64,000 nt of DNA, from positions 13,609,608-13,673,607 of the forward strand of contig NW_026943821.1 of the NCBI RefSeq assembly GCF_035594765.1, written 5' to 3'. Source of the stretch: Anolis carolinensis. Taxonomy: Eukaryota. Below are positions 1-64,000 of this stretch, piece by piece. The notes beneath the pieces are model-generated. The model was given only the letters and a program-made list of their open reading frames with translations, was not told the origin of the DNA and did not search any database. Each line of letters begins with the position of its first letter. Positions within the stretch are counted from its first letter, which is position 1. The translations under genes were made by a program, and so were the position numbers.

Positions 1-74
1 CTTCCAGAACTTTAACCTTTGGACAGTCCTTCTCTGGACATGTTCCCATCTTGTCAATATCCTTGAATGGTGGT

Positions 75-392
75 CAGAGCCGGCCCAACATAGAGGCCAA
101 TGTAAGTGCCCACTTGTGGTGCATTGTCCCCGGGGGCACCATTGAGGCGTCCCTGTGGCGGTGGCGGGGACCATCGGCTCCCTCCTCGCCAAACGCGGAA
201 GGCCTCAACTGAGACCTAGCTCTTCTCGTGAGGACTCGCGAGCCTTTGCAAGAAGAGCTAGGCCTCAGTTGAGGCCTTCCGCTTTCGGCGAGGAGGGAGC
301 CGATGGTCCCCGCCACCGCCACCGCTGTCACCAAAGGTATGTGCGGGGCCTTGGGAGGCGCAATTTCGGGGGGGGGGGGGGGCACGGCCACT
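75..392. mobile_element. GC-rich probable non-autonomous DNA transposon (MITE) containing a 168-bp palindrome
   Basis: Starts cagagccggccc and ends ggcacggccact (degenerate TIR-like ends). Internal 155-322 is self-complementary around ctcgcgag (235-242). No clear TSD. Confidence 0.5.
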
Positions 393-1747
393 AGGTTTGC
401 CTACAAGGCGAAATTACCTCTGATGGTGGTGCCCAGAATAGGACACTGTATTCCAGGTGAGGTCTGACCATAGTAGAATAAAGTAATATTATTACCACCC
501 CTGATCGAATGTAGCTTGACACAACAGCCATGACACAATGCTGGTATCTGTGGTTTTACAAGATCTTTATCTTCCTTTCCCAAAGTGTGTTGTTGCCTCA
601 GAAAACTACAAATTTCAAGATTCCATTGCATTGAGCCATGGCAGTTAAAGTGCTACCAAACTGCCTCATTACTGCAATGTCGATGCACCCCAAGAAAGCT
701 TAGTCTGAAGTAAAGACCTACAGTATTGAGGCCTTAATTGCAACTCATGATTAAGTATACATTTTGATTTTTAAAAGGGATGATTCTCAATCTACCAAAT
801 AAGTGGTAGCTGTGGTTCTTTCCCAGAACTATATCTCTCTTACTGCAAACCTATAGCAGTTTGGTTTAATCTACCAAGCAATAATATACATATTTATTGA
901 CCCTTCTGGAATTTCAGATTTCAAGGCATATTGAAGACCCATAACACAGTCCTATTGCCAAAGGATTTGAATACTGAAATGTAAACTTTCTACTTTGTCA
1001 AAATCTGATTCCCTTAAAAGTAATCCCAAAACATTAATTATTTTCTATGCAGAATTAAGATGGAGATTCTGTAGACTAATACAAAAACTAATAATAAAAG
1101 CTTTGCTTGGACTGCATTATTCTAGACGGCAAGTAACATCTTGGTTGGATTTTCTCCAAGGGAAAAACAATCTCAATTAAAAAAAACTTGCTTTCAGTCT
1201 TCATAAACAATTTGTGTTCATCTTGTCTTTTTCTTGCCTTATTGCTTGATGTATCTGTGTTGGGAACTGTGATGGATTAGGGATGAACTGATCAACTATT
1301 TAAACCATCTTCTTATTACTCAATACTTGTTACTGTATTTCTTGATGCACTCTCAGTTCAGTATAAACATCAGGGAAAAAAATCAGGGCTTTGTTGGAGG
1401 TACTGAAATTAGTATGCATAGAACCGATCGTGTCTTAGAATTGAAGGAATATATTTATTTCCAAACTGTCAGAAAATAGCCTTGAAGTAACTGCTGTGGA
1501 AAAGGGAAGTCATCTCTTTGGGTGGGTGGGTGGGATCAAGTGGTAGCTGCTACCATGGTTCATAAGAAATCTTGAACAGAATTTCATAATATATTTTATT
1601 AGTTAGGAGATCTAGAACCTCATCACATGCAACCTTACCAGTGTTGTGATTCACCAGCTTCCATGGAAAATCATGGCGGCAATCAGGCAATCTGGCATTC
1701 CAGCCTGGAGCCGACTCTTCCCCATCCACATGGGAAAGCATTAAAAA

Positions 1748-2073
1748 AAGGTGAAGGTTTCCCCTGATGTTAAGTCCAGTCGTGACCGACTCTGGGGGTT
1801 GGTGCTCATCTCCATTTCTAAGCCGAAGAGCCGGCGTTGTCCGTAGACACCTCCAAGGTCATGTGGCCAGCATGACTGCATGGAGCGCCGTTACCTTCCC
1901 GCCAGAGCGGTATCTATTCATCTACTCACATTGGCATGTTTTCGAACTGCTAGGTTGGCAGGAGCTGGGGCTAACAGTGGGCGCTCATTCTGCTCCTGGG
2001 ATTTGAACCTGGCACCTTTTGGTCTGCAAGTTCAGCAGCTCAGTGCTTTAATGCACTGTGCCACCAGGGGCCC
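1748..2073 (-). mobile_element. Sauria-type tRNA-derived SINE
   Basis: Reverse complement of the element also seen at 13973, 26546, 30995, 39457 and 53178 (ggagcccc-ggtggcgcag head, (ACCTTT)n tail). Confidence 0.9.
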
Positions 2074-2693
2074 TGGGAAAGCATTACTGTGTAACTAATG
2101 CCCAGAGCAACCCTGTTGTTCCTTATGGGACATGGGGATGTTTTTGTGTTGGCGGTGGGAGCCTCCCACCACGCTGCCTCCTCAGTTTACCAATGGAGCC
2201 CCAACAGAAGTCACCCTATTTCGTATGATGGGCAGCGTTGGGATCCATGGGTGAATTGGGGCAAAGGTGTCCTAATATACTTAGTTTGCCCCATGTGATA
2301 AGGCTGTAAATGTCAGTCTCAGAAGGGGGTTGGACAAATGAACAACTGCCAAAGCCCACATATGAGCAGGCAGAGCACTGTTAGTATCCAGAATCCTTTC
2401 ACCCCACTGCCATTGAAGCATCTGAGAAGGTCCAATGTCTTTCTCTGGCTTCCTTCTCACCCAACCCTGTATCTCTGGACATGTTTCAAGAGAAGGAGTG
2501 GCCAATGGTTGGATGCCAAAGGAAGCACATGGAAGTTACTTTGATTAATAGTATCCTAAAATTTGGTGTAACCACACTGAACATGAACAGTGTCATAGGT
2601 CCATAATCCAAGTCAGATATTCTGAGGACCACCGGTTTTCTTTCTTTTCTGAATATGTAGAGTATAGAGATGGTCCCTGTAAAATTGCAGCAC

Positions 2694-3683
2694 TCAAGTC
2701 CAACTTTCCTTTGGTTCTGAAGTCTTTTGATTAAGACTCCTTGATGCTTCAGCTGCAACAGAACCTTCATCCTCTTCAGTTAATGCCTTCCGGAAAAGAC
2801 CCAAGAAAGAGGTCTGGCGGCGACGACCCCTGAGCCGGATATAACCCACAAAACAATACAGCACTGGGTTGACACAGCTGTGGAGGTAGGCCAGAGCATT
2901 TGTCAACTTGAGTCCAATTCCCCATTCCTCCTTTGTGAACAATAGTGTACTGATAAGTACAAAGATGTGGTGGGGTAGCCAACAGATGAAAAAGAATACA
3001 ACAATGATGGCTACTAGAGCAAAGGTTCGGTGGGACCCTTCCCAGCGTCGCCCACGGAGCTTGAAAACTAGAACCAAGTAGGCTGAAGAAATGATGATAA
3101 AAGGCACAAGAAATCCCCCAAAGAACCTGCTCAGTCTCAAGGGCAGATCCGTGGATTTCTTGAGAACTTTCTGATAGACACAGTAGGTGCCTCCATTGAT
3201 TTCTACAGTATGACGGACTACCAGATAGGGAATGCTGAAGGCCAAAGCTAAGATCCATGCTCCAATGCACATCAGGGCTTGACAGTGGGGGCCCCGATGG
3301 TTTCGGGCCCAGACAGGTCGTGCTATCAATAAGCAGCGGTAGACACTTATGACAGTGAGTATGAAGACACTGGAAAAGACAGTGAGGTAGCGGGCAAAAG
3401 CATGTAGCTTGCATAAGGCAAGGCCAAAGGGCCAGCAGGAGTACATGATTTCTTGGACCAGGGCAGGGATACGGCCAAGAGAGAAGAGGAAGTCCGCGAC
3501 AGCCAGGTTGAAATAACAGATGGATGTGAAGGTTTTCCGCTTCTCCCGCATGGCGATGACCCACATCACTAGCCCATTGCCAGAGACACCCAGAACCAGG
3601 ATGATCACATTAGTTACTATGCCAATGTGACGCATGTCATCATCCACGGCAGTGGTATTGAAGGCTGTACACGAGGCATTCAT
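2694..3683 (-). CDS. Chemoattractant-family class A GPCR (FPR/C3aR/CMKLR1/PTGDR2-like), single coding exon, 329 aa
   Basis: Seven hydrophobic segments with GNGLV, LAVADF, WPFG..CK, ISVYRC (DRY position), PVWARNHR, SRF..GF.VP, CWLP and NPVLY. N-glycosylation sites in MNASCTAFNTT. The acceptor tttctctttgcag lies 5 nt upstream of ATG 3683, so the ORF-track extension to 3881 is probably intron. Confidence 0.9.
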   Translation of the reverse strand: MNASCTAFNTTAVDDDMRHIGIVTNVIILVLGVSGNGLVMWVIAMREKRKTFTSICYFNLAVADFLFSLGRIPALVQEIMYSCWPFGLALCKLHAFARYLTVFSSVFILTVISVYRCLLIARPVWARNHRGPHCQALMCIGAWILALAFSIPYLVVRHTVEINGGTYCVYQKVLKKSTDLPLRLSRFFGGFLVPFIIISSAYLVLVFKLRGRRWEGSHRTFALVAIIVVFFFICWLPHHIFVLISTLLFTKEEWGIGLKLTNALAYLHSCVNPVLYCFVGYIRLRGRRRQTSFLGLFRKALTEEDEGSVAAEASRSLNQKTSEPKESWT

Positions 3684-4456
3684 GGTATCTGCAAAGAGAA
3701 ACCCAGACAAATTTAGTACCCATTTTTTTTCAATCCTTGCATATCTCTTAATGTCATTCTTAAAACATACAATTCTGGGGGTTTTCGGATTTAGGGCCTC
3801 ATCACATTGAGGTCTTGCAGACAAGTAACAGTGGGAAAATCCATAGGGCAGCAGAGGAAACCATCGCTCCATGCCTCGCATTGCTCACATCACCCCCTTC
3901 CCCATCACATGTTGGGCACCATTGCTTCCCAGCTTCCCCCCACACTGTCCCTGGCTTACTCAGTCAGAATGCTGGGAGTCACCCATCTTCTGTATTCTTC
4001 TTCCCAGCATGCTGTCAACACAGTCCCACCAGAAGTTGCCCTATGTCATGCTCTGAGTCCATACTGGCTCTGTGGTGAAAGCACCCTACAATGGGGCAAA
4101 AGCCCCATGTGATGGGGTGGTAAGTCTTTCAGCACTAAAACTACAAAATTTTGTAGAGATAAAGCTTCAGTGGAGACACTTTCCCTCTTGATAACCCTTT
4201 CAGGAGTGAACTTCCCTTCCGAAGGATAGATTCCTCTCCCTGTTGTCTCAGACCTGTTCTTAACCAGGAGTCATTTGTAACTCAGGGATTACCTGTAGTC
4301 TGAAGAACAACATCATCACACAAATGTGAACAGTCCTAAGGGATGAAGTTATGAAGTAGCAACAAAAATCATGTTATGTTTGGGGGTCACCACAACATGA
4401 GGAACTGTATTAAAGGGTCGTGGCATTAGGAAGGTTGAGAACCACTGCTCTAACCA

Positions 4457-5150
4457 CTTCAGGAGTCTACCGTATACCATGCAGCTGTGGACAGTTCTAC
4501 ATAGGGACCACCAAACGCAGCAATGCCCAGACATGAATCGAAAGAACATGAAAGGTACTGCAGACTAATTCAACCAGAGAAGTATGTAGCATAGCACTTG
4601 ATGAACCAACCTGGACACAGAATATTATTTGAGAACACAGAAATTCTAGACCACACTGACAACCATTATGTCACACTACACAGAGAAGCCACTGAAATCC
4701 ACAAGCATGTGGACAACTTCAACAGAATGGAGAAAACCATGAAAATGAACAAAATCTGGTATTAAAAACACCAGAATCTATAGAGTAAATAAGGAACACC
4801 ACTCAAAAACAGGAGAACTCCAGACAGTAAACAATCAAATTGCCAATTAACACCTCCCAAACAGAGGATGCCTTCAGGCAACAACAGCCAGGCTACCTCT
4901 ATAAAGATACCCTCACTGATTGACTTGGCAGCTTCATGGCTACTCAATGCTATCCAAGAACATTCATGCTTGCTTTACACAGACAAGGGTTCTTTCTCCC
5001 ACCTGGGATATTCTATTGATATTTACTCCACTTCTCACCTTCAACAGACCTCTAAAGATGAAGGTGAAGGCCACAGATGAAGGTGAAATGTCAGGAGAGA
5101 ATGCTACTGGAACATGGCCATACAGCTCGAAAAACTCACAGCAGCCCAGT
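4457..5150 (+). mobile_element. Penelope-like retroelement fragment (GIY-YIG endonuclease region plus terminal repeat)
   Basis: Degenerate translation EHLMNQPGHRILFENTEILDH..HREA.EIHKHVDNFNR. The terminal segment gatgcctgccac...gaaatgtcaggagagaatgct recurs at 11970-12095 (-) and about 59935-60015 (+). Confidence 0.75.
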
Positions 5151-6148
5151 GCTCTAGCCATTTGCTAGGTCCTCCAACATTATGGTAATCTCCCCATAGA
5201 GTTGAGCTGAAGGACCTTACAAACGCTCAGAGATTATACTTCTTCAGGAATCTCTTGAATCTCCAGCACAATGCATCCGCCACAGATATTGCTGGGAGGG
5301 CTATCTTGTTGAATAACTACTAATAGCTGATGTAAAAGACACCACTAGATATCTTGAAATGCTTTCCATGTCACAGTTCATGCTCAGAATGTGCTCATCA
5401 ATATTTCTCTGAAGGCATCTTTTGACTGCACCCTTTCCCCCCATGCTCCTCCATAGCTATACCTGATGTCTTAAAGCTGATGCCCTCCATGCCTATTGCA
5501 GCTGATGTCCTAAAGAAGTGATTGAGAAACTATCAGCAACCCTGAATTCAGAAGAAACCACAACTTCCTGTTGTGGCAGAAAGGGCAGCTTCTGTTCCAC
5601 AAACACAGAGTATCTGGTTGAAATGGCCTCCTAAGTGGCCATTCTTGTGTGTTTTGATGCACAAAAGCAGAAGAGGATTGGACTAAATGGCCCAAAGGGT
5701 CTCTTCCAACCCTCTATATTTTGGAAGCAGTTAAAATATGGCTGTTCTGTCGTGCATTTGAATAGACAAGTCCATTATATCCTGGCCCTTACCCACATCA
5801 GAATTTGCCCTGTCATGTTATCGTTTCATTTCCATCCCAGATTTATCTTCCCTATCTGCTTTGTCTATGTGATGTATGTTCTATTTTGATATAGACACGC
5901 TTTTTATCAGTTTGATTGTTTGCCCATTTATATCCACATTGCAGCTCTTAATACTGTGGATGATAGTTTATATTTCTTGTTCTTAATTATGTTCATTTTA
6001 AACTATGATCTGTTTAATTTGTTTTTAAATGTGATGCTTGTTGTTTTAACTGTTGATTTTATGATGTTATGTGATTTGTATTGGGCTTGTCCTCGTGTGA
6101 GCCGCTCTGGGTCCCCGTTGGGGAGATGGAGGCAGCATACAAAAATAA

Positions 6149-6209
<61 letters not shown>

Positions 6210-6210
6210 T

Positions 6211-6306
6211 GAAACACAACAAGTTGAGTCCACAGCAGACACTCTGCTGGCTGTTGTACTGGATCACACATTTCCCAAGTGTCTAGGACTATGTGATATA
6301 TCAGCG

Positions 6307-6357
<51 letters not shown>

Positions 6358-6915
6358 TTATTATATGACACAGCAAACAAGATAGACATACTGGATTTTG
6401 TATCACAAAATCACAAGTCGAACACTTCCAAAGAGTTTAGGACTGTCTGATATATTTTCGGATAATGCGCGCAGATCCAAGAAGGGTGACCATTTGCAGT
6501 TGGCAGATCGTAATTTTGTCAATGCCTATTGTTTCCAAATGCCATCTGAGATCTTTTGGCACGGTACCCACTGTGCCCATCACCACCGGGACCACCTGCC
6601 AGAGTCTTTGAAGTTCAATCTTGAGGTCCTGATAGCGGCTGTGTTTTTCCTGTTGTTTTTCGTCAATGCGACTGTCACCTGGGATGGCGACATCAATGAT
6701 CCAAACCTTTTTCTTTTCCACAACTGTGATGTCTGGTGTGTTGTGTTCCAGAACTTTGTCAGTCGGGATTCGGAAGTCCCACAGTATCTTTGCATGCTCA
6801 TTTCCCATTATCTTTGCAGGTTTGTGATCCCATCAGTTCTTTACTGCAGGGAGGTGGTACTTGAGGCATAAGTTCCAATGGATCATTTGGGCCACATAGT
6901 TGTGCCTCTGTTTGT
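6211..6915 (-). mobile_element. R4/Dong-clade non-LTR retrotransposon 3' fragment (restriction-like endonuclease) within (TAA)n
   Basis: ORF 6437-6808: KILWDFRIPTDKVLEHNTPDITVVEKKKVWIIDVAIPGD..EK..RYQDL (PD-D-K REL domain). Flanked by TTA microsatellites at 6150-6210 and 6308-6357. Confidence 0.8.
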
Positions 6916-7016
6916 AGAGACCCCTTGGGCCATTTAGTCCCACCCCTTTTTGCCTTTGTGCATCAAAAGCCCTAGCAAAGCATCCCTTAATAATTAATTA
7001 TTAATTAAATAATTTC

Positions 7017-7222
7017 TTTTTCGTGTCAGGAGCAACCGGAATTGCTTCTGGAGTCAGAGAATTGGCTGTCTGCAAGGACGTTGCCCAGGGGACGCCCGGA
7101 TGTTTTGATGTTTTTACCATCCTTGTGGGAGGCTTTTCTCATGTCCCCGCATGGAGCTGGAGCTGATAGAGGGAGCTCCTCCGCGCTCTCCCCGGGTGGG
7201 ATTCGAACCTGGCAGCCTTCAG
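7017..7222 (-). mobile_element. tRNA-derived SINE (POMO-like family), 5' truncated
   Basis: Near-identical to 21387-21600. Confidence 0.8.
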
Positions 7223-7740
7223 GCTCTCTTTGAATTTTTATTTTTAGTATTGATTGTATGGCTTCATTTATGACTTTCCAAAACTGTTGCACTTGGGGGA
7301 ACGTCCACCAGGTATGAAAAAAAGTTCCTGTCTGTTGTTCGCATTTCCAACATTTGTTGGAAGCATTCTTATAACATTTAGAAATTTTGTATGGTGTAAT
7401 ATACCATCTGTACTGCATCTTGAGACAATTTTCTTTCAAGTCATATGAGTAAGTGTATTTGAGCCTTTGATTCCAGGCTTTATCCCAATGTTTTAAATCA
7501 ATTTGATGACCAACATTCTGGGCCCATTTCACCATACAGTCTTTTATTTATTATTTCTCTGTTACATTTTAGCAATCAATTTTCTCTCAGTTTTCATTAT
7601 ACTATCCCAGAAGCCATTTTGGCTGCAAAACCCAGATCTCTATCTTTCTTAAAAAGTTCGAACACATGCCTATAGTGGAACCAAGAACAGTTTGGAAACT
7701 TAAGTTTGATGTCTTTTTCATCTTTTAATTCCACTTTTTC
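7223..7740 (-). mobile_element. Degenerate L1 ORF2 C-terminal fragment
   Basis: RLKYTYSYDLKE..RWYITP..CWKCEQQTGTFFHTWW is homologous to the C-terminus of the L1 ORF at 41024-43405. Confidence 0.8.
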
Positions 7741-8230
7741 TTTTATTAATATAAAAGTTCAATAAAAAATATAAAAAAGGAAATAAAAAACCCATGGAGA
7801 GCCATATCCCAACAAACTTCCATGAGCTTCTTAGAGGGTTTCCACAGCCAATCAGAGAATTGAACACACATCTCCAAAGTCATTGTCCAACACTGAAACC
7901 ATGCTAGGTGTCAACATTAAAGTATATAATACTGCATTATATTATAAAGTAAGGTGGGCACAGTCAGGACTTTGGGCCATAAGTGCCCCCAAATTTCATA
8001 TTTATAGCACTTAAGGTCTCTTGACGGTCCCCAAACTCCAGTCCTCTCCTTCCAACTTCCAGACCAACTTTTAGCTGAACAGACCAACTAGACATGACAC
8101 AATGTCCTATCTGGCACACCACAATGTACTGTGGTGAGGGTGCATGCTGCAGCACAAATTGGTCCCTGCCCTTCTCTCGTAGCCTGCTCTTATATAGAAA
8201 CCAAGAGTACAGAGAAAGAAGCTTCTATGA

Positions 8231-8327
8231 CAGTGGTTCTCAACCTGTGGGTTCCAGATGTTTTGGCCTTCAACTCCCAGAAATCCCAGGCCAAAACACC
8301 TGGGGACCCACAGGTTGAGAACCACTG
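8231..8327. mobile_element. hAT-type palindromic MITE
   Basis: TIR cagtggttctcaacctgtggg / cccacaggttgagaaccactg; 8-bp TSD ttctatga (8223-8230, 8328-8335). Confidence 0.9.
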
Positions 8328-10149
8328 TTCTATGAGATACAAACAAATCCAAAATGTCTCAGCTTTCTGTGGCATCACTGGTACATAATGTTTGCTCACC
8401 ACACACTGCTTCAGAATGCGTTCTGTACCACAATGTAGGCTGATTCCGAGTTAAGGGTGACTTGAAGAGCTGCCGTCCCAATGAGTTGTAAAAATGTGTG
8501 CAAGAGGAAGGCAAAGGAAACCCATATAATCCCTGCCCCATCCTCACTTTGCAAAATCACAATGCTGCAACAGCTGGAGTGAGGAAACTTGAGGTTACAA
8601 CATCTTGATCCCTCACTTCCCTCTCACAGAGGAAAGGCACAGCTGTGTTTAGATCAAAGACCACCAGCCTTTGCTGGCTTCCAAGCACTGGAAGGAAAGT
8701 TGGTTATGATGGGAGCAGAGATTTTAATAATGCAGGGTGGAGGTGGCGGATGAAGGGATTCGCCTCTTGAATAAAAATCCATTCTCCCTATGATAATTTC
8801 CTTAAATCTTCCAATTTTAATACACTGTTGTCATTTAAGACTTCAGTTGAGCATTTAGAAACACTGTTTGGACATCCAAAGAAAAGGATAGTTTTGAATT
8901 CTGCACAACACTAAAACTTCACAAACTTACCAACTTAGTCTATGCACAAGAAAGGCTTTCCATGAACATACACTTCATAGGCTGCAGAACTCACTTTCCA
9001 TGCACAAACAACTCTGTTAGAAAATTCATTCTCAATTTTGATGACACCACACAGGCATTCAATACTTGAACAGAGAAAGCCATTGCATTAATCTTTTGAC
9101 AGTAGCTTATTTGAAGGCATATCTCTGCAAATTTGCAGCAAAATCATGGTTCTTTAGATTTTCTTAAGAGTTCAGAGCATTATGACTTTCACAATATTCA
9201 TTTACTTCCTAGTCACAATCATTGTCATTTAGTATTACACAACTGTTTTTATGCATGGAGCATACTGCATTTTAAATGGATTTGCCTTTTTTTGGAAGCT
9301 TCAAAAATACTTTCTAATTAAAATGCATTACTTTGTTAGCAAACTAGCAGAGTAATCCATTTAATTTAATACCATATACCAGTGGCCCTGACCCCAGTGC
9401 CTTCAGAGCTGCATTTCTTCTGCTTCTTCTCTTGTGGTTGGTGTGATGTTATTCTTTCTTTATAAAATGTACTTTATAAATCACAAATAATGTATAAATG
9501 CACATTCACATGGAACCATAAAAAAGAAAGATCAGCTTTAAAATGGTAGAAGCACAAAGTGGTGGCAAGGAAGCGCAAAGCACAAAGTGAAAGAGGAGGT
9601 GTAATTTTATTCATACCGTACTTATTCCAGCCTTCCTCTCTCTTTTGCTCCCTCTCCCTCTCTCTCTTCATGCAGCCAAACATACCAGGAATCAAAACCA
9701 CTCAAAATCAACTAGCCCAAAATTCCTCAGAGCACACAAGACCAAAGCAGACAGCAATCTCTCAAAGTGGACAAAAGCACGAGGCACGGAGGCTGCTCCC
9801 TTGAAGCCTTAAAGTCCTGAACATTGGTGCTATCTCTCCCTCTGATGCTAGCTCTTAACTCAAAACATTCTTAAGTTGGGACAGTTAAATAGAGGTTCTG
9901 CTGTACTATAAAAATGGCCAAGTAGAGACCCAAATTTTCTAAGGCTCCATCTAAACTGCATTATATGCCAGAGCAGATCCAGCCATATGTTAGCAGTCCA
10001 CACTCTCATGGTACACTTTCTTGTGGCTGTTTCAGGAGGAAATTCTGAGACAGACAAGTAGAGGGCAGTCAAACCCAGTTTTTCCAATCAACAGGAGTCA
10101 GCAACAAAATAGCTGAAATGAGGCTAATGGCTCTCAATATTTTCTATAG

Positions 10150-10429
10150 TAGTGGCTCGCAACCTGTGGGTCCCCAGATGTTTTGGCTTTCAACTCCCAG
10201 AAATCCTAACAGCTGGTAAACTGGCTGGGATTTCTGGGAGTTGTAGGCCAAAACACCTGGGGACCCACAGGTTGAGAACCACTGTTCTATAGAGTAGTGT
10301 TTCTTAAACTGTTCTCCTCCAGGTATTTTGGACTTCAGCTCCCAGAAATCCCAGCCAGCTTACCAGGTGTTAGGAATTGTGGAAGTTGAAGTCCAAAACA
10401 TCTGGAGGAGCACAGTTTCAGAAACTCTG
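10150..10429. mobile_element. Two adjacent hAT-type MITEs (10150-10284, 10295-10429)
   Basis: 8-bp TSDs ttctatag (10142-10149/10285-10292) and ctatagag (10287-10294/10430-10437). Confidence 0.85.
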
Positions 10430-11140
10430 CTATAGAGTACATGGACAGCTTACATACTAAGCCCTGCTCAAAGTGTTGTGGGGAGGCAAAAACTACCCAT
10501 TAATATGCATCTCTTCTATGGAATCTATCTAGGAACTACTGCTAGTTTCACTTTCTGTTCTGTCCTGTCAAACTGAGATTCAGATCAATGTTTTCTGCAA
10601 ACAATTCTTGGTGCAAAGAAGAAATGTGACAGAGATTTTGCTTCTGGCTGTCACACTGGAGATTGCTGGCTCCCATTGATGATAAAAATATTGGTCTTTT
10701 GCAACACAACCAACAGGAGAACAGACTTCAGTTGCTTGCAGTAGCTGCTGCTTAGTCAGAAGGGCAGAGTTTGGCCAAGGAGTGCTACTTTAAACATTTG
10801 GAATCTTCTCAGTTATGTTTCCCCCCCAATGAATTCCTCCAGGCCAAAGTAAAATATATCACACCAGATTCCTGTCCAAATCCCCAACATGGACCATGTT
10901 GCATCTGTTTGCCACATTAACATTATGGGAGAGCGGGAGGAAAAAGAGAGGGAGAAACCTCATTCAGCTCTAGCATGAACTTCAATTTCAGCATTTTAAG
11001 GATTGAGAAGTCATTGTGCTTTGCCTGGAAGGACCACTTTAATATGTGTCTATCTCATAATAATTTTTGGTCAAAGTTCTGAAGAATGGGTGAATTTTGG
11101 AAAGTTCTTATTTATTTTTAGAACAGAACAAACAAAATAT

Positions 11141-11191
<51 letters not shown>
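11141..11191. repeat. (AAC)n microsatellite
   Basis: Read directly. Other trinucleotide tracts lie at 14500-14565, 15231-15295, 15715-15762, 19746-19790 and 45875-45933. Confidence 0.95.
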
Positions 11192-11193
<2 letters not shown>

Positions 11194-13162
11194 AACATTA
11201 TTCTGCTTTATCTCCCCAAAGGGACTCAGGGCGGATTCCAACATACAACAACAAATATTCAATGCTTCATAAAAACAGACAAATACCAACATAAAATCCC
11301 AGGAAAACCCCACGTATGAAAACAGTAATTAAAACCTAGCATAAAATTAAACTAAATTAAACTTAAACTAAACTAAAATATCTTCCTTTTCATGTAAGAA
11401 TGAACATAAAATTTTCCATGCAGCTAGGAAATTTGCAACATCTACTCCTTACATCTGCCCTAACCATTTTGATGGAAACCTAAGAGGTACTTTGAGGAGG
11501 AATTTGGAATTCTCCAGTCTACTTCCAATTGAATGGTAAAACTATCTTGCAAAGAATTCTAAGCATCACAAGAAAAAATAATCCTAGCATTTCATAGGAT
11601 GGTGACATCCTATGGTGGTTCCAAAGTGCTATCATTTTGTATTAGTCAGTCAGATCTGTTTTAGAAGAGACAGCTTCTCAAACCAGAAAATATTTGATAA
11701 AAGCAAATTGCAAGCAGAGGTTAAGAATGTCAAAGCACTCAGGGTGATTCTAAAATAATAAGAGAAACTGAGGAAAAAACAGTGCAGTTTGGGGAAATGC
11801 CAATAAATCTAAAAAAGATACCAATGTGGTAAATGAACAAGGAAGTAATAAACAGCATAAAGACTTCCTTTAAGTCCAAAAATGGCACAGACTCTGACAA
11901 AGAACATGTGTTTAGAAAACAAGTAATTAAGGAGAACCTGAGGAGTGCACTGTTTTAGACAAACAGTAATATGGGTTGCTGTGAGTTTTCAGGGCTGCCT
12001 GGCCATGTTCCAGAAGCATTCTCTCCTGACGTTTCGGCCACATCTATGGCGGGCATCCTCAGAGGTTGTGAGGTTTGTTGGAAACTAGTCAAGTACAGAA
12101 TAACTCCCAAAATGTAAGTAGTCTTCAGAAACTGAAGCTTTTGAAGTTTTTTTCTGCACTGCAAAGAAAATGGCTAAAATTGCTTATTGTGTCCTTTGAT
12201 AACTTCATTGTTGAAGAATTACAGTCCTAGACCTCTCAAAGAAATAAAGCCATTTTACAAAATTGTCACTTGGAGAGTTGTCAATAGTTTCTGAATTACA
12301 GCACTTGCTATCTCTACTTTTTTGTAATGGATTAAATCAATTTGTAACAAAAAACATCTTAAGACACCTATCACTATGCAAGTTTTTTTTAAAAAAAATC
12401 TACAGAGTATTTCTTGCTTTGTCAACCTCAGAAAGTTATACTTTTTTGGCAAAAGGGGGGGATGGTTGTCCAAACAACTATTTTATCACACGTGAACACA
12501 TTTTTCCAATTCTAGGTGTATGAGTATGGAATGTTATTGATTTATTCCAGCCTTCCTTTCTAGTCCATTAGAAATCTCATTGGAAATCTAGGAATACTCC
12601 AAAATAAGGCACTCAATTGAAAAATATACTTGGATGAGGCCAATTTTGCCATTCTATGAGCATCTTCAGAGGCTAATGTTCCAACACAGAGGCCACTATA
12701 AACTTCTAGACCTTCCAAGCTCTGTACTTCTTTTCTTTGCTTCTGCTTGCTTGCATGTGTTTTCCAAATGACCAATAGCTAGAAAAGCAAGTGGAAATAT
12801 CAGAAAGTTCCAGTCATTGCACATCTTCTTTTTATATCCTGAATGTTGGACACATGACCATATAGATGGGATTCAGCTCCCAAGACAGTTCACCTTTCAT
12901 CATGCTATTATGATAAGGATTGCAGTCCTATTATGGCTGCAGTGTCACATATTCACTTATATCTCTTTTTTTAATCAACTGAATGTGTTATATGAGGTAA
13001 AATTAATATTTTGTTGTATGTATGCAATTGTGAAATGTCACAATTTACGTACATCTAACCAATAAAAATCCCTATCTCTTCTTTAATCAATGGCACATAC
13101 TGGGTTCGGAGAAAGAAGGCAAGTGTCCTGGAAGTGGCAATAATAGGTAAGTGGACTGAGGC

Positions 13163-14497
13163 TTAGTTGGAAACACTTTTGTGTCCAAGATTCCTCTCAA
13201 ACTTGGATCTGGCATCACCTCTCACAAGCTGCATATTGCAGTAGATGGCACTGTTCTCATCCATGGTCTGGTGGACTCTCATGTTGAATGAAGACTTTTT
13301 CTCCTTTTCTTGCTTCTCTTCCTCCTCCTTCTGCTTCTTCTGAAGCCTATAAATAAATTTTATCAGAAGGGGCTTGTCAGAACAGATAGTGATTATAAGA
13401 AAGTGTTAGATGGTTCATAGGTGAACACAGTTGAGGTGAGGAAGGACTGACCTGGATAAGCAGAGGCCAAGCAAGAAAACGCTTGCTGTAATCAAAGAAC
13501 CACAGACGGCAGAAACAAGGATTGTCACATAGGCACCTGCAATGGGGAAAAATGAAATCACAGAGAATTGGGCCAAGAATTTCAATTCCTATCCTCAGGT
13601 GAGTCCCCACAAAGCTTCTCTTCTATAAAAGCACACACTGCGGCGATTGCTTTGGACAGCAGGATTTTATCACACGTGAACATCTTTGGAGTACATATCT
13701 TCAGGGTTTTGACTGTGCATGCTATTAAAATATTTGCCAATACATTCAACATCATTCTCTGATTTTAATATCACTGTGGACCTTTGTAAGTGGAAATAGT
13801 TGGAATTAGATTTAGCAATCTACAGGAGTTAAACAGCTTCAGCTTGTGCAGAATCAGAATTTGCAATATATTAAGTAATTGGAGGATGAGCTCTTTGAAC
13901 CAAATTTATCAAAATTCATGGAATGCTTACAGGAAGTCAATCTTAATAATTAGCTGATCCCTACTAGGAATGGGAGGCCGTGATGGCGCAGCGTGTTAAA
14001 CTTCTGAGCTGCTGAACATGCTGACCAGAAGGTTGGCAGTTTGAATCCTTGGGACAGGGTGAGCTCCTGCTGTTAGCCCCAGCTTCTGCCAACCTCGCAG
14101 TTCAAAAACATGCAAATGGGAGTAGATCACTAGGTACCACTTTGGCGGGAAGCTAACGGCACTCCATGCAGTCATGCCGGCCACATGACCTAGAGGTGTC
14201 TATGGACAATGCCAGCTCTTCAGCACAGAAATGGAGATGAGCACCATCTTGACTAGACTTAACGTCAAGAGGAAACCTTTACCTTTACTAGGAATGTATG
14301 AGACTTTTATTTTAATTTTCATTTTGTCAGGTTTCACTAACATTTGCAAATTTCAGTCTGATAGGTTTACCCATAGCTAGTAAACATTATCTAGACTGCC
14401 CCCAAAATTTCAAGCAAGCATAATTTTTAAAGTGCAGATTTGCCTGAGCCCTTTCTAGGATTCTAAACATAGAACTCAGACAAATCATATCAGTGTT

Positions 14498-14546
<49 letters not shown>

Positions 14547-15253
14547 CAACAACAACAACAACAACTTTATTTGTATTCTGCCCTCTCTCCCCGACTATAG
14601 TCTTGGCCTGAGGCTTGAGACAGTAAAGCCTCCCCCCCCCCCCCCCCCAACTTGCTGGCTCCAGTAAGTTTGGATTAATACAGATCAGATACGAAGCAGG
14701 ATGTATATGGGCAGACAGTAATTCAAATCCAGACATTTGCTGGATTTTGCACAGAACCCAGTGAGAGGCTGCTCTAGATAGCAACAAAGGTCTAGGAAGA
14801 ACTCTGAAGGAACTTTACCTTTTGTTGGGGAGCTGAGCCAGAAGTGCACAGCATAGGTTCCAAAAGGATTGGATCCAAGACAGATGAGGGGTTGTCCCCT
14901 TTCCAAGCTTCCACTATAATTCAAGGAGCTGACAATCTCATTTGTATGGACCCAAGACATGATCTGCAGGGCTCCTTTGGTGCTATTGCCACTGAGGGTC
15001 TCTCCTTCCATTTGCCATTGGATCTGGGCTGGTACCTGGGACTGAAAGGAGCAGATGCAGAACAGGACATTGTCTTCATGCATGCAATTGGCTGGGTGGG
15101 TGCTGCTAGGCTGGAGGGGATCTGGAATGGACCATAAAGAAAAGCAATAAAGAGCAAAGCAAAACAGCATTTGATACCACAATAACTACAATTTTTTTTC
15201 TTTTGGAACCCTGAAATAGCAGCAGCAGAAACAACAACAACAACAACAACAAC

Positions 15254-15295
<42 letters not shown>

Positions 15296-15720
15296 CAGGC
15301 TAAGCATCCTTTATCCTGGAATTTCAAAATCTGAAATTGTCCACCTGGATGGCTAAGCTAATGACACCCTTGCATTCTGATGGTTCAATGCACACATTAT
15401 TTGTGCACACAATTATTTAAAATTATTTAAAATTGCCATTGTTATACTGCATTTTATTGTCCATTTCAACTGTGAAATTACCTTTCCCCATTTTGGCACA
15501 TTCTGCACTTTGCCCAGGATTTATGATAGTCTCCAGTTTTTAACATTGTATGCTTCTTGCTGATTTTAATGACTGTTTTTACTGATGTTGATGTTTTTAT
15601 TGGGTTAATTGTGCTTTTGCTTTGTTATTGATATTTGTTTGTTGTATCGGGCAAGGCCCCATGTAAGCCGCCCCGAGTCCCTTCGGGGAGATGGGGCGGG
15701 GTATAAAAATAAAGTTGTTG

Positions 15721-15763
<43 letters not shown>

Positions 15764-17125
15764 ATATTGTATAACATTAGATCCAGAAATGCAGCACATC
15801 ATCTTTTCCTTTTGACATTATGCTTATGCGAAAAAACAGGAAGTGTGAGAACATATGTTTCCTGCTCTTTCACATCATCTCTATTACAGGTAGAGCAGCT
15901 CTCATTCCATAGTCAAGGAATCAATAAAGAAGATGCTTGCCTGTCATGAAAACTTGAAGTGTTTTGTGATAAAAACTGTATTTTAAGATATTTCCTTGTT
16001 CGACTCTAAAGTAGTATGATCCTTCATCCTCTAACTGGGCATCATTGATCCAAAAGGAGCAGTTGCCTTGCTCTAGATCCCCATCTAAATGGATCCGGTT
16101 CTTAGTGGATTCCTTAATGGTTTGTCCTTCCTTGTTGGTGGTCATGAGAAGATCTGGTTTGCTTTGGCTGGGGACTGAAGCGCATTGGAATGGCTCTTCC
16201 TTACTCTTAAACCAGTAACCATAGAATGTTGAAAAGTTATTTACATGTTGTTTGTTATAAGTGAACTGGCAAAGGATGTGAACATCGAGACCTCGCTGCA
16301 CAGAGACAAAGGCAGATGCTGTCAGTGTATAACCTGCATGCTGGCTTAGCACACCTGTCAGGAGAAAGAATGAACATGTTAATATCTTGGTGGACATGTT
16401 GATATATAAAATCCAGTTTGGCACATTAGTCCTTCACTAGTGCTATCAAGGTATTAAAAGGGCCATTGGACACAATGACAATGAGCACAGTAACCACAGA
16501 GTGTTAACAAATAGAATCATAAATTGCTTTCGGGATGCTTCTGAAACTCGTTTTGCAAATCTTGATTATCCTTATCCACATTGTATTTTTGACTCTTTGT
16601 AGTTCTCAATTATTTCAGTATTCACCTATATTCTATTTTAATCCTAACTACAGTAAAGCTATTGAATCCACTGATTTTACTTACCATATTTATTCTAATA
16701 TACTGTGTGTTTGAATGTAAGGCACATCTCAATTTTGAAGCTGTGCATAACAATTCCAAAAAAGGATTTGCTGTTGAATGTAATGTAATGTGAGGTGGTG
16801 GTAGCCACAAATAGGCTGGTGGAAAGCCATGCCCCTCTGTCTGGTCTTCCCACCAATCTTTTCATAGTCACCGCTTCTCCTCTGTCATAAGTTGGGATCT
16901 CTTGACCAATAGGAAAGATGGCTTTAGGTGCACAATTCCAATGCTCTGATGTTACTTGGCCATATACCTTCCAGTTTTCATTTGTGAAATATTAAAGGTA
17001 TCCTACATTTCATCCAGATGTCTTCCATGAGATTAAACTCACATTTTGGGGTACCCTTGTGGTGCATCGCACATACCTTTGGACAAAAAGATCCACACTG
17101 CTATAAAACAGATCTGATTTTTCAT
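13163..17125 (-). CDS. Siglec-like receptor A (signal, V-set, membrane-proximal Ig, uncharged TM, tyrosine-motif tail)
   Basis: Exons: 17077-17125 signal MKNQICFIAVWIFLSKG; 15941-16354 V-set (VSVQRGLDVHILCQFTY..YGYWF..TN..GNCSF.I.DA..EDEGSYYFRVE) with GC donor; 14819-15121 Ig (NC...LFCIC...IQW...GNST...SSL...LIC); 13452-13536 TM GAYVTILVSAVCGSLITASVFLLGLCLSR; 13163(or 13226)-13346 tail ..ENSAIYCNMQL. All phases join in frame. The 3' end is uncertain (possible extra exon 12560-12778). Confidence 0.75.
13973..14285 (+). mobile_element. Sauria-type SINE in a Siglec A intron
   Basis: Full-length; TSD tactaggaatg at 13962-13972 and 14286-14296. Confidence 0.9.
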
Positions 17126-20100
17126 TTTCCAGGAAGATTCCACTAAGATCAAAGTCATCTTTCCCCCAGAAATCCAGCTGGAATTGGACTTTTCATCTTC
17201 TGCGGAATGAATTCTGTTGCAAATAGAAAGCATCACAAACCACAAAGAGTATAATTTTATCAACCCTGCTTGTAAATGAGTAAAACAACAAAGGAGGTTG
17301 TTACTGTTGTTTCATTAGGTGATAGGCGTTCCTAACAATTTTATGAAATTGAGATGATCATTTATAGCTATTTGTAGGAGTTCCATGACGTGGAATAAAT
17401 CTCCTTTTCCCAAAACAGAATGAAATTTCATCCAATTCCTGAACAAAAAGTGCCATTATGTTTTCATGTCACTAAGATAGTCAGTAGTTGTGTGCAGTCT
17501 TCAATATCCACAAAAGTCTAATGCACATAAATGTTTGTGATTATTACATGAATAAATCAATTTAGCTTTTAGTGATGAAAACATAGAAAACAATTATTTC
17601 TGCAATACTTTGTAGTAAAAAATGTTAGTGTTAGAGAGATTTTCTGAATTAGCAAGATCAGCATTTAATGGTATCCTTTCCGATCCATTGCCATTATACT
17701 GTTATTGCCCCTATTCTTTTTCTTCCTATCTGTGATGTGAAGGAGAAGGAAGAGGACAGTGTTGCACTAGAGCTCTGAAACACCTTTTCACCACAAACCA
17801 CACTCTGTCCAGGTAATCCAGTAAGTAAAAGTTGATTAAGAGAAGAGTATATAAAATAAGAAAATCTAAAAAGGAGAATCAAAGTTCAAAAAGTTGTTTC
17901 CAAGATAGCCAAGATTCCATAATCCTTTGTACCAGCAGAAAACCACTTAAAAGGCCTCAAATCCTCCCATGACATCATTCCTCACACACCTGCTTTTCCT
18001 CTCCTTATCTCTAAGCCACTGGGAAAATCGAGTCTGTCTCTGTTGTACACTCTGCCTCTGAAGTGCCAAGCACCTTATCTGGACAGACATTAATCTCCCA
18101 CATTTCTTTCAGCCTGCACTTCTCGCAGACTCTCATGAGAACTGATATAGCTTTCTCTAGTCTCCAAAAGATTCGAAAACAACACTCTCCAGGCCATTTA
18201 ATCCCATTCAATTTGGATTTTATACAGCTGTGTGGAACGGGCCTAAGGCTCCCTGTCTAGCCGTTCTTACCCAAGAACGGAAACATTCAGTGTTTCCAGA
18301 TCCTGCTAGCAACTTCTAGATCTGATCAGACCTAAAATATAGATACAGAAACAGCGAAAAAAGCAAAACAAGAGTGGCATAAGGCAATGTCTGTCAAGTG
18401 TATGCATATCTGTAACAATGTTGAGTTCCAAACAGGTCAATAAAGCTTGCATTAATCCTGTCCAGTGATTTAAAAGTATCACTTCATTTTGGGGTCAGCC
18501 CAAAAAACTGTATAGATAGAAATATCCTATTTTCAGCTTGCAGAGAAAAAGATCTGTCCAAGTTTCAGAAAACATAGGTTGCCAAGGAAGCAATGGAGGA
18601 TGTGGTCAGTTAGTCTGAAATAACTTCAATCACACTGATAACAAGCCATAATCTTTAGGATCACTGAACCATGTGACAAAGTGATTTTTTCAGCACACAA
18701 GCTACCAATGTTTCCTTTGGGTTGTAAGGGGGGAGAAATGCTCAAAAATGAATATACAGGCAGTCTCCGAGCTAGACATACCAGATTTACAAATTATTTA
18801 CAGTTAAGAATGGGGGGTGAGACAACAGGAAGTCAGAGAAATCTATCCCTAGAAAGGAAAATTCACTCCTGAAAGAGTTACCATGGGGAAAAGGTGTCTC
18901 CACTGAAGCTTTATCTGCAGTACATGTTTCCATAACAAGTAATTTTTAAATGCAACCATCCAGACTGAAAAAAATGACAGACCTTATTTTGTTCCTAGCT
19001 GCCTACACTTTGAAACATGTTTCATCTTGTAACCTCTCTATACAGATCGAATATGTCCTGGTCATGGGTTGAGACCTGACCAAAGCTGTTGATTGTCATT
19101 GTTCTTGAAAGACACTCATACAAATACCAAAAATCAAAACTGATTTCAAGGGAAATAACACATAACAACATCTCCTTTGTGATCTACCTTTTTAGGCATC
19201 CCTGCAATACAGTTATTTCCAAACTTTGGGTCTTCAGGTGTTTTCGAACTTCAGCTCCCAGAATTACTGCTGGTTGGCCAAACTGCCTGAGACTTTTGGA
19301 AGCTGAAGTCTAAAACAACTTTAAGAACAGAAAATCCTTTAGTAGGTCAATCTATAGAGTACAACCACTTTTTAAGGATCTACATTTTGGATACTAAAAC
19401 TTGGATATTTCAAAAGCAGCAGAAGAAATAGGGACTCTCCCTGGAAAAAAAACAAGGGTAGAGAGTTAATATTTTTGAAAGCATTGTATTTGTGTAAATA
19501 AAGCAAATGGAGCATCTACCTCAGTCAACAGATATGGGGCTTCACAAAAGGCAAATAAGTGGTTTTTCTTTAAAACAATGTAAAAAAAATTTGAGAGGGC
19601 TTGTGGGACTTTCTACCTTATACAACATTGCCATGGCTTTGGGTATTACACAGCTTGACATGGATAAGTGGAACCTCAGAGCCAGCAAAATTGTTGGGTT
19701 ACAATATTTCTCATTGTAAATCTTCATCAAGGTTCATGTCACATAACGATGACGACGACGACGACAACAACAACAACAACAACAACAACAAAAACAACAT
19801 ATTTGCTATCTGTTTCTTTTCATGGCTCAAGGCAGGGTAGAACACAGCCAAAATATGTATACCAAATTGTAAAGTACAAAGGTTTAAACATGATACCAGT
19901 AGAATATAAATTCAAAATTCACAAGGGACACAAGCTTTACAAGTTCTCAGAAAGTACATATTATGCAACCATTCTCTGAACGACTGTTTTTAGGAAATGA
20001 GTTTAAGAAACTTATGTTCTTAGATATTAGATAAGCAGTTCAGAAGAATAATTGCTGTGAGACAGACACTATTTGTTCATTTCTTGCTAAAATACCCTGT

Positions 20101-21386
20101 GCTCTCGGGTCTTAGTCACTTCAGCCCTGGAAGTTCTGATGGCAACCATTTAAAGACCAGCAGATCCAAATTGTCAAGTAAGTTGATCTATTATGGGATA
20201 ACAGAAGAAGGGATTTGCCAGGAAAGCCATTTATTTCTTTTAGTTACTAGTCCTTGCTCTAGAATGTAAGAATTTCAGATAGGAAAAGATGGGATTTTGG
20301 CATCAGAATTATAATATGGAATATGACATATTACACATAATAACGTTAAAGATGATGAGACTATAGATACATAGAATAGTTAACAAAAACAGAGAAACAG
20401 CAGTTGATGTTTATCCTTCTAATGTATTTGTGGACATCCAAACTGATTGTAAAACATAAACGTTACTTGTTGAAAGAGTTAACCCCTTGCCCAAATTAAA
20501 TATATAGAGAAAATATACAAGTACACTTTTCAACAACAAAAAATCAGTTTACAAAAAATAATTTGCAGGGGATTGGAAGGATAATCCCCTATGGCTTAAT
20601 AATTCACATACTCAATCAGTTTCATAACTGTAATTGTAATACGATATAATACTAATAATACAATATAATACTTATATATTATATTTTACATGTAATATTA
20701 CTAATAATATTACAATATATTGATACAGTACAATATAGTAGTTTATTACCAGTATTGTATTATGCTAATATAATATTGTATGTAAATTTAATTTGTAAGC
20801 CGCTCTGAGTCCCCTTCAGGGCGAGAAGGGTGGCATATAAATGTAGCTAATAAATAAATAAATAAATAAATAAATATGAATTTTAAACTGCCATTTTATT
20901 GGTACAGATTATGGAATTTGTTTACAAAAGGTACCAAATATATCTGAACAAATTTTATAGGAATTGGGGGGGTGGGGGAAAACATTCTGAGGATATGCGT
21001 TTCTTGGTTACAAAATGTGATTTTCCAAGCCAAAGTGATTTAATATATTTTGGTAGTTTTGATCTGTACTACTCATAGATCATTTTTTTTTAAATTGATA
21101 CCTTTTGGGAAAAAATTCACAGTTGTTTAAATACTTTTTAAATCTTACTTCTAAGTCTATCTATCATCTATCTACACATACATACACTTTATGTATTTCA
21201 ACTATGTCATACCCCTCCTCGAGCCTTGAGGAGAGGTGGATGAAAAGTAAAACATAACTGCCAACTCAAAATATTCATCTAATAAAATTACATCTTGATC
21301 ATGAAAGTGTGTGTCACATTTAGAGAAACCATGGTGCTTTAGATGCAGTTGGACTACAATACCCATCAGTCCATATCAACCTTGAT

Positions 21387-21656
21387 TTATCTATTTTTCG
21401 TGTCAGGAGCAACCTGAGTTGCTTCTGGTGTGAGAGAATTGGCTGTCTGCAAAGACGTTGCCCAGGGGATGCCCAGATGTTTTGATGTTTTTACCATCCT
21501 TGTGGGAGGCTTCTCTCATGTCCCCGCATGGAGCTGGAGCTGATAGAGGGAGCTCATCCGCACTCTCCCCGGGTGGGATTCGAACCTGGCAGCCTTCAGG
21601 TCAGCAACCCAACCTTCAAGTCACAAGGCTTTAATCCACTAGGCTACGGGGGCTCC
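21387..21656 (-). mobile_element. tRNA-derived SINE (POMO-like), full length
   Basis: 13-bp TSD tatcaaccttgat (21374-21386, 21657-21669). Confidence 0.85.
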
Positions 21657-21939
21657 TATCAACCTTGATGAGCATGACACAGAATAAGAAGGATGATATT
21701 TTATAACTTCCATAATTTTGCTTACTTGTTTTCAAAGATTTTATATGGCATGGTCTACTTCTGTTCCAGGAATGCTTTGCTTCCCAGCAGATTCCAGTAG
21801 AGTCAAATGTTATTTCCCCTTGGTCATAACTACTCAACAATTGTCAATTTATTTGTTCTGTACCTGCTTCTTGTCTCCTCTTACTTCCACATCCTTCTTT
21901 TCACCAGATCTCCATCCTCTTCCAGGACCTTGCGGACAA

Positions 21940-23019
21940 ATGGACAAGACAAAACCCATGAAATATATTTCAGTCAAGGAAATGAACACCAGCAACAACT
22001 CAGAAGATGAAGTTTCCATTAACATAGCCCTTGGCTCCTTTATCTTAGTGTCTTTTCTGGTGGGGATGGCTATAAATGGGACCATTCTCTGGTTGCTGTG
22101 GATGAAGATGACGAGAACCGTGAACACACTCTGGTTCCTCCATCTGACTCTCTCCTATTTGATTTCCTGTTGTACTCTCCCATTCTTTGGCATCTCCAAT
22201 GTCCTCAATCTCCGCTGGATCTTTAAGGATGCCATGTGCAAGCTTTCTGTCTTCTTCATTACTCTGGGGATGGTCTCCACAGTCTTCCTACTTGCCACCA
22301 TCAGCCTGGACCGCTACCTCCTTATCTGCCATCCTGTCTGGTCCCAACACAATCGAACAATACCTCGGGCATGGAGACTGATCATAGGGGCCTGGCTTCT
22401 TTCTGTGTGCATAAGTGCTCCTTACTTGGCTTTCTCTAAGACTCGAGAGGTGGAAAACTATGGAAGCATATGCACAGTTAATTATACGGTCTATGAAAAG
22501 TGGGATGGAGATAAAATAGAACTGGCTTTCATTGTGGTTCGGTTCTTACTGAACTTCTTGCTTCCCTTCTTCACCATCATGTTCTGCTATTGTTCAATGG
22601 GTTGGAAAATGAAGAAGAAAAGGTTGGTGAGGACAGGGAAGCCCTTCAAGGTGCTCGGGGTTGCTGTGGCATCCTTCTTCATCTTCAGGCTTCCCTTTTA
22701 CCTCTATATGTGTTTCCTTCTGATCCACAAGGAGACATCACTACGAGAGACTCAAGAACATCTGCGGATAATCTTTCACATTGGAGTCTGCCTGAATATT
22801 TGTTTTACTCCTTTTATCTACCTCTTTGTTGGAGAGAAATTCCAACAGGTCTTCAAGACATCCATTGTAGTTCTGCTTAAGAAAAGTTTCACAGAAAGCC
22901 CCAGCATGCTTTTGGAAACTGCAAGTCTTAGAACAGAAGACATGCGGACTAGCAACAACAGCAGCAGCAACAACTTGGAAATGGTGACTATTCATGGGAA
23001 AGATCGCCCACTTTTGTGA
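21940..23019 (+). CDS. GPR33: GPR33-like chemoattractant GPCR copy 1, 359 aa
   Basis: GPR33 signatures: TVNTLWFLHL.LSY (no D2.50), ISLDRY..HPVWSQHNRT, RFLL.FLLPF, KPFKV...V.SFF, F(T/S)P..YLFVGE.F..VFK.SI. Acceptor cctcttccag ends at 21925, before ATG 21940. Confidence 0.85.
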   Translation: MDKTKPMKYISVKEMNTSNNSEDEVSINIALGSFILVSFLVGMAINGTILWLLWMKMTRTVNTLWFLHLTLSYLISCCTLPFFGISNVLNLRWIFKDAMCKLSVFFITLGMVSTVFLLATISLDRYLLICHPVWSQHNRTIPRAWRLIIGAWLLSVCISAPYLAFSKTREVENYGSICTVNYTVYEKWDGDKIELAFIVVRFLLNFLLPFFTIMFCYCSMGWKMKKKRLVRTGKPFKVLGVAVASFFIFRLPFYLYMCFLLIHKETSLRETQEHLRIIFHIGVCLNICFTPFIYLFVGEKFQQVFKTSIVVLLKKSFTESPSMLLETASLRTEDMRTSNNSSSNNLEMVTIHGKDRPLL

Positions 23020-23809
23020 AGAAGTTATATTGCTTTATGTGTGTGTGCCTTCAAGTCGCCAGTTGACTTATGTCAATGAGAGTTGAGTGTGGATCCCATT
23101 TCCGTCAGTACTTCTGTTTCCTTCAGTACCTTTGGCAGCACGTAACGGGAAAGGCCCTCCCAGTATGAAAACCCGCCCAACACAAAAGCAAGTGGGAGCC
23201 GATCTCGACTCCTTTGTTTTTTGGCATCACAGTTTAATCTTTTTTATTAATAATTTGGTTCATTTTTAATTCATTTTTTTCCACTTTCATGTGGGTCCTG
23301 TGCCCCAAAAATCTGCAAAAGTGAAGGATCTGCCATATCACATATCATTTTCTGGCCACTCCAAATCAATGTCCCAGTTTCTCTCTCTTCCTCCCCCTTT
23401 TTCCTGTCATCCTCAGCTTACTTCAGTTGCTACAAACAACCGGTAAGTTCAAAAGACAAAAAAAGCTTGCACTTAGCATCAGGGAAAAGGAGAACAGAGG
23501 GTGGGATCTTGTACTTCCCTATAAACTCAGACAAAAGTAAACTGCTGAAGTTTCTCCAAACATGTGAGTTCTTTGTCATTATCAACATTGGCCATCTTGA
23601 CAACACTCAGTTGTTGCTTGGCCTTATACATCCCAATTTTCTTTTTTCTCCATTTTAAATTCATTTTAAAGATAAAAAAACACAAATAGAGAAAACAATA
23701 TACCTATACACTTATACATACGGTATATACATACACAAAAACATACTTAAACAACACCTGCATTGCTAACTTATCCTACACATGTACATCCCTACTCTAA
23801 TTGCATATA

Positions 23810-24132
23810 CAGTAGAGTCTCACTTATCCAACACTCACTTATCCAACGTTCTGGATTATCCAATGCATTTTTGTAGTCAATGTTTTCAATATATCATGAT
23901 GTTTTGGTGCTAAATTCGTAAATACAGTAATTACTACAAAGCATTACTGTGTATTGAACTACTTTTTCTGTCAAATTTGTTGTATAACATGATGTTTTGG
24001 TGCTTAATTTGTAAAATCATAACCTAATTTGACGTTTAATAGGCTTTTCATTAATCTCTCCTTATTATCCAACATATTCGCTTATCCAACATTCTGCCGG
24101 CCCGTTTACGTTGGATAAGTGAGACTCTACAG
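23810..24132. mobile_element. Tc1/mariner-type MITE
   Basis: TIR cagtagagtctcacttatccaa with TA flanks; same family at 37216-37538 and 47333-47655. Confidence 0.9.
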
Positions 24133-24812
24133 TAATTCTGAAATAGAAACATAGTAAATCAGTTTACAAGAGGATTTTCTGCTTCTCTATTTTCAGTTTC
24201 TCTATAATTTAACATTTTGTTTCCCTCCTTATATCGAACACAAAGGGCTAGAAAATAGACCTTCACTCTGCTGGCTCTTCTGCCTATTTTCCCCACCATT
24301 TCCTTACCTAAAGAAACAGATGCAAACCATGCAGCCGAGAAATGGAGAACTGTTTTGATTCTAATGGTAACAGCTGTAGTTAGTTACACTCAGCCACAAA
24401 AGTCCTGTTTTCTCACCAGCGGGGGTCACATCTGTGGAGTGAGAGGATTAGCTGAGCAATTTAGGAACCTTTTAACTGACACATTCGGACCACATTTGTG
24501 ACTTCTGGGTGTAGGTTGAGAAATAGTTCTATGCTGTGCTTGTCACCTTTTGCTGGAGTGCTGCCAATTATAATGTTCACATTTTGGAACACCCTTCCTA
24601 CTGCAAGCAAATATGAAAGATTTTTCTGTTTGAAGCTGCCTTCAGTTAAAATGGCAATTGCCCCATATTGTCAAAGAAACTTTGTAAGATATTCTGTTTT
24701 CCTGGCACCGTGGTCGCTATTTCATGACTGTGTTTTGATAGGTATACTGTTTTGCTGGTGTGTCCAGATTACATGGCTAATGGTGAGGAATGGGAGTTGA
24801 AATACCTTAGAG

Positions 24813-24939
24813 CAGAGTTTCTCACACTGGGCTCCTCCAGATGTTTTGGGCTTCAGCTCCCACAATTCCTAACTGCTGGTAAGATAGCTGGGAGTTCTGG
24901 GAGCTGAAGTCCAAAACACCTAGAGTTTGAGAAACTCTG
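24813..24939. mobile_element. hAT-type MITE
   Basis: 8-bp TSD ccttagag (24805-24812, 24940-24947). Confidence 0.85.
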
Positions 24940-25027
24940 CCTTAGAGAATGTGGAGATGGGGAATGAAGACTAGATATGTGTGCGCGTGTGTGTGTTTAG
25001 GTTGGGGAGGATGATTTTGATCCCACC

Positions 25028-25765
25028 ATAGAATCATAAAATCATAGAATCATAGAATAGTAGAGTTGGAAGAGACCTCATGGGCCATCCAGTCCAACCC
25101 CCTGCCAAGAAGCAGGAAATCGCATTCAAAGCACCCCAACAGATGGCCATCCAGCCTCTGCTTAAAAGCCTCCAAAGAAGGAGCCTCCACCACAGTCTGG
25201 GGGAGAGAGTTCCATCATCTGAAGCATGTCTAGTGTAGATCCAAGAATGTGCTTTCTTGGCGGTCTATTCTAGGTAAGGCTCTCCTTTTTAGACTTCATC
25301 AGAAAAAGATGACAAACTAGCCAAAGGCTTTCAGTTCTTTGGATCTCATCCCATTAGGAGCATATAGTGGAGGGAATTGTCTTCTTACAGTATTGTTTTG
25401 CGCCTTTCCATTTTTTTTTTTTAGAAAAATAGATAATTCATTTGCTGCCAGCACACATGATGTACTCTGCTTCTACAGAAATCCTCTACTTTCTGAACCA
25501 TCACACACGTAAATGGAACAATGGCTTCAAACTACAGGGAAGAAGATTCTACCTGAACATTAGGAAGGACTTCCTAACTTTGAGAGCTGTTCAGCAGTGG
25601 AACTCTCTGCCCCAGAGTGTGGTGGAAGTTCCTTCTTTGAATGCTTTTAAAGAGAGTCTGGATGGCCATCTGTCAGAGGTGCTTTAAATGCAATTTTCCT
25701 GCTTCTTGGCAGGGGGTTGGACTGGATGGCCCACAAGATCTCTTCCAGCTCTATGATTCTATGTT
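25028..25765. mobile_element. Two CR1 LINE 3' ends in opposite orientation (25028-25212 -, 25511-25765 +)
   Basis: NGFKLQ.RRF.LNIRK.FLT.RAV..WNSLP RT tail; (ATTCTATG)n terminal repeat. Confidence 0.85.
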
Positions 25766-26545
25766 TCTAATATCACCTTTATAATTAACAAAAAAGGGAA
25801 ACCTCAGAGTTGCAGAATTCTGAAAACTAGGTCTAAAAAGAAGGGGAAACTATAGGAACAGCAAACTAGTAATATATTGAAACTGTGCAATTCCTGAAAA
25901 AGAAATTATTTTACTAGAAATGCAAATATGTATCTGCAATATTATGTAATCAGGTTTGTCATGAATACATACAGTGCCAGACCTTGAGAAACATCATCAT
26001 CAACAAGATGTCCTGAAAACATTCTGTTCTGGCCATATAAACCTTAGACAAAGCATTATGCATTAGATACTGCTCATGTGTGCTTTTGCCTTTGTATGTG
26101 AAACTCTGAGGTTCTATAAAATACTGATGCTTGGCCAGTACTGTGAATAGGTTGGACTGAAATCACTCTTCCAAGCTTTTTTGCCCACATAAATCTCTGA
26201 GCTTCTAATTTCCTCTGGCAGTTTGGGAGAACTGTTTTTTCCTCTTTCTTTCTCAAATGAAGACACGATGGGTCTTCTAGACTCACCCTCTTTTTATCAA
26301 ACAGAAATGTAAAATTACATCTTTATCAATCCTTGGCCAAAGTTATTATCTGTTGTCTGTTTGCCTTTCTGCTCAGGTTCAGGGCACATACTACCTTGTA
26401 TTCCACCTGGAAGGACACTGTAGGGTTTATATTTCAGTCCTACACAACAGCATCAGATATGAGAAAGAAACAGAACAGTGCCCTCTCATGTTTATCAATG
26501 GCACTTAATTCCTTTTGGTAGTATTAAGCACAACACTCCTACCAT

Positions 26546-26848
26546 GGGAGCCCCTGGCAGCACTGACCGAAAGGTCGGTGATTCAAATCTGGGAAGTGGG
26601 GTGAGCTTTTGCTATTAGCTCCAGCTTCTGCCAACCTAGCAGTTTGAAAACATGCAAATGCAAGTAGATCAATAGGTATCGCTCCAGCAGGAAGGTAATG
26701 GTGCTCCATGCAGACATGCCAGCTACATAACCTGGGAAGTATTTACGGACAACGTCGGCCCTTCGATTTAGAAATGGAGAAGAGCACCAACCTCCAGAGT
26801 CGGACATGACTAGACTTAATGTCAGGGGTAAACCTTTACTTTTACCTT
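26546..26848 (+). mobile_element. Sauria-type SINE
   Basis: Family similarity; imperfect TSD actccta. Confidence 0.85.
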
Positions 26849-27808
26849 CACTACTCCTATAATGTCTAGTGGTTGGCTGCAATCTGCATGGCTTGATTTT
26901 CTACATGGCTGAACCAGTTTTACGATATTGGGGTTGGAGAGAGCCATGACCAGCATTGGGCTCTGGCAGCCACCCAAGAAAAACCAGTACAGAAAACATC
27001 AGTCTGAGTCCTAAAACTCCACTTATTCCATTGCACTCAGAGGAACTGAACTCTGATGGATGTGTTTGATAAGGCTGCACAAATGTTACATAAACAATAG
27101 GCACAATAAATAATGGAATGTTCACTCTGCAGAAAAGAGAAGTCATTTTTATTGTTTTGTTTTGTTGCATTTTCACTTCTGAAAGCCACTTTAGTTCAAC
27201 ATTACTCGGTGTTTAATATACATGACCTTCAGGGCTGGTTGATATGTTCATTCTGTTGCCAAAGACCAAGACACTTCAACTGCCCTGGTTTGAGAAGGAC
27301 AATTCCAATTAAATGTTTGTCATCCCACTTGTTTTAGCTGCTTTTAAAGGTCCCAGTTTTTCTCTTCTCTTCCACCCTTCCTTTATTTTCAGCATTTTTC
27401 ATTTGCTGCAAACAGAGTTCAAAATACAAAAGTATTTGTCCTCAACTTTAACTCACCGGGAGAGAGAGGACAGGAGGGGGGCTTGCATATTGCCCTTTCC
27501 AGAAGCATTAGTCAAAAGCAAATTGCTGCAGCTTTTCAAACCTATGTCTCAGTTTTCATCTGGAGGTTATGGTGGTGTGAAAGGTACAGATCAAAACATC
27601 TGGAAGACCAAATATTCCTCATGCTTGCCTTTAAAAATTCAGAATTTTCCTTGAACACAAAGGTATTCATGTTGCCATACCATTTACAACCCACATTTAT
27701 GAGTTTCAAAACCAAGCTTAACAGTTGCTCTCCTCTTAGCTGGAATTGATGGGATCATATATGCATGTGCCTTTGGGTTCCTCTGCCACTTGACAAGAGT
27801 TCATTGGA

Positions 27809-30800
27809 TCAAAAAGATCCAAAAACTGTGCAAAGATTGGGCAGAAGAGATGTTACAGATTCTGTTGGTCTCACTCTTGTGATTTGTTCACACCCACTTG
27901 GATTAAGTTGAGTCTTCCTCCAGCTTGAAAACCAGAAGACAACAAAAAATATGAAGGAACAAAGAAAAACCCTAAAAGAAAATGGCAAGAGTACATAACC
28001 ATTAGTCAGGAGGTGGGATCACATAAGAACAAGAGGATTGTGAAGGATCCAGGTAATTATTACTTGGATCCCTCACATTCCTCATTTGCCTTCAAGTTGT
28101 TTCTAATACAAAGCGTGTCTATCACAGGTTATTCTGGGGCTAAGAGTGTGACCCAGCCAAAGTCACTCAGTGAATTTCCACGTTTGAGTGGAAAATCAAA
28201 GTAATAGTCCAATTCTCAAACAACTGCACCATTCTGGCTCCCATATAAATCATTTATTCCTAAAAATCTTCCCTTTTATTTCTCCCTTTCCACTGGATGG
28301 GCATCAAAGGCAAGGGATCACTTACTTGATGAGGAGTAGACCTATCAGGAAGGAAACTACTGCAGTCAAAGATCCAAATGTTGTAGACAAGAAGTCCTTA
28401 TGGGATGCTGTAATGATAAGATCAGAAAAAAGACAACAGGAATAGTTTGCTAGCTTGTGAAAGTTCTTGTCTTAACACATAGGACCTTATCACACGCACC
28501 CTCCCACCATGCCGTTTCACCAGCAAGCTTTGTGAAACAGCAGGTGCACAGGGAGACTCCATCACCCATGTGCCACTCCAGGGCAGTGACTCTTCCCCCA
28601 TCAAATGGAGGAAGCATCACCCAACCAGGGCAGAAGTGTGCTGGTGCCATTGGAGCCAGTACAACACGGGAGCCTTCCCATGTTGATGAGGAAACGTCCT
28701 AGGATGCTTCCACATCAACTGGAGGTGGGGCCTCTTCTGGAAATTGAGGGATGTAGTGTGATGGGCTGCATGGCCATCCATCACTCAGCTGGCTACAAGC
28801 ATCCTAGGACACTTAAATTGGTAAGTATGATGAGATCCTAAGTCATCTATATATATAAAAAAGTGATGGAATCCCGGCGACGAACAAAACAACAAAACTA
28901 TATACCCCACAACCTCAAAATTTAGCAGCACAACCCCTCCTCCATGCCTCTAGGTTCATACAACAAAAATAGACAACAGGAACCACCACGGGGCCTAATA
29001 AATCCAAAAAACAAGAACGCTCCATGTGCGCCTATGCCAAAACGAGCCCCAGGCGTGGACAGAACAACCCCCACCCCTCCCCTCAATGGGAGCTCCCGCA
29101 CGCTCCCATTTTCCTGCCCTGAGGCACCGCCCACCAAAAAAAACTCACCCACCAGCCCTCAACGTGGCACCAGGGAGGAGGGAACAACAAGGCCTGCACA
29201 GAACCCCCCTCCGCCACCCTCCGGAAAGGCCTGGCCGGAACCGGGGCCAGGGGACGCGATGAGGAGAGGGCCCAGAAGGCAGACCTCCTCCCTGGCCACC
29301 CTCCTCCGGGGCCTCCTTCTCCTCATTGTCATGAGGGAAACAAAGCCAGGAGGGAGGGAGGGAGGGGCCTGGCCCACGTCGCCCTGTCGAAAAGACACAC
29401 CAACGCCATGGAGGTATGGAGAGGCGGGGGCCAGAAGGAGGAGGAGGGGGACGTAGGAAGAGTTCTCCCTCAGTTACTTTCAGTTTCTCCTCATCTACGC
29501 CTCAATTATAATAAAAACAATCACAACCACAAAAATAATAATCAACATCTTCACAGGCAAGAAGCACCCAGGCACTGAAGCTGCAAGGCCATTCAATGCT
29601 AATCAAACTTGCCAATGACAACATTCACACTTCCAAACACACAATATAATACACTTAGCCAAGCTTCACCTATCCAAGGCAGTCTACCATTTAGTACTCA
29701 ATGTTTTTGAACTTAATGTTGCAATGTTTGGGTGCTACATTCGTAAAAACAGTAATTAATACATAACATTACTGTATATCGTATGTAATAATTACTGTGG
29801 TCTAATAAGAAAACAAAACAATAGCATCTCTAAAATCAGGACACAAAATACAAAACAACATTCAGAAGACAGGGAAATTCCAGAAAGGGAAATTCCAGAC
29901 AGGAAACAATCAGGCCCAGCTAACACATCCCAACAAAGGATTCCCTCAACCAGGAAACAGCCAGGCCTCAAACCTCCAAGGCCATTCAATATAAATCAAG
30001 GTAACTAACTGCAACATTCATACTTCCTGCACTCAGACTATTCATTCCTATTCGACCTGGCCAACCAACAATTCCACAAGGTAGAAAGCAGCCAGGCTTC
30101 AAACCACCAAGACTACTAACTCCTCTTCAACCTGTCAAACCAATATTTCACTTCATTTCACTTCACTTCACTTTATTTCTTAATTAGTCGCTCTCCACCA
30201 GAGTGCTCCGAGTGACTTACAATTTAAAATATCATTCCACAATATAAAAACATTCAACATAAAAACATTCAACAGTGACTATTTGGCAAACTAGATCTGA
30301 TCTACTCAAATGCACAACCAAACAGCCAAGTCTATTTCCCCTACATAAAAAACCCCTCACGTTTGGAAGCTATCAGGCCACTCCGTTCCATTCAACCAGC
30401 CCAAACAAGGAGGTCCCTATATAGAAAGCGCCCAGGCTTAGAAGCAGCGACGCTATTCAGTGCAATTCCAATTGGCCACAGCAACGCGTGGCAAGGCACA
30501 GCTAGTGAATTTATAAAGTGCAGTTACAAACAAGTTTGAGCTTCAACTGAACCAGTGGGAAACTCACAGTTCCCACCTCCTTCAAAATGCATCCTTCAAA
30601 ATGTTTGTCAAAGTCTCTTTGCAGATAAGCTTTTGCAAGAAGTCCATACTGAAAATGGCTTCCTCTGCTCCACATACCTCAAGCATCCAAAATAGCTTCC
30701 CCCATGTTGCTGATGAACTGTGCTCAGGTGGAATAAGAAGGTGAGGAAAGAGAAGGAAGAGGGAAAGCTACCTTTGTCCATCTAGTTTGGCCCAAGGAGA

Positions 30801-33800
30801 GGTAATGGGGTGGGAGTTTTCCACACCTCTGCTTTTTCTAGATGCCTTTGCAATGAGTCCTATTTTAGCATTGATGGGTGCATACATTGATCCACCCTGT
30901 CCCCCAAATAGATTCTCTACTCATATGACTCCTATAAAGTTCAGGATAAATGACAGAATACTCCAGCATGGGAGCCAGCATGGTGGAGTATTTTGAGCCC
31001 CCGGTGGCGCAGTGTGTTAAAGCGCTGAGCTGCTGAACTTGCAGACCGAAAGGTCGCAGGTTCAAATCCGGTGAGTGGAGTGAGCGCCCACTGTTAGCTC
31101 CAGCTTCTGCCAACCTAGCAGTTCAAAAACATGCATCCAAGGACCATTATATCTTAGGGACCGCCTCATTCCTTTTTTCCATCAGTGGTCACCTCGATCC
31201 TCCTAGGAAAATCTCCTATACGTACCGGGCCCTAGGGAGGAACGCCTGGAAGATACAAGGCGTAGAGCCTTTTCGGCCTATGCTCCAATTCTGTGGAACT
31301 CATTGCCTCCATATCTTAGAGCAATATGGGAGCTGCGACCTTTTGGAAAAGCACTCAAGACTTGGCTATTTGGTTGTGCATTTACTAATCAGATCTAATT
31401 TGCCAAATAGTCACTGTTGAATGTTTTTAGGTTGAATGTTTTTATGATGAATGTTTTTATATTGTGGAATGATATTTTAAATTGTAAATCGCTCGGAGCA
31501 CTCTGCTGGAGAGCGACTAATTAAGAAATAAAGTGAAGTGAAGTGAAGTGAAGTGAAGTGAATGTGAGATCAATAGGTACCGCTCTGGCAGGAAGGTAAC
31601 GGCGCTCCATGCAGTCATGCCGGCCACATGACCTTGGCTCTTCAGCTTAGAAATGGAGATGAGCACCAACCCCCAGTCGGACATGACTGGACTTAACATC
31701 AGGGAAAACCTTTACCTTTACTAAAAGACAGAACAACTTGATCTGAAATGTAACATGAGAGCTATTAGCGGACAATGTTCAGTAACACTCTGAACAATAC
31801 CTTCCTTTAAAGGAAATCGGATGGCAACTATAATCTGCCTAATAGGCTTGAGCGATCCATGAAAAAATTGATTCTAAACTCGTTTCAAAAGTAGGGGGCG
31901 CTAGCGTTTTGTTTCTGATGTCATTTTCGAATTTTGCCCTCAAAAATTTTCGAAATTTAACAAAAATTCGTTAGTTTCAAAAGTAATTCGTTAATGGCGG
32001 ACGCGTATGCGCAGAAGCAAAAAAAAAACAGCACGAGGGGAGACTTTACAGGACTCTCCCGCCCTCATTTTTTGAGCTATCTTCTTCAAACTTGGTATAG
32101 TGGTAGAACGCATTTAACACTGATAGCTCACCAAAATTCAGAACGTTTCCCTTATCCTCTGATTTTTGGCGAATTTTAATAGCTTTTATAATAAACCATT
32201 TTTTAATAATTGCAGAAATCTGTTCCTGGTTTGAAAGTCTTATTTCCTGTTTCATTGGGTTGTCTTTACTGTGAAAATCATTGTTCTACTTCAGAAACTT
32301 TGTTTTTGTGGCTGAAACTTTGTTAAATTGGTGGACCAAACCATAATATGTTCCATCCATGTCGCTTGCACAAAGTTCAGGCAGTGTCATAGATTTTGCC
32401 ATGTTTCTATGACAGAACCAATTAGGAAATGACATTTATCACCCAGGAACAGAAATCATAGTACACCATCAAATCATTCCTGACAGATGGCCATCAGCCT
32501 CTGAATAAGGAAATAGTTCCTGGTTTGAAAGTGCTATTTCCTGTTTCATTGGCTTTTCTGGGCTGAGAGTGTGTGACTTGCCCAAGTGGGTGGCTGAGTG
32601 GGGAATCAAGCCACAATTGGAGTCCAAAATTCAAACCTCTCCCTCCCTCCTTCTCTCTAAACTTCTCATACCTTCCAAGAATTCACATACTGTATGAAAG
32701 TTTGGTCAAGATGGTCAGAGGAGGGCAACTAAAATGATCTAGGGTCTGGAGAACAAGCCCTATGAGGAGCGGCTTGAAGAACTGGGCATGTTTAGCCTGC
32801 AGAAAAGAAGGCTGAGAGGAGACATGATGTATAAATATGTGAGGGGAAGTCATAGAGAGGAGGGAGCAAGCTTGTTTTCTGCTGCCCTGCAGACTAGGAT
32901 GCGGAACAATGGCTTCAAACTACAGGAAAGGAGATTCCACCTGAACATCAGGAAGAACTTCCTCACTGTGAGCTGTTCAGCTGTGGAACTCTCTCCCCCG
33001 GGCTGTGGTGGAGGCTCCTTCTTTGGAGGCTTTTAAGCAGAGGCTGGATGGCCATCTGTTGGGAGGGATTGGATGGTGTCTTCCTGCCTGGCAGAAGGGG
33101 TTGGGCTGGATGGCCCACGAGGTCTCTTCCAACTCTACCGTTCAATGACTCTATGATTCTAAGTGAGGACAAAAGGGGGTGGGGAATGTTAAGAGGAGAG
33201 AGGGCCTGGAACACCTGGGAATTGTAGTTTTAAAGTGGGCAGGGCATAGTACTATTGGAGAAACGTTTGCTTCAGCCCAATGCTTTTATAAATGGTCACA
33301 ATTCAGAGGCTTCGTTCTCCTGCATTTTGAAAGCTATTATGATGAAATTTGCCAGAATGGAAGCAAAAATTAAGTACTCTTTGCCTATCAAGTTTCATAA
33401 TGTTTGACCCATCCACTGAATTTTGGGGATTTCTGAAGCAACATTTTTTAAAAATGTTAGCAGATCGATGACCACGCCTCCCTGTCCTCCTTCCTTCCAC
33501 TTTGATTGGCTTGCTAAGGCTTCTGGGAAATGGAGTTTTTCTCTCCTAATGGCGACTTGCTTCATTTCCACTTAAAAGAATGGTCAAAATTCAGAGGCTT
33601 CGTTCTCCTGCATTTTGAAAGCTATTATGATGAAATTTGCCAGAATGGAAGCAAAAATTAAGTACTCTTTGCCTATCAAGTTTCATAATGTTTGACCCAT
33701 CCACTGATTTTTTGGGGATTTTTGAAGCAACATTTTTTTAAAATGCTAGCAGATTGATGGCCATGCCTCTCCCTCCCTCTCTCTTCCGCTCTGATTGGCT

Positions 33801-34655
33801 GAGAGGCATGCCAACATGGCTTCTCCTCTCAGAGGGGCTACAGCTACATCCGAAGACATCAGAAACAAATGAAAAAAGGTACTTTTTTATTCAAATTCGT
33901 AATATTTGTAAGGCAGTGAGCAGATGTTTCAAATATCATTTCAAAAGTACTTCCGAAACGAATTTTTAACGAATTTAACGAACTAACGAAAAATTTGCTC
34001 AAGCCTACTGCCTAAGCCATAAAGTGATAAGAGTGATCAGATCATTTTGGGAGGACTTTAGTAGATAGCTCAGAGGTACGTACCTGTCACTGTCACAGTT
34101 GTTTGAAAGTCATGATAATTTATTCTTATTCTTCCTTTCTCCATTCTGAAGAAATAAGTCTTTTGGTCAACATCTTGAACATTGCTGATGATGAAAGAGC
34201 AAACCCCTTTCTTTAGACCTTCCAGTAGATAAAAGCGCTTGCGAGCGTACTGCGCGATCGTTTTTCGGTCATCGTTGGTGGCCACAGGAGGATCAAAGGC
34301 AATATTGCTACCTTCCTCATACCAGTATCCATACAGTTCGGCCATTTTATTGCTGGTTAATGCTGGGTACGTGAAATTGCAGGGGATGACGACAGACTGG
34401 CCCTCCTCAACTGACACAGCATGAGGGACATTCAGTGTGTAATCATACGTTGTAGACAACACACCTGCAAAGAAAACATAAGAAATTCATATCCCTTCAA
34501 TAGAGAACACTTGATCAAGGAAAAGATTCTGTAGAATAATCCAGGATGGATTCCTTATGGTCTCTGAGCTCTGTTCTCTCAATCTCTTACTTACCGTCCC
34601 AATATAGTGAGAAGAAAACCAATCCAAGCATCAAGATCTCAAAGACAGAGCTCAT
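27809..34655 (-). CDS. Siglec-like receptor B (single V-set, TM lysine, tyrosine-free tail), 228 aa
   Basis: Exons: 34595-34655 signal MSSVFEILMLGLVFFSLYWDG; 34084-34464 V-set (VSVEEGQSVVIPCNFTYP..YGYWY..PVATND..RF.L..CSF.I..D..TYFFRME); 28326-28407 ASHKDFLSTTFGSLTAVVSFLIGLLLI-AA|gtaagt; 27809-27971 ag|G-VFLCSFIFFVVFWFSSWRK...GSF*. All introns are GT-AG and all phases are compatible. Confidence 0.75.
28846..30505 (+). mobile_element. Non-autonomous Helitron with cargo, in Siglec B intron 2
   Basis: 5' A|TCtatatatataaaa; 3' hairpin gccacagcaacgcgtggc followed by CTAG|T; no TSD; same termini as 51660-52121. Confidence 0.8.
30146..30333 (-). mobile_element. L2 LINE 3' UTR fragment nested in the Helitron
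   Basis: Reverse complement of about 31358-31560, including the (GTGAA)n tail. Confidence 0.8.
30995..31722 (+). mobile_element. Sauria-type SINE interrupted by an L2 3' end (about 31135-31560)
   Basis: The SINE breaks at aaaacatgca and resumes at aatgtgag. The insert encodes GPLYLRDRL..RAFSAYAPILWNSLP..LKTWLF and ends in (GTGAA)n. Confidence 0.85.
31843..34007. mobile_element. Non-autonomous hAT-like DNA transposon containing a CR1 insertion (32714-33158) and an internal direct repeat
   Basis: TIR taggcttgagc / gctcaagccta; 8-bp TSD ctgcctaa (31835-31842, 34008-34015); direct repeat starting at 33291 and 33579. Confidence 0.85.
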
Positions 34656-35493
34656 CCTACTTTTTGTTTTCCTCCGTGGAACTTCGGCCACTTCACAGCT
34701 CTTCTATTTGCTGTAGAATTTCACAACCCATCTGTAGTTGATGGTAGAAATAATATCTATTTCTCCAGCAAGTGCGGAATCTGATTGGTTACCCAACAGT
34801 TGATGTTTCAAGATATAAGGCTAGTTTGTTAAGAGAGCAAATGCTTATTATAGCAGGGAGAGACTTCTGTGATTCAGAAGACAGAAGGCAAAAGTTGAGG
34901 AGAAGTCAGCCCTCTATAAAAAGGGAACTCCAATACATGGCAACGAAGTGAAGCCACTATGTTTTGAATTCTTGGCTGCTTACCAATGACCTTCTGATGT
35001 TTACTCAGTGGACAGCAAAGTTTAGAAATGGGAAGGGCCATTTCTTTTTCTCTTATTTTTTTTTGAAGGCTTAGCTATTTTCAGATGATTTAACTGCGTT
35101 CAGGAGAAGTAACAAATGGAAAAATACGAGACCACACTCAGAATGTTGGGTTGAAAGATAGGTCATTTTATTTAAAGTATAGCCTATTTAAAGTTCAAAC
35201 TTTAGGATTACTCAAAAGGGAGGTGCAACCCAGTGTGGGAGTGGCAGAGGCAGTTGGTCTGTGACAAACCTTCTCCCCAGCTTTCCTTTGGCAAAACATC
35301 TAAGCTGCAGGGAGAACCCAAAAGTTGCTTTGCTCCATGCCTAGCCATTTACTGGAGGATCCAAACTCCAAGTCACATTAACTGTAGCGAGGGCTAAACT
35401 CCCAAGCCAGCCAAAAAACAGCCTTCTTCTCTACTCCTGTATCTCATGACATGTCTAGGTGGCTCCAGAGAACTATACATCACCAAATGGATG

Positions 35494-35683
35494 TCATAGA
35501 AGTTGACTGAACACCCAATTTCTTCCCCTCTCCCTCAAATGCTGCCTCGGTTTCTGCTTATTTCTCTTATTCTTGTGTCTTCTTAATACCATAGCTGTTG
35601 GAACTCTCCTTCTCACTTGAGCTTTCCATTGAGTGGAAAAAGAAATGATGGTGAAAAAGAAGAGGAAACTGATTTTCAGTGAC
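35494..35683 (-). pseudogene. Orphan copy of the activating-Siglec TM2/cytoplasmic exon
   Basis: SLKISFLFFFTIISFSTQWKAQVRRR aligns with Siglec C ALLCFFFFISIISLFTQRKAQVMKR. Acceptor is weak and no upstream partner exons were found nearby. Confidence 0.65.
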
Positions 35684-36166
35684 CTCAAATTTCCCTTTGG
35701 GTATTGAATTATTTAAAATTAAGCATCTCAAGATACTATACATTGGTGGTTGTTCCAACAGATGACTGTTTTAACTGCACGCATTTGCTTCTCGATCTCT
35801 GTGTCTTTCATTTAGCTTGAAGCTTTCATGTGGCTTTCCATGTGGCGACTGTTAGTTTCGAGATTAGTCTTTCTAAAGCAGCTTGCACATATTAAAGTAT
35901 AGAAAACATTTCATGATATTACAACACACCTTCCAATTCTCCTAATTTGGCAGGAACAGTTTTGATTAATCCTCCACCTCTCATTTTTTCAGCTGCTTTT
36001 TAAACAATTTAGTGTTTCTCTTCCTCTCTTCCTTCCTGTTTACCCTTTGTGCTCAGTTCCCAGAAAGTGAATTCAAAATTTTAAAAACCCAATTTGCAGT
36101 AAAAGACAAGTTCATTTTATTACAAAACTTTAATTAGATCAATAATATATATAAACAAAGAATAGT

Positions 36167-36495
36167 GAAAGTAAATGTTTTCCCCTGACATTAAGTCTAG
36201 TCGTATCCGACTCTGGGGGTTGGTGCTCATCTCCATTTCTAAGCCGAAGAGCCGGCACTGTCCGTAGACACCTCCAAGGTCATGTGGCCGGCATGACTGT
36301 ATGGAGTGCCTTTACCTTCCTGCCAGAGTGGTACCTATTGATCTACTCACATTTGCATGTTTTCGAACTGCTAGTTTGGCAGACGCTGGAGCTAACAGCG
36401 GGAACTCACCCCACTCCCCAGATTTGAACTGTCAACCTTTCAGTCAGCAAGTTCAGCAGCTCAGTGGTTTAATCCGCTGTGCCACCGGGGGCTCC
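36167..36495 (-). mobile_element. Sauria-type SINE
   Basis: Family similarity to 1748-2073. Confidence 0.9.
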
Positions 36496-37215
36496 AAACA
36501 AAGGATAGGAGAAAACTAAGTTTGCTTTGGATGGGTGGGATTTGGATTCCCATTCTGCCCAAGATAAGCTTCCTCTTTTAAACATTAGCGCAACAGATAT
36601 GTGTCATAGCAAAAGACAACTGTGGACTTTATCAATGCCATAAACACCTCAGATTCTTGAAAAAAGCATTACAGGTTGAGTTTCCTTTATTCAAACTTTT
36701 TAAAACCAGAAATGTTTTGGATTTCAGATATAAAGGTCTGTTTATTGGATTTTGGAATACTTTTACCTATACATGTTGAATGAGGTGGGACCTAAATCTA
36801 AACATGACATTCTTTGTATAGCATCATACTATGAAGCATTCTAGCTGAGACAAGTTGGAAAACAAGAAATCAATAAAGCTGATAATGAATCAGCTTTATT
36901 TATTTCTCTGCTGCCCAAAGAAAATCCAGCAGGACACGAGAATGCCAAAGCTACAAACTCCAACATAATAAAATTCCTGGAAATGAAAGTTGAGGGCTGA
37001 CTGTACATCTATTTTTATTTGTTTTGCTAAGGAACCTGGATAGTCTGAACATTTTCTTTCATCTTGTTGGAGAGGAGGGAGCAAAGTCTTGCTATCCAAG
37101 TTGGCTCACACAACAGCAACTGCTGCACCCTCTTTTAATTATATACTGTATGTTGTTTTGCCATCTTGATTCATTAAAGTTCCATCTTCACAGTCACTAA
37201 GTCATAGTTGTGATA

Positions 37216-37538
37216 CAGTAGAGTCTCACTTATCCAACATAAACGGGCCGGCAGAAGCTTGGATAAGCAAATATCTTGGATAATAAGGAGGGATTAAGGA
37301 AGAGCCTATTAAACATCAAATTAGGTTATGATTTTACAAATTAAGCACCAAAACATCATGTTTTACAACAAATTTGACAGAAAAAGCAGTTTAATACGCA
37401 GTAATGTTATGTTGTAATTATTGTATTTACAAATTTAGCACCAAAATATCACGATATATTGAAAACATTGACTACAAAAATGGCTTGGATAATCCAGAAA
37501 CTTGGATAAGTGAGGCTTGGATAAGTGAGACTCTACTG
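37216..37538. mobile_element. Tc1/mariner-type MITE
   Basis: TIR cagtagagtctcacttatccaa; TA TSD. Confidence 0.9.
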
Positions 37539-37944
37539 TACCTTTTCTATGATTGTAAACCATATCCATAATCACCATTCTGACCCTGACTCCCAACAGC
37601 CTAGTATTTATGAGGTATCAGCTTCATAAATGATACCATTCTGCTAGCAATGAAAGCATGAATGAATTATATTTCTGGCAGGTTGTGGGAGTGTTTAGGC
37701 CAGGATAAGTTATTTTACTAAGTGTACTTAACTAAGTAGTCAATGTAGAATACTGGTCATTATTATTAATTGGGTACTGCTATTACAAACCATTGTTAAT
37801 TGATTACTCTGGCCAACATACATTTTGGTGCCTCTGTTTAGCCCTGTTTCTTGGCATAATAGAGTCTCTGAATCCAAAAATGGCACCAATTCCCCCCTAT
37901 CAGCTTTTGTTTTTGAGATACAGAACATATGCCATCTACTGAAT

Positions 37945-38410
37945 GGGCCGGGCTTTAGCACAACAGGTTAAACCAACAGCTGTACAAATCTTGTCAATCA
38001 AAAGTTGACAATTCGAAGCCCGAGTCAGGGTGAGCTCCTGGCCTTTAGCCCAGCTTCTGCCTACCTAGCAGACCAAAAGCAAAATGCAAGTAGATAAATA
38101 GGGACCTCTAAAAAAAGCAGAGAGGTATTTAGGCACCCATAAGGAAATGCCAGAAAAATGCCAGTGATTTGATCAAGGAAGGAAGTTTATGAACAAGAAG
38201 CTCTTTAGCAGAGAGATGGAGTAACAGCACCCCCACATTCCCCGTGGCCAGAATCGAGCACAAGCCTTCAAGATGCCAAAGATGAGAAACACCTACCTAT
38301 ATCTATGTTACAATTATCTGTCATGTCAATGTATAAACGGCATTGAATGTTCTGTGATCAGCCCAAATCCCCTTCGGCGTGACAAGGGAGGAATATAAAT
38401 ACTGTAAATA
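37945..38410 (+). mobile_element. tRNA-derived SINE (Sauria-related second family)
   Basis: Head gggccgggctttagcacaacaggttaaacc; homologous to 47240-48036 (-). Confidence 0.75.
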
Positions 38411-38854
38411 AAGAAATAATTACCAGTTGCCAGCTGCTTTCCCATTAAAAAACCATGATAACCATAAAAAAACATGATAAGAGATCATGTGGTCTATCCA
38501 ATGCAATTTTCTGAATCAGAGCCCCAAAGAACCATAGAAACATGCCTAAAAACCAAGACAACAAGATTATCACCATGGCTCCCAAATCAACATCCTAAAA
38601 ATCAGCTAAAATATTTTTTCCAAACAAATTTAAAATTATTTTAAAGCCAGTCATAAAACCATAAGAACATATGAAATGATCAGAGGTGCATTTAGGATGG
38701 AGCCAACCTGACTTCACTTGGCAGGGAATTTCCTTAGCAAGTGCATGCAAGAGCAAACCTATCTCCTGTACACATCAACCAAGCCTCTTGAGCTTGGGCT
38801 TTTTGCTGAGAATCTCAAAGGTTGTTTGGTGAAATGCAAAAATAGAACATAACT

Positions 38855-39019
38855 GTGAATGAGGAAGTGGTTTGCATAGATAAGTGATATGAATCATGAC
38901 TTAACTTTTCATTGTCCACTAAACTTTCTCATAATCTATTTTCCTTTCTCGCAGGCTGAATTGCAAAGTAGAAAGGAATGAGAGCGAACATTTCCAGATC
39001 ACTCGATCAAGGCAACTAT
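38855..39019 (+). promoter_or_regulatory. Putative promoter and non-coding first exon of GPR33-like copy 2
   Basis: ETS/RUNX-like gaggaagtggttt (38861-38873); block homologous to 59545-59710; donor tat|gtgagt at 39020. Confidence 0.5.
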
Positions 39020-39456
39020 GTGAGTGGGGATTGTCTGAAGAGGGATGGTGGTGTATCATTCCTGTTGTTTACATTTTATTATTTATTGTATTTATAGATA
39101 TTCATAGATATGCAGCATATGATATTGAGGTGGGAAAAAGGCAGGAGTCCAGATCAGTGCTTAAATATTTTGAGGTCTATTGGCAAGAGAGTTCATCAGT
39201 CTTGGTTTCCATCCCTCAAAGGAAAAGTGACTCTGTTTACTCTATTTTTTTCTGAGTTTTCCTAGCTCCCTTCCCTTCCCATCATTGCTTCTGCCTCGAA
39301 TTTCTTTTCCACATCCATCAATCATTGGGATGTAATAACCATCATTACATGGGAAGAGACCATTATCCAGAAAGTGAAGGTGGGAAGGGAAATGATTTGG
39401 AGCTGGTAGACGTGGAAGTAAAATTCTATATATTTCTTTTGCAAATGTTAAGTCAA

Positions 39457-39792
39457 GGAGCCCCTGGTGGCACAGCAGATTAAACTGCTGAGCTGATGAA
39501 CTTGCTGAACAAAAGATCAGCGCTTCAAATCGGGAGAGCGGTGTGAGCTCTTGCTGTTAGCTCCAGCTTCTGCCAACCTAGATGTTCGAAAACATGCAAA
39601 TGTGAATAGATCAATAGATACCTCCAAGATAAAAATGCCTCTAAACGGCGCTCCATGCAGTCATGCCAGTCACATGACCTTGGAGGTGTCTACGGACAAT
39701 GCCGGCTCTTCGGCTTAGAAATGAAGATGAGCACCAACTCCCAGAGTCGGACATGACTAAACTTAATGTCGGGGGAAACCTTTACCTAACCC
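39457..39792 (+). mobile_element. Sauria-type SINE
   Basis: 12-bp TSD atgttaagtcaa (39445-39456, 39793-39804). Confidence 0.9.
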
Positions 39793-40754
39793 ATGTTAAG
39801 TCAAACTTGGAGGCATCTTTCCAAATTTGATGCAGTCAGTGATTTCTGAATTTTCCACTTACTATGGAACTGTCTACTAGCCTCTATTATGTTGTGCTTG
39901 TATGTGTGCATATCATATGTTTCTACCAGGGCTAATGCTGCAGGGTATTTGATTTTTAATAATGCCTTTCTTCAGAGTCCCCCAGATCATCCAAGTGTTA
40001 TGAAAGCTATCCAGGTACTGAAGCTTGCTCCAAATATACTGGCAGTTGTCAAGTCTAGGAGACTGGCTGGAGTCTACATATTGTTGTCAATCAGACATTA
40101 ATTCTACATTGATTGGGGCTAAGCAATTATCTTTAGACCTCTCTCCGCAAAGTTCAGGGATCACGCAGAATGCCACTTTTTTCCTATTCCCATACTTACA
40201 TTTTCCCTTCTCAGACAATAACTGTAACTGCTGTGCGACTAATGGAAAAATGTTTAAAAATTCATTACAAAATTAGGGGGTGCCAGTGATTCAATTCTAA
40301 AGTCTTTCTAAAGTATCATAAGTGAAAATTTCATTACTGTAACGAGAATAACGAAATTTCATTACCTTTTCATTATAGTAATTGCTCAAGTGGGGAAATT
40401 TCAAGGGCTCCTTTCTCCCTCATTTTTACAACTATTGGGGTGAGGCTTGCTACAATGGTAGAACACATTTACCACTGTTAGCCCATCAAGTTTCAGAATG
40501 TTTCACTTATCTGTGGACTTTTGGGGAGTTTTCAAAGTTTTTATAAACAACATTTTTTAAAAACGACAAGAGCTATCTCCTTGAATTTTCTGTACAATGA
40601 CACAAGATAACAGGGGATCATCCCCCCTAACTTTTAGAAATATTCATACATATACTGATTTTAGGGAATTTTTAAAAAGTTTTGAAAAAGTCACAACAGC
40701 TATATCATTGAATGTCTCTCATATTAACCAATAGAACTTCCATTTAGGGATTTC

Positions 40755-43589
40755 TTTTTTTTTTTAAGCATTTTATTTATAATTTTCGTGATACAATAAA
40801 AGTGGAAGGAAACGTTTATATAAAAAAGGTCAGAAAGAAAAAAAAAAACCCAGACGAGTAGAGAGACCAACAAACCAAAACCGAATCCCCCCCACCTTCC
40901 TTCCTTCCTGAATGACCTTCCAGATCCTCTGCCCTGTGTATTGTGACTTACTTTTTTTTTTCTCACTTTCCCGACCCAATTTTCTTAGATCCCCAGAATG
41001 TCTTCACATAAACACCTTTTTCCCTATATTTCCAAGTTCCATTTTTCTTTTAAATATCTACTTAAATTATTCCAGTTCGTTTTTGTCGTTGTATGATATT
41101 TTTGTGAGATTATCTGCGTTAAATTGTCCATATTTTGTATGTCCATTAGTTTCAATGTCCATAGCTCTAGCGATGGAATTTCCGTCGTTTTCCAACTTTT
41201 CGCTATCACAATTCTGGCTGCACTTATCATATATATGAACAGTTTTTCATTGTTTGAGTCCATGTAAAAGTCGGTTAACCCTAGTAGCAGATATTCCGGT
41301 TTTAATGTGAATTTTATTTGTAGTATAATCTCCATCTCTTTCTTAATTTTTCTCCAGAACCTTTTGATCTTCTTACATCCCCACCACATGTGAAATAGAT
41401 CTCCCTTTTCTTTCCTACATTTCCAGCACTCTTCCCCCCTCTTTCCCTTGTTAAATTTTGCAAGTTTTACTGGCGTAATATACCACCTAAAAAATTTTTT
41501 ATACCAACTTTCCTTTATAGCTGTTGAGTATGTGTATTTTAGTCTCTTTTGCCAACATTTTTCCCAGTCTTCGAAATTTATAGTGTGTCCGAATTCCCTC
41601 GCCCATGCAATCATATTGTCCTTAACATAAACCTCTTCTGTTTCCCAGATCAAAAGCTGTTGATATAACACTTTAATCACTTTCTTTTCAAGCTTTAGAA
41701 CTTTATCCCAGGTTGTATCATTTTTCTCAAATCCTATTTGATTATCAATTTTAAAGCATTCATTGATCTGCCAGTAATTTAGCCAGGTTATAGATGGTTC
41801 TAATTGTTTAACCTCCTCATATGGTTTTATACTTATTCCGTGATTGTCTCCTCGTACTAAATGTTTGTATGTTAGCCATCTTTCCCTAGGGATCTCCCTC
41901 ATATGTTCTGATTCTAACGGAGAAAGCCATAATGGAGTCTTCCTGTAAAATTTATGCTTGTATCTCTCCCAAGTTGTTAATAATGCTTTTCTAATATAGT
42001 GGTTGTTGAAGTTTTTTTCTTTGAAACCTTTTCTTTTCCATAGATAAGCGTGCCATCCCTTATTCAGGTCCTGGCCTTCTAATGCTAAAATCCTGGTCTT
42101 CCGCAGGATAGCCCATTCCTTAACCCATTCTAGTACCGCTGCATCATAGTATATCTGGAGGTCAGGAACTCCCATTCCCCCTCTCCTGATGTCATCCTTC
42201 ATGTACTGAAATTTTATCCTTGCACGTTTTCTGCCCCAAATAAATTTGTTGATCTCTTTCTGCCAGTCACTAAGCGTTTTTTTATTTCTCAGAATGGGTA
42301 AATTTTGAAATAGGAATAGCGCTTCGGCTAAAACCTTCATTTTTATGGCAGCTATTTTTCCTAATAGCGAGAGGTTTAATGCATCCCATCTTTCCATTTT
42401 CTTTTTCACTTCTCTCCATTTTTTATCGTAGTTATTTTTCTGCAGTTGGGTATTGCTAGCTGTTAGTTCAATCCCTAGATATTTAACCTTTTTAACTACC
42501 TCTATCCCCGTTTTCTTTTGTAATTCTTCCCTCTGTGCTTGTGATATATTCTTAGTCAGTATTTTGGTCTTCTCTCTGTTTATCTTTATCCCGGCTATTT
42601 CCCCAAATTTTTCAATTGTCTCCAGCCATAACTTAATCTGATTTGTTGGTTCTTCAATCAAACATACAATGTCATCTGCATAGGCACGTGTTTTGAAAAT
42701 GATGTTTTTGGTTCTCAGCCCTTTCAGGTCTTTGTTTTTCCTGATTGCATCCAGCAGAATTTCTGATGTTAAGATGAATAGTAATGGGGAGAGAGGGCAC
42801 CCCTGTCTTGTTCCTTTCTTTATTTCTAGCGTGTCTGATAATTCCCCGTTTATTATAATCCTGGCACTCTGTTTTGAGTAGATCTTTTTTATTGCGTTTT
42901 TAAAGTAAAATCCTATATCCATCTCAGAAAGAGTCTCTAATATACAAAACCAATTAACGCTGTCGAATGCCTTCTCGGCGTCTAAAAATAAAAATGCCAC
43001 TTCTCTTTGTCTGTTTTTTTCGTAATACTCAATTGCATTCATTATTATTCTTATGTTGTCTCTTTGGTGTCTTCCGGGCAGGAAACCACATTGGTCTTCA
43101 TGAATTCTTTCTGCTAAGACATTTTTTAATCTTTCCGCCAGTATACTCGTGAATATTTTATAGTCTACATTTAACAGGGAGATCGGTCTGAAATTCGCAA
43201 CTCTAACATTATCTGTATTTTTTTTTGGTATTAGAACTATATTGGCATTTTCCCAGGATTGTGGAATCTTTTCCCCTTCCAGAATATTGTTCATTACCTT
43301 TTGTAGCGGTTTGCTTAGAATGTCCTGAAATACTTTATAATAAATAGTTGTTAGACCATCCGGCCCGGGGGCTTTATTATTGGGTAATCTTTGAATTGCT
43401 CTCACTATTTCTTCTATATCTATTTTCTTATTTAATCGTTCTCGTTGATTTTCTGTAATTTTCTTAATATTTTGCGTTCCTAAGTATTGTGTGACCTTCT
43501 CTTTAGGGATTTTATCCTCTGTGTATAGGTTCCTGTAATATTTGATAAATTGTTTTTCTATTTCTTTCCGTTCGAAATATATGTTGTTG
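40755..43589 (-). mobile_element. 5'-truncated L1 LINE with an uninterrupted ORF2 RT and CCHC region
   Basis: ORF 41024-43405 (KAPGPDG, FRPISLLN.DYK, LDAEKAFD, GTRQGCPLSPLLF, YADD, KYLG, CWKC..H..C); poly(A) at about 40755-40765; TSD catttagggatttc(ttttt) at 40741 and 43590. Confidence 0.95.
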
Positions 43590-44328
43590 CATTTAGGGAT
43601 TTCTTTTTAGCCCAGCACAGAGATGTACTTACTAGAAGTATTAGTCACTCCTCCTCTTTGCAAATTCAACAATTTATTGGAACTCTGGATGGCTGTTGCT
43701 ATGAAGGAACAAATCTCTCCCCTTTCCTGATTGGGATTTTCTGATGCTGAGCAGAATTCTGGGAAATGTAGTTTAGTGCAGGGTCTTTTGAATTCTCTGG
43801 CATTGGGCTCCTCACCTTCCCAAATTACATTTCCCAGAATTCTGTGCTTTCCCAGTCTCTTTCCCAACGATCTTTCCCAAAGATCTCTGCTTTCTCCCTG
43901 CTGTTTCCCTCTCCCAATGGTAAGAAGCCATTAATTTAAAGACAAATGGCAGACTTTTTGGCTTTGCTTTGCTTGCTTGCATTGAATAATGAAACTGATT
44001 TTGGGAGGCTTCTTAGGTTTACAAAATTCAAATGAAAAAGTGTTGGATATGTTTCGATTGGTGTGGACTGATCCATGAGGTCACGAAGAGTCAGAAATTA
44101 CTGAATGAATAAACAACAACAACACATGTTTCAATTGTTATGTTTGTGGTGTCAGCTATGCCCACATGTCAGATATCATGTTGTAAGTATGAATTTAGCA
44201 AATTTGACCCAACTTATGAGGACAAACAATAATTTTGCATAGTCCTAGTAATTGCTTCTGCTTTTTCTCTTGTCATTTCACCTATTAACATTTAGTTCCT
44301 CTCCATTTTCTTCCAGGGCAGTGAGAAC

Positions 44329-45351
44329 ATGAATGTCTTTGTGGCGAACATTTCAGAGATGGGAATGAACACCACTTACTCTCCAATTGCTATAAGCCCC
44401 ACCAATGTTATCATTGCTGTCTGTTTGTTGATATCGTTTCTAGTTGGCACAACCATAAATGGGCTCTTTCTCTGGGTGCTGGTGGTGAGGATGAAGAACA
44501 CAGTGAATGTTCTCTGGTTTCGTCACCTACTTCTCATCTTCTTAATAGTCAGTTCCATCATACCTTTTTTTGCTGTGCACCGCCTCCTTGGATTTCACTG
44601 GATCTTTGGTAATGTTCTGTGCAAGGTTCTCAATGCGCTCGGTTCGCTAGGAATGTTTTTTGAGGTATTTATCCTCACCAACATCAGCCTGGATCGCTTC
44701 TTCGCAGTATGCCATCCCATTTGGTCCCAACACAACCGCACAATTCCCAGGGCCCAACGAATCATTGCAGGAACGTGGCTTGTTTCCTTACTCTTCAGTG
44801 TCCCATACCTGATTTTTCGGGAGACTCATGAGGCAACAAATAGAAGGATTATATGTGCCAATAATTACACATTTTTTCTTGATGCAGAAAAAACCGAAAG
44901 AGATGTGCTGGCATATCACATTCAGTTGGCTCTCTTTGTCATACGATTCCTATTGACCTTTTTGCTTCCCTTTGTAATTATAGCAGGATGTTACTATAAG
45001 ATTGGAAAAGAAATTAAGAAAAGAAGATTAGTGGAACAAAATGGGAAAACGTTTAAAATCCTCATCACATCAGTGGCATCGTTTTTCATTTGTTGGCTTC
45101 CATACCATCTCTACTATGCTTCTCAGCTGTTGGGCAAACTTTCTGATGGAATACATATTTTTCTTAGTTCAGTTATGAGCGCTGGCATGTGTTTCAATTT
45201 CTGTTTCACCTCCAGTCTTTATCTCTTTGTTGGACAGAAATTCCAACAGGTCTTCAAGACATCCATTGTCACTCTGCTTCAGAGAGATTTTGCAGATGCT
45301 CCTTTCGTATTTGTTGACAATATAAACATGGAAGATGGAAACGACCAATAG
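44329..45351 (+). CDS. GPR33: GPR33-like chemoattractant GPCR copy 2, 340 aa
   Basis: INGLFLWVL..RMK.TVN.LWF.HL, ISLDRF..HPIWSQHNRT, PYLIFRETH, C.NNY, RFLL.FLLPF, SFFICWLPYH, YLFVG.KF..VFK.SI; acceptor ttttcttccag ends 12 nt before the ATG. Confidence 0.88.
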   Translation: MNVFVANISEMGMNTTYSPIAISPTNVIIAVCLLISFLVGTTINGLFLWVLVVRMKNTVNVLWFRHLLLIFLIVSSIIPFFAVHRLLGFHWIFGNVLCKVLNALGSLGMFFEVFILTNISLDRFFAVCHPIWSQHNRTIPRAQRIIAGTWLVSLLFSVPYLIFRETHEATNRRIICANNYTFFLDAEKTERDVLAYHIQLALFVIRFLLTFLLPFVIIAGCYYKIGKEIKKRRLVEQNGKTFKILITSVASFFICWLPYHLYYASQLLGKLSDGIHIFLSSVMSAGMCFNFCFTSSLYLFVGQKFQQVFKTSIVTLLQRDFADAPFVFVDNINMEDGNDQ

Positions 45352-45880
45352 CTACATCACTTTGGAGCTCAAGGGAACTCAAAGGACAGCTTGGCCAAGA
45401 AGTAACCTTGGAAGTTCACACCATTTTCTATCTGCTTTGGGGAGTTTATTGCACTAAGAACAGTTGGGTTTTCATTTTCTTCTTAGTATAATTGTGTTTT
45501 ATGTAGTAATGTAAAATATTTTCAAAGCTTACTTGAGCAAAAATAATTTTTTAAAAAGATAAACAGAAGTACACCACTGTGTAACAACTAGGGTTGTGCA
45601 ATTCATCAAAAACCTGTTCCATTTTCGGTCCTGTTTTTCAGAGGAAGGGGGATATTCCATTTTTTTTGGGAAATTCCCAAAATTGGGAGGGGAAAATACC
45701 ATTTCCTGGATCCATCAGACAGAAGTTCTGTTTTTGCTCCATGAAGATCCGGCCCATTGTTGGCAATAAGGGAACTTCTGAGGCTCCACTTTCCATCATT
45801 TTTAGGACCATTGGGATGAAAATGGCCACACTTTTCTCTCACATTTCCTATATTTACAAGAATTGTCTCTATAGATGATG

Positions 45881-45941
<61 letters not shown>

Positions 45942-47239
45942 TTAGTTAATTACGGTTATTTATTTACTTTATTTATATCCCATCTTTCTCCCCATGGGGA
46001 CTCAAGGTGTCTAACATCCACACTCTTTGGTTTCCATTTAAAACAAAGCAAATACAAAAATAAAAATCCTAACTAAATAGTACTGTGTGGGTTAGATTAA
46101 AATGTAATTAAAATATAATAAATACAGTTAGAATGCCTTTAACCCCCCCCCCCAAAAAAAAAAAAACAAATTCTGCTTTCTACTTCTTAGAAGTAGACAT
46201 CAGATCCCAGCATCTATACATCATCTTATACAAATCAGTGGAAATTTCAGACACTGTTCAAATACTGTTTAGTAGAGGCATAAACACAGATGATGGCTTC
46301 GTGGAGCACTATATATATTTAAAATGTTACATACGTAACAGCTGCATCTGAAGAAGTGAATTTATTAATTCACAAATGCTAAAATAAAAACCAGTTGGTC
46401 TCAAAGGTGTTCAAATTGTATCATGATAAGACTGTTGAGCTGGGAAATATCATTTTAACCCCTAGTGAAATATCACTGGATGGCTTTGAAGTCAAATATC
46501 TCTGCGTGAACCCCCCAGTTGGGCTTTTCTGTGGGTGAAACATGGTTCCTTGATTTCATTGAAGACAATTGAGGTTATAAATGTAATTAATGGATACAAA
46601 ACCAGTTTTTCTAACATTGGTCAGAGGACTCTGGGAGTATCTACACTGTAGAATGAAAGACATTTGGCACCACTTTAACTGCTATTTTACAATCTAATAG
46701 AATAACAAAAGTTCTAGTTTTGCAAGGTTTTTAGGCTTTTATGTTAAGGGTGTTGGTGCCAAACTAAATTACAGGATACCAGGATTCCATAACGGTGAGC
46801 CATTGCCGTCAAAGTGGCATCCAACTGCATTATTTCTCTAATTCTCCAAGAAATAGAGATGGCATAGACACTCATTAGAGAAGTGTTCCCTCAAATAAAA
46901 GGAAAAAATGTGTTTTATTATTTTTATTCATGATTTCCCCAAATCCAGTAAAAGAACACCATTGACTGTATGCCGCTTTCTGCATTTTGTTTACTTTTAA
47001 AATAAACTTCATTTGTTATGCAACTGTTTTTAATGCATAAAGATCCACACACATTTCACCATTAATTTCCATTCCTGAACTTTTTTCTGTGATAAATCTA
47101 ATTCTACCAAATGCTTTTATTTAAAATACAAACTGAGAGAATTATATGTAATATTTGTCATAGCCAAATGAAGTCCATCTGTTGGCCAGTAATAGGGCAG
47201 TTTGGGGACTGGGTAACAGAAATTCCTCAAATTCTGGTT

Positions 47240-48036
47240 TGTTTGTTTATTAATTTATTTGCAGTATTTATATTCTGCCTTTCTCATCCTAAAGGGCGGA
47301 TCACAGAACACACATTCAATGCAATTTATATACAGTAGAGTCTCACTTATCCAACATAAACGGGCCGACAGAACGTTGGATAAGCGAATATGTTGGATAA
47401 TAAGGAGAGATTAAGAAAAAGCCTATTAAACATCAAATTAGGTTATGATTTTACAAATTAAGCACCAGAACATCATGTTATAAAACAAATTTGACAAAAA
47501 AAGTAGTTCAATACGCAGTAATGCTATGTAGTAATTACTGTATTTACGAATTTAGCACCAAAATATCATGATATATTGAAAACATTGACTACAAAAATGG
47601 CTTGGATAATCCAGAACGTTGGATAAGCAAGTGTTGGATAAGTGAGACTCTACTGTATTGACAAAACATACAATTGTACATAGAATAGAGGTATATATAG
47701 GTTTTTTCCATCTTTGACATCTTGGAGGCTTGTGCTCGGTTTCAGCAATGGAGGAGTGCTGTCGCTCCATCTCCCTGCCGAAGAGCTTTGCTCATAAACT
47801 TCCTCCTTGATTGAATCGTCAGCATTTTTCTGGCATTTCCTTATGGATGCCTTAATACCTCCCCATTTTAAAGGGGTACCTATTTATCTACTCACATTTT
47901 GCCTTCCAACTGCTAGGTAGGCAGAAGCTAAACTAAAAGCCAGGAGCTCACCCTGACTCAAGCTTTGAACTATCAACCTTTTGATTGACAAGATTTACTG
48001 CAGCTTGTGGTTTAACCTGCTGTACTAAAGCCTGGC
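47240..48036 (-). mobile_element. tRNA-derived SINE (same family as 37945-38410) split by a mariner MITE (47333-47655)
   Basis: Head sequence matches the 37945 copy; the MITE has TIR cagtagagtctcacttatccaa and TA flanks. Confidence 0.75.
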
Positions 48037-51000
48037 AGATTGTACTGTCATTGTTGCTCTTTGTTTCTTCTTTTTCAGGAGGCACAGCAGCTTGCATCTT
48101 CTTAATGTCTGTGGTTAATCTTTTCATTACTTGAGCTTTCCGTTGAGTGAAAAGCGAAATGATGGAGATAAAGAAGAAGAAACACAGCAGCGCTCTGGAA
48201 AGAGATGGTCACTTTTTAAAACAAAAACAATGAACCAAGTGGCAGGGAGGAAGGACCCAATGTTGCTCATTTCTCCAATATTTTTCCTGGTTTTTAGCCA
48301 GGCTGCCTTAGAGGGCAGATAGTGAAACTAAAGCCAACACTTACTTGATTAGGCAGAGGACTAGCAATAATGGAACAATAGAGCCGAAATATCCTGGTGC
48401 TGTAGGTTCACCTTGGACCTCTGAAATGATTTAACCAAAATAATGTTGAGTCTTAAAATTAATTTTATGCCATAATATCCTTAAAAACAATACCAAAAGT
48501 GTGTTTGTGGAGGATCTGAACTTATAAAGTTGGGATTCAAAGAGAGCTATGTTGTCTTCTTCAGAAGAACTGGACATGGTCCCATCTTTTGACATCCCTC
48601 ATTCATGGTTTACATAGAGGAATCAGAGACCCAGTTTAATCTGAGTCCAGATTACCTGATACAAAGGGCACAATTTATGGATAGAAATAGAAAACAGCAC
48701 ACAGTGAGTAAAGAAGAGCTCTATGCAGATGGGGAATGTGTGTAGAACGTTAGAGGACAACTGAGATTGACCTATCAGCAGAAATGGGATCCAAATAAAT
48801 TAAGGGATGTGACATCCTACTGAAGTTGGGAGGATCTAAACGTTTAGGTGGAAAATTGGGTGGTGGTGTTTTATTAATTAATTTATCTTATTCCCCTTCT
48901 TTTGTGTTTTAGAATTTAAAAGAAACAAAGGAACACTTGTGGTTTAATGTTGGACCAAAGACATGGAAACCCACTGTGTGACCTTGAATAAACCTCAGCC
49001 TCCAAGGAACTTAGACAAGGGGACATTATTCTTCGACATTGGTTCTCAACTTGTAGGTCCCCAGATATTTTGGCCTTCAACTCTCATAAATCCTAACAAC
49101 TGGTAAACTGGTTGAGATTTCTGGGAGTTGTAGGTCAAAATACCTGGGGATGGGCAGGTTGAGAACCACTGTTCTAGGACAACTGCCAATGCACCTTTTT
49201 CCCTAAATGGTGCTACTCCTCCCTCTCCCCATGCACACACAACTCAATGCTATTTTAATTACGGTCAAGATTTATTTGATCTAAGAAAATGCCACTGTGC
49301 CTTCCTTACCTGTTACAGCAAACCAGAAGGTTTTCTCAGTAACGCCTTCGCTGTTTTCTGCGCGACACTTGTATGTGTCTGTATGTTGTATCTGTACACG
49401 AGGAAACTTCCATTCACTGCCTCTTATGAGATGAAATTTTCCCAAGGATTGTGTTTCCTCCACCCAAGTGACATTGGGTGAAGGGTTCCCCTTTGCCTTG
49501 CAGTGCAGTGCCACAATCTGAGTGCTATCAGTGACATCTGTGAAGCTTGTCAAATCTGCAAGATTTCAAATGGATAGAGATGTAGAGAGGAAACTAGGAT
49601 TACAATTTTCCCAAACAATATGCTCTCTTTTCTGGATTCTGTCACCAAGAATAGCTCAAGATATTTGGCTTCTTATAGCGATCTGATTTTCTATAGCTCC
49701 AAAGAACTAGATAAGACTTTCCATTCCAAAGATGTATCATCAAATACCAATCAAAATAGCAATCTCTTTATATTTTGGATTTCCGTGTGTGTGTGTGTAT
49801 GTGTGTGTGTGTTAAAGCCTGTCAGCAAAGAAGCTGACAGGAAGGAAATTATGTCATTTCAAATACAATATTGGAAGAGAGATCTACAAATAACACGGGC
49901 CACTAAAAGGATAAATGAATGTGCCCTAGAGCAAATCAGGCTTTAGAGTCCACGATGATTCATGAGAGACTACCGTAATTTGTATACATCAAGATGACCC
50001 CAATCCTGAATCCGCAAGACATGAACAGGATAATTGATGGATAGGGATCTTGATGATCTCACATTCATAGGTTTACTCAGAATGAAAGACTTCCAAGATC
50101 ACTGGTCATCTGCTCTCATGCTCTCAAGAATTCAAAGTTTTAAAACCCATCTTTCTTTTAACAGTTTGCTAGGATGCTCAGATCTACAAAAGCAAAGGAA
50201 ACTTACCTTTCTTTGATTCCATAATTTCACTGGTGATGCCTACGATTTGTGGTGGGTCTGTAAGACAAGAATAATCTCCATGTGAGGACCTGGCGGAGAT
50301 TGGAAGGACTTCTCTCCATTTCTCCCTCTCTCCCTCCTTTCTCTCTCTCTCACACACACACTCACACTCACATATGATTATCATGGTCACATACAGAGGA
50401 GATTTCAGTGAAAAAAATGGTTTTGGAGATTGAGTCCAAATTTTAAAGGAGCTCTCCAAGGTGCTGAAATATTTGGTGGCTAGAGTTTAGTCTTTCAGAT
50501 AGCCAGTTTAAGTATTGTATTGAGTAAAATCCTGAGTAGTTTATCTATAAAATGTTGGAAGGCCCTATACCAGTAGTTTTCAACCTGTGGTTCCCAGATG
50601 TTTTGGCCTTCAACTCCCAGAAATTCTAACAGCTGGTAAACTGGCTGCGATTTCTGGGAGTTGTAGGCCAAAACACCTGGGGACCCATAGGTTGAGAACC
50701 ACTGCCTGACACAGATATTGTTACAGGTTTGGACACAGACCTCTGTCCGGAACTGCTAAATGGAGGATGCCTTTTTTTGATGTGATATATTGTATCAATA
50801 TTCTGGATTAGAATGTGGGCTTTGTCTAATTTTCTCTTTCCTCCAGCAATCGGCTCTAGATAGCCAAGAAAGGCATGAAGGAAGGATGTTTAAACATGAT
50901 TCCTCCAAATGTTTATGCAGCAGCTGATGAGAATATCAGGACTAACTGCATTTTTCAGCAACAGTACTGCTCTATGGAAAATATTTTATATTAGCACTAC

Positions 51001-54000
51001 TTATTAATATTAAGTTGGTTTTGTAGCACTCTCATTATGGAGAGACACAATGCTTTGAAGCAACAGTCTGTTGCTGTTTCCCCATCTTGAAGACATGGAC
51101 AGAGGTGGGCTCGAACAACAAACATGGCTCATATTTGAATTTATGGCCACCAAAGTTTTGCCCAGGGTTTAGTAACACTAAAGCACTCCTGATTAAGAAC
51201 ATGAACATTCACAGGTTTGCCTTTTTATTCCCCAACAAAACAGAAGTGCTTTGCAAAGGGTTCTTCTTGGGTTTCCTGTCTTGGGCAACACAGTGTAAGT
51301 AATATTTAACATGCAAGCATACACAGGATATAGTGTGAGTAATATTACCCACAACGATTTCATATACACAAATGTGCATACACACACACAGTGATCCAAA
51401 GGCCATCAATTGCATGAAAGAAAATTCTTTACAAAATCGTATAATGTAGATTACTTACAACCACAAAATATCAAACCTGTTTTAAACAAAATATTTTAGA
51501 CATACAAACACACACATATGTTAATCAATATCTGCTCAATTTACATACAGTTAATAGAAGCATGGAACAAAACTTTACCTTGCTTAACTCATCCCCACCC
51601 AACAATGTGCTGAGTTGTTTGGCAGTCTATTGTATTTTACACAGTCTATTATATTTTCACTAGCTGTGCCCGGCCACGCGTTGCTGTGGCGAAGTATGGT
51701 GGTATGGGAAATAAAGTATTGAGGAATTGGTGGTAGTTAAGGTAAAGGGTAAAGTCCATTATAAATAGGTTATATAGCTGTGTGGAAGGGCCTTGAGTCT
51801 ACACTGCCATATAATCCAGTTAAATAAGATAATCTGTATTTTATAGGCAGTGTGGAAGAGGCCTAAGTGAGGCCTAACTCTGCCTGTCCCCTGGGCTGAG
51901 TGGGTTGCTAGGAGACCAAGTGGGCGGAGCTTAGCCTTCTAGCTGGCAGCAATTGGATAAAAACAATTATTCCTTATCCCTCTAATTAGGAATTTATTTT
52001 TCTTTTCTTTTTGTTGTATGAAGAGGATGAGGGGTTGTGCTGGCAAGTTTAGTGTTTCTGGGTTGTGTAGTTTGTTGTTATGTCCTAGGCCGAAATTTCA
52101 TTACCCTTTTATATATATCGATTGAAATGAGAACTCATTTCAGCTAACCAGATCAGATGTGAACAACAATGCTCTTTCTACAATATATTATGAATATAGT
52201 AGCCACTCACATCGGACGTTCAGATTGATAGTTCTTTCTCTGTAGAATTGGCTGGTTCCTGTTCCATAGCGGACAGCACAGGTGATTTTCTGCCCATCGT
52301 CTGATGCTGAGGGAATAAAGTCAAGCACAGAGGTGTAAACCTGGGGTCGCCTTTCAGAGGTCCTTGGTGTGAAATGTCTAAACATCATCTTCCATGAGAT
52401 ATGTGGAGGCTTCAAGACACAACTTCCCGGGACTGTACAAGTGATGTTTACAGGATGGTTTGCCCGAAGATTCCCAGAAACCTCTATTGCTGGATCTTGC
52501 AGTTCTAAGGAAGGAGAAGAAGGGATTTTTATCAGTATTCCCAACAGGCCTGTATCTTCTCACTAGTTGTGGTTCATCTCAGAAGGAACAGAACATTGTT
52601 GTCATTATTTCTGTTCCAGAAGAATATACCGTAATACATTTAGTTTTTTAATCTTTGATGTTCCAGGAGATAAGGAATCAGAAAAGGTAAAGGAGAAAGC
52701 CACTGGATTGCAACCTGGAAACTATTCTATATACAAAAAAGTCAAATAGTAGTTGGCCTCACTTTAGAAGAATCAGGAAGTGGTTTAACTCAAGATTCCT
52801 TTGCAATATTTGTTATGACACAAACATGACCTGCACTGTACATTCACAGACCTAATGGGCATCATTGTGGAAAAGTGTCGCATTTTTAGCAAAAAGCAAG
52901 GCAAGAAAAATGAACACAGATGAGAGGTGAGAGACAAAAGTAGCAGGAGGAATATTTTAATAGCTCCATGGACACATGAAGAGGCTCTGTAGGTTGCCTT
53001 TTTCTTAAGCGTGGGGGGGGGGGTATGCACAAAGGAGGGTATAGGGGTTTGATTTAGGACTAGCCATCTGTGCTTTGAATGCGATTTCCTGCTTCTTGGC
53101 AGGGGGTTGGACTGGATGGCCCATGAGGTCTCTTCCAACTCTACTATTCTATGATTCTATGATTCTATGACTACTTACAATGGCGCAGCGGGTTAAACCG
53201 CTGAGCTGCTGAGCTTGCTGACTGAAAGGTTGGTGAGCTCCCACTATTAGCCCTAGCTTCTGCCAATCAAGTAGTTTGAAAACATGCAAATGTGAGTAGA
53301 TCAATAGGTATCACTTCTGCGGGAAGGTAACAACGCTCCATGCAGTCATGCCAGCTACATGACCTAGGAGGTGTCTATGGACAAAGCCGGCTCTTCGGCA
53401 TAGAAATGGAGATGAGCATCAACCCCCAGAGTCAGACATGACTAAACTTAATGTCAGGGAAAACCTTTACCTTTACCTTACAGTTATGAAAACAGCGTCA
53501 GTTGGAGTTAGAAAGAAACATAAACCCCAACATGACCACTAAAGATTTTTATTCTATTTGCAATACTCTTGGGATTCTGGATATTTGGATGCCCATGGGA
53601 AGCTGGGAGTCTGGGCCTCTTTGTCCAGCTTGCGGTCAAGATTCTCTAAGGACTGTGCACAGGTGGGACCTCCTCTCCCATTCCAAGAGTCTTATAGTCT
53701 TTTAGTCTGTCTCTCTTTAGTGGAAAGATTATACTCATAAGCTTCATTGTCCAGATAATGGAGGACTCCATTATTACAGTGGGAGCCCATTTTTTCAGGC
53801 CTACATTTAGTGAGTATTCAAAAAGATGTCTGCAAATGTTCAGTATTGCCTCTCTAGAGGACCCTAGAGCATCTCAACCAATCAGAAACTACATTTATTT
53901 GGCAGTCCTCTGTAAATTATTGTACATATCTATAAATAAAATGAAATCATTGCCACAGATAAAAAAGGAGATGTTGATTTGAGGATGACACAAGAGTCTC

Positions 54001-54946
54001 CACACTCCTCTGATTCCTTTGCAAATTGAATTCCCGAAAGGTGCACAGGGTCGAAAGCCAAATCATCCTTTCTGCTCTGGAATCGACAGGTGCTTTCCCC
54101 CATTAAACATCTCTTGTTGATCCCAGTGCTCCCTGTTTCACCTTCCTACACTTCTATATTTGTTTGTGTCACAATTATTGTGCACTGCATTTCATGGAAT
54201 GGTTTATTCAGAAGATCATGTTGGCCAAGAGATGGATCTAAGAAGCTGTGAGATGAACATTAGGAGTCATAGCAGCTGCGCTACAACTAGCAGTGAATGT
54301 ATTTGTGTATTTCACTAGAAGCTTTTATGGGAGCCAGATGTTTTTATCACCACTCACCTTTTACATTCACTTGCAGTTCGCTCCGGAAATTAAACTTTGC
54401 TTTAGGATCTTTCTCTATTCTAAAGCAGTAGTTCCCTCCATCATTATTTTGGGCATCATTGATGACAAGAGAACAGTTGCCTTCTTCCACTTCCTCTGAA
54501 AGAAAAAAGCGATTTCGAGCATTTTCTGCTATAGTTTTGTTTGGGTCATTGGTGGCCACTAAAGAAAGCGACTCAAAACAACTTCCCTTGAACCAGTATC
54601 CATACATTTTGGAAGTGCTTCGGGCATCATTTGGGTCATAAGTGAAGTTGCAGGGGATGAAGACACAGAGTCCCTCTTGGACTGTCACAGGTTGGACATA
54701 AAGCGTATATAGTTTTATGTCACACTGTCCACCTGGAAAGAGAGGACAAGAAGCTCAACGATACAGGCAAAGAACACCAGACTTACACCTTCCCCTTACT
54801 GGAAATGATGGGATGATCATTTCCATCTCTGGGCCCAAACTAAGGCCCGGAGGCCGGATCAAAGCTATCTATCCGGCCCCCACGGCACAAGGGCAGAAGA
54901 GGGTTGGGCTAAATGACCCAAGGGGCCTCTTCTTCTTTTACAACCC

Positions 54947-55002
<56 letters not shown>

Positions 55003-55108
55003 ATTGAGGCTGGGTGGCCATCTGTCAGGGGTGCTTTGCTTGTGCTTTTGGTGCACAAAGGCAGAAGGGGGTTGGACTAAATGGCCAAAGGGGTCTCTTC
55101 CAACCCTC

Positions 55109-55165
<57 letters not shown>

Positions 55166-55497
55166 ATTGAGGCTGGGTGGCCATCTGTCAGGGGTGCTTT
55201 GCTTGTGCTTTCGGTGCACAAAGGCAGAAGGGGAATGGACTCAATGGCCCAAAGGGTCTCTTTCAACTCTTTTATTATTGTTGTTATTATTATTATTATT
55301 GCTCGGTGGCCAACTATAGTCCGGCCCTCTAACGGTCCGAAGGATCGTGAACTGGCCCCCTGTTTAAAACGTTTGGGGACTGCTGATCCAGAGAATGGAC
55401 TTCTCTCCCTCTTTTCAGTCTCCTCCCAGTTCTTACCCTCCCAAAAGAGACCAATTGAAAGAAGCCTGAGAACCAAGATTTCAAGGAGGTAATGCAT
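47948..55497 (-). CDS. Siglec-like receptor C (V-set + C2 + linker + I/C2, TM lysine), 449 aa
   Basis: Exons: 55437-55497 signal; 54358-54732 V-set (VTVQEGLCVFIPCNFTY..YGYWFK..VATND..NRFFL..GNCSLVI.DA..D.GNYCFRIE); 52211-52504 C2 (NITCTVPGSC..PPHISW..SVL.F.P...DDGQKITC.V); 50207-50257 linker YPPQ; 49310-49555 Ig (LHCKAKGNPSPNVTW..YKCRAEN); 48345-48420 and 47948-48194 split TM GSIVPLLLVLCLI-K-ALLCFFFFISII. All introns are GT-AG and in frame. Confidence 0.85.
49037..49171. mobile_element. hAT-type palindromic MITE
   Basis: Same family as 10150-10284. Confidence 0.8.
50572..50704. mobile_element. hAT-type palindromic MITE
   Basis: Same family as 10150-10284. Confidence 0.8.
51660..52121 (-). 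mobile_element. Short non-autonomous Helitron in a Siglec C intron
   Basis: Minus strand: A|TCgatatatataaaa ... gccacagcaacgcgtggccgggcacagCTAG|T. Confidence 0.8.
53070..53478 (+). mobile_element. CR1 3' tail followed by a Sauria-type SINE
   Basis: (ATTCTATG)n at about 53146-53170, then the SINE at 53178-53478 with (ACCTTT)n tail. Confidence 0.85.
54828..55385. mobile_element. hAT-like non-autonomous element with tandem CR1-tail-derived units and (TTA)n
   Basis: Ends cccaaactaaggcccg / aacgtttggggac; about three internal units ggccatctgtcaggggtgctttg...gggtctcttccaac separated by (TTA)n. Confidence 0.65.
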
Positions 55498-55632
55498 CTC
55501 TATTTTCTTTTCTTCTTTTATGTTCTCTTCTGGATAGAACTTCAATCTCTTATATCTCTACTGCTTGCTTAAGGACCCTATGACATGGAAAGAATGAGAA
55601 AGAAAAAGAAAGCATTGAAGCAGAAAGAATAA

Positions 55633-56508
55633 TTTATTTATTTATTTATTTATTATTTACAATATTTATATTCCGCCCTTCTCACCCCAAAGGGGACTCA
55701 GGGCGCATCACATAATGTACATATAGGGCAAACATTCAATGCCCATAAACACATCGAACTGAGAGGCTTAAAGAACTGGGCATGTTTAGCCTGCAGAAGA
55801 GAAGGCTGAGAGGAGACATGATAGCCGTGTACAAATATGTGAGGGGAAGTCATAGGGAGGAGGGAACAAGCTTGTTTTCTGCTGCCCTGCAGACTAGGAT
55901 GCAATGGAACAATGGCTTCAAACTACAGGAAAGGAGATTCCACCTGAACATCAGGAAGAACTTCCTCACTGTGAGGGCTGTTCGGCAGTGGAACTCTCTG
56001 CCACAGAGTATGGTGGAGGCTCCTTCTTTGGAGGCTTTTAAGCAGAGGCTGGATAGCCATCTGTCGGGGGTGCTTTGAATGTGATTTCCTGCTTCATGGA
56101 CTGGATGGCCCATGAGGTCTCTTCCAACTCTACTATTCTATGATTCAATGATTCTATGATTCTATGAGACAGAGACAACAGACAGACAGACGCAGAGGCA
56201 ATTTAACCTTCTCCTGAGGGGATGTTCGATTCTGGCCACAGGGGGGAGCAGCTGCTTCATCATCCACTCTGATGGCACTTCCTCATTCCAAGTCATAAAT
56301 TAGTTAAACTTCTATAAGTGGTACCTTATTTCCTACTTGATAGATGCAACTATCTTTCAGGTTGCTAGGTCAGCAACGAGCAGGGGCTATATTTTATTTT
56401 TAATTGACGGGTGCTCACCCCGCCACGGGCTGGCCTCGAACTCATGACCTCATGGTCAGAGTGATTTATTGCAGCAGCTGTTTACCAGCCTGCGCCACAG
56501 CCCGGCCC
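55633..56508 (-). mobile_element. tRNA-derived SINE interrupted by a CR1 3' end (about 55760-56165, +)
   Basis: Head ggggccgggctgtggcgcag at 56508; CR1 RT tail ORF 55782-56078 and (ATTCTATG)n; located directly upstream of the Siglec C ATG. Confidence 0.8.
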
Positions 56509-57849
56509 CAGATATAATGTCTCTTTTCAGGGAATGCTGAAACCAGGAAAATCCCGTATGCCTTACATTAAAAGCACATCTTTTCCTGATGGTTTCTTTC
56601 TGTCAATCCAAAATGGCATACCAGTTTTCCCATGGTTTGAAGATGGGAAAGGATCACCGTCACAACTGCATACTCTGGACAGAGATTTGGCGAGGACACT
56701 TTGGGGCTTCACTTATATTATTTGAATGTTTGTCTCCAAATAAAAAATGGAAGAGAGATCAAGCCCTGGAAGAAATAGAGAGAAGGAGCTCCTCAAAATA
56801 TTAGCAGAGGAAGCAAACTAATATATCAAAAAGGCAATTGACTGAACAATTTTAGGGAACCTGATATCTTGCTGAAGATAACTTACTGTGATTTCAGTGC
56901 TTTCTTATTTGAGACTGTGTAGTTGATTTTGATTTTTGGATGGTTAGCTATTATATCCACCAATTCAATTCTTAGAACCATGTTTTTTTTTCTCTATTTT
57001 TTTTCATCATTTTTAAATGCATTTGTTATGCAATGCTTTTGACACGAAATAAATAAACCCATGTTGATTCTTGCTATGACCATGGAAGAGAATTTATAAC
57101 CCTTTCCTGTCCAGTTGCATATAACTCTCCTCTCCCCACATGTGCTTCTCAAGGAAAGCCCACTGATCTGCTCATAACCTATGATAAAGTCTTGAACAAA
57201 TTGGTAGCATGTTGCTCTTTCTAACTAAGCAAATACATTTTCTCTTTGGTCTCTTATCCATTGCAGGAAAATATCTTAAGCTTTTCATGCTAATGTGATG
57301 GATCACACTCTAACCACTTTAATTTCTTGCTGGCACATTGTTGTATGCTTGAATAAAAACTAATTTAATGTAAAGACAGAAACATGCAAGGGCAGCCTTA
57401 GGACTGGTTTGAGGGCCTCACTCTAAAAGATGGAGTGAATCTATTCTGTCCAGATGACGAGTGTCTAATGCTTTGAGATAGAAAAATCCAGAATTTCGAG
57501 TTCTAATAGTTTGCAGTGTGTCTAAATAATTTTCTGCATCAGCTCCCATGTTTCTGTCTCAATGCACCTCCTATAATTGAGAACAAAACCAAAGTGGGTT
57601 GGCTTTCAAATACTCCTGCTCATCCCCATCCGGATCCCTCAAAATGAACCCCACTCACTTGATGGCGTTGTCCTGCTTGTCTTGAAACAGTTGTCCTCAG
57701 CACATCTTACTCTCCAGATCAGTATTTAGGACTGGAAGAAGGCTCTACAACTACAGCACATTTTAATCAAAAAGGAGAAACTCACGTTATGCAACCTGGG
57801 CAAAACCACTTCCTAATCTCCATTAGGGATGGCTAATACACCAGAAGAC

Positions 57850-59385
57850 AGGAACAGAATTCAAAACTTACTCTTGACACTTTAGAGAGATGATTAGGCA
57901 AAACTAACAAAATGAAGCTCAACAGGGACAAATGCAAGATACTCCACTTAGGCAGAAAAAATGAAATGCAAAGGTACAGAATGGGGGACACCTGGCTTGA
58001 CAGCAATATGTGTGAAAATGATCTTGGAGTCCTTGTGGGGAACAAGTTAAACATGAGCCAACAATGTGATGCGGTAGTTAAAAAAGCTAATGGGATTTAG
58101 GCCTTAATAAATAGGAGTCTAGTGTCTAGATCAGGGGTCCTCAAACTTTTGAAGCAGAGGCCTGGTCCACAAGCCTTCGGACTGTTGAGGGGCCGAATTA
58201 TCATTTGAAAAAAAATACGAACAAATTTCTATGCACACTGCACATGTCTTATTTTGATTGTTGTTCAAAACAGCAACAACAGTAATGAAAGAACAATACA
58301 ATATTTTAAAAGGAAAACAATTTTAACCAACATAAACCTATCAGAATTTCAATTGAAAGTGTGGGCCTGCTTCTAGCCAATAAGATAGTCAAGTTAATTA
58401 GGATTGTTGTTGTTGTGTGCCTTCAAATCATTTCAGACTTTGGCCAAGCTCAAGTCTAAAATTAATTATTTATTTACTGCATTTATTTACTACATTTATA
58501 TCCCACCCTTCTCACCCCGAAGGGGACTCAGAGCAGCTGTATGTACATACGATATATTATATTATTAGCATAGCACAATATTAGCATTATATATTACTAT
58601 ATTGAACTATACCACTATAATGTAATAGTATATGTACTATATAAAATATAATTAATTAATACAATAACATAATATTATTATCAATATTATATGTATATAC
58701 AATATATTATATTATTAAAACTGATATAAACATATTATATTATAAAACTGAGGGCGGGGGCCAAGTAAATGACCTTGGAGGGCTGCATCTGGCCCCCGGG
58801 CCTTAGTTTGGGGACCTCTGGTCTAGATCCAGGGAAGTTGTGCTACCCTTCTATTCTGTCTTGGTCAGACCATACCTGCAATATTGTGTCAAATTCTGGG
58901 CACCGCAGTTGAAGAGAGATATTGACTAGCTGGAATGTGTCCAGAGGAGGGCGACTAAAATGATCAAGGGTCTGAAGAACAAGCCCTATGAGGAGCGGCT
59001 GAAAGAGCTGGGCATGTTTAGCCTGCAGAAGAGAAAGCTGAGAGGAGATGTGATGAGGCCCATGTATCAAGATGTGAGGGGAAGTCATAGGGAGGAGGGA
59101 GCAAGCTTGTTTTCTGCTGCCCTGGGGACTAGGACATGGAACAATGGCTTCAAACTACAGAAAAGATTCCACCTGAACATTAGGAAGAACGTCCTCACTG
59201 TGAGAGCTGTTCAGCAGTGGAACTCTCTGCCCCGGAGTGTGGTGAAGACTCCTTCTTTGGAGGTTTTTAAACAGAGGCTGGATGGCCATCTGTTGGGGGT
59301 GCTTTGAATGCGATTTTCCTGCTTCTTGTCAGGGAGTTGGACTGGATGGCCCACAAGGTCACTTCCAACTCTGTGATTCCATGAC
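57850..59385 (+). mobile_element. CR1 LINE 3' fragment interrupted by a hAT MITE (58132-58820)
   Basis: MKLNRDKCKILHLG..DLGVLV..KAN and IKGL..YEERLKELG..WNSLP; MITE TIR caggggtcctcaaact with 8-bp TSD gtctagat (58124-58131, 58821-58828). Confidence 0.9.
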
Positions 59386-59544
59386 TTTACTTGGGAGAGA
59401 ATTTTTTGAGCAACGTCATTCAAAGAGCAAAACTGTCTCATGCACATATCAACTAAGTCTCTTGAGGTGTTATAACAGCATTTTAGCTGACCATCTCAAA
59501 GATCTGGTCATGAACACCAAAAAACAGAACTTCAGTTTCATGTA

Positions 59545-59710
59545 ACTATAAATCAGGAAGTGGTTTGTATAAATAACTCATTTGCATCATGACCATACTT
59601 CGCATTTTTTCAGCTAGACTGTTTCACTATCTTGCAAATGTTGCCTTTCCATCCTGTATGGTAGAAAGGACTAAGAGTCACTATTTTGAGATAATTTGAT
59701 CAAGGCCACT
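59545..59710 (+). promoter_or_regulatory. Putative promoter of GPR33-like copy 3
   Basis: caggaagtggttt (ETS/RUNX-like) immediately followed by tataaata; homologous to 38855-39019. Confidence 0.5.
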
Positions 59711-60946
59711 CATTATATTGTCGCACAAAGATGATATTCTACACTAGTCACATGATTGTGGGTAATGGCAACATGCTGGGATGACTGCCCTTGCCATTGC
59801 ACCTCTTGGCATTTGCACACCTGCACCAATTCACTGACTTGTGGTCCCACAGCCATACTTCTGCTTTAGTCTCCTAGCAGATTTTCTGTCTGCTTTAGGG
59901 GATCATCATCATCATCACCATCACCATCTGTGGCTGGATCTGAAGATGCCAGCTACAGATGCAGGTGAAACATCAGGAGAAAATGCTGCTAGAAAGCAGT
60001 CATATAGTCCAGAAACCACAAACTGGGAGCACTGAATTTGGGGTGACTATGGGTTTTTTTCTTTGTGTATGGCTAGCCTGCCTTTAAATTTTTCCCCATT
60101 TGCTCTGTCACCTGTCGTGGTAGTGTATCTGGCCATAGTTACACTTTCATATGTGTCAGCACGTATAGAGTAATAGTCATCTCTCTCTTAATCTCTTTCT
60201 CCTCCATCAAGAAGGTGAGTGCAGGCTTTGGTGAGTTAGTCCTCTTTTTGGAAATTTTCTATAGTTTGCCACTGTGGTTAGATATGTTTGAATGTAGCTT
60301 TAAATTTAATTAGTACGGTTTTTAGGTATGCAGTTTGCTTAATACCTATTTGATTTACTTATCTAAAACTAGACTCAGTCTGCATCTACACTGTAAAATG
60401 AATGCAGTTTGACAGCATTTTAACTGTCATGGCTCAATACTATGGAACCATGGGTGTTTTAGTTTTACAAAGTCTACTCTGCCAAAGAGTGCTGATGCCT
60501 CACTAAACTACAAATCTCAAGAAAAACTGCACATCTAAATATCTGATAGCATTGGGTCATAGCCATTACAATAGTGTCAAATTGTATTAATTCTACGATG
60601 TAGATGCACCCTTAGAAAGACCCAACAATTCAGCACTTCCATTTGAAAGTGTATATGAGGCAGAGTCTTTATTGAGTCAGGCTTCATCTTTCTCAGGAAA
60701 AGAGCTAACATTTCAGGAAATCTGCTTCTAATACAACAAAAGCCTAGCGAGTTCAATTATTTTACTCTGAATGCTATATCCACTAAGCACAGAAAACCGA
60801 ATTCAGTATCCTATTTTCTCATCTTCTAGTGTTCTCAGCCTATGTGTTCTTATGCTGGTTTAGTCAACCGTAACCCTTTCTCACCATCTACCTGCAATTC
60901 AGACTTCTTTTCTGTCTTCCTTCAAGGCCTCATAGACACAAGCAGG

Positions 60947-61963
60947 ATGCCCTCTCTCTTGGAGAACACCTCAACTGTAAATATGAACAACAGCCATTTT
61001 CTAGAACCTTTCAAACCCACCAATGTGAGCATCACCATCCTTATCTTGGTGGCTTTTCTGATGGGGACAACTGTGAATGGGCTCTTCCTTTGGATGCTGG
61101 GGCTGAGGATGAAGAAGACAGTCAACACCTTTTGGTTCCACCACCTGATCCTCACCAACTTGATCTCCTGTCTCATTCTGCCCTTCTTTGCTGTCTACGT
61201 CCTTCATGATTTCCACTGGATTCTAGGGACCGTTGTGTGCAAGATTATAAAATCCTTATTTTCAATGGTCATGTTCACTACTGTTTTTCTTCTCACCACC
61301 ATCAGCCTGGACCGGTACTTCTTCATCTGCTATCCTGTTTGGTCTCGGCAGTACCGTACAATTCCCAGAGCAAAGAGACTGGTCACTGGGTTATGGCTCA
61401 GCTCCATAACCCTGAGTATTCCCAGTTTGGTTCTTCTGGAGACTCAAGAGGTGCAGAACAAGATGCAGTGTGATTACACTTTTGTTTTCTCCAAAGATGC
61501 ATCCTTTCACTTAGCTTTCTTCCTGGTTCAGTTCCTGCTAGCCTTCCTGCTTCCTTTCCTCACCATGCTAATATGCTACTGTTGGATCGGTTTTGAATTG
61601 AAGAGGAAGCACTTGGTGAAGACCGGGAAACCTTTCCGAATCCTGGTGACTGCAGTGGCATCGTTTTTCATCTCCTGGCTTCCCTACCACTTCTACAATG
61701 CTTTTCATTCTTTTCGGATAGCATCAGAAAGAACGAATCAGATTCTATGGGATATTGCCGCTGCTGGAGGCTGTTTCAATATTTGTTTCACCCCCATTGT
61801 TTATCTCTTTGTTGGGGAGAAGTTCCATCAGGTTTTCAAGATGCCTGTGATTTCCCTGTTTAGTAAATACTTTGAGGATTATCCTAGGATTCCTGGGGAG
61901 AATACCAACACTGGGCAGGAGCTTGACCATAGCCATGGAGAAACAACCAGAATGCAAAGCTGA
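60947..61963 (+). CDS. GPR33: GPR33-like chemoattractant GPCR copy 3, 338 aa
   Basis: VNGLFLWML..RMKKTVNTFWFHHL, ISLDRY..PVWS..RT, FLL.FLLPF, KPFRILVTAVASFFISWLPYH, FTPIVYLFVGEKF; acceptor tcttccttcaag upstream of ATG 60947. Confidence 0.88.
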   Translation: MPSLLENTSTVNMNNSHFLEPFKPTNVSITILILVAFLMGTTVNGLFLWMLGLRMKKTVNTFWFHHLILTNLISCLILPFFAVYVLHDFHWILGTVVCKIIKSLFSMVMFTTVFLLTTISLDRYFFICYPVWSRQYRTIPRAKRLVTGLWLSSITLSIPSLVLLETQEVQNKMQCDYTFVFSKDASFHLAFFLVQFLLAFLLPFLTMLICYCWIGFELKRKHLVKTGKPFRILVTAVASFFISWLPYHFYNAFHSFRIASERTNQILWDIAAAGGCFNICFTPIVYLFVGEKFHQVFKMPVISLFSKYFEDYPRIPGENTNTGQELDHSHGETTRMQS

Positions 61964-62574
61964 ATCAAGAAAGCAAGTTGTTATGACCACATGTAGGGGT
62001 CACATGTAGACAGAAGGCTAGTTTCTTCATTGTTGTTGTTACCTGATGTCACATTGACTTCCACTTATGGCGATCCCATGATTGAGAGACCTCCAAGATC
62101 TTCAGTCAACAATCCTCTGCTCAGGTCTTACAAACTCAGCTCCATAGGCATAAGTTGAACTTTTCTTTCACCTCTGAGCTTGTTTGCAGCTAAACATCCT
62201 TGCAGTTTCATAATTAAACTCACATACATTCCCAGTAGCTGGCTGAGTGCTTTTCTGACCAGGGAGTTTAATCTTCTGAAACTATATCTTGTTTCATTTT
62301 GGAATATTTCATCATAGGATTTTCAAGATACAAAGCTTCAGGAGTAGTTCATCATTTATGTCTTCTGTACAGTCTTAGCATCTTTAGAGCTAGAGATTCA
62401 CATTCAGGATCATTGCCCAATAGCTGTTTAGAACCTATAGGACTCTATCCCACTGACCTGCTATTCCACTACAATCATACTAGCAGAAATAATGGAAACA
62501 GAGGAAGTAAATGTTGAACTACTCTCGAAGCCTTTTAAATAATGGAAACATTTCTACTACGAACCTACACAATC

Positions 62575-63069
62575 CCTGAGATCTGCGGGAGGCCCTCCTC
62601 TCACTCCCACCACCGTCTCCTACACAGTTGGTAGGGACGAGGGAGAGGGCCTTCTCGGTGGCAGCCCCCGGCTCTGGAACTCCCTCCTGAAGGAAATTAG
62701 ATTAGCCCCCACCTTGGCCACATTCCGGAAAGAGCTGAATACCTGGCTATTTCAATGTGCGTTTGACTGATTCGGCACAAATTGACGGTGTCCTTTCACC
62801 TCCACCTATAACCAGCTATTTCACTTTATTCTGGCACAGCTCAGAGCAAGATACTGCACATAATTAATTTTACTGTCTTACCTCCAACCGTGATTATGTT
62901 CACTGTGCCTAGAAGGCTATTGGTTATTGTATGCTTTTATTGTATTTTATATGACTTTGATTTTATATGTTTATATGTTTAAAATGTACCTTGTTGTTGT
63001 ATTTTGTGGTGTATTTTGGGCTTGGTCCCCATGTGAGCCACCCTGGGTCCTTTCAGGGAAATGGGGTGG
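62575..63069 (+). mobile_element. L2 LINE 3' fragment
   Basis: gggagagggccttctcggtggcagccccc..ctctggaactccctcc (RAFSVAAP.LWNSLP) followed by 3' UTR. Confidence 0.7.
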
Positions 63070-63204
63070 NNNNNNNNNNNNNNNNNNNNNNNNNNNNNNN
63101 NNNNNNNNNNNNNNNNNNNNNNNNNNNNNNNNNNNNNNNNNNNNNNNNNNNNNNNNNNNNNNNNNNNNNNNNNNNNNNNNNNNNNNNNNNNNNNNNNNNN
63201 NNNN
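63070..63204. other. Assembly gap (135 N)
   Basis: Run of N. Confidence 1.
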
Positions 63205-63548
63205 ACAGCAGACAATCTGCTGGCTGTTGAATTGGATCACACGTCAGACACTTCCCAAGTGTCTAGGACTGTGTGATGTATCGGAGAATAATGCGTGCAG
63301 ATCCCAGTAAGGTGGCCTTCTGCAGCTGGCAGGTGGTGATTTTGTCAGCGCCAACTGTGTTTAAGTGCAGGCCAAGGCCTTTAGGCACTGCACCCATTGT
63401 GCCGATCACCACTGGGACCACCTTGACTGGCTTGTGCCAGAGTCTTTGCAGTTCAATCTTTAAATCCTCATATCATGTCAGCGTTTCCAGTTGTTTCTCC
63501 TCAATCCTGATGTCACCTGGGATTGCGACATCGACAATCCATACTTTG
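63205..63548 (-). mobile_element. R4/Dong-clade 3' fragment
   Basis: Homologous to 6230-6700 (IVDVAIPGD..EK..DLKIELQRLWHKPVKVVPVVIG). Confidence 0.8.
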
Positions 63549-64000
63549 TAGGCTTGCTCAAATAATTCGATTTCCCCGTTACCCGTTATTAAGTCGTTAC
63601 TTTCGTTTCTTTTGAAGCAATATACGGACTTGATTGTCCACACGTCTGGATATCGCGGTTTCGAACCGCGAGAGGCCGTTTTTGTTATGTCGTCGTTTTT
63701 TTCGTTAGGAAAAAAAGCTTTTGCAAATCACCCAAACTCCCACCATTCAGGCCCTTTCCTTTTGCCCCTCAGCAAAAGGGGCGTCACGGGCTCAGCCAAT
63801 GGGAGGGGGCGAGGGGGAAGGAGGCCGAGGAGGAGGAGGAAGACGGAGGGGGGAAATGGCCGCCGCCGCCGCCTCGCCTCAGCTCAGGCCTGGTGTCTCT
63901 CTGTGAGGCGGGAAGGCGGCGGATGGAGCCGGGAATGGAGAGACCGAGAGAGACAGAGAGGGGCCCGGCGGTGAGGAGGAAGAGGCCCGGGATGCGAGGG
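63549..64000. mobile_element. Left end of a hAT-like non-autonomous element with a GC-rich interior
   Basis: Begins taggcttg like the 31843 TIR and truncates the R4 fragment; the right end is outside the window. Confidence 0.55.

Follow-up and report, generated by a model that had tools for sequence, protein, structure and literature searches.

The 64,000-nucleotide stretch of Anolis carolinensis DNA analysed here (the window) carries three Siglec genes of the CD33-related type on the minus strand (Siglecs A, B and C), alternating with three intact, single-exon GPR33-type GPCR genes on the plus strand (G1, G2 and G3). With a probability that we put at roughly 0.7, the locus is an ordinary birth-and-death immune cluster, in which an old tandem array of GPR33 genes is embedded in a cluster of CD33-related Siglecs, and not a duplicated two-gene unit.

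On this account, GPR33 would have duplicated in tandem early in squamates, before Scincoidea, Laterata and Toxicofera split, giving same-strand copies, e.g. the G2-type and G3-type genes, which would at first have been direct neighbours about 4 kb apart. Local duplication, relocation, gene conversion and loss would then have driven the turnover of Siglecs of two old V-set clades, both around these copies and between them; on the anole branch the clade-II Siglec C would have come between G2 and G3, and the clade-I Siglec A would have come to lie in a 5-kb segment 5' of G1 that is lacking in Sceloporus. The order of the six genes would be the chance result of separate events, with the uniform strand of each family arising from direct duplication inside that family, and the genes would be driven by separate promoters, with repeat-rich spacers of 5-10 kb between neighbours.

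Gene content and spacing

The preliminary description of this DNA had reported a strict alternation of three Siglec(-)/GPR33(+) pairs, an order and strandedness that the predicted V-set exons and 7tm_1 ORFs bear out (Table 1). By simple arithmetic, strict alternation of three plus three genes has a chance of 2/20 and is thus only mildly non-random. A. sagrei has a fourth Siglec (-) on the 3' side of G3, such that each GPCR has Siglecs on either side; the division into head-to-head pairs is therefore just one of two parsings. The genes of the locus are already auto-annotated in public databases, and the window is without any non-immune anchor gene.

Table 1. Coordinates of features in the window (positions count from its first nucleotide)
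Feature	Position	Strand	Remarks
G0, fourth chemoattractant-type GPCR, not GPR33	about 2694-3881	-	Pfam 7tm_1 E=2.2e-47; left of the range of the preliminary description
Siglec A	13163-17125	-	signal-peptide exon ~17075-17125; V-set; C2-like exon 14709-15203; candidate TM exon 13418-13588; 3' end (13163) from the preliminary description
Siglec B	27805-34655	-	exon 1 34593-34655; V-set; conserved 3' exons ~28292-28519 (TM-like) and 27805-28004
Siglec C (NCBI 'Siglec-12' model P0338)	47951-55497	-	exons 55435-55497, V-set, 52212-52505 (C2), 50208-50255, 49299-49556 (C2)
Siglec start codons	A 17125, B 34655, C 55497	-	placed from signal-peptide exons
Siglec V-set exons	A about 15921-16424, B 34070-34462, C 54347-54688 (54359-54733 by the P0338 model)	-	Pfam V-set/Ig_CD22 matches
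7tm_1 ORFs	G1 21718-23019, G2 44329-45351, G3 60842-61963	+	Pfam 7tm_1
G1, GPR33-type, single coding exon	CDS 21940-23019	+	Pfam 7tm_1 E=3.2e-42; GPR33 clade
G2, GPR33-type, single coding exon	CDS 44329-45351	+	Pfam 7tm_1 E=1.3e-38
G3, GPR33-type	gene 60236-61963, CDS 60947-61963	+	public model with 5' exon ending 60277
LINE reverse-transcriptase ORF, 793 aa	41024-43405	-	Pfam RVT_1 E=1.6e-40; within the Siglec B-G2 spacer
Non-coding blocks 5' of G1	18321-18759, 19911-20214, 20244-20325		unique collinear blastn matches to Sceloporus, 73-74% identity

The Siglec and GPR33 genes resemble bidirectional-promoter pairs in lying on opposite strands with their 5' ends facing. Classical pairs of this kind have start sites less than about 1 kb apart, whereas ATG-to-ATG distances here, on which we base the comparison, are 4.8 kb (A/G1), 9.7 kb (B/G2) and 5.45 kb (C/G3), across spacers full of repeats and, between Siglec B and G2, the LINE. 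The spacing of 3-4 kb proposed between Siglec ATG and GPCR promoter is roughly right: the Siglec C ATG and the 5' exon end of G3 are 4.7 kb apart, and the Siglec A ATG and the Sceloporus-conserved block at 19911-20325 are 2.8-3.2 kb apart. The conserved non-coding blocks at 18321-20325 are candidates for a 5' exon or promoter sequence of G1.

The V-sets of all three Siglecs best match the solved Siglec-5/-7/-8/-10 and CD33 structures (E 1e-17 to 1e-23), with lower scores for sialoadhesin (3e-6) and MAG (2e-4), and all three have the ligand-binding arginine of strand F (YYFRVE in A, YFFRME in B, YCFRIE in C), that of Siglec C aligning with the arginine of the Siglec-5 motif YFFRVE. Together with the Pfam matches, these V-set features support the earlier assignment of A, B and C as predicted CD33-related Siglecs. 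Their ectodomain architectures differ: A has a V-set plus a C2-like domain (a tblastn match only, without a Pfam hit), B a V-set only, no C2 exon having been found in this gene, and C a V-set plus two C2 domains (Pfam C2-set_2 and Ig_3/I-set). The P0338 model matches Siglec C exon by exon at 96.5-100% identity through the second C2 exon; its 3' TM/short-tail part lies within 47951-48451 as a single gapped match of 65% identity, with approximate exon bounds. In this model the TM segment contains a lysine, and the short tail lacks an ITIM. Each of the three genes keeps the predicted sialic-acid-binding arginine, and the encoded Siglecs would differ in ectodomain and tail.

Receptor and Siglec phylogenies

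The identification of the receptors as GPR33 likewise stands: G1-G3 form one clade with Loxodonta, Chinchilla and turtle GPR33 (support 100 in a 73-sequence tree, 100/100 in a careful tree of 40 sequences), to the exclusion of CMKLR1, FPR, C3aR, C5aR and the clade of G0. In our own alignment, from which rather than from the literature the signature derives, members of the GPR33 clade combine DRY in ICL2 with [S/T]PxxY in TM7 (DRY/SPxLY in mammals), as against DRC and NPxxY in related receptors. G1 (DRY and TPFIY) and G3 (DRY and TPIVY) conform, whereas G2 deviates (DRF and TSSLY), having lost the TM7 proline. The G3 ORF matches UniProt H9GSR9, 'probable GPR33', at 100% identity, and P0039 of A. 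sagrei (80-81%) and P0043 of Sceloporus are orthologous to G1. From their reading frames, G1-G3 would be three intact chemoattractant-type receptors. G0, which is 99.7% identical to NCBI model P0054, shares just 27-31% amino acid identity with G1-G3, reads YRC at the DRY motif and belongs to a separate reptile-only clade of squamate and turtle genes (support 100).

The G3-type clade (100/99) takes in Podarcis, Rhineura, Elgaria, Varanus, Sceloporus and Anolis, and the G2-type clade a skink, a cordylid (Hemicordylus), a lacertid (Zootoca), a varanid (Varanus), an anguid (Elgaria) and the anoles; going by these gene trees, the split between the two types predates the divergence of lacertids, anguids, varanids and iguanians. 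The branching order of G1-G3 is less firm, with G1+G3 grouped in the ML tree at only 57/71 and p-AU values of 0.37 for G2+G3 and 0.22 for G1+G2.

In the V-set tree, Siglec A falls in clade I (100/98), with Sceloporus SigY, and Siglecs B and C in clade II (96/95), a strongly supported (A,(B,C)) topology; the split includes gecko sequences, implying that the separation of A from B and C is older than the gecko divergence. In this tree, these squamate Siglecs do not pair off one to one with named mammalian Siglecs. Siglec C is grouped by its V-set, in an anole clade of 100/100 support, with a paralogue from a different part of the 28.4-Mb contig that carries the window (locus L010); no GPCR lies within 39.6 kb of this paralogue. 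The phrynosomatid sister gene of Siglec C, P0337, is absent from the two Sceloporus GPR33 loci, L005 and L006. Siglec C and the L010 paralogue are 70-80% identical over the signal peptide and V-set and 33-46% over the C2 domains, and have unrelated tails, that of the paralogue with an ITIM and an ITIM-like motif. In their pairing of a TM lysine and short tail with an ITIM tail, the two genes may be likened to the SIGLEC5/SIGLEC14-type pairs kept alike by gene conversion. Elgaria P0223 and P0339 follow the same pattern, with the first two domains 90-100% identical. Given that V-set exons probably undergo gene conversion, their tree need not reflect how the genes as a whole evolved; the resemblance of the Siglec C TM segment and tail to those of Elgaria P0223 implies that the Siglec C gene lineage is itself old.

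Neighbouring genes in other squamates and alternative accounts

Linkage of GPR33 with Siglecs at the level of the cluster is widespread in squamates: besides A. carolinensis, receptor copies are interspersed with Siglecs in Sceloporus, Podarcis and A. sagrei, and a common scaffold or successive locus tags point to a similar arrangement in Varanus and Phrynocephalus. Views of ±10 kb around each GPCR in five other species reveal that conserved arrangements are limited to the neighbourhood of Siglec B (G1, Siglec B, G2) and to a convergent pair of G3 and a downstream Siglec. In Elgaria, 4 kb separates the G2-type (+) gene from its G3-type (+) neighbour, and the 26 kb covered there contain no Siglec exon. 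The Sceloporus G2-G3 pair is likewise 4 kb apart without an intervening Siglec, with a Siglec B orthologue upstream (V-set 66% identical; annotated as 228 aa, V-set only; loci collinear) and another Siglec downstream of G3. Matches to window positions 46540-46628 and 60765 are 1.8 kb apart in Sceloporus and 14 kb apart in Anolis, where the stretch holds Siglec C. Blocks 12095-13151 and 18321-18759 are similarly separated by 0.43 kb in Sceloporus and 5.2 kb in Anolis, where the extra stretch holds Siglec A; the Siglec A segment (13151-18321) has no counterpart at the collinear Sceloporus position. The Sceloporus Siglec upstream of G1 is of a different V-set lineage from Siglec A, and window positions 4000-13200 hold no relic of its V-set.

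These arrangements bear first on the reading that the duplicated unit was a convergent GPR33(+) followed by a Siglec(-), i.e. G1 with B, G2 with C and G3 with a fourth Siglec, the one after G2 having later been lost in some lineages. A. sagrei, Sceloporus and Podarcis all have a Siglec (-) after G3, the A. sagrei and Sceloporus genes being orthologous (71% over one C2 exon) and the Podarcis gene probably so too (50-51%), and G1 is followed by Siglec B in Sceloporus; the shared clade II membership of B and C and a G1+G2 grouping that is not rejected accord with it as well. Yet the Siglec after G3 belongs to clade I, on the other side of a split that includes gecko sequences, there is no Siglec within 10 kb 3' of G3 in Elgaria, and complete losses after G2 would have to have occurred independently in Sceloporus and Elgaria. 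In Podarcis, the interval from the G2-type to the G3-type gene harbours a GPCR fragment (+) and a stop-containing relic of a V-set (-), such that a Siglec at this position could be old and lost twice. The fragment is, however, 80% identical in nucleotides to the G2-type gene of Podarcis itself, and the relic is nearest to a Podarcis Siglec, which indicates a lacertid-specific event. We regard the convergent unit as unlikely.

Slightly more doubtful is the proposal that the linkage of GPR33 with CD33-related Siglecs dates from the amniote ancestor and was kept in squamates for a functional reason, e.g. shared myeloid enhancers driving joint expression of a sialic-acid checkpoint receptor and an orphan chemoattractant receptor. 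Were this so, relocation of GPR33 would have broken the linkage in mammals, and the anole alternation, the G3/downstream-Siglec pair and the degenerate Podarcis pair would be traces of repeated joint duplication. The turtle and gecko loci, over ±10 kb, lend no support to such a linkage in the amniote ancestor.

The preliminary description favoured a two-gene cassette, in which one head-to-head Siglec(-)/GPR33(+) unit was duplicated twice as a block to give A/G1, B/G2 and C/G3. Strict alternation with uniform strands in the window is what such a history would leave, and the Podarcis relic pair implies that pieces of both families can co-duplicate. The fate of the individual pairs is mixed: B/G2 is kept, Siglec B being 5' of G2 in Sceloporus too; C/G3 is kept in A. 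sagrei, but is missing in Sceloporus and Elgaria, where G2 and G3 are adjacent; and in Sceloporus, with the Siglec A segment missing collinearly, the upstream partner of G1 differs. The (A,(B,C)) topology predicts (G1,(G2,G3)), which the AU test does not reject; nevertheless, the age of the A versus B/C split and the differing architectures argue against block duplication, as does the occurrence of a close relative of Siglec C without a GPCR. Self-comparison of the window, proposed earlier as a dot-plot check for the module and run here by blastn, returned only dispersed repeats and matches between GPCR coding sequences (64-67% nucleotide identity), and no spacer homology; this is weak evidence, since neutral homology would be erased anyway at 45% amino acid divergence. 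Overall, the cassette is distinctly improbable.

Interleaving of separate Siglec and GPR33 arrays by inversions, the alternative that had been offered to the cassette, accords with the lack of homology between units but is barely tenable, because inversions flip strands, yet all Siglecs are (-) and all GPR33 genes (+) in Anolis, Sceloporus, Podarcis and A. sagrei, and collinear Anolis/Sceloporus blocks keep their orientation across breakpoints.

Relation to mammalian GPR33 and Siglec loci

The anole locus shares features with two mammalian systems. The Siglecs are like the mammalian CD33-related cluster with respect to their V-set matches, the kept arginine, the tandem same-strand family, variable C2 number and tails, and fast turnover, but unlike it in that single members of a GPCR family alternate with the Siglecs; human FPR genes lie alongside the Siglec cluster and not within it. 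Mammalian GPR33 is on a different chromosome from the Siglecs. Like it, G1-G3 have a single coding exon, and they share 39-40% amino acid identity with it as well as the DRY and [S/T]PxxY(LYLF) motifs; the anole differs in having three copies, set inside a Siglec cluster, and in the divergent motifs of G2. A literature search found no paper on GPR33-Siglec linkage.

For annotation, the lesson is one of caution: independent turnover can leave two families in regular alternation, and cross-species synteny is needed before a duplicated module is invoked. The original GPR33 paper reportedly dated the origin of the gene to mammals; the turtle and squamate members of the clade place it earlier, at or before the amniote ancestor. 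In mammals, GPR33 is an orphan chemoattractant receptor that has become a pseudogene in hominoids, humans included, and in some rodents (PMC13494238, PMC5956105, PMC11576641), and is known mainly for its repeated loss in humans, apes and rodents. Compared with the single copy in the sampled mammals and turtles, the three intact copies in the anole and the 2-5 in other squamates, set among fast-evolving Siglecs, offer a natural system in which to seek the ligand and role of this receptor.

Receptor and lectin genes of the window

Mapping of exons and open reading frames (ORFs) exactly confirmed the gene order and strands of the preliminary description, i.e. three Siglec genes (Siglecs A, B and C) alternating with three GPR33-type receptor genes (G1, G2 and G3); just to the left of the range described there lies G0, a fourth chemoattractant-type receptor. 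All of these genes are already automatically annotated in public databases, with UniProt H9GSR9_ANOCA ('probable G-protein coupled receptor 33') being 100% identical to the G3 ORF.

Genes, exons and the spacer LINE mapped in the window (window positions)
Feature	Position	Strand	Content
G0	2694-3881 (ORF)	minus	rhodopsin-type 7TM domain
Siglec A	ATG 17125	minus	V-set exon; one C2-like exon (14709-15203); candidate TM exon (about 13418-13588)
Siglec A V-set exon	15921-16424	minus	Pfam V-set and Ig_CD22
G1	21718-23019, first ATG 21940	plus	rhodopsin-type 7TM domain
Siglec B	ATG 34655	minus	V-set exon only; conserved 3' exons near 28.3 and 27.9 kb
Siglec B V-set exon	34070-34462	minus	Pfam V-set and Ig_CD22
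LINE	41024-43405	minus	uninterrupted 793-aa reverse-transcriptase ORF; in Siglec B-G2 spacer
G2	44329-45351	plus	rhodopsin-type 7TM domain
Siglec C	47951-55497, ATG 55497	minus	V-set exon, two C2 exons, TM and short tail
Siglec C V-set exon	54347-54688	minus	Pfam V-set and Ig_CD22
G3	60842-61963, annotated start 60947	plus	rhodopsin-type 7TM domain

The ATG-to-ATG distances from Siglec to partner receptor are 4.8 kb (A/G1), 9.7 kb (B/G2) and 5.45 kb (C/G3), the LINE accounting for part of the extra length of the second spacer. Given that the 5' exon of the public G3 model ends at 60277 and that blocks at 19911-20325, upstream of G1, are conserved with Sceloporus, the 3-4 kb originally proposed between Siglec ATG and receptor promoter is about right. 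The spacers, being 5-10 kb long and repeat-rich, are not classical bidirectional promoters.

The GPR33 label stands as a clade assignment, based on both trees and shared motifs. In a tree of 73 sequences, G1-G3 fall in a clade (support 100) with elephant and chinchilla GPR33 and the single-copy turtle GPR33, apart from CMKLR1, FPR-like, C3aR, C5aR and the G0 clade; a careful tree of 40 sequences gives the same placement. GPR33-clade receptors have DRY and [S/T]PxxY motifs, compared with DRC and NPxxY in their relatives: Ser/Thr replaces the Asn of NPxxY in every GPR33-clade sequence sampled (mammals, turtles and squamates), and DRY is present in nearly all, with a few reading DRC or DRF. The combination makes a handy signature for the GPR33 family.

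The description of the lectins as CD33-related Siglecs is likewise borne out. Searches of solved structures with V-sets B and C gave Siglec-5, -7, -8, -10 and CD33 as the best matches, with far poorer scores for sialoadhesin and MAG, and the sialic-acid-binding arginine of Siglec-5 aligns with the arginine of the FRIE motif in Siglec C, the corresponding motifs being FRVE in Siglec A and FRME in Siglec B. The Siglec structures were mapped exon by exon, without assembly of spliced proteins; that of Siglec C rests on the public protein P0338, an NCBI 'Siglec-12' model which is 96.5-100% identical in each exon up to and including the second C2 exon, and the TM/tail part of which maps to the window only as one gapped match (65%). 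The exon-1 peptides of Siglecs B and C are alike and that of Siglec A is different. The chimeric public models P0174 and P0329 served only to locate exon 1; the former reads from the Siglec B V-set through intergenic sequence into the Siglec A V-set (15924-17395 and 34073-34345), and the latter joins Siglec C exon 1 (55435-55497) to another V-set, which matches the window V exon at only 68%.

Origin of the alternating gene order

Strict alternation of three plus three genes has a chance probability of 2/20, so the pattern by itself is weak evidence of mechanism. A. sagrei has a further minus-strand Siglec after G3 and, with Siglecs on both sides of each receptor gene, head-to-head pairs are only one way to divide the series. 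The best reading is that separate GPR33 and Siglec events together produced the anole alternation: GPR33 would have duplicated in tandem early in squamates, within or beside a CD33-related Siglec cluster, and Siglec genes would afterwards have been gained and lost around the GPR33 copies.

The decisive evidence on mechanism is synteny. In Elgaria, G2-type and G3-type genes lie 4 kb apart on one strand, and no Siglec exon was detectable at this locus over 26 kb. The order in Sceloporus is Siglec X (minus), G1 (plus), a Siglec B orthologue (minus; V-set 66% identical to that of Siglec B), a G2-type gene (plus) and, after 4 kb, a G3-type gene (plus) followed by Siglec Y (minus). Sceloporus matches to 12095-13151 and 18321-18759 are separated by 0.43 kb, versus 5.2 kb in Anolis, the extra being Siglec A, and those to 46540-46628 and 60765 by 1.8 kb versus 14 kb, the extra holding Siglec C; two of the three Siglecs are thus not at the anole positions in the nearest relative sampled. 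No relic of the Siglec X V-set was found at 4000-13200 of the window. A. sagrei retains Siglec C upstream of G3, in a locus collinear with 54289-62500. This locus occurs on two chromosome records of one assembly (CM073884.1 and CM073883.1). Its two copies, which agree at 97-98% over 21 kb and specify the same G3 protein, may represent sex-chromosome gametologues or a haplotype duplicate.

The receptor copies are mutually only 45-46% identical. A G3-type clade (100/99) comprises Podarcis, Rhineura, Elgaria, Varanus, Sceloporus and both anoles, and a G2-type clade comprises a skink, a cordylid, Zootoca, Varanus, Elgaria and the anoles; among the sequences in the tree, the G1 type is confined to Sceloporus and the anoles, and gecko GPR33 forms two clades of its own. 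With respect to the congruence of gene trees, put forward earlier as a check, the branching order of the five GPR33 lineages is a polytomy. AU tests, from which five unstably placed rows were omitted (Tiliqua P0007, Hemicordylus P0014, Pogona P0021, Phrynocephalus P0029 and Salvator P0031), rejected neither G2+G3 (p = 0.37) nor G1+G2 (p = 0.22), G1+G3 being the weak ML solution (57/71).

In a careful tree of V-sets, that of Siglec A falls in clade I (100/98) with Sceloporus Siglecs X and Y and gecko sequences, and those of Siglecs B and C fall in clade II (96/95). There, the Siglec B V-set is sister to its Sceloporus orthologue (100/99), and that of Siglec C belongs to an anole-only group (100/100) with a second A. 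carolinensis gene (locus L010), which is on the same 28.4-Mb contig as the window and has no GPCR within 39.6 kb. Sister to this group is a gene of phrynosomatids (P0337, P0340), which the Sceloporus GPR33 loci do not encode. Together with the exon-1 peptides, the tree indicates that Siglecs A, B and C are old, distinct lineages with different architectures. Because V-sets are homogenised between paralogues, the tree may make the Siglec C gene, the TM and tail of which resemble those of Elgaria P0223, look younger than it is.

Duplication of a convergent unit, GPR33 then Siglec, fits the conserved pairs better than a head-to-head cassette, since the pairs G1/Siglec B and G3/downstream Siglec are conserved. 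The Siglecs downstream of G3 in A. sagrei and Sceloporus are orthologous (71% in one C2 exon) and that of Podarcis, at 50-51%, is probably orthologous to them; with these downstream genes the Siglec A C2 exon shares only 40-42% identity. A convergent unit would, however, require repeated losses and is at odds with the division of the Siglecs between clades I and II. The triplicated head-to-head cassette of the preliminary description is contradicted for units A and C by the Siglec positions in Sceloporus and by the adjacent G2-type and G3-type genes of Elgaria; self-comparison, suggested as a check, revealed no spacer homology between units, although none is expected at such age. That inversions interleaved two arrays is unlikely, given that strands and collinear blocks retain their orientation.

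In Podarcis muralis, a V-set relic with a stop (minus) and a GPCR fragment (plus) lie between intact G2-type and G3-type genes (L008:6634-8754). The fragment is 80% identical in nucleotides to the neighbouring G2-type gene of Podarcis itself and the relic is most similar to a Podarcis Siglec, so the pair looks like a local lacertid event, i.e. a decayed duplicate that carried pieces of both families.

Linkage and transcription

Across squamates, GPR33 and Siglecs are widely linked at the level of the cluster. The linkage was observed directly in Anolis, A. sagrei, Sceloporus and Podarcis; in Varanus, GPR33, G0 and a Siglec share one 1.86-Mb scaffold, in Phrynocephalus Siglec locus tags 011590 and 011594 are beside GPR33 tag 011595, and in one Notechis model an Ig domain is fused to a G0-type receptor. 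In the turtle Emydura, a single 231-kb contig carries both G0 and GPR33. No Siglec exon was found within ±10 kb of GPR33 in Emydura or the gecko Eublepharis, a flank too short to exclude linkage. Human GPR33 is not known to be linked to the Siglec cluster, and the human FPR genes are adjacent to it.

Four candidate sequencing runs, none of them recorded as RNA, gave depth over 55301-61300 only on repeats (55.5-56.5 kb and 57.9-59.5 kb); the unique parts were empty or thin, and neither the modelled G3 intron nor Siglec C exon 1 showed a splice joint, a result that does not amount to silence.

Our literature searches found no paper linking GPR33 with Siglecs, on GPR33 in reptiles, or describing squamate CD33-related Siglecs. 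Reviews treat GPR33 as a mammalian orphan receptor that has been repeatedly pseudogenised (PMC13494238, PMC5956105, PMC11576641). The locus is a descriptive new example of a known locus type, its modest interest lying in the several intact GPR33 copies of squamates.

Possible Siglec pairing and altered receptor motifs

Siglec C, with a lysine in the TM segment, has a short tail, and the tail of its paralogue (L010:9494-29580) carries an ITIM (LHYASL) and TEYAEI. Their signal peptides and V-sets are 70-80% identical (86% in nucleotides over the V exon and flanks), with identity dropping to 33-46% in the C2 domains and the tails being unrelated; Elgaria P0223 and P0339 show a like gradient, with 90-100% identity in the first two domains. 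From these sequences, Siglec C and its paralogue look like an activating/inhibitory pair kept alike by 5' gene conversion, comparable to primate SIGLEC5/14.

Among the receptors, anole G2 is on a long branch (0.52-0.57) and has lost the TM7 proline, reading TSSLY versus TPxxY in the rest of the GPR33 clade; A. carolinensis G2 also has DRF in place of DRY. Motif loss and branch length suggest changed signalling or relaxed constraint.

The G0 clade comprises squamates and turtles, under inconsistent public names (C3aR-like, CMKLR1, FPR2-like). A closely linked FPR-like gene was sought in A. sagrei 'CMKLR1' (P0128), which shares the chromosome record but lies at a distance of about 80 Mb. In the G0 clade (G0, 2694-3683, and orthologues P0055-P0083), NPxxY is kept throughout and the Asp of DRY/DRC is replaced: the anole, Elgaria, Varanus and snake sequences read YRC, those of Zootoca and turtles HRC; a gecko sequence keeps DRC. 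On these motifs, G0 may be a chemoattractant receptor that is atypical or couples differently.

Follow-up and report, generated by a model that had tools for sequence, protein, structure and literature searches.

A C2-less CD33-related Siglec gene in Anolis carolinensis with the predicted layout of a one-domain activating receptor

Analysis of a 64,000-nucleotide stretch of the Anolis carolinensis genome (the window; contig NW_026943821.1) reveals a four-exon, minus-strand gene, here gene B, that we favour, with some reservation, as a C2-less iguanian CD33-related Siglec, probably expressed as a one-domain receptor, with predicted DAP12-type pairing and a likely weak binding of sialoglycans through Arg127. 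At the level of sequence, the one-Ig-domain architecture is well supported by a gapless counterpart in Sceloporus, the loss of the inter-domain Cys and the lack of any C2 remnant. Gene B combines V homology, the Arg and the Cys pair of the CD33-related Siglecs with the absence of C2, and because of that absence it is a structural variant of this group and not a standard member.

The joined frame of gene B is open over 228 residues, and its three introns are all GT-AG with pyrimidine-rich acceptors. Exon 1 (34595..34655, 61 nt) encodes the signal peptide from an ATG at 34655 and ends in a phase-1 donor; the same leader is carried by Anolis XP_016851580.1. Exon 2 (34084..34464, 381 nt) encodes the CD33-related Siglec V-set domain, exon 3 (28326..28407, 82 nt) a stalk of about 15 residues and the first half of the transmembrane helix, and exon 4 (27809..27971, 163 nt) the second half, a 36-residue tail without Tyr, and the stop. 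These exon coordinates, and the direct joining of the V exon to 28326-28407 and 27809-27971, are those of the preliminary description and withstood re-examination. The nearest AATAAA past the stop (27382..27387) is a candidate polyadenylation signal by pattern scan only. The signal exon and a single hydrophobic segment, whose hydropathy peaks at 2.8 across the exon 3/4 join, predict a type I membrane protein, with one N-glycan sequon in the V domain at residue 50.

The model is further strengthened by the Sceloporus undulatus RefSeq protein XP_042296813.1 (“CD33-like”), a predicted automatic model without a comment line, which aligns with gene B over 228 of 228 residues without a gap (137 identical). 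Identity is spread across all four exons, with 13/20 residues in exon 1, 84/127 in exon 2, 14/28 in exon 3 and, by tblastn with the Sceloporus protein, 26/53 in exon 4 (E 4.8e-11). In trees the two sequences are sisters (100/99), and they share length, layout and a Ser at the inter-domain site, while the Sceloporus protein differs in a Phe at the G-strand site and an ITIM-like tail motif. This gapless match to the fence lizard makes it likely that gene B is a real minimal receptor. A single-sequence fold of the Sceloporus protein reached a pLDDT of only 46.6, and three word-index protein searches, insensitive and length-limited, returned no further C2-less lizard protein.

Intron 2 (28408..34083, minus strand; 5,676 nt, repeat-rich) was examined for a C2 exon. 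A tblastn search of it with 162 Siglec-like proteins gave a best match of E 0.077 on the wrong strand, while 88 of the same 162 proteins matched the first C2 exon of gene C at E<1e-3 as a positive control. Similarly, three C2-type profile HMMs, built from 120, 49 and 29 domains, reached maxima of only -1.6, -3.4 and -2.6 bits across all six intron frames, whereas the gene C and gene A exons used as controls scored 80.0, 63.2 and 78.4 bits. The preliminary description had recognised no C2 exon here, and both the tblastn search and the Ig-domain HMM scan bear it out. Five open phase-1 candidate exons (201-345 nt), all within the Pro/Gly/Arg-rich segment 29153-29494, were rejected, the ORFs overlapping them being without a Pfam match. 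The same description had called the intron almost entirely transposons. Judged by depth it is indeed repeat-rich, since summed contig depth in the DNA-like run X1 exceeded 40,000 in 17 of 21 intron 2 bins versus 28-50 on exon bins; single-copy islands nevertheless remain at about 28408-28824, 30477-31024 and 33978-34083.

The Cys that joins the V to the C2 domain is also missing. CD33 Cys36 forms this bond (PMC6669322, excerpt); by alignment, its site in gene B is Ser44 (TCT, 34394..34396), and Sceloporus likewise has Ser. Of 123 V domains with a C2 domain behind them, 118 have the Cys and 5 lack it; gene C has it as well. Its replacement by Ser in both lizards lends independent support to a true loss of C2. 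Among V domains with no C2 next, 77 of 90 still have the Cys, and Pogona does too; by these sequence counts, the loss is not specific proof. In the excerpted CD33 work, an isolated V domain with Cys36Ser bound ligand as wild type did (PMC6669322).

The V exon matches Pfam PF07686 (E 2.1e-08), and against PDB sequences it retrieves Siglec-7 at E 5.6e-23 and CD33 at E 1.8e-21, the top PDB matches being Siglec-7, CD33, Siglec-8, -10 and -5. Its AlphaFold2 model (pLDDT 93.6) superposes on CD33 with a TM of 0.93 and an rmsd of 1.1. By sequence and predicted fold, this domain is CD33/Siglec-7-like. Alignment places Arg127 (codon 34145..34147) on CD33 Arg119, the essential F-strand Arg that contacts the sialic-acid carboxylate, so that the intact Arg (YFFRME) noted earlier is present; the domain also retains the intra-domain Cys pair (CD33 Cys41-Cys101) as Cys49/Cys109 and the A-strand aromatic as Tyr29. 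The G-strand aromatic, the ligand-contacting Tyr127 of CD33, is Ile135 in the anole (codon 34121..34123), a site with Ile in 4 and Tyr, Phe or Trp in 169 of 213 V domains. Mutation of CD33 Tyr127 to Ala abolished binding of a sialoside (PMC6669322, excerpt). Sialic-acid binding is less safe than the intact Arg implies, given Ile135, a qualification that applies to the earlier proposal of a minimal one-domain activating sialic-acid receptor, of which the single domain stands.

Ile135 also opens the strongest of the alternatives, which we consider improbable but worth weighing, namely a genuine activating receptor with one domain whose specificity has moved from sialic acid to a protein, lipid or microbial ligand, TREM/CD300-like in use on a Siglec scaffold. 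Binding to microbial proteins that carry no sialic acid is known for some Siglecs (PMC13358205, section 4.3.4), and no near-identical inhibitory partner of gene B was seen among the six Anolis records compared, its V domain being identical to those of ITIM-type Anolis records at only 55-58 of 130-132 positions. Against such drift, both lizards retain Arg127, Tyr29 and the FRMEKG loop, the Sceloporus G-strand residue is an aromatic Phe, and the CD33 G-strand contacts beside Tyr127 are made by the main chain (PMC6669322, excerpt).

Signalling properties were read from the anchor. Lys175 lies in the middle of the transmembrane segment, its codon split AA/G between exons 3 and 4, no Tyr occurs beyond residue 190, and the tail is without an ITIM. 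From the central transmembrane Lys and the Tyr-less tail we infer that gene B is activating; a charged transmembrane residue marks the DAP12-coupled Siglecs (PMC6288428, excerpt). The split had been likened to that of gene C, which shares its phase, although the codon there is AA/A. A product that is not simply activating, either a decoy or a dual-signal receptor whose tail Tyr motif survives in Sceloporus but not in Anolis, is suggested by the ITIM-like S-x-Y-x-x-I of the former (S-E-Y-R-Q-I) aligned to S-G-C-E-Q-I in the anole. We regard it as quite unlikely, as the anole tail has no Tyr and the transmembrane Lys with its split codon is shared by gene B, by gene C and by six of six other squamate genera whose compared models carry the anchor.

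The gene has been annotated differently. Both Anolis RefSeq models examined (XP_016851580.1 and XP_062818589.1) fuse the gene B V exon to gene A and omit exons 3-4, which raises the reading that this exon belongs to a longer protein, through a gene A splice (a tandem-V “Siglec-12”) or a C2 exon absent from the assembly; no DNA contig crosses the entire repeat-rich intron 2. This reading seems very improbable to us, for the fused models span a GPCR gene on the opposite strand, their linker exons are non-conserved and differ between versions, gene A's own signal peptide becomes internal, intron 2 contains no N, the same C2-less protein comes from the independent Sceloporus genome, and the Cys that would bond to a C2 domain is missing. 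The two models examined are wrong in fusing the V exon to the next gene. Of 13 runs containing the sequence, four (X1, X4, X5 and X6) were compared with it, and none among the 24 runs listed is recorded as RNA. A run X5 contig ends at the exon 1 donor and by depth arithmetic would continue in exon 2, joining leader to V exon. On the opposing side, a run X4 contig extends past the V exon into intron 1, and in run X6 unspliced contigs cover both intron 1 and the V donor (DNA or pre-mRNA). Exons 3-4 are without cover in X4 and X5, X6 being DNA-like as X1 is, and the 15 listed of 282 joints in reads all lie inside repeats. Least probable of all is a decaying, truncated duplicate left by C2 exon deletion, to which an unstable cluster with an orphan fragment of another transmembrane exon (35615-35669) and the omission of exons 3-4 from the Anolis models might point, given 228 codons without stop, frameshift or indel relative to another lizard family, a stalk and tail still about 50% identical to Sceloporus, six of six canonical splice sites, and a sole listed V-exon read difference (34274) that, read from the sequence, is synonymous.

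Activating Siglecs include the CD33-related Siglec-13, -14 and -16, and also Siglec-15. Gene B resembles them in V-set sequence and fold, essential Arg, intra-domain Cys pair, charged transmembrane residue, short tail and location in a Siglec cluster adjoining FPR-like GPCR genes (NCBIfam gave no match on the cluster GPCR genes), and departs from them in lacking C2 and the inter-domain Cys and in the anole G-strand Ile. Siglecs are described with 1-16 C2 domains after V (PMC7911748, excerpt). V-only transcripts of Siglec-7 exist that end at codon 146 without a membrane anchor (PMC2195632, excerpt), whereas in gene B the gene itself is without C2 exons and the anchor is kept. The earlier comparison with TREM and CD300 holds for layout, TREM2 having one V domain, a stalk, a transmembrane Lys and a short tail (PMC12428023, excerpt), but not for the domain, which is CD33-related; no TREM or CD300 chain occurs among its listed sequence or fold matches. 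A closer functional precedent, overlooked at that stage, is PILR-beta, alike by literature in its single V domain, sialic-acid Arg and DAP12: the PILR ectodomain, as shown for PILRA, is a single V-set domain holding sialic acid by an Arg (PMC6235402), and DAP12 is the signalling route of PILR-beta (PMC2211832). As no PILR chain appears among the best 60 of 64 PDB sequence matches to the V domain, and PILR structures match the fold much less well (TM 0.69-0.71, 23-24% identity, ranks 48-49), gene B, by sequence and model, is not a PILR member but a convergent design.

Under the favoured reading of a C2-less Siglec, gene B would go back to a gene with the activating anchor common to squamates, which is encoded by two exons, has its Lys codon split between them and in other genes comes after one to three C2-type domains. 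That gene would have lost its C2 exons by deletion in the Anolis-Sceloporus ancestor, which is possible without a frameshift because the introns are uniformly phase-1, and the Cys left unpaired would have become Ser. Signalling on myeloid cells would depend on Lys175 to bring in an ITAM adaptor and Syk, as in Siglec-14/-16 and PILR-beta, since the tail offers no Tyr for this. Receptor length is thought to decide between cis masking and trans binding. A binding site some 15 residues from the membrane may lie deep in the glycocalyx, where sialic acids of the cell itself would mask it. The receptor may respond only to densely presented ligands in close contact, for example on sialic-acid-mimicking microbes, and may counter those Siglecs of the cluster that bear ITIMs.

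This Lys anchor comes after C2-type domains in gene C and in the Rhineura, Elgaria, Tiliqua, Eublepharis and Paroedura models; in three Pogona records it is joined directly to V. Pogona vitticeps XP_020663111.1 / XP_078236102.1 resembles gene B in an N-terminus of leader, V and Lys anchor joined directly, with a V-domain score second only to Sceloporus, and differs in keeping the inter-domain Cys and in a model that continues into a second gene. By sequence, a Pogona-gene B grouping is neither supported nor rejected (24% and 6% of bootstrap trees; p-AU 0.13). We offer only tentatively the broader idea that a one-domain activating Siglec evolved in iguanians, possibly twice (Pleurodonta and Pogona), convergent on PILR-beta, with the same Cys-to-Ser change as is engineered into isolated CD33 V domains and an anole ligand shift off sialic acid.

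These findings correct the Anolis annotation, in which two genes are fused in the examined models. Their reach is moderate, since PILR-beta and TREM2 already set precedents for the one-domain design and the function of gene B is a prediction. A conserved C2-less Siglec gene would mark the lower limit of the V plus 1-16 C2 series and offers a direct test of the need for C2 and the inter-domain disulfide in folding, surface display and signalling. Squamates have a modular repertoire of CD33-related Siglecs of their own, activating as well as inhibitory, of which literature searches returned no description. If an iguanian one-domain Siglec did converge on mammalian PILR-beta, it would be a natural test of the purpose of the C2 spacer.

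The analysis of the minus-strand Siglec gene at 27809–34655 (gene B) reveals an architecture that is, with little doubt, real and conserved: a CD33-related Siglec variant that has no C2 domain. Four minus-strand coding exons, namely a leader exon (34595–34655), a V-set exon (34084–34464; Pfam V-set match, E 2.1e-08), exon 3 (28326–28407) and exon 4 (27809–27971), are separated by introns that are all GT-AG and splice into a frame open over 228 residues, consistent with the direct V-to-anchor join proposed in the preliminary description. A hydrophobic stretch of about 27 residues lies over the exon 3/4 join with Lys175 close to its midpoint, and the tail is devoid of Tyr. The Lys175 codon is divided AA/G between the exons, as claimed, although the same split attributed to the neighbouring Siglec gene C is in fact AA/A. 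The product is probably an activating receptor, and sialic-acid binding is favoured with somewhat less confidence.

The V exon's best match among proteins 75–242 residues long is the 228-aa Sceloporus undulatus XP_042296813.1, an automatic gene model from another lizard family with the same V-to-anchor join. It aligns gaplessly to the four-exon model (137/228 identical; 13/20, 84/127, 14/28 and 26/53 by exon), carries only a V-set match in Pfam, and forms a sister pair with gene B in two trees (100/99). In the tail, Sceloporus has an ITIM-like S-E-Y-R-Q-I site at which the anole has Cys for Tyr. In three Pogona records, too, leader and V run straight into this anchor, and each model continues into a second gene; the trees neither support a grouping of Pogona with gene B (24% and 6% among 200 bootstrap replicates) nor reject it (p-AU 0.13).

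Alternative structures were weighed against this model. The V exon occurs letter-for-letter in the Anolis carolinensis RefSeq models XP_016851580.1 and XP_062818589.1, which omit exons 3 and 4 and fuse it to the neighbouring Siglec gene A through version-dependent linker exons; this fusion is read as an artefact, since both models cross an opposite-strand GPCR and contain the gene A signal peptide internally. A C2 exon hidden in intron 2 (28408–34083, 5,676 nt) was sought by tblastn with 162 Siglec-like proteins, the best match being on the wrong strand (E 0.077), and by six-frame scanning with profile HMMs for three non-V types (120, 49 and 29 input domains, same-locus records excluded), for which all scores fell below 0. 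The controls were positive: at E<1e-3 the first and second C2 exons of gene C were matched by 88/162 and 31/162 proteins, and the profiles scored 63–80 bits on control exons. The earlier view that no C2 exon is recognisable in this intron holds in both searches. The intron is repeat-rich, with repeat-level depth in 17/21 bins of the DNA-like run X1 and 1,506/5,676 bases matching other parts of the window. An inverted repeat pair (30147–30333 and 31358–31557; 96% complementary, about 1.1 kb apart) encloses a segment at about half depth in X1 (30477–31024).

Intron 2 contains no N; because none of the contigs placed from runs X1, X4, X5 and X6, none of which is catalogued as RNA, spans it entirely, the reads by themselves leave room for a collapsed assembly. 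Contigs of X1 and X6 are unspliced, and one X4 contig extends 41 nt into intron 1. A 161-nt X5 contig places 116 nt on 34593–34708, ending at the leader donor; observed bin depths of 7.29 and 3.02 match the 7.288 and 3.022 computed with the remaining 45 nt in the V exon and zero in intron 1, from which we infer the leader-to-V splice.

The inter-domain cysteine provides supportive evidence. CD33 Cys36 bonds Cys169 of the C2 domain, and in isolated V domains, where it is free, its change to Ser keeps binding (PMC6669322). At this site gene B carries Ser, as does the Sceloporus protein. Across 213 V domains from 153/155 sequences (162 records minus 10 near-duplicate or same-locus, plus three window domains), the Cys is kept in 118/123 preceding C2 and 77/90 others. 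Gene C retains it; gene A has Asp, and that C2 partner is also missing. Cys-to-Ser is expected from C2 exon loss and not from a missing-sequence artefact, though it falls short of proof because the Pogona records retain Cys.

The V domain's best PDB sequence matches are Siglec-7, CD33, Siglec-8, -10 and -5 (E 1e-17 to 1e-23), and its AlphaFold2 model (54-sequence input, pLDDT 93.6) superposes on CD33 with TM 0.93 and rmsd 1.1 Å, PILR appearing only at ranks 48–49 (TM about 0.7). Tyr29, Cys49/Cys109 and the essential Arg127 are retained, the last as previously described. Ile135 counts against sugar binding: it occupies the position of CD33 Tyr127, whose change to Ala abolished binding of sialoside P22 (PMC6669322), and Ile occurs there in 4/213 V domains against Tyr, Phe or Trp in 169/213; Sceloporus has Phe.

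Siglecs are described as V plus 1–16 C2 domains (PMC7911748), in agreement with the stated minimum of one. Known V-only Siglec-7 transcripts end before the membrane (PMC2195632), unlike gene B. In the literature searched, largely outside subscription journals, neither a Siglec gene lacking C2 nor any CD33-related Siglec of lizards is described. A hydrophobic segment at most 70 residues from the V domain was found in 7/225 V-domain matches in 154 proteins. Besides Sceloporus, Pogona and one spurious row, these include predicted models, perhaps isoforms or artefacts, of two bats, a tree shrew and a frog. PILR-beta is a single-V, Arg-dependent, DAP12-coupled sialic-acid receptor (PMC6235402, PMC2211832). 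This design, the public Sceloporus model and the other V-to-hydrophobic models weigh against novelty. Among frog models of Hyla and Bufo with tandem V domains, several lack the inter-domain Cys and one has a V-V-TM layout with no C2; amphibians may also have undergone C2 loss.

Three minus-strand Siglec genes alternate with four rhodopsin-type GPCR genes, single-exon chemoattractant-type frames at 2694–3884 (minus), 21697–23019, 44296–45351 and 60830–61963 (plus), suggesting tandem duplication of a Siglec-plus-GPCR unit; the one compared had FPR2 as its nearest match (E 5.6e-45). In mammals, FPR genes lie beside Siglec genes. Gene C (47900–55497, minus; leader-V-C2-linker-C2-anchor with Lys, 449 aa) shares its leader and 111/146 leader-plus-V residues with XP_008115518.2, an Anolis model that carries an ITIM; the two cluster at 98/96 and are likely an activating/inhibitory pair. 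In Rhineura floridana, an activating model with the Lys anchor and an inhibitory one with a tyrosine-motif tail align at 446/477 positions and are read as paired Siglecs, likely with gene conversion. Gene A (13150–17125, minus; leader-V-proximal Ig-TM-tail, 344 aa) has two Ig domains and lacks the first C2 that normally follows V, joining V to the membrane-proximal Ig type, with a GC donor following the V exon and an ITIM-like S-A-I-Y-C-N-M in its tail; its RefSeq models are fused or shortened. An orphan piece lying roughly 1 kb upstream from gene B (35615–35669, minus; 87% identity over 55 nt to the second transmembrane exon of gene C) is likely the remnant of a deleted activating Siglec. In the interval from gene B to gene C, a LINE copy (41024–43930, minus) holds an 860-aa reverse-transcriptase frame (PF00078).

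The gene B product would be displayed as a surface receptor, and Lys175 would couple to DAP12, as in activating Siglecs (PMC6288428; PMC13358205). Sialic-acid binding would be weak and avidity-driven, and the short stalk would favour strong cis masking, escape from which is linked to length in Siglec-1 (PMC13358205). The simplest origin would be deletion of the C2 exons from an ancestor, which keeps the frame because each Ig exon examined here is flanked by phase-1 introns. The same anchor motif follows C2-type domains in gene C and in Rhineura, Elgaria, Tiliqua, Eublepharis and Paroedura models; judged from these sequences, the Lys anchor is a module common to squamates.

Follow-up and report, generated by a model that had tools for sequence, protein, structure and literature searches.

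The window analysed here, a stretch of 64,000 nucleotides from Anolis carolinensis (contig NW_026943821.1), contains on its minus strand a Siglec gene, gene C, whose membrane helix is encoded by two exons that meet in the codon of a lysine. We consider it probable (roughly 0.7) that the product is an activating receptor working through a DAP12-type adaptor, and that a lysine formerly placed at the membrane edge has become buried in this helix. Judged from sequence comparisons, the arrangement appears to be a real and old variation on activating Siglecs that is shared across lizards.

Gene model, splice joint and Ig head of gene C

The donor after 48345 (..ATC AA/gtaagt) and the acceptor before 48194 (ttccag/A GCG) on which the original prediction rested were both read in the sequence. 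A seven-exon GT-AG model (Table 1) yielded a single open frame of 449 aa, identical letter for letter to RefSeq XP_062818555.1 (Anolis carolinensis). The codon of Lys368 is split AA/A by a 150-nt phase-2 intron, so that the helix is indeed divided over two exons at the lysine, and the tail agrees with the earlier description in having no tyrosine after the helix and no ITIM. The proposal that splicing creates the lysine had to be abandoned: two of the three bases (AA) are exonic, and unspliced read-through at the donor gives AAG, also Lys, followed by a TAA stop. What splicing of gene C supplies is the other half of the helix, rich in Phe, and not the lysine.

Four of 24 listed sequencing runs (X3, X5, X6 and X7) were aligned to positions 47660-49600; that they represent RNA is a guess, none of those listed being on record as such. 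Coverage by X3, X5 and X7 comprised exons and repeats only, and X6 read through the 150-nt intron in a DNA-like manner. The predicted junction was recovered exactly in one contig of one of the four runs, X3, which joins 48194 to 48345 (skip of 150, CT..AC, short side of 64 letters, 0 mismatches, depth 3.7). Contigs of X5 stop short of covering this joint. One of them is spliced from a donor within exon 5, after 49497, with a frameshift and a stop in exon 6 as the outcome; this cryptic donor reads GC in the window and GT in the allele of X6 and P0011 (A281V).

A SINE provides the last ~90 coding nt of gene C, its stop codon and its 3' UTR, and is crossed by contigs. Destruction of an ITIM by this insertion was ruled out, as the A. 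sagrei relative has neither such a tail nor a tyrosine.

Gene C has the layout of a type I membrane protein, in which Pfam recognized a V-set plus two more Ig domains, in line with the three Ig domains proposed before. Its best solved relatives were Siglec-8 (E 5e-38), CD33 (8e-35) and Siglec-5 (1e-33), followed by MAG (8e-24), CD22 (1e-13) and sialoadhesin (7e-6). Arg125 aligns to the F-R motif in the F strand of Siglec-8 and CD33, the position of the arginine that we take to be essential in these two receptors. The Siglec cysteine pattern is present as well (predicted bonds), formed by Cys43, Cys48 and Cys107, which are nearly invariant among 30 relatives, and by Cys174 in the first C2 domain. 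By these features gene C is to be classed as a three-Ig CD33-related Siglec. Its V-set carries two extra cysteines, Cys72 and Cys123, common to the Anolis ITIM paralogues; Cys123 lies two residues from Arg125, and an extra disulfide beside the sugar site is possible.

In a V-set tree, which left out Candoia, a tortoise and a frog because the anchor motif was absent, all 17 lizard V-sets split from the 4 mammalian-type rows with support of 100/98. Gene C did not group with one mammalian gene, as the RefSeq name 'Siglec-12' would imply, and would have no one-to-one mammalian orthologue. The original prediction had leaned on Siglec-15, which does not fit the solved relatives named above. Membership of Siglec-15 was ruled out: gene C has three Ig domains and Siglec-15 has two (PMC6941304), and no Siglec-15 was among the best 60 of 68 matches.

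Table 1. Positions within the window of gene C parts and of neighbouring features
Feature	Position	Strand	Basis
Gene C exon 1, signal peptide	55437..55497	-	model; start of XP_062818555.1
Gene C exon 2, V-set with Arg125, Cys43, Cys48, Cys107	54358..54732	-	model, Pfam, alignment
Gene C exon 3, first C2-type Ig domain with Cys174	52211..52504	-	model, Pfam
Gene C exon 4, 17-codon linker	50207..50257	-	model
Gene C exon 5, second C2/I-type Ig domain; cryptic donor after 49497	49310..49555	-	model, Pfam, run contig
Gene C exon 6, stalk and first helix half, ending in AA of Lys368	48345..48420	-	model, run contig
Gene C 150-nt phase-2 GT-AG intron in Lys368 codon	48195..48344	-	model; X3 joint
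Gene C exon 7, first 54 nt, Phe-rich second helix half; skipped in frame in X7	48141..48194	-	
Gene C exon 7, remainder, basic stop-transfer residues and Tyr-free tail	47948..48140	-	
SINE at the 3' end of gene C	~47700-48040	-	
Gene B	27809-34655	-	
Gene B first helix exon, ending ATC AA/gtaagt	28326..28407	-	
Gene B last exon, Phe-rich second half, same register as gene C	27809..27971	-	prediction
Gene A	13163-17149	-	
Gene A helix, all in one exon; phase-2 intron in Arg at its end (ordinary layout)	13452..13536	-	
Orphan copy of gene C last-exon start	35590-35686	-	
860-codon open frame	41027-43606	-	
Single-exon chemoattractant-type GPCR frame	2697-3884	-	
Single-exon chemoattractant-type GPCR frames	21697-23016, 44296-45348, 60830-61960	+	

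A lizard-wide family of lysine-containing helices

Relatives were drawn from the best 150 matches of a search of 1.84 billion representatives, and a hydropathy scan of those with at most 1700 residues revealed six more proteins with a helix of the gene C type. A helix profile search, in which 7997 candidates were scored, added one gecko protein and returned no member from snakes, tuatara, turtles or mammals, the latter being a weak negative; a match at E 4.8 was a non-Ig protein and was dropped. A word-index search with residues 255-449 of gene C returned the query alone (1 of 304 candidates) and was uninformative. Beyond A. carolinensis, the helix occurs in Anolis sagrei, Elgaria, Rhineura, Eublepharis, Paroedura, Tiliqua and Pogona. 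The pattern LxL[INT]K[VA][LF][LF]C, derived from these helices, matched 12 of the 178 collected proteins, all from lizards, and the corresponding family comprises nine distinct sequences, including gene B of the window, from eight lizard species ranging from geckos to iguanians. Most members are gene predictions; those outside Anolis are known as proteins, and the intron position comes from Anolis DNA alone.

The lysine is invariant in the nine sequences. In each of them it is preceded by 8-11 hydrophobic residues and, by hydropathy, is residue 9-12 of the highest-scoring 23-residue window. The first Lys or Arg beyond it follows after 17-19 residues in eight members and after 13 in Tiliqua. 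Within the second helix half Leu, Cys and Phe positions are invariant and the length is nearly fixed across the eight species. Tyrosine is absent beyond Lys+17 in seven of the nine members, and the other two resemble models fused to the next gene.

The arrangement of gene C is repeated in gene B, whose first helix exon ends in the same split codon and whose predicted last exon continues in the same register. Since the V-sets of the two genes are 44% identical, the shared split indicates that the one in gene C is not a product of chance. That gene C by itself had recently gained the exon was ruled out, the half helix being common to gene B and seven other species. Gene B itself encodes a one-Ig (V-set only) Lys-type Siglec of 228 aa with a counterpart in Pogona, and its last exon contains an in-frame inner AG 48 nt in. 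In mammalian Siglecs the basic helix residue lies inside one exon, and a helix split over two exons is, to our knowledge, unusual among them.

On the V-set tree the heads that carry this helix are scattered: well-supported branches force at least three changes, and a single Lys-type clade was found in 0 of 200 bootstrap trees. Such scatter is expected if one helix cassette has been joined to different heads. Two gecko members, P0066 and P0176, are without the F-strand Arg and may thus bind a ligand other than sialic acid.

Among the Anolis proteins, P0015 is the closest ITIM paralogue of gene C by its V-set (76% identity; 41-53% in the C2 domains) and has two ITIM-type motifs. BLASTP found no match between the helices and tails of the two, so the helix of gene C does not simply derive from its present partner. 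In the amphisbaenian Rhineura, the Lys-type P0033 and the ITIM-type P0172 differ at 6 positions in their first 445 residues (printed alignment). An older-assembly ITIM model (P0017 / P0016) has its first 57 residues in common with gene C, through gene conversion or as an assembly chimera.

Probable origin of the buried lysine

Inhibitory CD33-related Siglecs of reptiles (XP_053123439.1 from Hemicordylus, P0009 from Podarcis, P0015 from Anolis) have the same Ig types as gene C. In several of them the helix ends in the same L..LIK motif, as in Hemicordylus, where LLVLCLIK is followed by FYKKRK. After the lysine the inhibitory receptors proceed to a basic cytoplasmic stretch and ITIMs, whereas gene C proceeds to a second hydrophobic half. 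The phase-2 intron of gene A falls in a basic residue (Arg) at the helix end, and ITIM-type isoforms (Anolis P0015/P0016, Rhineura P0171-P0173) diverge directly after the helix-end basic pair. Together with the likeness of the helix ends, this suggests that both the intron and the lysine of gene C are likely to be the ordinary ones.

Helix sequences were compared in registers placed by hand, and Fisher p-values were set aside because the sequences are related to each other. Aligned in register to the helix ends in 12 reptile Siglecs not of the Lys type, the seven residues before the lysine scored a mean BLOSUM62 of 1.54; the next best shift gave 1.12, and the lead over the -2 shift was modest. 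With six and ten residues before the lysine, scores were 1.64 and 1.10 against the inhibitory reptile helix ends, and -0.04 and 0.08 against seven mammalian-type Lys helices (three of the seven from named mammals). For the residues after the lysine the agreement with mammalian Lys-type helices was weak (0.5). As the part before the lysine matches inhibitory helix ends and not mammalian Lys helices, an ancestral stop-transfer lysine has likely been buried. From this comparison, the buried residue is likely to be the one with which the exon of inhibitory Siglecs ends, and the new part of the helix is likely to be the hydrophobic stretch that opens the next exon.

Phenylalanine makes up 44 of 117 residues after the lysine in the lizard family versus 6 of 117 before it, and 7 of 91 after the lysine in the mammalian-type set. 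The Phe-rich half occupies the usual position of a polypyrimidine tract, which suggests that the acceptor has shifted upstream. In such a shift the acceptor would take in the T-rich tract and the next exon would gain a Phe-rich hydrophobic start; the membrane window would then move, and a lysine at the membrane edge would become buried. Pyrimidine content is only slightly raised in the added half (0.74, 0.75, versus 0.64-0.69 in the first half), so that the DNA lends little support to a captured tract. We would give somewhat less than an even chance to the conjecture that the second half arose from the polypyrimidine tract of the intron. More tentative still is the full scenario, in which a single acceptor shift, before geckos branched off, turned the T-rich tract into a Phe-rich half of a helix and set the lysine at DAP12 depth, the resulting cassette was re-used on different heads, and an acceptor 54 nt further downstream still switches the receptor, by allele or by splicing, to an uncoupled form.

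The usual explanation for activating partners of inhibitory receptors is a point mutation by which the helix gains a basic residue, as for the lysine of KIR2DS-type receptors (PMC1440944), whereas the lizard helix seems to have moved around a lysine already in place. The family thus points to a second route, in which the helix is displaced around a residue present at the membrane edge of all such receptors. This route is likely to be new: no precedent for exon gain from polypyrimidine tracts or for two-exon activating helices was found in the literature consulted. Nor was any study of this lizard Siglec family found in that search, which covered few subscription papers.

Proposed adaptor coupling, competing readings and the locus

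In gene C, Lys368 occupies position 9 of the best 23-residue helix window, behind Pro359, as judged by hydropathy. AlphaFold2 predicted one continuous helix over residues 357-402 and no hairpin, with a pLDDT of 87-88 over residues 361-380. Both the membrane helix and the resemblance of its lysine to that of DAP12 partners, as put forward originally, were thus borne out by prediction, position 9 being also that of the lysine in the type I helix of activating KIR2DS and other DAP12 partners, whose flanking residues are variable (PMC1440944). According to Feng et al. (PMC1440944), assembly with DAP12 needs no more than a lysine at position 9 of an otherwise plain poly-Leu or poly-Val helix, and lysine prefers DAP12 over FcR-gamma. 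The head of gene C would bind a sialoglycan, Lys368 would pair with aspartates in a dimeric DAP12-type adaptor, and assembly would lead to Syk signalling that offsets the ITIM paralogues with their similar ligand-binding heads.

Lys-type and paired Siglecs are already known (PMC6288428, PMC5701461, PMC6890642, PMC6941304, PMC13107469, PMC9008986). The DAP12-coupled ones, human Siglec-14, -15 and -16 and mouse CD33 and Siglec-H, combine a Siglec head and a basic helix residue with the absence of an ITIM, as does gene C (PMC6890642, PMC6288428, PMC6941304). The lizard receptors differ from them in that their V-sets branch apart from the sampled mammalian ones, their lysine lies on an exon joint, and the residues upstream of it match inhibitory helix ends. 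In Siglec-5/14 and Siglec-11/16, like heads are combined with opposite tails, gene conversion maintains the likeness of the heads and null alleles of the activating member are frequent (PMC5701461, PMC6288428). The near-identical Lys-type/ITIM pair of Rhineura and the scatter of Lys-type heads on the V-set tree are reminiscent of these pairs, although the lizard receptors are likely of independent origin and gene C and P0015 form a looser pair than the primate ones. The lizard family offers a starting point for work on paired reptile Siglecs, on which the same literature search found no study.

Against this activating reading stands a joint seen in one contig of X7, a sample with 15 differences in exon 5, which links the donor after 48345 to 48140 and so uses an acceptor 54 nt further downstream. 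Eighteen codons are thereby dropped in frame and the lysine comes to lie directly before the basic tail, back at the membrane edge; X7 shows this short form only. The inner acceptor site of gene C reads CG, not AG, in the window, so X7 probably carries an AG allele at a base (48142) outside the visible contig, a change that would leave the encoded Arg unaltered. If the short form were the working product, gene C would be a signalling-dead decoy with its lysine at the cytoplasmic edge, and the Phe-rich stretch would be mostly intronic tract, taken in by gene finders and by a minor splice. The remaining helix still reaches 1.93 in a 19-residue Kyte-Doolittle window, the inner AG of gene B offers a similar in-frame site, and the family members are mostly predictions. 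We nevertheless regard the decoy as unlikely, because X3 uses the outer acceptor, the window has no AG at the inner site, 8-11 hydrophobic residues before the lysine are short for a helix, and the invariant residues and nearly fixed length of the second half over eight species are unlike intron sequence. The short and frameshifted forms of gene C are reminiscent of the null alleles known from human SIGLEC14 and SIGLEC16.

An activating function would also result if the helix descended from one ancestral to mammalian Lys-type CD33-related Siglecs, with one intron acquired within it and the intron behind it lost. Both sets indeed have the lysine followed by aliphatic residues and Cys, with the score of 0.5 given above; we give this descent little credence, however, as it needs two intron changes versus none, and both the residues before the lysine and the share of Phe after it depart from the mammalian-type set. 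A somewhat smaller chance is left for a buried lysine that serves another end, be it coupling to FcR-gamma or DAP10, retention in the ER or an inhibitory outcome through DAP12. Mouse CD33 has the lysine and is Dap12-dependent, yet is without a clear activating role (PMC6890642), and basic residues in helices can cause ER retention (PMC13107469); type I receptors with a central Lys, however, pair with DAP12, partners of FcR-gamma have an Arg near position 3, and DAP12 occurs in amphibians and fish (papers including PMC1440944). Finally, the 31-residue hydrophobic stretch of gene C, with ~15 apolar residues on each side of the lysine, might be taken for a helical hairpin with the lysine in its turn and a tail that is not cytoplasmic. 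This is very improbable, since in all nine members the run before the lysine starts after a Pro or a polar residue and is no longer than 8-11 residues, basic residues come after the second half, and the AlphaFold2 model is one straight helix. The preferred reading remains a DAP12-coupled receptor with a single helix.

The three Siglec genes A, B and C of the window lie among four GPCR frames, three of which alternate with them on the opposite strand. Two of the frames were compared and matched FPR2 and CMKLR1 about equally well. The human CD33-related Siglec cluster is linked to formyl-peptide-receptor-like genes. Gene A, whose start codon is provisional, combines a V-set and one membrane-proximal domain with an ordinary helix and one Tyr motif in its tail. 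Between genes B and C lies an orphan copy of the start of the gene C last exon (87% over 55 nt), for which no matching upstream exon was found and which is likely the relic of another family member. The 860-codon open frame is presumably, judging by its motifs, a LINE-1-type reverse transcriptase.
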